From Pristiophorus japonicus (lineage: Eukaryota), in NCBI RefSeq assembly GCF_044704955.1, contig NC_091982.1, positions 26,908,001 through 26,972,000 of the forward strand: a stretch of DNA of 64,000 nucleotides, written 5' to 3'. The notes below the pieces were generated by a model. It had not been told where the DNA came from. It was given only the letters and a program-made list of their open reading frames with translations, and made no database searches. This document shows, piece after piece, positions 1 through 64,000 of this stretch; the stretch's first letter is position 1; every line of letters begins with the position of its first letter. A program made the translations under genes and the position numbers.

Positions 1-2321
1 ACCCACATCATTTAGGCATTACAATCATTGCAAATGAAATATTGTTCAAAATGTAGCGTGTTATTGGCCCATGAAGAGAAAGAATTAGAAGTTTGGTGAC
101 TTTATGTTCCAAGAACAGAAGAACATCTTGCATTGAGCTTATTAAAACATATCAATATCTTACAGTTAAACAATCCTGATTGTCAACTCAATTACATAAG
201 GATGGGTAGCAAACAGTCTCTAATCAGTACGAATTGAATTTTCGTTCAAGCACGATATTTAAGCTTGTTGTTTTATAGTAACTCTTGGAAAGGGGAGGGT
301 GAAAAAGAGAGGCAGTCCAAGGTCTTCAATGCACTAAAACAGGTTTTTATTGGTGTCCAACAAGACTCAACAGCTTACATTTCATCAAATAAATCTATGG
401 AAGAAATCTCATCAATACCCTTTCAAAAATCCAAAAGTTGCAAAGAATTATTCAGCTTCATCATCCCTTCACTCCTCACTGACTTTCTTTCAATGTGCTT
501 TAAAAATTGGAAATACTGAAAAAAAAATTAGAAGAAATTGGCTTGAAGGAATAATCAAAACTAATGTGATGAACTGATATATAAATGTTAAATGACAGTG
601 GCTGAAGAGCTCACTGTATTAATGGTGCCACCTCTATCAGTTCAACTTCTTCATATGAATAACTCCATTTGTGTTGCCATTAAAAGAAAATCACCCCACC
701 TCCCCCCCAACAAAAAAAACTGAGGCAGAAATAAACAGAAGTTTAAAAAGAAAGTGTCAGTATCAGTATTCACCCCGTAAAAAAAAAATCAGTTACAAAA
801 TACAACTCCAAAACTTCTGTTTGAAATATTTTTAAATAGTTCTAGCTTAGAAGATGTACTAATTGAGAGTCCAGGGAATCTGAATAATTAAATCCAGAGC
901 TTTTCTGCTTTATGTTTACAACTGAAAAGATTATAAATGCCTATAGCAGTGGCCTTACTGCAAACTCAAGATCTTATACATTTGCATTGTGTCTTTAAGT
1001 ATACAAACATGTCTGAAAACTTGCACTGTTGCATGCACAAAGAAACTGTAACATCTTGTAAGTGATCCAGATTTGTTTTTGTATGTGGTATGGTAGACAA
1101 CAAATTATGGGGTCCTTTACCAGCTCTGCCTATTATATCAGAGCTATTCGCGCATTAGATTACCTACTTTAGTGGGTTTCATTAGATAGTCTAAATAAAC
1201 CACTTTGGATTCACCAGTGTTAGAATGATGCCTGTATACAAAATTAGCATTGTAACACCAAAATGATAGTAGAACAGCCTTGTAAATCCTTACTTCTCTT
1301 GTCTCTCTCTCCCCTCTCACATATCAATGTTCTTTGAGAAGGTTTTTTTTTAAAAACACAATTGGGTATACATTAAAACCTGAAATTTCTATAGCTGTTC
1401 AAAACTGCGCACTCCAGGTAAAGAGAAAATGTTACCCATCAACAATAACCTTTTGAAAAAAAAATCAAAAGGGATTCTAAAGTTAATTTATTTTTCACTG
1501 CTTGATTTTAAAAGGATTCCTAAAGATGAGAATTCATCTTTGATGCAAGAGCAAACCACAATGTTCACAAGAGTACAGCCTACTCCAAAGATGGGAGTGT
1601 TCCCTGTCTCATGTGTACATGACCCAATAACACATCACAATATAGTTTCAGGAGGGTTATAGCAAATACTTGTGAAAAACAGAACTATGAACTTCTCATA
1701 ATTTTTTTAACTTTTGTTTTTTGCATTCTTAAAGTAGAAACATTGGTACCAGGACCAATTCTGTCTTGAAAAAGAAAAGTATTTCACTAACTTAGTTAAC
1801 TTCAATATATTTACAAGTGAGTTCATACTTCCAAAATTATAGGATGATATCATCTCAGAATGGCCATATTTTGCAAGGTGTTTCATTTTAATTTAGAATA
1901 AAATTCTTTTGTCTTATTTGTACGTTACTTTTATTGTGTCTTCCTGTATCATTATTCTATCTCTGTCACTGCATCTTTCTATGTGATTTCCCCATATTTC
2001 CTGTTTACCTCTGTTCTTCATTTTCTCTATTTTGATGAAGCCTCTCTGAGAAGTTGAGCAAAAGTGGACAATGATACTTCTAACTTGTCAGGGAAGCACT
2101 TCCACTTCCATCCAGTACATCTTTACTTTAAACAATCAGCAAGTCTGTTCTGGAACAGGAGGTAGGATAGGAATATTTACTAGTTCCTAGAAAAGGGTAG
2201 TAGAAATTATTTCATGCCAAGATGAGAATAATAATAAAACAGAAATTGCAATATAAACTTGTTTGCTGTCTTGGTATGTTCAAAATTTTGGCTGTCTTTC
2301 TTGAAACCGAATTAAAATCTT

Positions 2322-3376
2322 TCAACATTTGTGCAACTGTTTTACATTAGTGCCATTTCCATTAAAACATTGCATTTGTTTTGCATGAGCTATTGGATTC
2401 GAACTACCAACACTCTTCAGTAACCTGCTTTGCTTATGAGCTATCTCTGGAACAGCAAAGGACTCCAATTTCTTTGTACCATTTTCCAAGTAGGAATTGT
2501 TACACCCACAGCAGATACAGTCTAGACAAGCCCTACGATTTGCATAACAAGGGCACCTTTGCCCCCGGCATGTGAGAACACTGGGAGCGCATGCTGCACG
2601 GCCACATTTACACCCAGGTTTCCCTCTTGGCTTTCTGCACACAGATTTCAGTGAACTGGCACATTCTTGAATGCCTAACCTCTTTACAGTTCTGTATTTA
2701 GCATTGTAACTTTTCACCATATTCTTCAACTTCTCAGTGACACTGTGTCTATTAACAGTAGGTTTCTTTAAGTTAAGTGAACTTTTGTCGGATGGCAGTA
2801 TGTATGATGTAGGAATCTGCTTAGTGGACACTTGAATTGTACTTTGATCCTCAGTATCTTCCACATTACAGCCATCATGATTTGTCTGTGACATGCTTTG
2901 TTTGCAAATCTTTCTTGTAACGATACTAATAGCTTTCTTCCTGTCTTTTATATTGGCATCAACAATGTCAGTTGGTTGATTTGAGACAATAGATTTTTGC
3001 ACCACCTGTACTTGTACCACCTGGAGTGGAGTCAATTTACTTATTATTTTCATAGCTTTTTTTGTGCAACACAATATATTGGACTCCATGCCATCCTGCG
3101 CCAACATCATGCCCTCTTCTAACAAAATATTCAGGTTAACTGGTAAGGTGCTGTTTTCTGACATATTTTCCATTATAGCACAGCTAGCTATATAATCACA
3201 AAGTTTTTTATAACATGTTAGAAGAATACGAAGTTGCTCATTTTCCACAAACATTCCATGGTCTTTGCACCAGCTGCAGGAAGGCTTCATTTGCATTTTC
3301 CGCCCTGTACACTTTTTACATACAAAATGTTGGCAGACTGAATTTTTTGGACCAACTGGATTTTTCAGTAGGTTAC
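2322..3376 (-). CDS. MSL2: MSL2-like E3 ubiquitin ligase, coding exon 2 (rest of RING finger, linker, CXC domain, stop)
   Basis: Acceptor TTTGATTTAG at 3377-3378, phase 1, matching exon 1. Reads (G)NLLKNPVGPKNSVCQHFVCKKCTGRKMQMKPSCSWCKD (MSL2-type RING) and CKCGRAACAPSVLTCRGQRCPCYANRRACLDCICCGCNNSY (MSL2 CXC), then KKLESFAVPE. Open for 1055 nt to TGA. The symbol denotes the family; probably a paralog, not the ortholog. Confidence 0.93.
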
Positions 3377-3855
3377 CTAAATCAAAGAAACAAGTCTTCA
3401 AATATGGATACAAATATATTTTAAAGCAATTTTAACATGACTGACAAAACAAAAGCTATGTGTTACACAAAATTGGTTACTCTGAGGCAGTCATTAATAA
3501 GGCAAGTCAGAAATTTAACTGACTGTAGTACAATTCAGAACATTATATACAGATCAACAGTGAGGCAAAAATAGCATGCAGTTTTAGTTAACCCATCACA
3601 AAATAAGGGATTACGAGGAATAAACTTGAGGATCATCTATACAACAATAATCAAGTACACATTCAGAAAAGGAAGATCTCGACTGACCAGACTCCTCGAT
3701 TGTTACCCAAGTGAACTGCATTAAGCCGTACCGTGTGGTAAACTGCAACTTCCCAAAGACTTTTGATGAAGTTCCACATGAATGTCCATTAAACTCAAAG
3801 CTTTAGGGATTTAGCAAAAACCCTGTGAATGGATAAGAAACTGGCTGAAAGATAG

Positions 3856-4123
3856 TGTAAAGTCCTGTCCCTACAGTACAGACTCACACGAGGCACATGC
3901 TGAAGTCAAGGTCACTCAGGAACTGCACCTTTATTTCACAGCTCTCGAATGCCACACTTGCCTGAGACCTGCCTTTATATACCTGTGTGGAACAGGTATG
4001 CAGTGTCTCCTGCAAGTGCATCCCTGGTGGTAAGGTATGTTTGTGGTTACAGGTCATATCTAGTTACAGTCATGTATAGCATGGTAAGATACAGTTATGT
4101 ACAGTAGTGTGAGATACATGACA
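3856..4123 (-). mobile_element. Solo LTR
   Basis: TG...CA termini, perfect 5-bp TSD GATAG (3851-3855 and 4124-4128), TATA-like box and AATAAA on the minus strand; interrupts a CR1 remnant. Confidence 0.8.
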
Positions 4124-4400
4124 GATAGGAAATTAATATTGGCTGGAGAAGTTATATCACGGCAGGTAGGTGGGCTGATAGGGGAGAAATACTGAGAGAG
4201 GTAACTCAAAACTCAGTGCTGTTTCTGTTAACAACCTGGATTCAGTAACTCATTGCAAAGTAGGCAAACTAGCAGATGATACCAGCTAGAGGGACAGTGA
4301 AATTAGATGCAACAGTTAAAAAATTACAAAATGAGTTGGAAGAAATATGTTAAGTGGGCATAATACTGATCGATGAAATTTAATGCAACCAAGTGTGAGG

Positions 4401-4835
4401 TGCTCCGTTGGGTTGGCCACATCGTCTGCATGACCGACACAAGATTCCCCAAGCACACGCTCTACTCGGAGCTCCGACACGGCAAACGAGTCCCAGGCGG
4501 ACAGAGGAAACGTTTCAAGGACACCCTCAAAGCCTCCTTGATAAAGTGCAACATCCCCACGGACACCTGGGAATCCCTGGCCCAAGACCGCCCAAAGTAG
4601 AGGAAGAGCATCCGGGAGGGTGCTGAGCACCTAGAGTCTTGTCGCCAAGAGCATACAGAAATCAAGTGCAAGACAGTGGAAGGAGCGTGTGACAAACTAG
4701 GCTCCCCACTCACTATTTGTCCCACCTGTGACAGAGACTGTAATTCCCGCATTGGACTGTACAGTCACCTGAGAACTCACTTTTAGAGTGGAAGCAAGTC
4801 TTCCTCGATTTTGAGGGACTGCCTATGATGATGCT
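4401..4835 (+). mobile_element. RTE-clade LINE 3' fragment
   Basis: LRWVGHIVCMTDTRFPKHTLYSELRHGKRVPGGQRKRFKDTLKASL; (GAT)n tail; similar to 13630-14080. Confidence 0.85.
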
Positions 4836-7495
4836 ACATATAGGAAGGAAAAATAGATGACATGCATACGGCATGAATGGTATTGAAACAGCCATGGACA
4901 ACGTGGAAAGAGACCCAGCAGTCTTAGTAGTTTCATCGCTAAACATGTCCAACAAATGCAATTAACAAAGCTTATAGAATGCTGAACTATAGTAGCATAT
5001 AACTCAAGAGGTAAAGATCAAACTGCATTGTGCTCTGGTCAGACCACATCTTAAATGCTGCTTCCAGGTCTGGTTGAAATGCAAGAGGCAGTGCAGAGAA
5101 AGGTCAACAAGACGATGCCCAGCACCAATGTCTGAGTTACAAGGAAAGACTAGATAGACGTTGGCTATCGATACAGGTAGAAAAGTTATCCAGCAATATT
5201 ACTTTAATTTAAACTGGAGATGTAGAACTAGGGGACACAGGTTCAGAATAGTAAAGGGTAATTTTAGAATCAATATCAGGAAATTTCTCTTTGCACAGGG
5301 AACAATTGAAGTGTGGAATAAACTTCCAGATAAGAGTCGTGGAGGCAAAAACCTTGCAATCATTTAAAAAACAATTGGATGCTGAAATGAGAGGAACATT
5401 TGGAACTTTCTGGATGGCTGAATTAAAAGGAGTCAAATGGCCTTCCTCATCTACAATTATCTTGTGAAGCAGGTTATGGATGCATTAGAAAGAATTCAGA
5501 GAAGGACTAGGGTGACTCCCGCCCTCAGGGTAGTAAGTTATGAAAATTTCAAATAAATAAACTTACTTTTGCAGGAGCGAGGGGGGGGGGGGGGTGGGGA
5601 AGACAGATACAGATCTTCAAAATATCAAGTATATGAAGTTGAAGTAAATAAGCTATTTAACTTTTGACACAGCATAGGGCAATGTAAAATTGAGCAAGAG
5701 TACAAACACTTATTACCCCACAGGACAGTAGATCTGTGAACAAACTCACATAGAAAGTAATTTATTTGGGGTCAATTGTTACTTTATTTTACTTTTTTTT
5801 AAAAAAAGGAACTGCATCAGTACAGTATCTGGATTATGTTGTGTGTTTACTTTTTCTTGGGTTTCAGACCACTCAAGTTGGAGCTTTCTTTCCCCATGTC
5901 TTCACTTGCCTAATATCTAGGCAGTGCGTAATGGACCCAAGGACTGAACAGAAAATTCTCAGTGCATTTTGGCCTCTGGTTATATGACGTCCCCTCACAC
6001 GATCTGCAAATTCAACTTTTGAATGAGATGAGGCCCCATTCTGTCTACTTACATGAATGTAAAGATCCCTTAGCATGATTTAAAGAGCAAGGATGTTTTC
6101 CCAGTATCCTGGCCAACATTTCTCAATATACACCAGCAAAACAAATGAACTGGCAATTTATTATCACTGTGCAAGAGGCCTTCTGCACAAATTAGTCGGT
6201 GCATCCATATAAGTGACTACAGTTCAAAAGAAATTCACTGCCTATAAAGCATGTTGGGACATCCTGAGGACGTGCTTATATAAATGCTTATCTTTATTAT
6301 GGAAGGTGGTAGAATAAACACTTCACTGGACTGTGGCTTAGGTTATAACGTGTCAGACAGATTCATTAACCAGTCAGAGGATGAGCAACTAGTGTAAATT
6401 TACAGCAGTTAGTTACACGTTTGGCAACCCTCCGTAGAGGACAGAAAAATAAGTCACGTCTGCTGCACTAAACAGTAGTGTAAACGGGACCAAACACAAG
6501 GTTCTTGAATAGTAAGCTTTCTATGGTGGTTTGTTGCCAATTGTCCAGAGACTCCCTGTGGACCACCCAATTTGTACAAGATATACTTTTTAAAAAAATG
6601 TCAAGAAACAAAATTTAAATATCTCCAACTCAAGAGCTTCCAAACGTACATAAAAATAAAATACACAAGATATTTGCATTTTAATTAAATGGCTTGATCT
6701 CACCCTTACCCATCTGTCCAAACATAGCATTTTTATTTTGGGGTTATTGTGTCAAACCACGAGTGACCTTGGTTTTTAAAATTTAAAAAAAATGTATACT
6801 TGGGATGTGGGTGACACTTGCAAGCCTACATTTATTGTTGAAAAGATGATAGCAGTCCTTCTCCTTGAACTACTGCCATCCTTGCATCAATGGTGTCCCA
6901 CAATGTTAGGTGGGGAATCCCAGAATCTTGATCCAATAATGAAGCAGCAATACATGTTCAAATCATGATGGTATGAAACTTGGGAGGTGAAGTTGTCTCC
7001 ATGATGTTGCTGCTCTCATCCTGCTTGGTGGTAGAGGTCACATGATTGGGAGGTGCTTTCAAAGTAAATCTGTCAAGTTTTCTGCAGTGCATCCTGTAGA
7101 TAATACATACTACAGTAGTACTTCATACAGTTTAGTGATGGGTTCAGTGGCAGAGGTGCCAATCAAGCAGGCTGTTTTGTCGTGGATGGTGTTGAGCTTC
7201 TGGAATGCTGTTACGACTATACCCATCAAGGCAAGTGAGTATTCCAAAACACTTGCGTCTTGTAGATGGTGGAGGAGTCCAGAGGCCAGCCTCTTCCTGT
7301 AGGTACTCAGCCTCTGTCCTCTTGTATAGCCATGGGTATTAATGTTGGTGATCCAGTATGCTTCTGGTTACTAGGAGGTTGATAGTGAGGGACTCTGCGA
7401 CGATGATGCTATTGAAGATTAGGGAAAGTGATTGGGCCTTTTCTTGGCACATATAGGACATGGACATTACCTACCACTTACGAGCCCAGGTGTGG

Positions 7496-9179
7496 GGCTG
7501 GAATTTTCTTTACCTGGGCGAGTCGGGTGCGGCCGGTCGGCATGGCGGGTCGCGACCCCGTTCTTGCTTCCATCCCGCTACAGAAATCAACTTTGCGCTA
7601 ATGGGGTCTATTAAGCCCGCCCTGCGCATTACCCGGCCCTATTCAATGGTGCGATCCGATGACATCAACGGTGTGTTTTCAGCCAGGATATTTAAAGGAG
7701 CCATGGCCACAATGCATTTGAAGGTTCATCTAGGAGTGTACAGTCACTGCACTGGAGGCCATGGTTGCTCCAAACACTTGGAAACATGACTTCACAGAGG
7801 CAGAGGGCTGCACCCAGGTTCTCCGATGACTCCCGCTATATGCTTGTGAAGGGAGTCAGAGCACACAGTGAGGTCCTCTTCCTTTCTAATGGGCTGAAGA
7901 GACTTCCCCTGGAGATAAAAAGAGCCTGGCTCCAAATTGCAAAGAGGTGAACAGCAGGCATATGTTCAGGAGAACCTGGGTGCAGTGCCGGAAACATTTC
8001 AATGATCCCATTAGATCAGGAAATGAGTAGAGCCACACTCAACTTCATCCTACTGTGCCTGTTCACACCCCCATCATTCTTGTCTTTCAAACCCTACTCC
8101 TGCACATCTTTAATCACACCTATATACCTTGCATGTCCACCCATCCCTCTCTATCTACATTATCACATCCCCATCTTACTAACCACACCTCACACTCACC
8201 CTAATGCAATCATAGCAACTAACACACAGGGAGGTCACTTGGCATTGCCACCTCACTCCATTATAGTCCCCCTCTAAAGATATAACATATCCATTCCTTA
8301 CACTCATTCCATCACTCTCACTCAACCTTTTCTTCTTTCCCTCCTTGCAGGAAGAGAGAGCTCACAATAAGAGGGAGAGGACTGGAGGTGGTCCTCCATC
8401 ATTTGCCACCCTCACAACAGCAGAGTATCAGGAGTGGCTGAGCAGCTGGAGGTGGGAGACGGAGGGGGACATTTCAGTAACCTGGTGACAGAATTACATC
8501 TCATACAGCTACATGGCATACATCAGTCACTCATATGGGAACTGATGTAGTAATCAGCCTCTGAATGGTCATCATGTGCATAATGGTATCTGTACTCATT
8601 CTTCATATGGCTTATCTAACTCATCTCTTTACTCTCCCACAGGTCCATTAGGAGTCCCCACCACTGTCCAGGAGGAAGGCGACTCCTCAGAGGAGCCTCC
8701 AGGCTCTGAGGGTGCTGCGTCATCAGACATGGATGGCAACTTTGCTGCAAACATTTGTAGCCTGTAGAAAGCTCAATTTGTGCTGGGAATACAGTCAGCA
8801 AGTTTTTGCTTGAGGAAAGTGATCAACTGTATGAGCTTCTACAGTACATTTCATGCTGTCATCTAATCAGCTGGAGCAATGGTCACTCAACTCCCGCCTC
8901 AGGCTGACAGATGTGGTTCACAAGCTGTGTGAATTCCGTGGGCAATCAGGGAAATTTGAAAGGTAGGCTGAAAAAAGCACTTAAGGGTCTGACAAGGTGA
9001 TAATGATTTGAATTAGGTCGCCCGCCTCTGCCGTTCGAGTCACTGCTGCACTGGCAAACACGCCCGAGGGAAAGGCGTGTGGGGGCAGGATGACGGCGGA
9101 TTCCTGACCCGCTCCAACTTATTTCAAATTTCCCACCAACCTGCCTCCACACCCACACGGACCCTAGAAAATTCCGGCC
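7496..9179 (+). mobile_element. PIF/Harbinger-type DNA transposon derivative carrying a decayed Myb/SANT-like ORF
   Basis: TIRs GGCTGGAATTTTCT / AGAAAATTCCGGCC, 3-bp TSD TGG; peptide RAAPRFSDD...LVKGV...AWLQIAKR*...RTWVQCRKHFND, followed by exon-like segments. Confidence 0.78.
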
Positions 9180-9575
9180 TGGATGTTGTCCAGATCCTGC
9201 TGTAGACTTCATTGTCAGAGGAGTTGTGAAAATCAGCAGAGCCCCACTCTTGACCTCATGATGAAGGAAAGATTATTGATGAAGCAGCTGCAGATAAATA
9301 GGGAAGGACAATGCCCTCAGGAGCTCTAACAGTGATATCCTGGGGTTGCAATAGATTGGCCTCCAAGAACCACAACCATATTGTGTGTCAGTTATGATTG
9401 CAGCCATCACATGGTTTCCCCTTGACCTCAGTTTTGCTATTGCTCTTTAGTGCCATACTCAGTCAAATGTCTCGATGTTGAGTGCAGTTACTTCTTCCTT
9501 GCCTCTTGCATCCGTGTCTGGAGCTAAGCAGTTCTGGCAGAATCTGAATGGCGCATGGGCGAGTAGGTGCAACCT

Positions 9576-10275
9576 GAAACATAGAAAGTAGGTACAGGAA
9601 TGGGCCATTTGGCCCTTTGAGCCTGCACCACCATTCAATATGATCATGGCTGACCATGCAACTTCATTCCTGCTTTCTCTCCATACCCCCTGACCCCTTT
9701 AGCCGTAAGGGCCACATCTAAATCCCTTTTGAATATATCTTACGAACTGGCCTCAACAACTTTCTGTGGTAGAGAATTCCACAGGTTCACAATTCTGAGT
9801 GAAGAAGTTTCTCCTCATCTCGGTCCTAAGTGTTTTACCCCTTATCCTTAGGCTGTGACCCCTGGTTCTGGACTTCCCCAACATCGAGAACATTCTTCCT
9901 GCATCTAACCTGTCCAATCCCATCAGAATTTTATATGTTTCTATGAGATTCCCTCTCATTCTTCTAAACTCCAGTGAATATAAGCCTAGTCGATCCAGTC
10001 TTTCTTCATATGTCAGTCTTGCCATTCCAGGAATCAGTCTGGTGAACCTTCGCTGCACTCCCTCAATAGCAAGAATGTCCTTCCTCAGATTAGGAGACCA
10101 AAACTACACACAATACTCAAGGTGTGGTCTCACCAAGGCCCTGTACAGCTGCAGTAAGGCCTCCCTGCTCCTATACTCAAATCCCCTCACTATGAAGGCC
10201 AACATGTCATTTGCTTTCTTTACCACCTGCTGTACCAGCATGCCTACCTTCAATGACTGATGTACCATGACACCC
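9576..10275 (-). mobile_element. CR1 LINE 3' fragment
   Basis: ORF 9753..10058 QRRFTRLIPGM...RLGLYSLEFRRMRG; near-identical to 58400-59090. Confidence 0.9.
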
Positions 10276-11084
10276 TGCTGACAATTGTGGAAAGACTGAC
10301 ACAGGGTGGTAATTGGCCAGATTTAATTTATTCTGCTTCTTACACATAGGACATACCTGGACAATTTTCTACACTGTTGAGTCAATACCAATGCCACAGC
10401 TACATTGAAATAGCTTGGCTAGTGGTGGTTAGTTCTGGTAACCAGAAAAAGATAACCATTTCAATTAAGCTCATGATTTATTCCCTTTTTTCTCTTACAC
10501 TTAATTTTCTAGCCTATACATTATTGTAGCCCTGTCTCCCATGCCAGCACCAAACAAAAATTTAATTTATATATTCAGTTTAGTACAATGAGAAGTAGGG
10601 GAGTATTCCTTTTTCCAAAATGTAACCCTGAGACCACTGTTCAACCTCAACAAGAAAATTAACACTTTGCATTATGTGAGGGGGCATCTTGGTCAGATGT
10701 TCTTCCTCGTCCCTTTTGAATACAAGGGCCTTATTCTGAACTATACTTTGACTGGAAAAGTCAGTAGAGAGATCAAAGATGTCCTGGCATATAAAGTTAG
10801 CTGGGCCAGAAATAGATAGGTTGGGGAAAATATTATGTAACACAAGTCAGAATAGCTATGGGGGCTATAATCATGACATCAATATAACCTCACTGCTACG
10901 TAGGGAAAAACATCAGCTGCTTGCTCTCACTGTCCAGTGTTCCAAGCTAGAAACTACATATGTAGACCAGAGGATTGGACTCAATTGTAATGCACCACAT
11001 GGCAAAATCACCAGCTACCACTTGCTATCCACTGGCCTCAGATTGAAAAGGCGACATCTGCAGATGGCTAGGCACATTCAAAGA

Positions 11085-11560
11085 ATAACAACTTGCATTT
11101 ATATAGCGCCTTTAACGTAGTAAAACATCGCAAGGCACTTCACAGGAGTATTATAAAAAAATTGACACCAAGCTCCATAAGGAGAGAATAGGGCAGGTGG
11201 TCAAAGGGGTAGGTTTTTAAGGAGTGTTTTAAAGGAGGAAAGCAAGGCGGAGAGGTTTAGGCAGGGAATTCCAGAGCTTAGGGCCTAGGCAATAGAAGGC
11301 ACGGCCACCAATGGTTGAGTGATTATAATCAGGGATGTTCAAGAGGGCAGAATTAGAGGAGTGCAGATATCTCGGGTAGTTGTGGGGCTGGAGGAGATTA
11401 CAGAGATAGGGAAGGGCGAGGCCATGAAGGGATTTGAAAACAAGGATGATAATCTTGAAATCGAGGCGTTGCTTAACCGGCAGCCAATGCAGGTCAGCGA
11501 GCACAGGGGTGATGGGTGAGCGGGACTTGGTGCGAGTTAGGACATGGGCAGCCGTTGGCT
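11085..11560 (-). mobile_element. L2 LINE 3' fragment
   Basis: LADLHWLPVKQRLDFKI...LHGLALPYL...GGRAF...GPKLWNSLP, a typical L2 C-terminus. Confidence 0.85.
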
Positions 11561-11674
11561 TTGTCCCTTCTTGGGACCTCTGACTTTGACCCTGGTCTCC
11601 ATACTATTGTCTCCAACCTATTCCCTACTACCATTCAAAGAATAAGATGTGAAGAGAGCCTTTAAAACTATAGA

Positions 11675-14300
11675 AATAATTTGCATTCATGTAGCACTTT
11701 TCATGGCCTCTGGGTGTTTCAAAGCGCTTTAAAGCCAATGTAGTCGCTGTTGTAACGGAGGGAAATATAGCAGCCAATATGTGTACAGCAAGGTCCCAGA
11801 AACAGCATTGAGGTAAATGACAAGGTATGTTGGAAGGTTAAGGGTTAATAATTGAACTGACCTGTATAACTATAATTGGTCATAGAACAGATAATTCATG
11901 AGGTGTTATCTGTGACATGTACCTTTGAAGTAGGCAAGCCAATGTGTACAAAGGAGCATGGTTTTCAAGAGTTAGTTGAAGAGTTCGAAAGATAGAGAAG
12001 CCACTCTCTTGTACGGTATAGATTGATCACCTATGCTGTATATGAATAAAGTCTGTTCCATATACTCAAGTGTCTTGTGCTTACATGAAGCGTGTTGTTG
12101 TGAACCATAAAATGAAGATAGTGATGTTGGTTGAGGGTTAAATATTGGTCGAATGACCGAGCGTCTCTTTGCAGGTGCTAATTATGGAGGCCTTGAGGGC
12201 AGACCAGGCACTGTGGACACTCTGCGTCTCTGGGAGTCATCAGATTGGTAGCGAGACTCTGTCTTTGACGTGACTGTCCTCGACTCCATCTCACAGCATG
12301 CCACCCGCCACCATCTCAGCCCAACCCAGCATGAGGTCGAAAAGACCATCCGACAACTGAAGAACAAGGCATCAGCAGATGGAATCCCCGCTGAAGCACT
12401 GAAACATGGCGGAGAAGCACTACTACCTCAGAATCATGACATCATCTCATATCTGGAAGGAGATCATGCCAAGAGATCTCAAGAGACACTGTAATCATGA
12501 CCATCGTCAAGAAAGGCGACAAGTCCAACTGTGATAACTACAGAGGGATCTCCCTGCGGTCGATCACCGGGAAAGTCATCGCAAGAAATCTCTTGAATCA
12601 TTTTCTTCCTGTGGCTGAAGAACTCCTCCCAGAGTCACAATGGGGTTTCCTCACTAAGGGGCACAATGTTCATGATCTTCACCGTGTGGCAGATACAAGA
12701 GAAATGCAGGGAACAGCACCAACCCTTGTGCATGGCCTTCTTTGACCTCACAAAAGCCTTCGACATTGTCAACCGTAAGGGATTATGAAACGTCCTCCTC
12801 AGATTTGGCTGCCCTCAAAAGTTTGGCACCATCCTCCACCATGATCCTGACCAACGGATCCATCACAGACCCATTCCATGTTCAGACCGGGGTCAAGTAA
12901 AGCTGTGTCATCGCACCAACGCTCTTCATGATCTTCCTTGCTGCAATGCTCCATCTCACCTTCAGCAAGCTCCCCACTGGAGTGGAGCTAAATTACAGGA
13001 CAAATGGGAATCTGTTCAACCTCCGCCGCCTCCAGGCCAGATGCAGGGTCGTCCCAACCTCAGTCATCGAATTACAGTACCTAGACGACGCTTGCGTCTG
13101 CGCACACTCGGGGGCCTAACTCCAAGCCATCGTCAACCCCTTAACCAAGGCGTACAAGAGCATGGGCCTTACACTAAACATCCATAAGACAAAGGACCTC
13201 TACCAACCTGCCCCCACCATACAGTACTGCCCCCCCCGATTATCAAAATCCACGATGAGGCCTTGGACAACCTGGACCATTTTCCATACCTCGGGAGCCT
13301 ACTGTCAACAAAGGCAGACATCGACGACGAGGTCCAACACCGCCTTCAGTGTGCCAGTGCAGCCTTCAGTCGCCTGAGGAAGAGAGTGTTTGAAGACCAG
13401 GACCTGAAACCCGGCACCAATCTCATGGTCTACAGAGCAGTAGTGATACCCACCCTCCTATATGGGTCAGAGACATGGACTATGTGCAGCAGGCACCTCA
13501 AAACACTGCAGAAGTACCACCAACGTTGCTTCTGCAAGATCCTGCAAATCCATTGGCAGGATAGGTGCACCTACGTCAGTGTTCTCGCTCAGGCCAACAT
13601 CCCCAGCATCGAAGCATTACCCATGCTCAATCAGCTCCGCTGGACGGGCTACCTTGTTCACATGCCCGATACGAGACCCCCAAAACAAACGCTCTACTCA
13701 GAGCTCCGACACGGCAAGCGAGCCCCCGGTGGGCAGAGGAAACACTTCTAGGACACCCTCAAAGCCTCCTTGAAAAATGCAACATCCCCATCGACACCTG
13801 GGAATGCCTGGCCCGAGACTGCCCAAAGTGGAGGAAAAGCATCCGGGAAGGAGCTGAACACCTCGAGTCTCTTTGCTGAGAGCAAGCTGAAGCCAAGCGT
13901 AGACAGCGGAAGGAGCGCGCGGCAACCCAGGCACCCCATCCACCTGGTCCTCCAACCACTGTCTGCCCCACCTGTGACAGAGACTGTAGGTCCCGTATTG
14001 GACTCTTCAGTCACCCGAGAACTCATTTTTAGTGTGGTAGCAAGTCATCCTCGACTCCAAGGGACTGCCCAAGAAGAAAAAATATTGGCCAGGGCACCAG
14101 TACTCCTCTGAATCCATAGATCTTTTATATCTGCCTGAGAGGGCAGACAGGGTCTCAATTTAACGTTACATCCAAAAGATAGCACCTCCCCCAGTACTGC
14201 ACTGGAGCGTCAGCCTGGATTGTGTCTCTAGAGTGGGACTTAAACCCACAACCTTCATACTCGGCGGTGAGTGCTACCACTGAGCCAAGGCCGACACCTT
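11675..14300 (-). mobile_element. tRNA-derived SINE interrupted by an LTR-like insert (~11828-12120) and an RTE LINE
   Basis: Head at ~14230-14300 has A-box TGGCTCAGTGG and B-box-like GGTTTAAGTCC on the minus strand; the body matches the uninterrupted copy at 19300-19690. Confidence 0.65.
12151..14080 (+). mobile_element. RTE-clade LINE, 5'-truncated, RT region with stops and frameshifts
   Basis: Peptides KKGDKSNCDNYRGISL, ELQYLDDA, FPYLGSLLS, LLYGSETWT; 10-bp near-perfect TSD aatattggtc (12141) / aatattggcc (14081). Confidence 0.9.
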
Positions 14301-14560
14301 GTATTAATTATCAATTTTACTGAATACTCCAATACAAATTAATCAAAAACTACCATAAAAGTCCACCAGAGAGCATTTAGTGGATAAGCCCTCAGCAGTT
14401 TCAAGGACAATAAAAGTATGGATATGTTTTTCATTAATTAGTGATGCATTTGATGTTCTGCATTTTATTTTGCACCCCAAAACAACTGTTCGGAAATTGA
14501 TTTCCAAAGTCATCACAGTGTAATCCATGACAAAAGGTCATCAACCTGAAACATCAACTC

Positions 14561-16795
14561 GGGCCCAGATTTTGAAACGGACGGCAACTTCAGGATTTAG
14601 CATTTGAAAGCAGAAATCCTGAAGTTGCGGTCAGCCACAGCTCTGGCCCCTCCGCCCCACATAGCGGCAATCAATGGAATCAGTGAAACTAATGAAAACT
14701 TGGGCTTTTCCACGCTAATATCACTGGTAAACATAAGAACATAAAAAATAGGAGCAAGAGTAGGAGTAGGCAATAAGCCTCAAGCCTGCTCCACCATTCA
14801 ATAAGATCGTGGCTGATCTGATCATGGACTAAGCTCCACTTCACGGCCCGCTCCCCATAACCCCTTATCGTTTAAGAAACTGTCTATTTCTGTCTTAAAT
14901 TTATTTAATGTCCCAGCTTCCACAGCTCTCTGAGGCAGCGAATTCCATAGGTTCACAACCCTCTGAGAAGAAATTTCTCCTCATCTCAGTTCTAAATTGG
15001 CGGCCCCTTATTCTAAGATCATGCCCTCTAGTTCTAGCCTCCCCTATCAGTGGAAACATCCTCTCTGCATCAACCTTGTCAAGCCCCCTCATAATCTTAT
15101 ACGTTTCTATATGATCACCTCTCATTCTTCTGAATTCCAATGAGTAGAAGCCCAACCTACTCAACCTTTCCTCATAAGTCAACCCCGTCATCCCCGGAAT
15201 CAACCTAATGAACCTTCTCTAAACTGCCTCCACAGCAAGTATCTCCTTTCGTAAATATGGAAACCAAATCTGCACGCAATATTCCAGGTGTGGCCTCACC
15301 AATACTCTGTATAACTGTAACAAGACTTCCCTGCTTTTAGATTCCATCCCCTTTGCAATAAAGGCCAAGATTCCACTGGCCTTCCTGATCATTTGCTGTA
15401 CCTGCATACTATCCCCCTGTGTTTCATGCACAAGTACCCCCAGGACCCGCTGTACTGCGGCATTTGGCAATCTTTCTCTATTTAAATAATAACTTGCTCT
15501 TTGATTTTTTTCTGCCACATTTTCCAACATTATACTCCATCTTCCAAATCCTTGCCCACTCACTTAGCCTGTCTATGTCCTCCTGTAGCCTCTATATCCT
15601 CCTCACACATTGCTGTCGATACAAAGATGGGAGGAAGGGCAAACTTGGCTACGTTACACTTAGTCCCCTCTTCCAAGTCGTTAATATAGATTGTAAATAG
15701 TTGGGGTCCCAGCACTGATCTCTGCGGCACCCCATCTCGTTACTGATTGCCAACCTGAGAATGAACCATTTATCCCGACTGTGTTTTCTGTTTGTCAGCC
15801 AATCTTTTATCCATGCTAATATATTAACCCCAACCCCATGAATTTTTATCTTGTGGCACCTCGTCAAATGCCTTCTGGAAATCCAAATACACCACATCCA
15901 CTGGTTCCCATTTATCCACCCTGTTCGTTACATCCTCAAAGAATTCCAGAAAATTTGTCAAACATGAATACCCCTTCATAAATCCATGCTGACTTTGCCT
16001 GACCAAATTTTGCTTTTCCAAATATCCTGTTACTGCTTCTTTAATAATGGACTCCAACATTTTTCCAACCACAGATGTTAGGCTAACTGGTCTATAGTTT
16101 CCTGCTTTTTGTCTGCCTCCTTTTTTGAATAGGGGTGTTACATTTTCAGTTTTCCAATCTGCTGGGATCTCCCCAGAATGCCCCATTAAATGTTAAGCCT
16201 TGTTGGAATAAGTGTAACTGGGGTTTTTAACAGCATATTGACTGCTAAGCAAATGTTATGGCCCTGAAAAACTATTTTTTATATTTGTGGAGTTAAATTA
16301 CTCCATTATGATAAAAAATTACAATTTGAAAAAACTTTTAAAACATTTTGAAAAATGTTGTTCATGATATTTCAGCTTCTACCATCCCCATGTTAAAGTC
16401 CCAATCTTTATTTCGCTGTGTAACATTTTAAAAATGGGCATAAAAGCAGCTTTTTCCTGGTTTGCTGCGTGAATTCTGCAATGATTGGCTGCTTCACTGC
16501 AGCTTTTCGCTGGGAATCCCCACATTGCGCTACAATGAATTGTAATATATTCAAAAAGGAGTTAGATGTAGTCCTTACTACTAGGGGATCAAGATGTATG
16601 GCGAGAAAGCAGGAATGGGGTACTGAAGTTGCATGTTCAGCCATGAACTCATTGAATGGCGGTGCAGGCTCGAAGGGCCGAATGGCCTACTCCTGCACCT
16701 ATTTTCTATGTTTCTATGTCGAGACAGTGGGCAGCTTTCTTTTGGGGGCCATCGACAAGCACTTTCGCTTCGCCGCTGACTTCAAATTACAGGCC
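14561..16795. mobile_element. Non-autonomous TIR element (Harbinger-like) hosting CR1 insertions
   Basis: Ends gggcccagattttgaa / ttcaaattacaggcc form an imperfect inverted repeat; it splits a copy of the palindromic element family. Confidence 0.5.
14731..16180 (-). mobile_element. CR1 LINE RT fragment
   Basis: ORFs 15824..16186 (NYRPVSLTSVVGK...YLDFQKAFD), 15219..15563 and 14901..15203; tail repeat at 14731. Confidence 0.92.
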
Positions 16796-18555
16796 TGTTT
16801 CTCGCTCCAGATGCTGACTGACCTGCTGAGCAATATTACCTGTATAATTTTGTTTGGATATGCGACCGCTTTAAATGTCTGCGTGGCCCATTTAAATTTC
16901 CACGTATGCAATGTTATTCCAATTGAAAAGCCAGCAAGCGACCTACGCGGGAGCTCCAGACCGCTGCACAACTGGACAGGAACATTACAGCTGAGTATTT
17001 CCAGCATTTTCTGTTTTTATTATAGTGAAACCTAGCTTGGGACCAGCGCTTAGTCAATATTTGCATTCAGTCCAGAGAGTTTATTAAACTCAGGATGGAG
17101 ACCAGAATTTTTTGGTGATGTTTTCATGCTACTTTTCAAAGGTTTTGACAGAGCAAACATAGGTGCTTAACAATGAATTGGCTTGTTCATCTGTGAAATC
17201 TGAATCCTTTCCCCTTCCCCAAACTAACCCAACATAGATTTCAAACAAATTGTCAGGCATGTATAACATCTAGCCAGAACTAGATGTTCCAGCATCAGTA
17301 AATCAGTTTCTGTTTCACTGTTACGACTCTAAATCTGCATGCAACTAAATAACCTGCTGTGCTGAGATTATTTGCAGTAAAGTTTTGGTAGTGATGGAGT
17401 TTTATATTCTTGAAACAGGTTAAAAACAAAATTGCATTTGGAGATAACAACTAAGTAATCATTTTCATGGCCAGTGTAAGAGACAACAAAATATTATGAA
17501 AAAGGGCACTGCAGGTCAACAACCAGGGGGCATAGATTTAAAGTAGGAGGTTTAGAGGGGATTTGAGGAGAAATTATTTCACCCAGAGGGTGGTGGGGTC
17601 TGGGACTCACTACCTGAAAAGGTGGTACAGCCAGAAACCCTCATCACATTTAAAAAGTACCTGGATATGCACTTGAAGTTGGTCTGTAGCCTTGCAGGTT
17701 AAGAGCTAGAAAGTGGGATAAGGCTGGATAGCTCTTTATGGGCCGAAACGGCCTCCTTCTCTGCTGTAAATTTCTATGATTCCATGCACATCGACATCGC
17801 ACAAACATTTAATGAGCTGACTGCCCAATCAAATTGGTTTTGTTGGCAGTGGTTGCCGGTTGAATACTTACCAGGATAGCTACTTTATCTTTTATCGAAT
17901 GCAAAGCTATCTTTTACATGCACCTGTACAGGCAAATGGAGCCTTGGATTAACATCTCATCGGAAAGGTCATATTTCAGACAATGCAGCATGTTCCCTCA
18001 GTAAAGCAACAGTGTGCCAAAACAGATTATGTAGAATCATAGAATGGTCACTACACAGGCGGCCAGTCGCCCGTCGAGCCGGTGCTAGCTCTCTGCAAGC
18101 ACACCTCAGCTAGTCCCACTCCCCCGCCCTTTCCCCGTAGTCTTGCAATTTTTTCCCCCTTCAGGTAGTTATGCAAAATGTGTTTTAAGTTCACCATTTC
18201 CAGGGCTGCGATGTCTGCCTTGTGCTGAAGATGTCGGTAGAGACTTTGGCGGGGCGGGGGAGAAGAAACGTGGTATGTCACATCTGAAAACCAAAAATAA
18301 TTACACCGACTTATACGAGTAAATGTACCAACACGACGGTGCTACCGTTTCACCCGGCCTCCCAACACGCATTCTCCAAGATAGCCACGGTAGGGAATAG
18401 AGCAGTTTCCAATTGAGAAGCACTGGAAGACAGGCACCACTGACTTCATTCCAACCAGGGAGCCTGGCCGGTTGAGGAGGTAAGCTGGTGTCTGCGTGTT
18501 TCGCCCCCCTCTCTAATCGAGATCAAAGTGTATTGCCCGTCCGCGGCCCGCTTAC

Positions 18556-18712
18556 CACACACGGCGCAGCAAAGCGACTGGCGCAGGTAGGGCAGCAGCT
18601 GGCACAGGTCGGCCCGCACCGGCTCCAGCTCCGCGCCACCGCAACTCGACGACAGCAACATCGCGCAGCGGCAGGCGGCGAGGTAGAGCTCAGTGGCGAT
18701 GACAGGATTCAT
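18556..18712 (-). CDS. MSL2: MSL2-like, coding exon 1 (N-terminal helix and first RING cysteines)
   Basis: ATG at 18712-18710; MNPVIATELYLAACRCAMLLSSSCGGAELEPVRADLCQLLPYLRQSLCCAVC-G resembles the MSL2 N-terminus (MNPVNATALY...LLPYFRQSLSCCVCG). Donor G|GTAAGC at 18555, phase 1. Joined CDS 157+1055=1212 nt, 403 aa; intron 3377-18555. Confidence 0.92.
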
Positions 18713-18963
18713 AACCGCCCTCTGGGGAGAGAGAGAGAGAGAAACGAAATTGACGATGATTTTTCGGGTAGAGGGGGGAGAACGGAACCCCCCCACCCCC
18801 CACAAACTGCTCGCCACGCCTTTCTCCCCACGCACCAGAAGCTTCCCCCGCGTCTCCCCCCGCCCCCTTTATTCTGATTGGATTATTCAGGGTGGGCACG
18901 GTCCAAGAGCGTGGGCAGCCGGCGGCCAGCGGAAGCCGATTGGTCAGTTGCAATGTCACTCAC

Positions 18964-19010
18964 CGCCTCGGCGGGAGATTCTCGGTTCAAACGCTGCGCC
19001 TCAGTGGGAC
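18964..19010 (-). other. Putative non-coding first exon of the MSL2-like gene (intron 18722-18963)
   Basis: Consensus donor GGCG|GTGAGT at 18963-18958, paired with a (CT)n-CCCCAG acceptor at 18723-18722, 9 nt before the ATG. The 5' end is unknown. Confidence 0.5.
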
Positions 19011-19200
19011 TAAAAACAGAAAATGCTGGAAATGCTCAGGCAGGTCAGGTAGCATCTGTGGAGAGAAACAGAGTTAATGTTTCAGGTCGACGACCTTTCA
19101 TCAGAACTGACAAAGGGTCGTCGACCTGAAACGTTAACACTGTTTCTCTCACACAGATGCTGCCTGACCTGCTGAGTATTTACAGCATTTTCTGTTTTTA
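19011..19200. mobile_element. Palindromic (fold-back) element, Penelope-like terminal repeat with hammerhead-like cores
   Basis: Inverted arms of ~90 bp centred near 19105; partial copies at 14527-14560 plus 16796-16830, 16990-17020 and 40578-40655. Confidence 0.7.
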
Positions 19201-19299
19201 TTTCAGATTTCCAGTATCCGCAGTATTTTGCTTTTGTGAACATGAGCATACTCATTGACGAGGCATAAATCCAACCAAGTTAAGTAGTCGATCAGTCTT

Positions 19300-19692
19300 A
19301 AGAAATAACCTGCATTTATGTAGTGCTTTAATGACCGCAAGATACCCAAAGCGCTTCAGTCATTAAAGTACTTTTAAAATGTAGTCACTGTAGTAATGTA
19401 GGGGAATACAGCAGCCAAATTTCACACAGTAAAGTCTTACAAACAGCAATGAGTTCAATGACCAGATAATCTATTTAAAAAAAATGTTGGTTGGCACATA
19501 AATATCAGCAAAGATACCAGGAAAACTCTCCTATTCTTCGAATAGTGTCGTGGGATCCCGGAGAGAGCGGACAGGGCTTTAGTTTAATATCTCATCTGAA
19601 GGACAGGCACTATGGCAGTGCAGCACTCACTACTTCACTCAAAGATCAACCTAGATTATGTGCTCAAGTATCTGTAGTGGGGCTTCGAGCCT
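19300..19692 (-). mobile_element. tRNA-derived SINE
   Basis: Similar to 11675-11825, 14085-14300, 17830-18030 and 5990-6300. Confidence 0.65.
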
Positions 19693-21179
19693 TATAGAAT
19701 CATAGAAAAATTACGAGTTAGAAATCAGAGATGCCTGCAAATGTACATGGTTATGCGATTAAAACTGATGGGAAAAGCGGTGTTTAAATGGTTGTATTTG
19801 AACTAGAGACATTCCCAGACTGGTGGTAGTTGCTTAGAAATGCTAATATTTTGGTAGCCAACTGAGATAACCATTATCTGTGGTTTTCAAGTTAAAGCTT
19901 TAGTTTTGTTTATGTATCTTTAAGACAATTTGCTTCAGAAAGACAATGGATGGAAGTTGATGACTTAGCGTAAACATTTTGCTACGTCGTAAAGGAAGTA
20001 ATGAGCAGTTTTCTGGTTTGGGTCTCATGGTTCAAAGGGTAGAGCTGAGGCTTTGTATTGATTGGACTCGAAAGAATAGGAAGAAGAGATGGAATGATTT
20101 CCACAGGAAGAAACCCTGGGTTAGTGTTAACATAGAATGACGATCAAAATCGTAAGACATTGTTAGGGAGGGCTTTGTTTCAAGAATCGAGGCAAAGAAC
20201 TCGAGCTTTATTGGTTATTAAAGTTTTAGGTCAAAAGGTCTTGTCAATATCCCACGTCAGGCCCACCCCTAAAAAGAGAATAAAAGTAACGGAGATCTTT
20301 TCACCACAGATGGTGTGAAGGGAGAGCGGAACAGATGTTGAGCTGGTCGATCACTGTTCCCATGCTTTGACGAAGGAAGCTCGAGACAAAGAAGATCGGT
20401 TCCTCCACACCTCAGTATCCTCCCATTTATTGTGTATTTCCTTGCTTTGTTGCTCCTCCCCAAATGCATTACCTCACACTTTTCCAGATTGAATTCCATT
20501 TACCACTTTTCTGCCCAACTGACCAGTCTTTTGGCTCAAGAGATAAGCCAATGCTGATACCAAATCAAGCCCACCTCTGCAGGCTCGGTTATCTTGTTTG
20601 AGGTACCAGACGTGTGACCACATACAGAAGAGAGAACTCATTTGAAGTAATTCATATCAACAATTTAACTTGCAATTTTATACTGAATACTGTTTAGAAT
20701 TAGGACAGTTCCACAAGTTTTTTCAGTCATAGAATCCCCTGCCAGTTTCCAAATTACTACCCTCATTCTTCACCCAGGAAAAATATATGCCAGTTCCCTC
20801 CAATACCGTATCTAGCTTCCTCTCCTTTTGAGTAAAGAAAAAAATGCTTTAGGCTAAAACCTTCATTCACAGAATGCAATGATCCGCGGGACAGTTGCAG
20901 ATCTGCATGGCCTTGTGTACCTGGATGACCATGGAGAGGGATCAGTATTTGCTAATATGACACCTTACTCTTTGCCTTGGACTTGCCCAGGCTAGGTCCA
21001 AGATTTATAGCAGTAACTGGCTGCATTATATTGTCAATTATCTAGTGATTTTATCTCATTGCTGTTTGTAGGATTGGCTGCCACACTTCCCTGCATTACA
21101 ACACCTCAAAAGTACTTAATTGGCTATGAAGTGCTTGGGAATGTCCTGAAAGGTGCTCTATATGCAAGTTTTTAATTAT

Positions 21180-22050
21180 TTGAAGTAACAGAGTAGACAA
21201 AGTAGACGATTGATGCAATATATTTGGATTTTCAAAAGGCCTTTGATAAAGATAGATTCACAACTAAGGACAGAGCATGTGGAGTCAGGGGGCAGATAGA
21301 AAAATGGATAGCATGCTGGCTACAAAACAGAAAATAGAGGTTAAAAGGTAGCTACTCAGACTAGCAAAAGGTGGGAAGTGATGTTCCACGGGGATTGGTG
21401 CTGAGACCACAGTTGTTCACAATTTACATTAATGATTTTGACTCAAGCATTGGAAGTACAATTCCAAAATTTGCACACGACAACAAATTGGCAGGTGTAA
21501 AACTTGTATCGAACCTTGGTTAGATCACACTTGGAGTATTGTGCACAGTTCTGGTCTCCATATTATAAAAAGGAGACAGGGGAAGGGACAAAAAAGCTTC
21601 ACCAGAATTGAAAGGATGTACTATTCAGTAAAGGGTGAACACGCTGGGGGTCTTTTCTTTGGAAAGTGAAGGTAGAAGGGTTTAACCTCTAGGTCTTTAA
21701 GATAATGAAAGAGTTTGATAGGGTAGACGTAGAAAAAATGCTTCCACTTGGGGAGAAATCCCAAACTAGAGGTCATAAATATAAGTTTGTTATTAATAAA
21801 TCCAATTGGGAATTCAGGAGAAACTTGTTTACCCAAAGTGGTAAGAATGCAGAACACACTACTACAAGGAGTAGTTGAGCCAAATAGCATAGATGCATTT
21901 AAGGATAAGCTAGATAAGCTTAAGCGAGGAAGGACTAGGATATGCGGATAGGATTAGATGAAGTAGGGTGAGAGGCTTGTGTGGAGAGTAAAGGCTGGCA
22001 CAGACCAGTTGGGCAGAATGGCCCGTTTCTGTACTGTACACTCAATGTAA
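21180..22050 (+). mobile_element. Degenerate CR1 LINE
   Basis: YLDFQKAFDK-like and VRSHLEYCAQFWSP-like coding remnants. Confidence 0.75.
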
Positions 22051-22534
22051 TAAACATATTATGGATATAGTCACACATACGCGTTTACACTCTGGAATTT
22101 AAAAAAAAATCTTAAACTTAGGACATAATGGAAGAGAGGTTTCTGTTTCCTTTAAAATGAAGTATAACTTCACATATTTCCCTTCTGCCAACGGTTTCCT
22201 TATTTATCTCTTTGGAAAGTGATTCATGCTGGACTGAGTTCCATTGCAGCAGTCACACACGTCTTCCAAGTGACCTTTCTTCACATGCAAGCTTGGTGTC
22301 AATAGGCTGTTTTAACTGTGGATGCCATCAAAATTGAGCTGATAATGTTCTCGCTCGAGAACAAATATGCATTATCCACTAAGCTATGTGTTATATTTCT
22401 AGGCCTTTGCAAGATATTTCTCTCATGTTCTGCCCAAAAGACTACTCCTACAAACTTGAGAGATTTTATCCACACATTATATGGTATGCCCAGGGTTGAA
22501 CAGAAACTTGTGTTACTGTCATTAGCTTAAATCG

Positions 22535-22780
22535 CCCTGGTTAACCCTTGCCACTGGACCAAGACCTAGCTCTGTCAAACCTATGTGGTGGCTGATGTGC
22601 AACAGTCACCACACATTAAAAAAAATCATGCACAGGCATCTTCCACACCTTCAATTGGAGTTCAGGACTGGAACATCGGGTCCTTCATTGAAATACCTGT
22701 GAACTCGTGGAAGCAAGTCATCCTCGTTCAAGGGACCACCTATGATGATGATGATGATGATGATGATGCTGATGCTGATG
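22535..22780 (+). mobile_element. RTE-related short element ending in a (GAT)n tail
   Basis: The 3' end gtggaagcaagtcatcctcg...ggaccacctatgatgatg matches the RTE 3' ends at 4788-4835 and 14033-14075. Confidence 0.65.
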
Positions 22781-23669
22781 AACGGAAATGGTACAAGCCC
22801 TCGTGTTCTTCTGGTCTTCAGAAAAAAAATATCAGACTGCGACTTAAGGCTATAAAACTACAAATCAGCTTTATTGAAAGTAAAAATTTAAATTAAAGCC
22901 AATATAAAAAATTCATTTCATTAGAGCTTTTAATTTGTACCTCCTTGGGTACAAAAATAACTGCTAGTTCCTCTAACACCAACTTTATCAATATTTTGAT
23001 ACCATTCATGGAGTATTTATGTTTCACATGTCTTCTTTCCAAGTGCAGGACTTCACCCTGTTTACTGGGTTATCATGCAGGCAATCCTCAAATTTATTCC
23101 TCATAATTGATTTAATGTCACCAAGGACTGAAGAAAAGCTAATGGGTCCATAGCTGTCTGAGTATATTTGTCACCCTTTTTGTCAAATACATTGATTTGG
23201 ACTATTCCTATTTAAGTCAAGCATGATGCACACATCTTTCCTGATAAATATTTGGAATAATAATTTTATTTTTTGTAGCATTAGTATCCTTCGTAGTTTT
23301 GCTCCTCTGCTCGGTCTGCTGTCTTATTGCTATAGTAGTGAAATAATTTTTGACTCAACTTTTGCATCTGTAGCTATATTCATTTCCAGGTTTCGCTTTG
23401 CCACTCTGACCACCCCGTTGATATATTTCTACATGTTTTAGATTCATCCCTAGAGGGTTTTGTTTTTATATACTATAATCTTGCTAATTCTGAGCATGTT
23501 TTTATTCAGAACGCACAATCCTGTTCATTTTCTCAGATTACACAAATATTACTTCAGTTTAAAAAGGCTAGTTGTAGATCCAGTAGTCGATTTCATTTTT
23601 CTTCCCAAAAGACACATTTCAAATATAAGTATAAGTATCTGCAACACCACTGTACAATGAATACCATTG

Positions 23670-25050
23670 CACAACCTTTTAGGTTTAAATTTTATTCAAA
23701 AAGTTACTGTTTCATGACATAAATACAAATCAGAACAGTACAATGAACAACAAAATATGGAGGACAACAGGATAAGGTAAATATAAAACATTTCAGTTGG
23801 TTGAAAACATACAGCTTGAAGAACTGCCTTTACAACGAAACGCACTTTTTTTTTAAAAAGTAGAAAAGTCTGCTTTCACTTATTTTTAAAAATCATATAT
23901 ACAGTCCTCAGCAGTTCTTTAACGCAGTGGTGTAAGGAACACTAAAGGCAGTACTGACAAATATGAGCAATGTTTTTAAAGTGTGTAAAAGCAAACTATT
24001 CTTCAAAAGACAACCATTTATTCATGGCATATCTAATGAACTAATTATAAAATCTGATGCAATAGCCAAGTTTTTATTTTTGGCAAATAAAGCTGAATAT
24101 TTGTCCAATTGAAACAGAAGATTTATGCAGCAGATAGGGTTGGGAGGTTATGTACTGCAAGCAGTTTAAGGCATGGAATGATTTAAAGAAAATACCTTAA
24201 TAGATGAAAGAAGACCGGCAAGAAGTTGTCATGTACATTTTTTTTTATTATAAGTTAATGTCAACATAGAGTTGATAAAATAACCAGCTGCCAGAGTACT
24301 GCAGAACAATGTTGAAAAGCGTTCTATGAGTTATTAGAAACTTTATTATAATTATGATGGAAAATTTACCATAAAAATTAAAAACATGAACCCAAATTTA
24401 AGGTATAACATAAATGGGTAATTTTCTTGATAACTAGTATCTTCAAACTAATTTACATTATTAAAACAAAATGTACTATGACCAGCTGTAGTTCATTTAA
24501 CCTGAAGATTGCTTGCAAAGACAGATGTGAATAAAATATAAAATACAAATTTAAAAATTACTTAAGCATGAATATCCATGCTATTTTAGACGCTGTTAAT
24601 TTTTATTATAATTTTTAAACCTCGTCCTTTTGTTTGGAATTTCAAAGTATGAAAAACTGAACAAGATTCGCAATTATAAAATCAGCACCAATCATATATA
24701 TATTTTTTTATTTAAAATTTAGTTCCCTATTCCCAAACTCTATCAAGTCAAATAATTGTTTAGAGAAACTTTCAAACATACTACACCAAGCTCATTTAAT
24801 CAGAGACACAATACAGTGGCACTACTGGAAGGAATTTAACTTGCTTCCATAATTTTACAGTCTCTTAAAATATCAATTTATCAGGCAACAAACTGCCTCT
24901 TCAAAGCACTTAATCTAGGTGAACAGTGAACAACTCCAATAAGCATTCTCCTGAAAGGAGAAAATCTGTACAGTTTTAATAGTTTAACTGCATTAACCAA
25001 AATACTTCTTTTAAAACTACCTCTCAATTCATTCATTAAATGACATTTCC
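23670..25050 (-). other. STAG2: STAG2 3' UTR with polyadenylation signal
   Basis: Repeat-free AT-rich block following the stop codon; AATAAA on the minus strand at 23691-23696; multiple TGTA motifs. The 3' end is inferred. Confidence 0.6.
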
Positions 25051-25074
25051 TCAGAACATTGAAACTCCAAGCAC
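25051..25074 (-). CDS. STAG2: STAG2 last coding exon (VLGVSMF*)
   Basis: tttctgtcccttttAG|GTG CTT GGA GTT TCA ATG TTC TGA; matches the STAG2 C-terminus (STAG1 ends GFGMPMF). Confidence 0.93.
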   Translation of the reverse strand: MLGVSMF

Positions 25075-25301
25075 CTAAAAGGGACAGAAACAATAGCCTT
25101 TGTTAGATCAAGAGTGGAACAAAAATTATAACCAAGTACAGGTACTTCATAATTAGACATTTTATTATAATTTCAAGCAATGTTCAAAAGGATGAGAACA
25201 CAAGTAATAGATTTGTGTTTAATGAGTTAAATTATTTTTTTCCATCCATTTAGCATTTTTGGAATAAGACATTTATGCCACCTTAATAGTTGAGATTCAG
25301 T

Positions 25302-25314
25302 TGCCATCTAGTGG
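25302..25314 (-). promoter_or_regulatory. Candidate CTCF binding motif in the last STAG2 intron
   Basis: TGCCATCTAGTGG (reverse complement CCACTAGATGGCA) matches the CTCF core consensus and lies in non-repeat sequence. Confidence 0.55.
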
Positions 25315-26284
25315 ACATTTTGCATAACTATAGTCAGAGCTGATTATTTAAAGCAAATACAAATAAAAAAGACACAAATATTCAGTGGCATTAGAATTGA
25401 TTTATGCAAGTCGTCTTCACCAATATAGCTTAAATATATTATAGTTCCTCTCCATTAAGAGAGCACAATGTATTATTTAACAAAACCCAATTTAATTAAG
25501 TTATAGGTGCCAATTTAAAAAAAAACTGCCAGAAGCCCTCTGGGTCAGGATCCTCTAACAACTTTGTAAATTCACATTACAAATACATTCACCTTAACTG
25601 CTAAGTGTTGACGTTTGAAACATACAATAATGATGGTGGGGAAAAGACCAGCCGACACCAGATTCATGATGACTGGAGCATTGAAACATTGCTCCATGAA
25701 AATATTGAAAACTGTTCAAAGAAATGTAATTAAGATTTTAAATTTGTGTATTTTTCTAGCTATCAAGAGTTGTAGATAAGAACATCTGTACAAAGTATTA
25801 ACTTTGTTTCCTCATGGTAGATTGTGAAGTTGCTTTGATGGGTTACCATTGAGGGTGCACCCCCACCAACAATTCAAGTAAAGGGCTACTTGAATAAGCC
25901 GTGAATCATCATAATTTACCAAAAAAATACATCCTCAATTGTTGAGGATTGAGGGAAGATTTATATTCCTATAACCAAGGACTCCTGTGATTAAGCTGCA
26001 AGCACTAACTGCCAAAATGCATCCATGTTCGGTTTGTACCCATTACACAACAGCTTATTTGTTTTGTGGAGCGTACAACCCACATTTCTTACAAATTATT
26101 TCTTCTTCCCCCCCGGCCCCATTCTTCATCAAGAAGCACTTGACCCCAACTTGGCACTTTTCCCAACCACTTGCCTGAGATCGGGAACTCAGGCATTCCA
26201 ACATGTTGATGCTCCAGTGCACTATGTGACCACACCACACATCTCTGAAATACCAGAGCCTTTAACTCGATATTGTGAAGGCTA

Positions 26285-26383
<99 letters not shown>

Positions 26384-26464
26384 CTAGAAAGAAAAAAATT
26401 TTGTATTTAGAATTTTTGCTCAAATTCTAGAAGTTAATTTAATCTTTTTTCTGTATCTTATTAC

Positions 26465-26591
26465 CAGATCAATGTCGATGGTGTCAAAATCCATGCCTTC
26501 ATTGAGATCTTCAATACGACCCTCTGATGACATCATCACATCTTCCACTATTGGCTCTTCATCATCCTCCATCAAACCAGTGCCACGCCGA
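26465..26591 (-). CDS. STAG2: STAG2 exon ([42 protein letters not shown])
   Basis: 127 nt, phase 2-0, canonical AG/GT; followed by an 81-nt intron. Confidence 0.95.
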
Positions 26592-27299
26592 CTAGAAAAG
26601 AAAATATCTGTAAATTCTCCACCGATACATCGTCTTCATGACATTGGCTGCTGTCCTGACCTAGGCAGCAGGATATTTTGGAAAAATAGGCAATGGGTTT
26701 ATTTAATGTACATGGACAGCTACAGGCTGAAATTATGGGACTTTGCTATGCCAGAAAAGTAACATTTTCTATTGAGTTATAGATAAATAATATATTTATG
26801 AGATCCAAATTTTTTCCAGAGGGGGAATATTTCAATCGTATTTATCCCCACCCCTTCGTTGTTCCACTCCTTTAAGATAGTTAATTCAATGCAAATATTT
26901 TAATAGTGAAAAATTGGACAACCAAAGCTTATGCCTGTTAATCTGCTTCAGTTGTTCTGGTACCATAGCTGATATTAATAACAATTAAGTTACTAAAGCC
27001 CATTTAGAAAACACAAGGAGGTCCCAAAAGTTAATTAATAATTTTTTTTAGGAATATATCCTTTTAATTTAGAATTTTGGATTTGTAAATTGGTTTGGTG
27101 AATGCACAAACAAGTCCCAATTTGTGGCAATGTGCATTTTTCCTCTCTATTCTTCTGACCTATTTATCTATAAGGCGGCGCATGGTTTTAAAAAACATTC
27201 AGGTACAGTACAGAAATAGTGTGATTTTTGCTTTGTAATGTTCTTCTTTCTTAGCTCTTTATTTCACAGAGAAACAAGTGTGAATATGGGAGTAGGGGA

Positions 27300-28720
27300 T
27301 AAATATTGAGGCTACTGAAGGTAATGGGTGAGTGGGATTTGCTGCGTTAGGACAGGGCAGTCGAGTTTTAGATGAGCTCAAGTTTACGGAGGATGGAAGA
27401 TGCGAGGCTGGCCAGGAGAGCATTAGAATAGTCGAGTCTAGAGCAATGTCTTGAACAAAGGCATGAATGAGGTTTTCAGCAGCAGATAAGCTGTGGGGGC
27501 AAAGAAGGGCAATGTTACAAGCCAATTTTTATGACGGAGAGAATATGGGGACAGAAACTCATCTCGGGGTCAAACAAGACACCGAAGTTCAGCCTGAGAC
27601 AAGTGGCAAGGGAGGGCGATGAAATTGGTGGCTAGGGAACAGAATTTGTGGCAGGGGCCTAAGACAATGGTTTTGGTCTTCCTTTGCCATCATTTTGAAA
27701 GAATCTGCCACCCATGTAGGACCAAGCAGTCTGACAACACAGAGGCAATGATGGGATAGAGAGAGGTGGTGGTGAGATAGATCCGGATGTCATGAGAGAA
27801 CATGTGGAACCTGACTTCATGTCTTTGTATGGCAGCATGTAGATGAGAATAGGAAGGACTGAGAAGAGAAGCCATTGAGGGAAATTCTCTGGCTACGACT
27901 GGGTAAATAAAGAGTGGGCAGGACAGCACAGGAGAGGCATTGGAGGAGGATGTGTGGTATACCATGTCAAATACTGCAGACAGGCAGAGGGATGGGGAGC
28001 GTTAGTGCACCATGGTCAGTCACAGAGGATCTAATTTGTGACTTTGATTAAGGCTGTTTTAGTGTTGTGATGGGGCAGAAACCTGATTGGAGATGTTCAA
28101 ACACGGAGTTGAGGGGAAAATAGGCAGGGATTTGGGAGGCGACAACACGTTCAAGGACTTGGGAGAGGAAAGGGAGGTTGGAGATGGGCCGATAGTTTGC
28201 TAGGACCGAAGGGTTAAGTGTGGGTTTTTTTGAGGAGAGGGTAATGATGGCAAATCTGAAAGGGATGGGGAGGGAATCGTTACAATATCAGCTAGAATGG
28301 GGGCTAGGAAGGGAAGTTGAGGGGTCAGCAGTTTAGTAGGAATAGGATCGAGTGAGCAGGTGGTGAGTTTCAATAACAAGATGAGCTGGGAGAGGGCATG
28401 AGAAGAGATAGGAATTAAACTAGAGAAAGGTGCGTGTTCCGAGCTAGGGCAGGGGAGATGTTTGGCTTGATGGACAAAGAAAAGGGAGGAATGCGACAGG
28501 AAGTAGAATGGACAAAAGAACTCCATGAGTTCTTCGTACTTGTTGGAGGTGGCAGGGTAGGAGTTTAAGGAGATGGTTGGTAGTGAAGAAAAAAGGCCGT
28601 GGATTATCTTTGTCTTCCAACATAATTCTGGAGTAGTGAGCAGTTTTGGCAGAGGGAAGCAGGGCCCGATAATATTTGATGTGGTCCATCGATGAATGGC
28701 TAAACCAGTTGTGCGCCATA
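27300..28720 (-). mobile_element. Degenerate L2 LINE
   Basis: Peptides TTCSLDPIPTKLL, SAKTAHYS and AAENLIHAFV in minus-strand ORFs. Confidence 0.8.
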
Positions 28721-28986
28721 AAGGATCAGAAGCGAAGAGGAGAGATGAAAGTTAAATAGCAAGTTGGTAAAGATACATGCCAATGGAAAACCATATGAAT
28801 TATTTTATTTCTTGTAACAGTTACTATTTTAACAAATATTTTTCTCAATTTGAACATGTAATTATGCAATATGGCATGATTACAAGTACAAACTGAGAAA
28901 AGTAGCATGGTCATTTATGGGACATGAATTACTAATTTCGCTTACAGTACTATGAAAATTTTTTCCAGCATTCCCTGAAGACTTAC

Positions 28987-29094
28987 ATAGCATGTTGCAG
29001 ATTGGATCTTAATTTAATGTAATTCATTGCAGCTCGCTCTTGTTGCCTTGCTTCTTCTTGTTGTCTCTGGGCAATCAACCATGACATCTGACTA
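28987..29094 (-). CDS. STAG2: STAG2 cassette-type exon ([36 protein letters not shown])
   Basis: 108 nt, symmetric phase 2-2, donor GTAAGT, tandem CAGTAG acceptor; resembles the alternatively spliced exon of the long mammalian STAG2 isoform. Confidence 0.9.
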
Positions 29095-29204
29095 CTGGAT
29101 AAAAGAAATAGAAATATATAATAAAGAAATGTATAATAAACTGAATCTGAATTCAGTGTCAGAATTGGAAAACTCCAAGATGTAACTGCACTTACTACAT
29201 TATA

Positions 29205-30800
29205 TTACATAGGATATATGGCACAGAAACAGGCCATTCGGCCCAACCAGCAATTATGCTCCACTCGAACCTCCTCCTGGCTTTCCTTATATAAATCTCA
29301 GAGTAACCCTCTATTCCCTTCTCCCGCATATGCTTGTGGTAGCGAGTTCCACATTCTTACCACTCCTTGGGTAAATAAGTTTCTTCTGAATATCCTATTG
29401 GATTTCTTGATGACCATCTTATATTGATGGCCTCCAGTTATGCTCTTCCCCACAAGTGGAAACACTGTCTCTGTATCCACTCTATCAATACCTTTCATAA
29501 TTTTAAAGAGCTCTATTAGGTCAGTCGTCTTTATTCAAGAGAAAAGAGACCCAGCCTGTTCATCCTTTCCCGATATGTATACCCTCACATTTCTGGTATC
29601 ATCCTTGTAAATCTTCTCTGCACCCTTTCCAGTGCCTCTATATCCTTTTTATAATATGGCGATCAGAACTGTCGGCAGTACTCTAATTGTGATCTAACCT
29701 TTACTCCCACTCTCTGTTTTCTGTCTTGAAGCCAGCTAGCGATCCATTCTGCTACTTGTCCCCTGACTCCGCATTCTCTGACCTTATTCATTAGTCTGTT
29801 ATGGGGTACCTTATCAAAGGCCTTTTGGAAAATCTAGATACATTACATCTACTGCATTACCATTGTCTACTCTCTGTTACTTCTTCAAAAGATTTAATCA
29901 GGTTGATGAAGCAAGATTTTCCCTTTTGAAATCCATGCTGACTATTCATCGTCATACTTTTTGTTTCTAGGTGTTCTTCTCTTCTCTCCTTTAGTAGGGA
30001 TTCCATTATTTTTCCTACCACTGATGTTAAGCTGACTGGTCTATATTTCTCTGGCCATGTTCTACCCCCCTTCTTAAATATAGGTAGTACATTAGCACTA
30101 CACCTTTTTCGAACGAATTATTAAATGTGTTGTAACGCTATCTCTTCCCTAGACTCTTAAAATACGTGGATGTAATCCATCCAGACCTGGGGTTTTATCC
30201 TCTTCCATTTGATTACTTTAGTTAATATATTCCCTTTTTTATTTTAAATGCACTTATCTCATTACTCATATCATCCAACGCCATGTCCACCTGTTCCATC
30301 TCCGTGATAAATACCAAAGCGAAATAATGATTTAATATTTCTACCATCCCTCTATTGTTATCTCTGTGTGGCATTGTCCGGTCTATCCCTTAATGGCTCT
30401 ATTCCCATCCCAACCGTCCTTTATTTATTGATGTGCCTGTAAAATATTTTACTATTGTGTTTTATGTTCCTTGATAATTTAATTTCATAGTTCCTCTTTG
30501 CCTTCCTAATTGTTTTTTTGATGCCTCTCCGAATCCCTTCGTAATCTCTCTATCATGCACTCCTTTGCTGTCTATGTATTTAATGTATGCCTCTTTCCTT
30601 ACCCTCAATTGTTTACTTATGTCTTTATTCATTCATGGAGTCTCACTAATGTTTAGTTTGTTCTTTCCTTTTTGCAGAATATATTTTATCTGCACTCTGT
30701 TGAACACTGTTTTAAATGTTTCCCATTGTTGTGTGTCAATATTGTTGCCTATTTTATTTTCCCAAGTTCTATTCCCAGCCCCTCAAAATCAGCTTTTCTC
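29205..30800 (-). mobile_element. Degenerate CR1 LINE
   Basis: ORF 29298..29498 (KGIDRVD...FTQGVVRMWNSLP) and RT remnants. Confidence 0.8.
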
Positions 30801-31567
30801 CAATCTATGAACCTGGTTTCATTATATTGTACAATTGTATATATCCTACATCAATAATCATTTACAGGACAAACACTCAGTTGCATTTATGTCATTTAGC
30901 TTTTTTGTTGAGACTTTCTGTAGACATTTTTAAAATAAAGTATTTCCCAGCATTCCTTGAAAGCTGCTAAAAAAAACCTGGCAAATGCAGATTTAAATAA
31001 AAAATACTGGTTAGAATATAGCTTAGGATTTGTTTTAAAGTATTTGGGGGGGTGGGGAAAAGAGAGAGATTTTCCCAAGATACTTTAGGCGCTACAAAGC
31101 CTCCCTAGTGGCTAAGATGGGGTCTTAACCACAAACACCCATTTAGCACAAGATGCCATCTTGGTAAAGGAGTTGAATCTTGTACTACAAACAACCACTC
31201 GGAGCATCATTAAACAGCTAATTGCCACTTAAATTACCTGCTAGCGCTTATTAAGGAAGCTGCACAGCATTTTACTGTTCACTTGCTGCTGGAGGTTTGA
31301 AGGGAACTTTTGAAACACATCGGGAGACTTTCTGGGACACAGTCAAGACTTAACCAACACTATCAATATTTATTCTGGAAATTATGAGGACTTCATCTTA
31401 AAAACAAAGAGTAAGCACTGTGCTACTCTACCTTATTGGACACCTTATTGGAGCCACCAGCTGAAAGGGACTGCTTGGTCATCGATAATTTACTATGGGT
31501 CCTTTCTTGGTCTGCCAGAGGAATGGGAGGAGGACATGAGGCCAGGCAGAGCAGCACCAGCTGCTGC

Positions 31568-31568
<1 letters not shown>

Positions 31569-31610
<42 letters not shown>
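31569..31610. repeat. (GA)n microsatellite
   Basis: Direct reading of the sequence. Confidence 0.95.
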
Positions 31611-31614
<4 letters not shown>

Positions 31615-33402
31615 GAGGGTGAAATGAACTCCTTCCCCTATGCGGGTACAGGACATCCATCCACCTCTGGACCCTCCTCCACCAGAAACTCCAGTTCCGC
31701 GACAAGAACCTGTGCGCCCACTCGCTCGGTCCGAGCTATCCTGAAATGGGATACTGTGCATCAGCCAGCACCTTCAGTGGAAGTGGCTGAGGAGAGCCCA
31801 CATATACTGCTTCACGAAAATCATGTCTTTATCAGCGCTTGAGTGCTAAACCTGCAGTGTGCGTGTTTCAGCACCTCCTGGCAAATTCAAATTATGGTAA
31901 TCAGCAATTAGGACCAAAATTGCGTGCTAAAACCAGACTTTCAAACAGGCGTATCTTAGTTGCACAGCATCCATTTAGCACCCGCTTTCACCCTTTCACC
32001 AAAATAACCCCCTAGGTGATTACAATGATTACAGGATTCAATAGGGTAGATACAGAGAATCTACTTCTCCTGCTGGGGGAATGCAGAACAAGAGCATCTT
32101 AAAATTAGAGGTAAGCCATTTAGGAGTGAAACTAGGAAGTACTTTTTCGTACGAAGAGCAGTGGAAATCTGGAACATCCAAAAGACGATGGATGCTAGGT
32201 CAACTGAAATCTTCAAGACCAGGATCGATAGATTTTTGTTGGGTAAGAATATCAAGGGATATGGAGCAGTGGCAGTTAAATGGAGTTGAGGTACAGATCT
32301 GCCATGATCTAATTGAATGGCAAAACATGCTCAAAGGGCTGACTGGCCTGTGTAACACAGGTAAATGGGCATAATACTGCTGCATCATCACTGAAGAGTT
32401 TTTTAAAACTGTGTGGGTGTGCGTGAGCGAGAGAGAGAGAGAGAGAGAAAAGGAGGGAGAAAGACAGAGTGAGTGTGCATGAAAGTGAGAGATCGATTGT
32501 GTGTGTGTGAAGTCTAAAGGACATCAGTGCTGGAGAATGGAATACTTCGGATTTCAGCATCAAGCACTCCCAGCTTAGGTACAACATAATTAGATGCAAA
32601 GTAAACCTCCAATGTGTCTCAAAGCCAAACTGGGAAGAACATCCTCCATCGACCGTAACGGTATTACAATTTTTCATTTCCCAACCCAGTCACACTAGAG
32701 TCTTTCAGAATGAAAATGTCAATTTACTACCAGCTAGTTCTGAATTAAGAGCAGTATTGTCGTGAACCCACATCCATAAGGTGTAAAGCTGATGTCAAAT
32801 TCACTGTGCTACATTGCCAACCATGTATCCAGGTTTGATCCTTGCATGCCATGAGTTGATTTCAGCCAAAAAGCTATGGGGAGGTGCGAAACACAAGGTT
32901 GGCAACTGCTTTCAGGGAAAGGTTAAAATGGAAGGGAAATTAGAATTTCTTTTGTCTCTTGGCCATTTTCAGGCACTTCCTTTTAGCTGCCTAATTAAAA
33001 GCATCATCAGGAAAAGGCCTGGGAAACAGGTAACTTAAACACAAGCTGAGATGGCCTAATGATGGCTAATGCCCAGAGAAAAATTAGAAGTGATATTTCC
33101 TCTTTCTCTTTCCAGTCCTTTGTGAGACTAAGTGAGGAATTAATCACGCTGGCTTTCTTTTCTGCTTTAATTTTTTCTTAATATACCAAAATGAAATTAA
33201 CTATCGACTAATGACAATCTAAAACAGATCTGAACAAAACAGGATTGTGTTCAAATAACTGTAAAAGGCCATTTTACTATCTATGATTTGAAGCATTACC
33301 ATGAAGAAGTAAATTTGTGGCCGCGGGATTTTATTGCTAACACAAACAACCGAGGGAAGGGGTAAAAGTATTTGTAGATAATAAAACCAACTGTACACTT
33401 AC

Positions 33403-33586
33403 TTGTAGTCCACATGAGGCTGATGATGTTGTGGCATTTGGCATACCCCCATGTAACTTTCTTCTTCAGGCCGCAGCCTCTTCGGCTCTCTCATAACAGT
33501 GGAAGTCAACTGTGGGGTTTGCATCATGAGTGGTGACTGCAAACTATGTTCTCTGCTGATCCATGATCCGTCATTGCTTTCCTCTG
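33403..33586 (-). CDS. STAG2: STAG2 exon ([61 protein letters not shown])
   Basis: 184 nt (181 with the second AG of the TAGCAG acceptor), phase 1-2, donor GTAAGT. Confidence 0.92.
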
Positions 33587-33969
33587 CTATGAAATTTGCA
33601 CAGAATATTTCAGCTTTTTAATTTTACCAACATAACCATAAAAGTTATACACCTAGTGAACCAATTAAGATGGGTGTTTTAAAAAAAAGGAATGCTTATT
33701 TCATCTTCTGTCGCCCCTTCCTTTCATGACCCTGCCCCCTAAATTTTCTTCCAACTGAGGGTTTTTGGGCAAGTGACAGCCCACATCTGTTAATGATACT
33801 CTAAAATCAGTTGACAAGAGCTGCATAAGACTGATATTTATTATCTTGCCCACCAAATTTTTCCTGAGAGGAGACAGAGGAAATACTGTTCTGAACAATC
33901 TGGCTGCAACTGAGTACTCACTATGTGGGCAATCATGGGTTAAAACTTATATCTCTTCATTCATTGGGG

Positions 33970-36128
33970 CATAAGAATTAGGAGCTGGAGAAGGCCATTC
34001 GGCCCCTCGAGCCTGCTCCGCCATTCAATGAGATCATGGCTGATCTACCTGCACTATCCCCATATCCCCTGATTCCCTTAATATCTAGAAATCTATTGAT
34101 CTCTGTCTTGAATATACTCAAAGACTGAGCCACCACAGCCCACTGGGGTAGCAAATTTCAAAGATTCACCACCACTATCCGAAATGGCCAACCCCTTCTT
34201 TTGAGACAGCGACCCCTGGTTCTAGACTCCCCAACAGAAGAAACATCCACCCTGCATCTACCCTGTCAAGCCCTATAAGAATTTTGTATGTTTCAATATG
34301 ATCACCTCTCATTATTCTAAACTCTAGAGAATATAGGCCCAGTCTACTCAATCTCTCTTCATAGGACAATCTTCCCATCCCAGGAATCAGTCGAGTGAAC
34401 TTTTGTTGCACTCCTTCTATGGCAAGTATATCTTTCCTTGGGTAAGGAGACCAAAACTGTACACAATATTCCAGGTGCGGTCTCACCAGGGCCTTATATA
34501 ATTGCAGTAAGATTTCTTTACTCTTATACTTGAATCCTCTTGTAATAAAGGTCAACATACCATTTGCTTTCTTAATTGCTTGCTGTACCTGCATGTTAAC
34601 TTTGTGATTCGTGTACAAGGACCCCCAGGTCCCTCAGAACACCAACATTTTCCAATCTCTCACCATTTAAAAAATACTCTGCTTTTTTATTTTTCCTAGC
34701 AAAGTGGATAACTTCACATTTCTCCACATTATGGCCCCAAGTTTCCACACGTGGCAAAACAGGCGCCCCTCCGAGCTGGGCGCCCGTTTTTCGCGCTGAA
34801 AACGGCGCCTGAAAAAAAAACGCACTATTCTCGAGCGCTTTGCAGCTCGATGTCAGCTTGGCGCGGCGCCCAGGGGGCGGAGCCTACCACTCGCGCCGAT
34901 TTTGTAAGTAGATGGGGACGGGTACCATTTAAATGAGTGTTTTTCGTGCCGGAAACCCTGCGCGTGCGCGTTGGAGCGTTCATGCACGCGCAGTGTGAAG
35001 GAAACATTGGCACTCGGCCATTTTTGTAGTTCTTTGCAGCTGTTCATTTTTTAAAATCATTTTTTAATAAAAGCACATTGCCCTTCCATGATCAGCACTG
35101 AGGCTTCTTGCAGCAGTGAGAAGGCTGCAGGAAGCCTCAGAAGTTGAGGCAGCCGTTTCCCGATGGGCCCGACCGACGGCAGGGGGGCCTCCCACCCCTG
35201 CTGTCGGGAATGGCTGCCTCAACTTCTGAGGCTTCCTGCAGCCTCCCCTCTCCCCTCCCCCCCCCCCGCCGTCGGGAACGGCTACTGCCGTCGGTCGGTC
35301 GGGCCCTCACTGTGTTTCCCCCCCGCGGGAACGGCTGCTGCCATCGGTCGGGCCCTCACTGCCTTTCCCCACCCGCCGTCGGGAACGGCTGCCTCAACTT
35401 GTGAGGCTTCCTGCAGCATTCTCCCTGCCTGAAGCACTTGCACACAGGTAGGAACATGGTTTATTTAATCTTTTCTTTGCTTATAAATTTTCATTCAGGT
35501 TGGAATTATTTGTATAATATTTGTATAAGTATAACTAAGGATTTATTGTAGAATTTAATGACTTCCCTTCGCCCCCCCCCCCACCTCGTTCCGGACGCCT
35601 AATTTGTAACCTGCGCCTGATTTTTTAATGTGTAGACAAGGTTTTTTCAGGCCTACAAAAATCTTCACTTGCTCCATTCTAAGTTAGTTTGGAGTACGTT
35701 TTCACTGTGGAAACTTTCAAATCAGTGGCCGGACACGCCCCCTTTTGAAAAAAAAATTTTGTTCAAAAGTGAAACTGTTCTAAATGACTAGAACTGCAGA
35801 AAACTTAAATGTGGAGAATTGTGATTTCTAAGATACTCCGTTCTCCACCAGTTGCTCCAAAAAATCAGGAGCAAATCATGTGGAAACTTGGGCCCTATAT
35901 TCTATTTGCCATGTTCTTGCCTTCTCACTTAGCCTGTCTATATTCCCTTGAAGTCTCTTTGCATCCTCCTTACAACTTACATTCCCACCCACCAAATTTA
36001 AGATACATTACATTTGGTCCTCATCCAAATCATTGATATAGATTGTGAATAGCTGGGGCCCAAGCACCGATCCTTGGGGCACCCAGCCAGTTACAGCCTG
36101 CCAACCTGAAAATGACCTGTTTATTCCT
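33970..36128 (-). mobile_element. CR1 LINE 3' fragment split by a MITE
   Basis: ORF 34175..34618 (LQLYKALVRPHLEYCVQFWSP); the sequence resumes after 35895. Confidence 0.88.
34733..35895. mobile_element. Non-autonomous Harbinger-like TIR element (MITE family A)
   Basis: TIRs GGCCCCAAGTTTCCACA / TGTGGAAACTTGGGCCC, 3-bp TSD TAT; homologous to 53771-54980. Confidence 0.85.
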
Positions 36129-38819
36129 CAGCACATTAGTACAAAAGTGTTTTGTTTCATCTGCACATTAAGAAGTGTCACTGAGCAGGAAATGTGATTA
36201 CAGCATACTTCAAAGTTTGTGTCCGTATATAGTGCTAATGGGCCGAGCTAGCTAAAGCATGATGCAATAGCCTTGAACATTAAATACTGTAATGTAAATG
36301 CTTGCTTGATGTTTCATATTCATGTGTGTACATTCCTATATTCTGTAGGTACTTCAGTGTGCAGTCCTTTTAAAAAAAAAGCATAGGGAAAGCTCTCTTC
36401 ACACATCAGACAGACCAAAAAAAGCATTAAAAATTCTCAAAAGCACCTCCTGAAAAAATACTGAAAGAACATGAAACTGTGTCTCGAGGCCAAACTGCCT
36501 TGCTTTCCTGACCAAAGAGGATAGTAATGATTGGGAAGATTTCTTGTGTGAACTGTGCATAATGAAATCATTAATCCATTCTTTTTAAATGGGTTTGCAG
36601 TTTGGGGGTAAACATCATTTTATATTGGTAACTAAATTGAAATCTGTTTCTAAATAGAAACTGCCATTAGCTCATTTTTCAGCTTACTGTATTGTGTGGG
36701 TTGATTTAAATTGTATTAATCTAAATTCTTAAACATGGAAATTACTGGTCGGAAGGTAGAAAGTAATTGAGCTTTTTGTGCACTTTTAGTAATCAGGAAT
36801 CTGAAGGAAGTCACTAGTTATGAAGAGTTTCACCTCCCAAGATGAGTTTAGAAATATTTCTGCAATGCAGGTCATTAACATTTCTGAAAATATTCTAACT
36901 GCAGAATTAATTAGAATATATGCATATCAACTATCTCAGACATGTAAATAATCCTCCTCCCAAACTATGGGAACACAATGAATCTTGAAAGTGTTATTAA
37001 CACAGCATAACTGGACTAAAACTATATTTTTTAAATACACATCATTTTCCTTAAACTCAAATTCTAGTTTAACTCTGCATAGTTCAAATTATTCAACTGT
37101 AAATTGCAGTGATAAGTAGAATTGCACTAGACCATGTTTGGGTATTTGGTCCCATCCACACTGTAAAAAGCCTTTACAATACATTCAATGAACTTATGCA
37201 AACACTGCTTCAACAAGCAGATCCTTGTCATTTGATGAAATAAAGTGAAAACAATACAGTATTAGAAATACTTTCATTATTACATGTAGGCTGGAACATT
37301 CACTCCAGCAAGAGGGGTCGGGAGCCCAGTATCCATAGCTCACTTTTACTTTGCTACAAGTATATAAAACTCATCTATGCAATCTTGTTCAGTTAAATAA
37401 TTTTATAACTGGTTGTTCTGCTGGATTATTTTCTTCCTCTGGTAATTGCCAGTTGTTACAAATACAGATCTTTAATCACATTTATTTGCAAAAAAAAAAA
37501 ATGCCCAGTGTCAAATGTGGAACCAATTACTGCATCCACTACCCTTATTTTATATTGCAGCTACAGGATCATTTAACACAATAGGGAATTCAAAAGAAAC
37601 TTTTTTACCCAGAGAGTGGTGAAAATGTGGAACTCGCTACTACTGGGAGTGGTTGAAGCGAATAGTATAGATGCAGCTAAGGGGCAGTTAGATAAACATA
37701 TGAGGGAGAAGGGAATAGAGGGTTATGCTGATAGATTTAGATGAGAAAAGACAGGAGGTGGCTCAAGTGGAGCATAAATGCTAGCATGAACTGGTTGGGC
37801 CAAATGGCCTGTTCCTATGCTGTATTTCCTATGTAAAGTGGTAGTTTCATGTATTTACATCTGAAATTGGAATATCAAGTGGGCAGTGATGCAAGAAGCG
37901 TCAAGATTAGTTGTGAAGTACAATCAAGTGTACTTTTAAAATAAAACTTCCTTCCCAGTTGCCATGAAATTGGTTGTCCAAGTTCTGTTCCATTATGTTT
38001 AATGTGATCATTTTTATGCCATTAGAAAAAGAATTATTGAATAGAAACCAGTGAAACTCAGTAACCAAATAAATTTGACAACTGGATCTGGTACCATCTA
38101 AGACTTTCCACTGAGAAGGTGCATGCCACCACCAAACACATCTTCCTCTCCCCTTTCACACTTCTGAAGGAACAGTTCCTTCCACACCCAGAGGGACTTG
38201 CTCAGCATTAATCAGGTTCTTTTTTTAAACTTGCTCTCTCAAAGCACCTCAATTTCTTGTTATGGGGTTTAAAATGTAAAGTTGACAGCACTCACTGTGG
38301 TCTCCTTCTGCGCGCCTCTAGGTCTTGTTCTCCCTTCGCCATAAAGCTCTGCTGTACATTAAACTTCACCTGATTGACAGCTTCATCATGGCAATGGAGA
38401 TTATCATGGAAAACGAACACACAAACATTTTCCAAAATATCCATTGCACGTTGCTTCACGGGCCTCATACGGCCTGTGGCCCATAATGTGGACACTTTTG
38501 GTCTAGGCTCACATGAAGAATGGCCACTTGGGTGAAGGATTGGAGGGGCTGCTGGCAGCCTTGAAATCATACCGCAACATGTTGGCATTCAGGAGAGGAG
38601 GAGGATAGAAAAAAAGGGGGGGGGGGGAATTGCCCAAATAAAATGGCAATTATAATTTTAATTTTAATTTTTTAAATAAATTCTAATTCATGAATTAGCA
38701 ACTCTGCTATTATGGACTTGTATATTCAGGTACAGAGTTTCCAAAATAACCTTTTTTTCCCCCAAAAGGAAGTTGGCCATGGATACTATTTTATGAAGGT
38801 TTTTTTCAAAATTTGAACA

Positions 38820-40740
38820 TAAAAAGTCATTTATATAGCACCTTTATCATAGAAAAACATCCAAGATACTCCATAAAAACAGACATTAAGCAGGAATAGG
38901 AGAAGTAATCATGGAAGGAAAGTGGACACTGAGCAGAAGAGAAGTTATAAGAGGTTTCTGAAGGCATGTAGAGAAGTAGATTTTAAGACTACTTTGGAAG
39001 ATGGGAAATGGGTGAAACAAGACAGAGAGGCTTGGGAAGAGAGTTCCAGAGTGCAGGGCCATACCAGCACAGAACAATGTTACTAATGGGGTGGGGGGGG
39101 GGGGGGGGCAGTGAATGCATAGTAGGTCACAGTCAGAAGAGCAAAGATATAAGTTTAAAGGTTAAGCTTGTGAAGGTTGCAAAGGAAGGGCGCCATGGAG
39201 ATATTTGGAAGCAAGGATGAGGATTCTGAAGTCAATCTGTTGGGAGCTGGGAAGCCATTGAAGTTTAGCTAGATCAGGGATGCTGAGTGAGTCTGAGTGC
39301 GAGGTAGGCTGTAGGTGGGGAGTTTTGGAATTTATGTATGGTGTAGATCAGGAGTCTGGTGAGGAGAGCACTGGTGAGTCATGCTTGGGGGTGACAACAG
39401 CATGAGTGAGTGTTTCAGCTGCAGTAGGGAAAGGAGAACGTAGGTAAATAAGGAGGTAATGTTTGCTGACGACACAAAGATGGGAGGAAAAGCAAAGTGT
39501 GAGAAAGACACAAAAAATTTGCAAAAGGACATAGACAGGCTAAGTGAGTGGGTAAAACAAATTGACAAATGGAGTATAATGTTGGAAAGTGAGAGGTCAT
39601 GCACTTTGACAGAAAAAAAATAGAAGAGCAAGTTAATACTTAAATGGAGAAAGATTGCAAAAGTGCCACAGGACAGCGGGACCTGGGGGTACTTGTGCAT
39701 GAAACAAAAAAGGATAGTATGCAGGTGCAGCAAGTGATCAGGAAGGCCAATGGTATCTTGGCCTTTATTGCAAAGGCGATGGAGTATAAAAGCAGGAAAG
39801 TCTTACTAATCTATATAAGGTATTGGTGAGGCCACACCTGGAATACTGCATGCAGTTTTGGTTTCGATATTTACAAAAGGATATACTTGCTTTGGAGGCA
39901 GTTCAGAGAAGGTTCACTAGGTTGATTCCGGGAATGAGGGGGTTGACTTATGAGGAGGTTGACTTATGAGGAAAGGTTGAGTCGGCTGGGCCTCTACTCA
40001 TTGGAATTCAGAAGAATGAGAGGTGATCTTATTGAAACGTATAAGATTATGAGGGGGCTTGACAAGGTGGATGCAGAGAGGATGTTTCCACTGATAGGGG
40101 AGACTGGAACTAGAGGGCACGATCTTAGAATAAGGGGCCGCCCATTTAAAACAGAGATGAGGAGAAATTTCTTCTGAGGGTTGTAAATCTGTGGAATTTG
40201 CTGCCTCAGAGAGCTGTGGAAGCTGGGACATTGAATAAATTTAAGACAGAAATAGACAGTTTCTTAAACGATAAGGGGTTACGGGGAGCAGGCGGGGAAG
40301 TGAAGCTGAGTCCATGATCAGATCTTATTGAATGGCGGAGCAGGCTCGAGGGGCCGGATGGCCTACACCTGTTTCTATTTCTTATGTTCTGAAGTGATGT
40401 TGTAGAGGTGGAAATGGGCTGACTTGGTGGTACATATTTGAAACTCAGCTCAGGGTCAAACAGGACACTGACATTGTGCATCATCTGTTTTAGCATGAGT
40501 GACGCGTGAGAAACTGGAGAGGAAGGTGGAATCGGAGGGGGAAAGTGCAAAATTCCTGCTGGGAGTCAACAAGGCTTCAGTTCTGATGAAAGGTCTCTCT
40601 CCACAGATGCTGCCTGACCTGCTGAGTGTTTCCAGCATTTTCTATTTTTATTTCAGACTTACCAGTATTCAATTGGGAGAAATCTCTGGCTTGTGCATGA
40701 TTTGACTTCAGACAAGCATCAGACAGCACAGTACGAGTCA
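38820..40740 (-). mobile_element. Old L2 remnant hosting a CR1 insertion
   Basis: Resembles 11085-11560 and 27300-27800; interrupted at ~39462-40390. Confidence 0.55.
39462..40390 (+). mobile_element. CR1 LINE 3' fragment
   Basis: FADDTK motif, ORFs 39644..39829 and 39950..40177; tail ttcttatgttct. Confidence 0.9.
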
Positions 40741-41345
40741 ATGGAAGTGGCACAGAAGGAGATCTAATGGTTGGCATGCAGTCGAGAAATGTCCAAGATT
40801 TAGTCCCTGATCTGTACTGAGCTAGCCATCTCACAAGAGCGACATAATTATTCTGACCCTGCAACGAGCAAGTACAGTTAGTACCCTTTCTCTGAATCAC
40901 TACCCTGATGTGGAAACAATGAGAGTTAGAAAGCAATCTAGATCAGCAGTTTATGTATCGTAAGATGGAAGTTTACAGCATGCCCATTTTGAAAGAGGAA
41001 GCCACTATCTGAAGAAAGGAAATTACGCATGAAGTTTCTTGAACAACTGCGAACAATATTTAAGGTATTGATGTGACTGGCTAGCAGTGTTCAGACAGAA
41101 AGGTGCAACAGAACTCCATACTATTAGCTGTGTCGGAGAAGCAAGGAGAGAACAATTTAAAAGAACCAAAATTGTATAAGATGCTACATTTACTCTACAT
41201 AAACACTTCAGACACCTTTCTTTGCATATAGAATGTCTCAACTCATCCAATTTCCATTCTTGATGTGCATCCTGGAAATACAATTACGTGTATGCAATAA
41301 GTGCACCATGATGATTTATTTACAAGAGTCATGCTAATGTATTAC

Positions 41346-41548
41346 CTTCAGGTAATTTTCGTTTCCCAGTTGCTGGTTTTGTTTTCTTGCTTCTTACAGA
41401 GGAGCCTCTGCTGCTAATTCCACTGACAACAGACATTGTGTCATCATCACCAGTCAATAAGGAGTTTCTATATGATATTAACGGAAGCCACACATCTTCC
41501 CTATGCAATATCATTTGCTCAGTCATAAACTTCTCGAGGTAAACATAG
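41346..41548 (-). CDS. STAG2: STAG2 exon ([31 protein letters not shown]...KRKLPE)
   Basis: 203 nt, phase 2-1, AG at 41550-41549, donor G|GTAATA; lies within track ORF 41329..41577. Confidence 0.93.
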
Positions 41549-41705
41549 CTGAAATTAGAAAATAAAATATTGTTCAATAGTTATACAAACAGCGTCAAAC
41601 TGTATTGCAAAATAGCAATATTACAGCAGTTGAAGCAGAACAGCACACAATTTTAGAGTTTGTTATCCTTCATCTACACACAAAGATGCCAAATACTGTA
41701 CTTAC

Positions 41706-41834
41706 AGTGTTCTCTTGTCTTGTCTGAGCAGTTTAGAAGAGAATTCACTCAGGATATCCAGGAAGGGTAAATTCAGAGCGGGATATCCTTCTCCATTTAC
41801 ATTGGGTTCCTTGAAGGCAAAATCAATGCCATCT
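41706..41834 (-). CDS. STAG2: STAG2 exon ([42 protein letters not shown])
   Basis: 129 nt, phase 2-2, TTTGCAG acceptor, GTAAGT donor. Confidence 0.95.
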
Positions 41835-42649
41835 CTGCAAAGTCATTGTCAAACAAATTAGAACTAGAAAATAACCAATGAAATTCTCAAAATCTCACAT
41901 ACTTAAAATATAATTAGGATACTGAATTTGACATCATGGGCTAACCACGTGTGTGTGCTTAGAAGAGACTTACTTTACACACTTCAGGTAACATGCTTAA
42001 ACTAGGCTGTAGCAGTTCATTGCAAAAACAAACATTACGGACAGCAGAAATTGGCTAATCATCTTGAACTAACTTGAGATTAAAATGGTGTTCACCAGAT
42101 TCATTCCCTCCAGTTGACAGATAAATCTTGTACTTGCCTGCACAATTTGATCCAGCCCTTTGAAATGCAGAGGCATAGTTGTTACCTATGCCTCTCAGCA
42201 GCCAATTGGATTTGGCCTTCAAGTATTGAAGGGCACAGGCTAAAAATTAACAAGTCTCAAGAAAGAGTATGCATTAAACTCCATTACTGGCCATATGCAA
42301 TTGATTCACAGTAGAGGTATTTAAGAATCTGTGCTCATTGACATCTTCAAAAAGGAGCTGAATAAGTACTATCTGATTTGGAATATGATCACAGATTATA
42401 GAGAAGAGACACAGACTGAGATGATGAAGCACTCCACAGGACATGATGGTACCAGTGCTGCTGGGAAAATGACTCTAGCGAGCAGCAGGCTAGGGTAATT
42501 GTGGAAATATAGGAAAGGATAAATAAGCTATAGCTTTATTTGATTATTTTTGAGAATGTGTATTTATGAAAATGTTTCCCCTTGGGCGATTAAGTGGGTT
42601 ATGTAAAGTCCATGAAAGAATACATTGCACATAGCTTGAGGAAGGAGTG

Positions 42650-43040
42650 GACTTGACTCTGAGCTGAGCTTCCGACCCAATATTCGCTGCATCACTAAGA
42701 CCACCTACTTCCACCTCCATAATGTCGTTCGTCTCTGCTGCTGCTGCCCCAGCTCATTTGCTGCTGAAACCCTCATCCATGCCTTTGTTATCTCCAGCCT
42801 ACGAAAATGCTTTCCTGGGCGGCCAGCCACCTTATCCAAAATTCTGCTGCCTGTATCCTAACTCGCACCTAGTCCTGTTCACCCATCACCCCTGTGCTTG
42901 CTGACCTAATTGGCTCTCAGACGAGCAATAATATCTCTATGTGGCTCGATATTGAATTTCTGTCCAATAACGCACATGTGAAGCACCATGGGATGTTTTT
43001 AATACCTTAAAGGCACTATAAAAATGCAAGTCGTTATTGA
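42650..43040 (+). mobile_element. L2 LINE 3' fragment
   Basis: AAETLIHAF- and PITPVLADL-like remnants and an L2-type 3' tail. Confidence 0.65.
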
Positions 43041-43197
43041 TGGACGGAATGGCTTTTTCATGTTGCTTTTTAAAATCTCAACGGAGTCATTATTTCCAAT
43101 GCATTTTTGACTCTCTGCGCATGCATGTCCGACTGGTATTGCACATTTGATCCAGTCATGCATGCACAGTACCAAACGATACAGCGGCTGCGGCCTC

Positions 43198-43700
43198 TGG
43201 GGAGAGGGGGGAATTGAGGGGGGTGTGTGGGGAGAGGGAGAGGGAATCGAAGGGGTGCGTGGGGAGAGGGAGAGGGAATCGAAGGGGTGGGGGAAGAAGT
43301 AGAGAGAATTGAAAGGGGGTGGGGGAAAGAGGGAATCGAAAGGGGATGGGGGGGGGGGGGGAGAAGAGAGGGAATCTAAAGTGGGTGGGGGTGGGAAGAA
43401 GAGAGGGAATCGAAAGGGGGTGGGGGAGGGGGGGGGGTGAAGAGAGGGAATCGAAAGGGGGTGGGGGAGGGGGGCAAAGAGAGGGAATCGAAAGGGGGTG
43501 GGGGAGGGGGGCAAAGAGAGGGAATCGAAAGGGGGTGGGGGGGGGAAAGAGAGGAGAATGGATGAGAAAGATGAGATCGAAGGGGGAGGAGGCAGGAAAG
43601 GGGGGGGAAATCGGAGGGATGGGAGAGGGGATCAAAGGAGGAGAGGGGTTCGGAGGGGAAACAGGAGGTCAGGAGCTCGGGGGGAGAAGAAAAGTTCAGG
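43198..43700. repeat. Polypurine G-rich minisatellite (core gagggaatcgaaagggg)
   Basis: About 10 imperfect copies separated by G runs. Confidence 0.85.
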
Positions 43701-44601
43701 AACTCGGAGAGTGGTAGAGCATAGAGGGAACAGTGGCGATGGGGGAAGAACGTACTCCAGGTCTAAATGGGAAGAATGAGAGTAAGAACGTGAACGTCAC
43801 ATTCTTTGCCCCCCTGTTAAACATGGATCACGTTCTTCCAACCCCACCCGCTTTACACCCACACCGCGTTCTCCCTCTCCTCCCCCTAGACCTGGCTGAT
43901 TTCTCGGAAAACCTGGCGTGTGTGCGGCAGGTGACGTCATTGGGCTAAATGAAATCCGAAAGTCACGACACTGTCACTATTCACTTCATATCCAATTAAC
44001 CGGCTAACAATCCGTAACACACACACACACATACATACACAAGGGGGGAGGGTGGGAAGGAAATCAGGAACCTTGGTGGGGAGGGGAGATGGTCAGCAAT
44101 GGGCAGGGAGAGAGAATCAGGAACTCGGGGAGGAGTGGTGGGAGAGGTCAGGAACGCGGGTTGGGGGGGGAGAAAGAAGCTCAGGAACTTGGGCAGGGGG
44201 CGAAGGCCAGGAACCAGGTGTGGCGGGGGTAGAAGGTCAGGGATTTGTTGGGGAGGGAAACGGTAAGGAACTTAGGCAGTGGAGAAGGTCAGGACCCCAG
44301 TTTGCGGGGGGGGGGGGGGGCGGGAGATCAGGAACTTGTAAGGAGGGAAAAGGTCAAATGCTTTTTTGGGTGGCAGTCAGAATGAATGGCTAAAGTTACA
44401 CTTTGCAAAATACTTGATTACTCAGGCAGGCAGGATCTAATTACACATTCCAGACAAGCTGTTTGATGTGTCTTGTCATTCAAGGGGACCAATCAGAACT
44501 TTTGTATTGCAAATACACATGACCTTATCTTAATCCCCCTTACCTCAGAAACCATGTCCTCAAGAAAAAAAAAATTTAAATACAAGATGACAAGGACTTA
44601 C

Positions 44602-44750
44602 TTGTGCAGCATTGCTACAGCTTCTCTGGTTTTTAGCTGATCTAAGCCAAATGTTAGTGAGAAACGTCGAGCAAGTTCTTTAACTCCACTAAAACCAGGA
44701 GTTGTTCGATCAAAACCAAGTCCAAGGTCCTGTTCCAATTCATTAAACAA
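44602..44750 (-). CDS. STAG2: STAG2 exon ([50 protein letters not shown])
   Basis: 149 nt, phase 0-2, canonical sites; conserved SA-family motif [15 protein letters not shown]. Confidence 0.95.
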
Positions 44751-45295
44751 CTGTGAGAAATCAAATAATTATAATGTAAATGGAGTAGTAATTATCCAAG
44801 AACACTTACAAAAAAAACGCTGACAAAATATGTAATGTATTGATGATCATTAACAAATTTAAACATTTCACTTCTGTTTGCCCTCTCTTATCCTTTACTT
44901 GGCCCTCGCATGCAAAAAATAATCAATAAACTTTGATATTTTTGACAGTCCCAATATCAAAACCAAATACCAATGGGTTTTAGAAAGAGCTCTTTGGTTA
45001 ATACTCTGAAAAATAACACTATTCCAAATATGTAAACATAATGCAGGAAAAGGAAGCTGCAAATATAACATGTAAATGCACATCATTTATATTTGTACAA
45101 TGGTCCTTATTTAAACTGCATCACAATTCTTCATTTAACATAAAATTTGAGACATTATGGAACATTATCACAAAATCATAACATAGAAATGGGTGAATAC
45201 CAGTAATATGCTGAGAAAATAATACCCCCTAAGTTCCATCCTTTAGGATTATCTACTTTATCAATTTACTGATACATTCTTCTTCCAATGATTTA

Positions 45296-45406
<111 letters not shown>

Positions 45407-45805
45407 CTAAAGTATAAATAATAATGGTTTTAGTATGCATTATAGATAAATTCATTATTCAATAATTCTGATAACTGAAATTCTGAGAACTGGGTCTAAA
45501 ATGCACAAATCCTAGCATTGCAATAGTTAAGTATTGTTTGGGACTTTTGAATATAGAACACTTCTATTTTAGTAAACATTTATTATTCCCCAGAGAACCA
45601 AGGACAAAGCAGTAGTGGAATATCCTACTGTTCAAGTTTACAAGTCACCCATTACAGGAAGCTAGGTTGAAACAGGCATATACAGAATTGGAAAAGATTT
45701 TGTGATTCATCTGGCCAGTTCCAATTTAAAAAAAAAGCATGCTATATCACTTTTGCCAAAACAAGTACCTGGTTCCCTCTTGAATTTTCTTACAATCTTG
45801 ATTTA

Positions 45806-46093
<288 letters not shown>

Positions 46094-47032
46094 TTAATAG
46101 TGAAGAAGCTGTGAGCCACCTAGAGTTGTCAACCCTTTCAGATTTTCCGGAGTCTCCCGGAATGGGCACTGCTGCTAGCAATCCAGGAGAAAAGTAGAGT
46201 TTGCACTTCACATTTCCAGCTTGCTGTGGTGTACTTTTCACACCTGCTCGCGGAACTTCTCATATGACAGCTATTGGCATAAAACCACGAGCAAAGATAC
46301 TCAAGTCCAAGGAACTCAACTGTTAGAAGGTAAATATAGTAACATTTGCAGACTGTGGGCAAGCATTATGTGATAAGACATCACACGGTCAAACCTCCAG
46401 GAATACCTCTAACCAGAGTTGGTAAACTTAGTGCTATCCATTATCCAGAAAAGTCAGATCAAGCTGTCTCTCGGATCTCAGTGAAGCATAATGGCCAGCA
46501 TTGCTACGACTGCCAATTCCTCACATTTTTTTTTTTTTAAACCCATTTTCTGTTCACCCAACTGATGGTTCTCCTTTTCTTTGTTTCACTTCAAACTTGT
46601 GTTCTGTCACATTAATTGAAATATGCACCACCAATTAAGCTTTTAAGCTGTGCGGCCACGCAGCACTCTGCAGGTCCCAAAAGAAAATTAGAGGAAACAT
46701 TGCGTAACTGTTCAAGCATATCTGGTGTTGTCCGATGTTAACCGAGACGGACCAGTGTACCCTATGACACCTCTGAAAATGCATACACAACCCAAATAGT
46801 TTCCCCCCCACCCTCCCAAAAAGAGACAGAACAACATTAGAGAGATGCTAAGGTTTCAATAGCACAAGGTGACTGTATCAAGAAATTCTACTTGGGATTC
46901 AAATTCATTCTGTATCATACTTCTCAGTTTTAAAAATCATTCATAATTTACAGCTATGGGGAAAAGGGCTTTAAGTAACAGACTGTACTAGATTGGTACA
47001 AATAAGTATGTGTGAAAAATAACATCCCTCAC

Positions 47033-47207
47033 CTGTACTGTGGCCGTCTTCATCCTGGTCAATAAATACATGGTCTAAGATGAAGCTGAGCAACTCTGAC
47101 TGTAGAGACGAATCTGGAGTGTAAACCAGAGGTTCCAGTACTTCACGTCCACCTGACATAATCTGGTGGCTAAAAATCATCAGAATATCACACAAGATAG
47201 TGAAAGC
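47033..47207 (-). CDS. STAG2: STAG2 exon ([58 protein letters not shown])
   Basis: 175 nt, phase 0-1, donor G|GTGAG. Confidence 0.95.
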
Positions 47208-47702
47208 CTACAAAACAAAACAGAAATAATTACTGAAAGTTACTGAGTCTATTTTGAACACAAAGTCATTGCACTAATTAAATGCATCTTATAGAAAAAC
47301 TAGTGCGCTTATAAGAGAGGTAAAGTTTAGGACGACTTTAAGTACTTCCCCATATGCATTATTTAAAAAGTGTGCCTCCCTACCTTGCAGGAAGTTAGAC
47401 TTATAGGATGTAAAGCTACCATTCATTTCTTTCTCAGAGGCCTGCTATTTTAGTTCTATATAATCTAAATTCATTCCAATGACATAGGTTACAAATGTAA
47501 CTTCGACATTAGTCCTTCAGATCAGCCAAGATCCCAATGTGAGACTGTCAAGCTAAGAAAAGTTACTTGCTAGTTATTGCTGCGTACTTGGATAGTGCAA
47601 ACAATTTGGTTGTTTCAGTCACCATCTAGGCTAGCCAAAGCACCAACTTAAACATTACTGACTCAAGTCACTCCAGGATGAATGTAGACTGCCTCTATAC
47701 CT

Positions 47703-49222
47703 CATCATAGGCAGTCCCTTGGAATCAAGGAAGACTTGTTTCCACTCCCAAAATGAGTTATTTGATGGCTGAACAGTCCAATACGAGCCACAGACCCTGT
47801 CACAGGTGGGACAGACATTTGTCGAGGGAAGGGGTCAGTGGGGCTGGTTTGCCGCGCGCGCCTTCCGCTGCCTGTGCTCGGCCTCTTCACGTTCTTTGCG
47901 TTGAGACTCAAAGAGCTCAACGCCTTCCCGGATGCACTTTCTCCACCTCGGGCCGTCTTCAGCCAGGGTCTCCCAGGTGTCAGTGGTGATGTTGCACTTT
48001 ATCAGGGAGGCTTTGAGGGTGTCCTTATAACGTTTCCGCTATCCTTCTTTGGTTCGTTTACCACGAAGGAGCACCGCATAAAGCATTTGCTTCGAGAGTC
48101 TCGTATCTGGCATGCGAACTATGTGGCCTGCCCAGCAAAGCTGATCGAGTGTGGTCAGTGCTTCAATACTGGTGATGTTAGCCTGATCGAGGACACTGAT
48201 ATTGGTGTGCCTGTCCTCCCAGCGGATTTGCAGGATCTTGCGGAGACATCGTTGGTGATATATCTCCAGCGACTTGAGGTGCCTTCTATACATCATCCAT
48301 GCCTCGGATCCATACAGGAGGGCGGGTATTACTACAGCCCTGTAGACCATGAGCTTGGTGATAGATTTGAGGGCCTGGTCTTCAAACACTCTTTTCCTCA
48401 GACGGCCGAAGACTGCACTGGCACACTGGAGGTGATGTTGAATCTCCGCAACAATGTCTGCCTTTGTTGATAAGACGCTCCCGAGATATGGGAAATGGTC
48501 CACGTTGTCGAGGGCCGCGCCGTGAATCTTGATGATTGGAAGGCAGTGCTGTGCGGCAGTGACGTGCGGCAGTGACAGGCTGGTGGAGGCCTTTTGTCTT
48601 ACGGATGTTAAGCATAAGGCCCATGTTTTCATATGCCTCAGGTGAATACATTGACTATATCCTGGAGTTCAGCCTCTGAATGTACACAGATGCAGGCGTC
48701 GTCCGCATACTGCAGCTCAACGACAGAGGTTGGGGTGATCTTGGACCTAGCCTGGAGGTGGCGTAGGTTAAACAGCTTCCCACTGGTTCTGTAGTTTAGT
48801 TCCACTCCAGCGGGGAGCTTGTTGATTGTGAGGTGGAGCACGGCAGCGAGGAAAATTGAGAAAAGGGTTGGAGCAATTACGCTGTCCTGTTTGACCCCGG
48901 TCCAGACGTGAATTGGGTCTGTAATGGATCCGTTGGTAAAGATCGCGGCCTGCACGTCATCATGAAGCAGGCGAAGGATGTTGACAAACCTTTGGCAGCA
49001 TCTGAAGAGGAGGACGCTCCATAAACCCTCACGGTTGACCGTGTAAAAGGCCTTTGTAAGATCGAAAGAGACCATGTATAAGGGCTGGCGCTGCTCCCTG
49101 CATTTTTCCTGCAGCTGTCGCGCTGCAAAGATCATGTCTGTTCTGCCCCATAGGGGACAAAATCCGCATTGTGATTCCGGGAGGAGCTCCTCGGCCACAG
49201 GGAGAAGTCGATTGAGTAGACT
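47703..49222 (-). mobile_element. RTE-clade LINE RT fragment
   Basis: ORFs 48638..49198 (LPESQCGF...FDLTKAF...LQYADDA) and 48039..48632. Confidence 0.92.
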
Positions 49223-50669
49223 GCCTCGATACCTAACAGCATTGTAATGGCTCCTGGTACAATTGGAGATCCAAAATGGCAGGATTCCACAGGAAGAAAA
49301 TCAACTTACTAAAGCAATCTCATACCATAGTTTCCCATCTCTGGCATCATCTTGGTGAAGCTACACTGTACCTGCACTTGGCTTTAATGCCCTTTCTGTA
49401 ATGGGGCACTCTGTGGTTTAACCATTGTATTTATAAATTTATCATTGCTTCTTTTGACTTGTACTCTGTGCTCCATTTATAAATCCCAAAGTGCTCTTGG
49501 TCTTTATTTATTTATCTACTTGCACTCACACTATTAGGAAATTACTCATTTGAATCCTTAAGTTTCTTTGTTCATCCACTCTACAGTATCTTTCTATTGA
49601 GTGTATGCTGCCATTCCTTGTTTTTCCTTCCAAAATGTATTAACTAACACTTCGCATCAAATTTAATCTGAAACCTATCTTCCCATTCAGCTAACCAATG
49701 TCCTCCTAACATCTTTTACAATTCTTCTCGCTGTTTGCCAAACCCCCTACTTTTATGTTATCAATAAATTCTAACATGGTGCTCCCTCTGCTCAAGTTAC
49801 CTATATATAATCAAGAACAATCGTGGACCGAACACTGACCCCTGGTGTATAACACTTCCAATCTCTTTCCAATCCAAGCAACACTTTTACCCCTAACCCC
49901 TCTGTTTTCTCTCTGTTAACCAGTCAAAATGTAGTGCGTGTTGGTGGGAAAGTTTCTATGTACATTTGAAATTATTGACTTTACTTTATAAAAAAAAACA
50001 TTTTAAGTATAATAGAAATTTGCATGCAAGTGTCTGACACACATTTTTAATATACTTAATCTCCCATGGTATTGCGCACTGTGAATCCCCCTCCATGACT
50101 TTTGTCTCTCTCTCTCTCTCTCTCTCACGCACACATTCTTTCCCCTGTCCTTCTTGTCTCTCTCCCGCGTGATTTCTCTCTCTTACCCGGAGTTCTCTGA
50201 GCCCCCCTCTCTACTGATCTTTTTATTTCACAAAGAAAGATACTAGTTGAGGTGGGCTTCAAGCTGGGGTTCAGACAGAGCTGTAAAGCCATGGCATGTG
50301 CGGGTCAGGGTGCAGATTGGAATAAAAGTGGGCCTTGGACCATGTAGCAGTACTCTGGATTTTAGAAAAATTAAATGACACAACCAGGAAGAGGAGTGGT
50401 GTGAGTTGGAGGTTGAGCAGCAATGTCACAAAGGGACAAGTCAGTTCAAGTGGGAGATAAAGAGGCGTCACTTAGTTTTGGGAGACCTGCACTGCAAGGG
50501 AAGTAATTACAAGTATTGAGGTAATTAAGAGTACGGTGGTGTTACCCATGCCATTAGACCTGGCATGAGAAAATTGGCACACCAAGCATGACCAAATCAT
50601 GACATAGGAAATAAGTGTGACAAACAAGCAGTCTGTGCACACAAAATTATAAAAATGTATATTTTATTG

Positions 50670-51000
50670 ATGGCACTGTGGATAAAGGTACAGACCAGAA
50701 GGTCCCAGGTTCATTCCCACTCTGTGCTGGTGCAAACCAGCAGGAGTTGCATTATTTTCATTTGCCTCAGTTACTCCAGGCTAGGGAGCGAAAAAAAAAG
50801 TACATCAACCGGAATTCCTGTTCCCGATAGCTAGCCAATGACTCAGAGTGGAAATTGCGCATAGTTGGACACTGGGTGAAAACAGGATAAAGCTCAACTG
50901 TGATACCCCACGAGCAAATATCTAGCCAACATTCAAAGCTTCGGCTCACATAGGAAGCATGGCCATTGGGTAAAGTACTGGAATGCAGTGAAGAAAAAGA
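50670..51000 (+). mobile_element. LF-SINE-like tRNA-derived SINE
   Basis: B-box-like ggtcccaggttcattccc followed by a conserved body (ggctcacat...atggccattggg); the family name is from recall. Confidence 0.5.
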
Positions 51001-51908
51001 TAATACCGAGGGAAAAATACTTAGTACTGAAACTACTTAGAATTTCCTGATATTTTAATGTAAATAAACTTTACAAAGCCATCTGTAAAATACAACCAAT
51101 ATCTGCTGTAAGAAATAGCATCAAAAACAGCATTTCAAAATAACTCTAGCGAGGTTGCTAGTATTTTATTTTACTATTGCTTCTAAAAAGGAAGAAAGTT
51201 ATATACTAAAAGAGAAAGGAGCAAACTCAGTTATTAATTTCTCTATCATTGGCAGGCTGTAATAGTCAAAATTTACATGTCAATATGTAATTATAAATTT
51301 AATTTGAGGAATATAATGTGAATGTAAATTACTAGTTTAACAGCTATGGATTTCTAAATTCCAGTGGACTTTTGTTTTCAGAAACCAGTGATAGATAACT
51401 AGAACCACTCAAAAAAACAAACAGGCCATACATTTTTAAGTGTGACTGAAGTGATCACGTGAGCTTAGAAAATTAAAGTTCATGTAGGAGGTAAACTGTG
51501 CTTTTGAAATCTCTCAAATGGTGTGTGTTAGGGGCTAACAGAAACAAATTTGATTACTGAAGAGGTTAAATGCATTGGCAGGTGTTTTAAGTTAAATCAT
51601 TTTGCTCCATTTAAGAATTTCCTATTTTTTCATCTTTAATATGAGTGAGGTCACATGTATTTCAATGAGAACAAAAATTGCATCTTAAAAAATGTTACCA
51701 ATATTATTTTCTTAGAAATGATCTGAAGTAGTTAAGCGAATGTTAAATTGGGAGGGACAATCGATTGAATGCAACATCTCTCATGTGATCTGTTACTGAT
51801 TTGTCACTGTAGAAAGCAGTGTTGACAATCACAATTTTTGCAACTGGACAGTGATATATATGTGAAAATATGTGGCTACTTTCATGCTCAAGACGTGATT
51901 TCCATTAC

Positions 51909-52001
51909 CTGTTCTTTAACAGCTGTATTAACATTCGTCAGGTAGTGCTGGCAGATCTGGCAGAAAGCTCGCATTTGTTTTCGTAACATTATTAGCTTAT
52001 C
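51909..52001 (-). CDS. STAG2: STAG2 exon ([31 protein letters not shown]); most 5' exon visible
   Basis: 93 nt, phase 0-0, TTCTTTCAG acceptor, CAG|GTAA donor. Upstream exons lie in the gap or beyond the window. Confidence 0.94.
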
Positions 52002-53770
52002 CTGAAAGAAAAATGTATACTTATATTACCTTCAATGATAAGTATATGCAGTAGAGACATATTCAACCACTTTCGTGCAGTGAATTTTTGCAACAGAATT
52101 TTCACCCACTACGTCAATGTAAGCTGTTACAATTGCTGCAATTTTACCAATCTACCTATTAAATGTTTTCACTTAGAGTAAATAAGCTACTTCAGAATTA
52201 ACAATACTCGGGATGGATTTACAGATTAGAGGTGAAAACACTGCATTTGTTTATGAAACAATTGGATGCCACAACGGAGGATTTTAGGGTCTAACCGGAT
52301 GGATAAATTAAGGGCTGAATGGTCTTCCTGATCCATTATCTTAACATTTTTATTAAATGATGCTTGAGCACTGGGAAAGTGGTGCGTGACCTCTGAGCAC
52401 CACCTTCTCCTCTTTCCATTTACTATTGTGTGACTGGTGATTGAAGAATCGTGAAAATATTCAAATTTCTACTTACAGAAGCACAAAATAAAATGACAAT
52501 TCTCAGCGGGTGGCTGTAAAATAGAAAATTTACTCCACTGGTGAAAGTGAATTCGATAACTGACCTATGACAAGGCTTTCCTTATGAATTTAAATGGATT
52601 TTTACACCTTTACAAACACTTTTTAGGTCATTTTAGTTGGGGATATTAAGTAGGTGTGTAAAGTACTTGAATATTGCCCATTGTAATGTAGCAACTTCTA
52701 TTATTTCTTCAGAGCTATTTGGCTGTCATGTCGACAATTCTTAAAGCATGCAAGCAATCCAGGTATTTATAGTCCTGCACTTCACAATGTGACACATAAC
52801 TCATTTTGAGTAAATTATTTCATATTCAAATGACACACAATGGTGGCCATGTTGGAAGGAACTGTTGTACTGATAGTGTACCACTGTCAGTAGGAGTGTG
52901 GTAATCCTGCCACCAGGAGGACACTATAACATAATGATGGAAAACTTGGAGTGGCCATTGGGCTGCTCCAACCAACCAATCACCATTGTGGTATTTAACT
53001 TTCATAAATGAACCCAAGACTCAACCCACAAGTCCATTCTATGTATTTATCACTGTGTGAAGAAGAACTTGCCGATATCAATCTTACACTTGCCTGATAC
53101 TTGTATGAACCGCTGTCCCTTTTTCCCATTCTCGCAATTAAATTTTTCCGATTGGCCTTTCCATAACTTTTACTATCATATATAACTCGATAGGATCACC
53201 TCTCAAGGCAGAAAGCCCAATTTTTCCTCATAGAATCAAAGAATGGTTACAACAGGGAAGGAGGCCATTCGGCCCGTTGAGCCCGCACCAGCTCACTGGA
53301 AGAGCACCTTAGCTAGTCCCACTCTCCCGTCCTTTCCCTGTAGCCCTGCAAATTATTTTTCCCTCAGGTGCTTATCCAACTCCCTTTTCAAAGCCGTGAT
53401 TGAGTCTTCCTCCACCACCCTTTCAGGCAGTGCATTCCAGATCATATCAACTCACTGCGTAAAATAGTTTTTTTTATTATGTTGCCATTGGTTCTTTTTC
53501 AAATCACCTTAAATTTGTGTCCCCTGGTTCTCAACCCTTCCACCAATGGGAACAGTTTCTCTCAATCTACTCTGTCCAGAACCCTCAGGATTTTGAACGC
53601 CTTGATCAAATCTCCTCTCACTCATCTCGAAAGAGAACAACCCCAGCTTCTCCAGTCTTTCCACGTTACTGAAGTCCCTTATCCCTGGAATCATTCTCGT
53701 AAACTTTTCTGCACCCTCTTTAAGGCCTTCATATCCTTCCTAGAGTGCGGTGCCCAGAACTGGACACAAT

Positions 53771-54980
53771 GGGCCCAAGTTTCCACAGGATAAAAAACGG
53801 GCGCCCCTTCGAGCTGGGCGCCAGTGTTTCGCGCCTAAAACGGCGGCAGAAAAAAAACGCGCTATTCTCGAGTGCTTTGCAGCTCCTTGTCTGTTTGGCG
53901 CGGCGCCCAGGGGGGCGGAGCCTACACTCACGCCGATTTTGTAAGTGGGAGGGGACGGGTACTATTTAAATTAGTTTTTTTCCTGCCGGCTACGCTGCGC
54001 GTGCGCGTTGGAGCGTTTGCGCATGCTCAGTGTGAAAAAAAACATTGGCACTCGGCCATTTTTGTAGTTCTTTGTAGCTGTTTAATTTTTGAACATTTTT
54101 TAATAAAATCACATTGCCATCAGCACTGAGGCTTCCCTTCTCACTGTCTCCTTCCCCTCCCTCCCCTCCGCGGCAACAAACGGCTGTCTCCTTCCCCTCC
54201 CTCCACGGCAACAAGCCGCTATCGCCTTCCCCTCCCTCCCCTCCTCTGCGCGGCAACAAGCCACTGTCTCCTTCCCCTCCCTCCCCTCTCTCCACGGCAA
54301 CAAGCCGCTGTCTCCTTCCCCTCCCTCCCCTCTCTCCACGGCAACAAGCCACTGTCTCCTTCCCCTCCCTCCCCTCTCTCCACGGCAACAAGCCGCTGTC
54401 TCCTTCCCCTCCCTCCCCTCTCTCCACGGCAACAAGCCGCTATCTCCTTCCCCTCCCTCCCCTCCTCTGCGCGGCAACAAACGGCGGTTTCCTTCGAACG
54501 ATGGCTGAAGCACTTGCACACAGGTAGGAAGATGGTTTATTTAATCTTTTCTTTGCTTATAAATGTTTATTCAGGTTGGATTTATTTGTATAATATTTGT
54601 AGAAGTATAAATAAGGATTTATTGTCGAATTTAATGAGTTCCCTTCCCCCCCCTCCCCCCCACCTCGTTCTGGACGCCTAATTTGTAACCTGCGCCTGAT
54701 TTTTTAGTGTGCAGAACAGGTTTTTTCAGTTCGACAAAAATCTTCACTTGCTCCATTCTACTTTAGTTTGGAGTACGTTTTCACTGTGGAAACTTTCAAA
54801 TCAGGCATCAGTGGCCGGACACGCCCCCTTTTGAAGAAAAAATTCTGTTCCAAAGTAGAACTGTTCTACCTGACGAGAACTGCAGAAAAAAAAATGTGGA
54901 GAATTGCGATTTCTAAGATAGTCCGTTCTCCACCAGTTGCTCCTAAAAATCAGGCGCAAATCATGTGGAAACTTGGGCCC
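53771..54980. mobile_element. MITE family A copy with an internal minisatellite
   Basis: TIRs GGGCCCAAGTTTCCACA / TGTGGAAACTTGGGCCC; flanks aat/act. Confidence 0.85.
54143..54488. repeat. ~44-bp tandem repeat, about 8 copies
   Basis: Unit ctgtctccttcccctccctcccctctctccacggcaacaagccg. Confidence 0.9.
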
Positions 54981-56021
54981 ACTATTCCAGTTGAGGCCGA
55001 ACCAGTGTTTTATACAGGTTCATCATAATTTCCATGATTTTGTACTCTCTACCACAATTCATGATGCCCAGGATCTTGCAAGGTTTTGTAACTGCTTTCT
55101 CAACCTGCTTTGTCACCTTCAACGATTTGTACACCTATACCCCTAGGTCTCTCAGTTCATGCACCCACTTTAGGACTGTAAACACTAGTTTATATTGCCT
55201 CTCCTCATTCTTTCTCCCAAAATGCATCACCGCACTATTCTGCGTTAAATTTCATCTGCCACGTGTCCGCCCATTCCACCAGCCTGTCTATGTCTTCTTG
55301 AATTCTATCACTATCCTCCTCTCTGTTCACTATACTTCCTAGTTTTGTGTCATCTGCAAATTTTGAAATTGTGCCTTGTACACCCAACATCTAAGTCATT
55401 TATATCAAGAAAATCAATGGTCCAAGAACTGACCCCTGGGAACACCACTATATTCCTTTTTCCAGTCTGAAAAACAACCGTCCACCACTACTGTGTTTTC
55501 TGTCACTTAGCCAATTTCGTATCCATACTGCTACTGTCCCTTTTATTCCATGGGCTTCAACTTTGCTGAGAAGCCTATTATGTTGTTTTTTGTCAAACGC
55601 CTTTTGGAAATTCATGTACACTACATCAACTGTATTGCCCTTATCAACCCTCTCTGTTACCTCATCAAAAAACTCGATCACGTTGGTTAAACATGATTTG
55701 CCTTGAACAAATCCGTACTGGCTTTCCTTAATTAATCCATACTTGTCCAAATGACTTAATTTTGTCCCCAATTATTGTTTCTAAAAGCATCCCCACTACC
55801 GAGGTTGAACTGACTAGCCTCAAGTTGCTGGGTTTATCTTCACACTCTTCTTTGAACAAGGGTGTAACATTTGCTATTCTCCAGTCCTCTGGCACCACTT
55901 CCATTTCAAAATCGGATTGGAAGACTATGGCCAATATCTCTGCAATTTCTTCCTTCACTTCCCTCAGTGTCCTAGGATGCATCCTATCTGGTCCTGGTGA
56001 CTTATCTACTTTAAGTACAGC

Positions 56022-59000
56022 AGTGCTGTTGGTGAGGAGTTAAACTAATATGGCAGGGGGATGGGAACCTATGCAGGGAGGCAGAGGGAAATAAAAGGGA
56101 GACAGAGGCAAAAGATAGAAAGGAGAGTAGTAAAAGTGGAGGGCAGAGAATCCCAAAGCAAAAAACAAAAAGGGCCACATTACAGCAAAATTCTAAAGGG
56201 ACATGGTGTGTTAAAAAGATAAGTCTGAAAGCTTTGTGTCTTAATGCAAGGAGTATCCGTAATAAGGTGGATGAATTAACTGTGCAAATAGATGTTAACA
56301 GATATGATGTGATTGGGATTACGGAGACGTGGCTCCAGGATGATCAGGGCTGGGAACTCAACATCCAGGGGTATTCAACATTCAGGAAGGATAGAATAAA
56401 AGGAAAAGGAGGTGGGGTAGCATTGCTGGTTAAAGAGATTAATGCAATAGTTAGGAAGGACATTAGCTTGGATGATGTGGAATCTATATGGGTAGAGCTG
56501 CAGAACATCAAAGGACAAAAAACTTTAGTGGGATTTGTGTACAGACCTCCAAACAGTAGTAGTGATGTTGGGGAGGGCATCAAAATGGAAATTAGGGGTG
56601 CATGCAATAAAGGTGCAGCAGTTATCATGGGTGACTTTAATATGCATACAGATTGGGCTAACCAAACTGGAAGCAATATGGTGGAGGAGGAGGATTTCCT
56701 GGAGTGCATAAGGGATGGTTTTCTAGACCAATATGTTGAGGAACCAACTAGGGGGAGGCCATCTTAGACTGGGTGTTGTGTAATGAGAGAGGATTAATTA
56801 GCAATCTCGTTGTGCGAGGCCCTTTGGGGAAGAGTGGCCATAATATGGTGGAATTCTACATTAGGATGGAGACTGAAACAGTTAATTCAGAGACCATGGT
56901 CCAGAACTTAAAGAAGGGTAACTTTGAAGGTATGAGGCATGACTTGGCTAGGATGGATTGGCGAATGATACTTAAGGGGTTGACAGTGGATGGGCAATGG
57001 CAGACATTTAGAGACGGCATGGATGAACGACAACAATTGTACATCTCTGTCTGGCATAAAAATAAAAAAAGGAAGGTGGCTCAACCGTGGCTATCAAGGG
57101 AAATCAGCCATAGTATTAAAGCCAAGGAAGTGGCATACAAATTGGCCAGAAATAGCAGCGAACCTGGGGACTGGGAGAAATTTAGAACTCAGCAGAGGAG
57201 GACAAAGGGTTTGATTAGGGCAGGGAAAATAGAGTACGAGAGGAAGCTTGCAGGGAACATTAAGACGGACTGCAAAAGCTTCTATAGATATGTAAAGAGA
57301 AAAAGGTTAGTAAAGACAAACGTCGGTCCCCTGCAGTCAGAATCAGGGGAAGTCATAACAGGGAACAAAGAAATGGCAGACCAATTGAACAAGTACTTTG
57401 GTTCAGTATTCACGAAGGAGGACACAAACAACCTTCCAGATATAAAAAGGGTCAGAGGGTCTAGAAAGGAGGAGGAACTGAGGGAAATCCTTCTTAGTCG
57501 GGAAATTGTGTTGGGGAAATTGATGGGATTGATGGCCGATAAATCCCCAGGGCCTGATGGACTGCATTCCAGAGTACTTAAAGAGATGGCCTTGGAAATA
57601 GCAGATGCATCGACAGTCATTTTCCAACATTCCATAGACTCTGGATCAGTTCCTATCGAGTGGAGGGTCGCCAATGTAACCCCACTTTTTAAAAAAGGAG
57701 GGAGAGAAAACAGGGAATTATCAACCGGTCAGCTTGACATCAGTAGTGGGTAAAATGACAATCAATTATTAAGGATGTCATAGCAGCGCATTTGGAAAGA
57801 GGTGACATGATAGGTCCAAGTCAGCATGGATTTGTGAAAGGGAAATCATGCTTGACAAATCTTCTGGAATTTTTTGAGGATGTTTCCAGTAGAGTGGACA
57901 AGAGAGAACCAGTTGATGTGGTGTATTTGGACTTTCAGAAGGCTTTTGACAAGGTTCCACACAAGAGATTAATGTGCAAAGTTAAAGCACATGGGATTGG
58001 GGATAGTGTGCTGACGTGGATTGAGAACTGGTTGGCAGACAGGAAGCAAAGAGTAGGAGTATATGGATACTTTTCTGAATGGCAGGCAGTGACTAGTGCT
58101 GGGGCCCCAGCTGTTTACATTGTACATTAATGATTTAGACGAGGGGATTAAATGTAGTATCTCCAAATTTGCGGATGGCACGAAGTTGGGTGGCAGTGTG
58201 AGCTGCGAGGAGGATGCTATGAGGCTGCAGAGTGGCTTGGATAGGTTAGGTGAGTGGGCAAATGCATGGCAGATGAAGTATAATGTGGATAAATGTGAGG
58301 TTATCCACTTTGGTGGTAAAAACAGAGAGACAGACTATTATCTGAATGGTGACAGATTAGGAAAAGGGGAGGTGCAACGAGACCTGGGTGTCATGGTACA
58401 TCAGTCATTGAAGGTTGGCATGCAGGTACAGCAGGCGGTTAAGAAAGGAAATGGCATGTTGGCCTTCATAGCGAGGTGATTTGAGTACAGGGGCAGGGAG
58501 GTGTTACTACAGTTATACAGGGCCTTGGTGAGGCCACACCTTGAGTATTGTGTACAGTTTTGGTCTCCTAACTTGAGGAAGGACATTCTTGCTATTGAGG
58601 GAGTGCAGCGAAGGTTCACCAGACTGATTCCTGGGATGGCGGGACTGACGTATCAAGAAAGACTGGATCAACTGGGCTTGTATTCACTGCATTTCAGAAG
58701 AATGAGAGGGGATCTCATAGAAACGTTTAAAATTCTGACAGGTTTAGATAGGTTAGATGCAGGAAGAATGTTCCCAATGTTGGGGAAGTCCAGAACCAGG
58801 GGTCACAGTCTAAGAATAAGGGGTAAGCCATTTAGGACCGAGATGAGGAGAAACTTCTTCACCCAGAGAGTGGTGAATCTGTGGAATTCTCTACCACAGA
58901 AAGTTGTTGAGGCCAATTCATTAAATATATTCAAAAAGGAGTTTGATGTAGTCCTTACTACTAGGGGGATCAAGGGGTATGGCGAGAAAGCAGAAATGGG

Positions 59001-59093
59001 GTAGTGAAGTTGCATGTTCAGCCATGAACTCATTGAATGGCGGTGCAGGCTCGAAGGGCCGAATGGCCTACTCCTTCACCTATTTTCTATGTA
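56022..59093 (+). mobile_element. Near-complete CR1 LINE ORF2 (APE endonuclease plus RT), frameshifted
   Basis: CLNARSIRNK...ITETWL...MGDFN (endonuclease), DKSPGPDG, YLDFQKAFDKV, SKFADGTKL (RT); 3' UTR and tail present. Confidence 0.95.
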
Positions 59094-59233
59094 TCGATGT
59101 AGCCTTTCTTGTACCTTTCTAGTACCTCCTCTATCAATTTTTATCCCATCCAGTATCTCCTCCTTCACTATGTCTATAGCAGCATTTTCCTTGAAGACAG
59201 ATGCAAAGTACTCAGTTAGCACCTCAGTCATAG

Positions 59234-59852
59234 CCGATGCAGGGAGGTCCTGCTGCAACTGTACAGGGTATTGGTGAGGCCGCACCTGGACTACTGCGTG
59301 CAGTTTTGGTCACCTTACTTAAGGAAGGATATTTTAGATTTGGAGGGGGTACAAAGACGATTCACTAGGCTGATTCCGGAGATGAGGGGGTTACCTTATG
59401 ACGATAGATTGAGTAGACTGGGTCTTTACTCGTTGGAGTTCAGAAGGATGAGGGGTGATCTTATAGAAACACTTAAAATCATGAAAGGGATAGACAAGAT
59501 AGAGGCAGAGAGGTTGTTTCCACTGGCCGGGGAGACTAGAACTAGGGGGCACAGCCTCAAAATACGGGGGAGCCAATTTAAAACTGAGTTGAGAAGGAAT
59601 TTCTTCACCCAGAGGGTTGTGAATCTGTGGAATTCTCTGCCCAAGGAAGCAGTTGAGGCTAGCTCATTGAATGTATTCAAATCGCAGATAGATAGATTTT
59701 TAACCAATAAGGGAATTAAGGGTTACGGGGAGCGGGCTGGTAAATGGAGCTGAGTCCACGGCCAGATCAGCCATGATCTTGTTGAATGGCGGAGCAGACT
59801 CGAGGGGCTAGATGGCCTACTCCTGTTCCTAATTCTTATGTTCTTCTGTTCT
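59234..59852 (+). mobile_element. CR1 LINE 3' fragment (second subfamily)
   Basis: ORF 59271..59753; tail ttcttatgttctt. Confidence 0.9.
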
Positions 59853-59923
59853 TCCATGCATAGGTCTACTTTTTGATCCTTAATCGGCCCCACCCCTCCT
59901 CTTACTACCCATTTGCTATTTTT

Positions 59924-60858
59924 GGGCCCAACATTGCCCGAGCCGTTTTTTCAGCGTACTGACCTGAAGCGCGCCGGAAAGGGCGCCAGAAAAAAGGGGC
60001 CCCATCCTGGCCGCTCTTCGGAGTCTTGAGTCGTGGCGTGGAGACTGAAGGAGGGGGCGGAGCAACAGGCCAGCGCAGAAAGCACTGCCGGCACCTGCGC
60101 GCATGCTCAGTGAGAGCTGCGCACATGCTCCTACCCTCCCAGTGCGTCCTGCGGGCTGTGAGCAGGACCCGATGCTCACAGCCCTTATCCCAAGCCGAAG
60201 GGACGTCTGATCTCGCTGCACCCTATCCCCAGGCGAGTTCCCGGGCAGGTAGGACTTGGCTTTAATTTATTATTTAGTGGCTGTGCTTGAGACCTTTGAT
60301 TGGGGGGGGGGGGAAGAGAGAATGAGTGTTTGAGTGTATGGGGGCGAGAGAATGAGTGTATTGGGGGTGGGGGGAAAAAGAGAAAAAAGTGTCTCTCTGG
60401 CTACCCCCACAACCCCACGACCAGCAGCTTGCATTTTTCCGGTAGGATTTACTTGATTTTTATTAGTATTTTAATTGTTTGAGCTTTTCCTTGCAATGTT
60501 TGGTGCTTGGTTGTTGAGGTCTTCTCCAGTTCCCTTCCCTCCCCTATCCCTGCCCTAATGTGTGCCGATTGTGCACTGCTTTTTCTTCACTGCCTGCAAG
60601 GTTTTCAGAGCTGGCCACATTCGCTGACCTAAGTGGATTTGGAGTAAGTTTTTGCTGGCCAAAGTGGCATAAATGGCCAAAACTGACGTTAAGTGTCTGG
60701 GAACGCCCCCTTTTGAAAAAAAAACTGACCTAAAAAAATAGTCGTACCTAACTGACTTACTCTGGAGCAAATTTTCGGGGGAAATGGCATTTTTTAAACT
60801 TACGCCAGAAAAACTTACTCCAAAAAAATTGCTGCAAGTCATGGCCAGGATTGGGCCC
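59924..60858. mobile_element. Harbinger-like MITE (family related to A)
   Basis: GGGCCCAA...TTGGGCCC termini, flanks ttt/tat; subterminal blocks shared with family A. Confidence 0.75.
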
Positions 60859-62710
60859 TATATGTCTGTAGAAGATTTTTGGATTACCTTTTATGTTAGC
60901 TGCCATTCTATTCTCATACCCTCTCTTTGCCCCAATTATTTTTTTTTTCACTTCTCCTCCGAACTTTCTATATTAAGCCTGATTCTCAGATGTATTCTCG
61001 ACCTGACATCGGTCATATGTGCTCTTTTTCTGCTTCATCTTACTCTATTTCATCATCCAGGGAACTCTGACTTTAGTTGCCCTACCTTTACCCCAATGGA
61101 AATGCACCTCAACTGTACCCAAACGATTTCCTCTTTAAAGGCAGCTCATTGTTCCATTACAGTTTTGCCTGTCAACCTTTGATTCCAATTTACCGGAGCC
61201 AGATCCATTCTTATCCCACTGAAATTTGTCTTTCTCCAATTATGTATTTTTACTCTAGATTGCTCCCTGTCCTTTTCCATAGCTAATCTAAACCTTATGA
61301 TACTATGATCACTGTTCCATAAATATTCATTTACTGACAATTGCTCCACTTGACCTATCTCATTCCCCAGAACCAGATCCCCAGATCCAGCAATGCCTCC
61401 TTCCTCTTGGGCCAGAAACATACTGATGCAGAAAGTCCTCCTGAACACACTTCAGAAATTCTTCCCCCTCTTTGCCCTTCACATTATTACTATCCCAGTC
61501 TACGGGCTCAATTTTCCACATGGGCGATTTTTGGCACAGTTGGAGAGGTACGTCCGATTTTTTTTGTGGCCCAACTACGCCAGAAAAGAAAGTTCAGAGT
61601 TTCGCCGGAATTATCTTTGAATTTGGCACGGCGCACATTGGCCTTAAGCTCTGGGGGTGGAGCTTAAGGCCTACGCCAAAAACTGATGTTGCCAGGGTAA
61701 CGAAGGACGCTCTAAAGGGCTGATGCTAGGAATGGAAACTGATCAAGGGCTGAGGCTGGGCTGGAAACGGAAAATGACACCGCTGCCATCCCGGGACAAA
61801 TGACCTCCCCACCCCCCGCTGCCATCCCGGGCCGAAAGGACCCCGCACCGACCCCGGGCCGAAAGGACCCCACACCGACCAGCATCTACCCCGGGCTGAA
61901 AGGGGCCACACCTATCCCGTGCACATGTGTTGTGCAGAGATTTATCTGTGAATTAAACGCACAATTCTTTGATTGAGTGGGGTGGAAGGGGGCGGCATAA
62001 CTTGGGGTGGAATCCAGTACTGCCGAGTTTCCACACCATTGACAAATTTATATAGATTAACAATCCACGGAAGGGGGGGGGGGGGGGGCGGTGCTCTTCT
62101 GCTCCATCATGTTGCACTCAGAGAAGGATTGATTGTTGTCACTTCAGGGGCCAGATATCACCTCAAAATATAATTCAATTCTTCTTCAGCTGAATTTGGA
62201 CCTCAGGCTCACCCTTTCGGAGAGGTAGGATGCTACGCTGACATTCATCTGCTTCATCAGGGTGGGTATCCTTGTCAATACAGGCATGGACACAGAGCCA
62301 ATTATGGTAATTAGCCTATCCTCTCCATCTGGGATAGGGTCATCGTGAGGCCAAAGTGGTGGTAGAAGTTCCACACTGCCACATAAAAGACATTGGCAAA
62401 TCTCTTCCTCCATCTCGGGCCTGGAAATTGGAGCCGTTTGCCCCGACCATTAAAGCTGGTTTGGAAGAAATAATGGTGGCTGCCTCGCTTTTGCCCGCTC
62501 CCAACACGAAACACGCGACCAGCATTTTGGGCAGTATGGCAGTGCTGTCGTTGCCTACTTTCGCTTCATATAGTTAAGTGATCCAGATTGTGACGTCAAT
62601 CGGCGTGCAACGCTGAATTAACGACTTTTTTGGATTTTGGATGTCGCCGCTCTTAATAACTCACTCTCCAAACCACGCACAGAAGAACGTGCATGCAGCA
62701 ATACAACAAA

Positions 62711-63314
62711 GGGGTCAAGTTTCGGCCTGAGTTGCTCCTATTTTTTTGGAGCAACTGGTTTAGAATGGATTATCTTAGAAATTGCAATTCTCGGCATTTA
62801 GTTTGCTCCAGTTCTAGTCATTTGGAACAGTTTCATTTTGGAACAGATTTTTTTTTCAAAAGGGGGCGTGTCTGGCCACTTACGCCGGTTTTTAAAGTTT
62901 AGGCAGTGAAAACTTACTCCAAACTAACTTAGAATGGAGTAAGTGTAGATTTTTGTACGCTCAGAAAAACCTTGCCTACACTTAGAAAATCAGGCATAGG
63001 TTACAAATCAGGCATCGGGAACGAGGGCGGGGGGGGGGGGGGGAGTTTACAAATATGAAACATATCACTTTTGCAAATAAAGAGCCATCACCAATAATAA
63101 CTGATAAATAAATCAGTAAATCAACCCAAATTTTTTTTTACAAATCAATAAATTAAAAAATTAAGCTTCTACTGCAGCAACGGGAGCCCTCCAACAGCAT
63201 GCTGGGACGGGGCCACCCCAGTGTGTCTCTCTCTGTCTGTCAGTGTCTATGTGTTTCTGACAGCGAGGGAAGGGGCGGGGGGGGGGGGAGGAAGATGGAG
63301 GTGGAAGAGAGGGA
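62711..63314 (-). mobile_element. Inverted MITE family A-related copy running into the gap
   Basis: Starts ggggtcaagtttc; 62720-63030 is the reverse complement of the 35580-35890 and 54660-54980 arms. Confidence 0.75.
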
Positions 63315-63905
63315 NNNNNNNNNNNNNNNNNNNNNNNNNNNNNNNNNNNNNNNNNNNNNNNNNNNNNNNNNNNNNNNNNNNNNNNNNNNNNNNNNNNNNN
63401 NNNNNNNNNNNNNNNNNNNNNNNNNNNNNNNNNNNNNNNNNNNNNNNNNNNNNNNNNNNNNNNNNNNNNNNNNNNNNNNNNNNNNNNNNNNNNNNNNNNN
63501 NNNNNNNNNNNNNNNNNNNNNNNNNNNNNNNNNNNNNNNNNNNNNNNNNNNNNNNNNNNNNNNNNNNNNNNNNNNNNNNNNNNNNNNNNNNNNNNGGGAG
63601 ANNNNNNNNNNNNNNNNNNNNNNNNNNNNNNNNNNNNNNNNNNNNNNNNNNNNNNNNNNNNNNNNNNNNNNNNNNNNNNNNNNNNNNNNNNNNNNNNNNN
63701 NNNNNNNNNNNNNNNNNNNNNNNNNNNNNNNNNNNNGAGGGAGGGATGGAGGAGAGGGAGGGAGGGATGGAGGAGNNNNNNNNNNNNNNNNNNNNNNNNN
63801 NNNNNNNNNNNNNNNNNNNNNNNNNNNNNNNNNNNNNNNNNNNNNNNNNNNNNNNNNNNNNNNNNNNNNNNNNNNNNNNNNNNNNNNNNNNNNNNNNNNN
63901 NNNNN
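63315..63905. other. Assembly gaps within a GA-rich low-complexity tract
   Basis: N runs interspersed with ggag repeats. Confidence 0.98.
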
Positions 63906-64000
63906 AGGGGGAGGGAGGGAGAGGAGAGGAGAGGGAGAGGAGAAGAGAGGGAGGGAGGGAGGGAGAGGAGGGAGGGAGAGGAGGGAGGGAGGGGGAGAGG

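What the first reader, a model, noticed from the sequence alone, without database searches (positions are those of the whole stretch)
2322..52001. Intact divergent MSL2 paralog directly downstream of STAG2: probable retained whole-genome-duplication ohnolog
Seen: a complete 403-aa RING+CXC ORF with intact splice sites and a CpG promoter, on the same strand and ~5 kb 3' of a gene with the STAG2-specific C-terminus. Known (recalled): in human, MSL2 lies downstream of STAG1 on the same strand with PCCB between, and I recall no MSL2-like gene beside STAG2. Inference: STAG1-MSL2 and STAG2-MSL2L are sister paralogon segments, and the second MSL2 survived in cartilaginous fish but was lost in mammals. 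That would imply a possible alternative MSL (H4K16ac/H2B ubiquitin) complex.
Basis: partly seen in the sequence, partly recalled or inferred. Interest (0 to 1): 0.85.

Follow-up and report, generated by a model that had tools for sequence, protein, structure and literature searches.

The report
Second ancient MSL2 gene in sharks
This shark carries an intact, spliced second copy of the chromatin gene MSL2 right beside STAG2, and other sharks, rays and a chimaera carry it too; it is likely a leftover of the first vertebrate genome doubling that bony vertebrates likely lost, and it is predicted to act as a swap-in subunit of the MSL histone-modifying complex.

Summary
Confirmed. A two-exon, 403-aa RING+CXC gene lies 6.3 kb downstream of the STAG2 stop, and a spliced contig joins its exons. 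Canonical MSL2 sits elsewhere, after STAG1-PCCB. Orthologues are named in 17 chondrichthyans, chimaera included, and share STAG2's contig in 10 of 10 species checked. None was listed from a bony vertebrate, so the loss looks osteichthyan-wide, not only mammalian. Marlétaz 2024 source data place the unnamed bamboo-shark copy on segment CLGN-beta1 beside STAG2 and canonical MSL2 on alpha2, which points to the first genome doubling. My tree agrees, but an AU test does not reject a shark-only duplication (p=0.137). Zinc ligands and the DNA-reading arginine are kept; the linker, CXC loop and tail differ; one MSL1 and one MSL3 locus were found. An alternative MSL complex is plausible but untested. 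Retained shark ohnologues are a known class; my searches found no paper on this one.

The parts
18556..18712 (-). MSL2 paralogue (MSL2L) coding exon 1: residues 1-52, two predicted helices and the first RING Cys pair; phase-1 intron at the same codon as in canonical MSL2
2322..3376 (-). MSL2L coding exon 2: rest of the RING and helix 3, paralogue-specific linker, CXC domain, short tail
3377..18555 (-). 15.2-kb intron, GT...AG, with several LINE-like ORF fragments; skipped in the X13 contig
18300..19100 (.). CpG island over exon 1 and upstream; likely promoter
3267..3376 (-). exon-2 part of the RING holding ligands C67, H69, C72, C75, C86, C89 (C49 and C52 are in exon 1)
2493..2612 (-). CXC domain core (about residues 308-346): nine Cys and R326, equivalent to fly R543
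1700..2321 (-). 3' UTR covered by the spliced X13 contig (it extends beyond the stretch laid); AATAAA at 1935 and 1492
3732..3789 (-). alternative first exon of annotated isoform X2 (P0001); overlaps a repeat; no join seen in X13
25051..52004 (-). STAG2 3' part: 12 coding exons (about residues 758-1261); the gene continues beyond the window

Best explanation
This is an intact, spliced second MSL2 gene beside STAG2 in sharks, rays and chimaera; it likely dates from the first vertebrate genome doubling, was likely lost in bony vertebrates, and is predicted to work as an alternative ubiquitin-ligase and DNA-binding subunit on the one MSL1 scaffold found. History (about 0.9): an ancestral STAG-MSL2 block was doubled at 1R. 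The alpha2 descendant kept STAG1-PCCB-MSL2; the beta1 descendant kept XIAP-STAG2-MSL2L-SH2D1A-TENM. No MSL2 was found beside the third STAG locus on C10. The two loci share contig C6 here only through a later fusion. Function (about 0.6, inferred): the helix-RING module would dock on the MSL1 coiled coil and bind an E2, and the CXC would read DNA through R326. The unrelated, conserved basic linker, the changed CXC loop and the missing canonical tail would change partners or target sites. With one MSL1 and one MSL3 locus found, MSL2 and MSL2L would compete for, or share, the two MSL2 seats of the MSL1 dimer.
For: Shown: the gene model and splice; exactly two MSL2 loci above cut-off in G000; STAG1-PCCB-MSL2 order at C6:169.3-169.44 Mb; XIAP 27.16, STAG2, MSL2L 26.91-26.93, SH2D1A 26.52 and TENM 25.3-25.9 Mb; two COL4 pairs on C6 and a third on C10. 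MSL2L and canonical MSL2 are on different contigs in 14 of 14 other species with both lengths listed, and MSL2L shares STAG2's contig in 10 of 10. The 51-row tree gives MSL2L 100/100 as sister to all gnathostome canonical copies, 95/84. Site patterns: 4 columns where MSL2L keeps the invertebrate state against shark and bony canonical, 0 columns uniting MSL2L with shark canonical. PMC10972751 source data, family OG_2404: Chipu0006312 is beta1, next to STAG2 Chipu0006313 (beta1); Chipu0010798 is alpha2; gar, frog and chicken have alpha2 only. All 8 RING and 9 CXC ligands are invariant in 50 of 50 aligned proteins. The modelled N-terminus matches MSL2 in 4B86/4B7Y with TM 0.86-0.87 and rmsd 2.2. 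One MSL1_dimer locus and one MSL3-like locus were found.
Against: The AU test does not reject a chondrichthyan-only duplication (dlnL 2.77, p 0.137), and canonical monophyly fell to 69/53 in the 31-row set. MSL2L has a long stem (0.51 against 0.12), so long-branch pull is possible. No cyclostome or amphioxus protein was identified for the tree. In the published table the lamprey and hagfish MSL2 and STAG genes lie on different chromosomes, so ancestral adjacency is inferred only from gnathostomes. The alpha/beta labels are by segment, not by gene tree. Absence in bony vertebrates rests on the best 120 of 332 hits, the best 150 of 459 and 3 species in the published table; no bony genome was scanned. 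Six chondrichthyans with canonical MSL2 on record (Stegostoma, Heptranchias, 2 Mobula, Hypanus, Hemitrygon) gave no MSL2L hit. Helix 1 and the helix 1-2 loop differ from the canonical and invertebrate pattern.
Confidence: 0.8

Rival explanations
1. A DNA-level duplication of canonical MSL2 in the chondrichthyan stem landed next to STAG2 and then diverged fast.
For: AU p=0.137; found only in chondrichthyans; long stem; both loci lie on one contig in this genome.
Against: It would have to land on the same side and strand of STAG1's own ohnologue by chance. No column unites MSL2L with shark canonical, against 4 for the older split. The linker has no similarity to shark canonical (best E 2.5), while the shark canonical exon 2 is 65% identical to coelacanth over its full length. 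The shared contig is explained by a fusion. The published segment is beta1.
Confidence: 0.08
2. The origin is as in the best explanation, but MSL2L has left the MSL complex and acts as a stand-alone or differently partnered DNA-binding E3 ligase.
For: Paralogue-fixed changes in helix 1 (for example E8, C16-A17, L19-L20) and loss of the D-P-x-D-P loop; a 55-residue charged insert in that loop in chimaera; an unrelated linker, with two motifs 72-76% conserved to chimaera; the canonical tail is absent.
Against: A6, Y10, R15, L35-P36, R39-Q40 and the helix-3 face (L96, I98, L99, C102, Y103, L106, Y109; canonical numbering) are kept. The fold matches the MSL1-bound form. R15 is the residue whose human variant is proposed to disturb MSL1 binding (PMC11267526 passages).
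Confidence: 0.3
3. It is a decaying, redundant copy under relaxed constraint, with no function of its own.
For: About 3.6-fold longer root-to-tip path than canonical (0.70 against 0.195); sawshark-chimaera core identity 70% against 96%; no hit in 4 of 4 myliobatiform rays with canonical on record.
Against: Open frames in 17 named species, all zinc ligands fixed, CXC 86% identical to chimaera against linker 54%; a spliced contig at depth 237.
Confidence: 0.05

Closest known systems
Vertebrate MSL2 (RING E3 ligase and CXC DNA-binding subunit of the MSL1/MSL2/MSL3/MOF complex; PDB 4B7Y, 4B86)
   Same: Same domain order, same two-exon structure and intron position, all zinc ligands, the R543-equivalent arginine and the N-terminal fold.
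   Different: 403 against 590 aa; 59% identity in the RING+CXC core; linker not alignable; CXC loop ACA-P against TQN-P and R to C in C-x-C-R-G-C; canonical C-terminal tail absent; faster evolution.
Ohnologues retained in chondrichthyans and lost in bony fishes (19 cases counted in PMC10115646; Pdx2, PMC2944030, is a related case also kept in coelacanth)
   Same: Beta-segment location, faster rate and osteichthyan loss fit the pattern described (passages).
   Different: The gene list was not in the supplement held, so I cannot say whether MSL2L is among the 19. Here the gene is a core chromatin-complex subunit whose partners were found once each.
Teleost msl2a/msl2b duplicates
   Same: Two MSL2 genes in one genome, one sometimes much diverged (Hoplias, P0157).
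   Different: Those nest inside the canonical clade and keep the canonical CXC; MSL2L does not.
STAG1/STAG2/STAG3/STAGL ohnologue quartet (Lamb 2021, PMC8040251)
   Same: Same paralogon; the quartet is listed with COL4A3/A5/A1 (supplement rows).
   Different: MSL2 is absent from the part of that supplement held (0 hits, file cut); the species sheets seen are all bony vertebrates.

Membership tests
MSL2 family | MSL2-type RING (PF16685) with eight zinc ligands | tested here: met
   91 bits against cut-off 31; C49, C52, C67, H69, C72, C75, C86, C89 invariant in 50 of 50
MSL2 family | CXC domain (PF16682) with nine Cys | tested here: met
   53.7 bits against cut-off 26.7; nine Cys invariant
MSL2 family | Minor-groove arginine equivalent to fly R543 | tested here: met
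   R326 aligns with 2LUA R543; R in 9 of 10 MSL2L rows, K in whale shark; role from PMC4248295 passages
MSL2 family | N-terminal helices plus RING in the MSL1-binding fold | tested here: met
   model pLDDT mostly 70-92 over residues 1-120; 4B86/4B7Y TM 0.86-0.87; likeness to the solved structure is expected from 55% identity
MSL2 family | Binds the MSL1 coiled coil | not tested
MSL2 family | E3 ligase activity (H2B K34) and support of MOF H4K16 acetylation | not testable with these tools
   needs biochemistry
Vertebrate WGD ohnologue (1R) | Lies on a chromosome segment paralogous to that of the canonical gene | tested here: met
   STAG and COL4 paralogues flank both loci; published labels beta1 and alpha2 of CLGN
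Vertebrate WGD ohnologue (1R) | Paralogous neighbour in the same order and strand, conserved across species | tested here: met
   STAG2 then MSL2L, and STAG1-PCCB then MSL2; same contig as STAG2 in 10 of 10 species, accessions within 5 numbers in 4 of them
Vertebrate WGD ohnologue (1R) | Gene tree places the split before the shark-bony fish divergence | tested here: inconclusive
   best trees do (95/84 and 69/53), but AU p=0.137
Vertebrate WGD ohnologue (1R) | Split precedes the cyclostome-gnathostome divergence; pre-duplication STAG-MSL2 linkage in amphioxus | not testable with these tools
   no cyclostome or amphioxus protein was identified among the named hits; both families carry the CLGN label, which gives no amphioxus positions
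Vertebrate WGD ohnologue (1R) | DNA-level duplicate, not a retrocopy | tested here: met
   intron at the same codon and phase in both genes, each with a CpG island

The most novel reading that the evidence does not exclude
Cartilaginous fishes run two MSL complexes, or mixed MSL2/MSL2L complexes on one MSL1 dimer, whose targeting subunits split about 527 million years ago and read different DNA or partners through a distinct CXC loop and basic linker. Hagfish MSL2, labelled 1R copy 1 in published data, would be the orthologue of this shark gene and not of human MSL2, so the two halves of the first vertebrate doubling of MSL2 survive reciprocally.
Probability: 0.3. Interest if true: 0.72.

Novelty: new member of a known kind. 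Interest (0 to 1): 0.5.

Why it matters
MSL2 is dosage-sensitive in humans (PMC11267526 passages), and outside teleost-type duplicates my searches listed one copy per bony vertebrate. A paralogue likely about 500 million years old, kept while one MSL1 and one MSL3 were found, is a natural subunit-swap experiment. It keeps the RING and CXC cores and replaces the linker and tail, so it can test which parts of vertebrate MSL2 set target choice. It also warns that 'MSL2-like' labels in shark and cyclostome annotations hide paralogy. The class (shark-retained ohnologues) is known, which caps the surprise.

Tried and rejected
Intrachromosomal duplication, suggested by both loci lying on C6: rejected, because C6 carries two COL4 pairs and the loci are on different contigs in 14 of 14 other species. 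Retrocopy: rejected, the intron is shared. Neighbour is STAG1 or STAG3: rejected. Diverged bony-fish proteins as MSL2L orthologues (P0157, P0128, P0118, P0122, P0125): all nest in the canonical clade; P0161 and P0196 were judged by motif or name only and left out of the tree. A third MSL2 or remnant: none above cut-off in G000, and none in 130 kb after the C10 STAG or 180 kb downstream of MSL2L (best E 0.23). dN/dS was not computed: no orthologous coding DNA, and one search showed 40 of 149 differences. The AlphaFold model is unreliable beyond residue 165 (pLDDT mostly under 50), so nothing is concluded on the linker or CXC fold. The ESM Atlas gave only MSL2 clusters. Literature searches listed no paper on this paralogue. 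Hallacli 2012 and Wu 2011 are not held, so interface and catalytic residues could not be read at source. Supplements: whale shark, 12 of 24 files searched with 0 hits; skate, list of retained ohnologues not in the held file; hagfish Source Data Fig. 3 too large to read. These unseen files may name or test the gene. Earlier scan findings: none.
Full report
Observation. The window is G000:C6:26,908,001-26,972,000. A minus-strand gene has a 157-nt exon at 18712-18556 and a 1055-nt exon at 3376-2322 with GT/AG ends, giving 403 aa. It carries the MSL2 RING and CXC above Pfam cut-offs and a CpG island at about 18300-19100. The protein equals P0346, a public Pristiophorus japonicus 'MSL2-like isoform X1'. 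Run X13 (kind not on record, 99% of sampled words) holds a 2567-nt contig that covers 1700-3377 and continues with the end of exon 1, while 3402-3549 has no cover. The splice is therefore seen in one run, which may be the source data set of the annotation. The upstream gene has 12 coding exons in the window and is STAG2: 74 against 33 bits and 72 against 61 bits for SA-2 over SA-1.

The other copy. G000 has two MSL2 loci by RING and by CXC; the 6 further CXC matches were below cut-off. The second encodes a 590-aa protein, 59-65% identical in exon 2 to bat and coelacanth MSL2. It lies at C6:169.31-169.32 Mb (-), followed by carboxyltransferase exons at 169.35-169.41 (+; read as PCCB from position, not separately typed) and a STAG1-like gene at 169.42-169.44 (-). 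Its intron falls at the same codon and phase, so MSL2L is not a retrocopy. Around the window the order is XIAP (27.16 Mb), STAG2, MSL2L, SH2D1A (26.52), a teneurin (25.3-25.9). From recall this is the human Xq25 order, with MSL2L as the extra gene.

Same contig. Both loci lie on C6, 142 Mb apart. C6 holds two COL4 pairs (41-42 Mb, alpha2/6-like; 256-257 Mb, alpha4-like) and C10 a third. In 14 of 14 other chondrichthyans with both contig lengths listed, the two MSL2 genes are on different contigs. C6 is thus best read as a fusion of two paralogous chromosomes.

Range. Orthologues (63-87% over exon 2 for the nine cluster representatives) are named in 17 species including Callorhinchus. Accessions are within five numbers in 4 of them (S. 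torazame scyTo_0001708/9, Amblyraja, Heterodontus, Cetorhinus); in five others the numbers are not adjacent and the whale-shark MSL2L accession was not retrieved. After these the score drops from 464 to 218 bits, onto canonical MSL2 (best 120 of 332). An MSL2L profile over 1.84 billion representatives gave one MSL2L cluster; every other listed protein with a vertebrate-type CXC had the canonical form (best 150 of 459). Six chondrichthyans with canonical MSL2 on record, including 4 myliobatiform rays, gave no MSL2L hit; this may be loss or missing annotation.

Age. On 187 RING+CXC columns and 51 chosen rows (10 MSL2L, 23 canonical, 18 invertebrate, out of several hundred held), MSL2L is 100/100 and sister to all gnathostome canonical copies (95/84). 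On 31 rows canonical support fell to 69/53, and the AU test did not reject MSL2L plus shark canonical (p 0.137). Column counts favour the older split 4 to 0, with 2 columns uniting MSL2L and bony fish. The linker has no similarity to shark canonical. The strongest dating is external. In the hagfish-genome source data (PMC10972751; supplement rows and text passages read), family OG_2404 has 7 rows. Bamboo shark has two: Chipu0006312 (chr15, 51.78 Mb, beta1) next to STAG2 Chipu0006313 (51.65 Mb, beta1), and Chipu0010798 (chr13, alpha2) near STAG1. Gar, frog and chicken have alpha2 only. Labels 1 versus 2 mark the first doubling, dated there to about 527 Ma. The labels are by segment, and the shark row has no gene name. 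Hagfish MSL2 is labelled 1 and lamprey nd; both lie on other chromosomes than the STAG genes listed. Lamb 2021 (PMC8040251, supplement rows) lists STAG1/2/3/L and COL4 as ohnologues of one paralogon and has no MSL2 row in the part held. The skate paper (PMC10115646, passages and supplement part 1) reports faster loss and evolution on beta segments and 19 ohnologues kept in chondrichthyans only; its list was not visible.

How it likely works. Shown: eight RING and nine CXC ligands invariant in 50 of 50 rows; R326 equivalent to fly R543, the one base-reading residue (PMC4248295 passages); residues 1-120 model as helix-helix-RING-helix and match MSL2 in 4B86/4B7Y. Sawshark-chimaera identity is 74% in the RING, 86% in the CXC, 54% in the linker and 72-76% in two linker motifs, against 96, 100 and 75% for canonical: constrained, but faster. 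Changed: the helix-1 surface and helix 1-2 loop, the CXC loop that mediates CXC-CXC contact in the fly structure, and the absent canonical tail. One MSL1_dimer locus and one MSL3-like locus were found (counts are lower bounds). MSL1 dimerises and binds the MSL2 N-terminus (PMC11658772 and PMC11267526 passages). Inferred: MSL2L would occupy the MSL2 seat, keep E3 and DNA-binding activity, and redirect the complex. Binding was not modelled or measured; I put this at about 0.6, against 0.3 for an MSL1-independent role.

Novelty. The protein is in public annotations as 'MSL2-like' and in one published table as an unnamed beta1 gene. Nine full-text searches (listings and abstract starts only) showed no paper on it, and some supplements were not visible. 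PMC7530604's single 'msl2' match is part of a DOI. From recall, 'MSL2L1' is an old alias of human MSL2, so the label MSL2L used here is only a working name. Verdict: a real, likely 1R-derived MSL2 paralogue of cartilaginous fishes, a new member of a known class, of moderate interest that would rise if a distinct complex is shown.

Noticed in passing
G000:C6 (COL4 pairs at 41-42 and 256-257 Mb; STAG2 26.9-27.1, STAG1 169.4 Mb): The contig looks like a fusion of two paralogous CLGN-derived chromosomes; in 14 of 14 other chondrichthyans the two MSL2 loci are on separate contigs.
   Followed up: partly
L005, L054, L048 (G000:C10:200.5-200.74 Mb): A third STAG gene followed on the same strand by an SH2D1-like exon mirrors STAG2-SH2D1A; likely the 'STAGL' (alpha1) copy of Lamb 2021 rather than STAG3. 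No MSL2 remnant in the 130 kb scanned. STAG3 itself was not found.
   Followed up: partly
window 3732-3789: Annotated isoform X2 starts in a repeat-derived exon and would lack both N-terminal helices and the first RING Cys pair; no join was seen in X13. Human MSL2 also has an N-terminally shortened variant.
   Followed up: partly
listings: No MSL2L hit for four myliobatiform rays, Stegostoma or Heptranchias although their canonical MSL2 is on record: possible secondary loss or annotation gap.
   Followed up: no
PMC10972751 supplement 6, OG_2404: Hagfish MSL2 is labelled 1R copy 1, the same side as the shark paralogue: possible hidden paralogy with human MSL2.
   Followed up: no
L049 and L050 (G000:C17:30.79 and 29.37 Mb): Two nearly identical MRG-domain exons 1.4 Mb apart on opposite strands (MORF4L1-like, from recall): a recent partial duplicate or an assembly repeat.
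   Followed up: no
P0010 residues about 27-85: Chimaera MSL2L has a 55-residue charged low-complexity insert between helices 1 and 2.
   Followed up: no
P0157 (Hoplias): A strongly diverged teleost msl2a-like copy with a disturbed RING spacing, nested in the canonical clade.
   Followed up: partly
window 4300-16200, 34100-35400 and 47700-60300: Many LINE-like reverse-transcriptase and endonuclease fragments (identified from recalled motifs), including a long, broken element at about 56000-59000.
   Followed up: no
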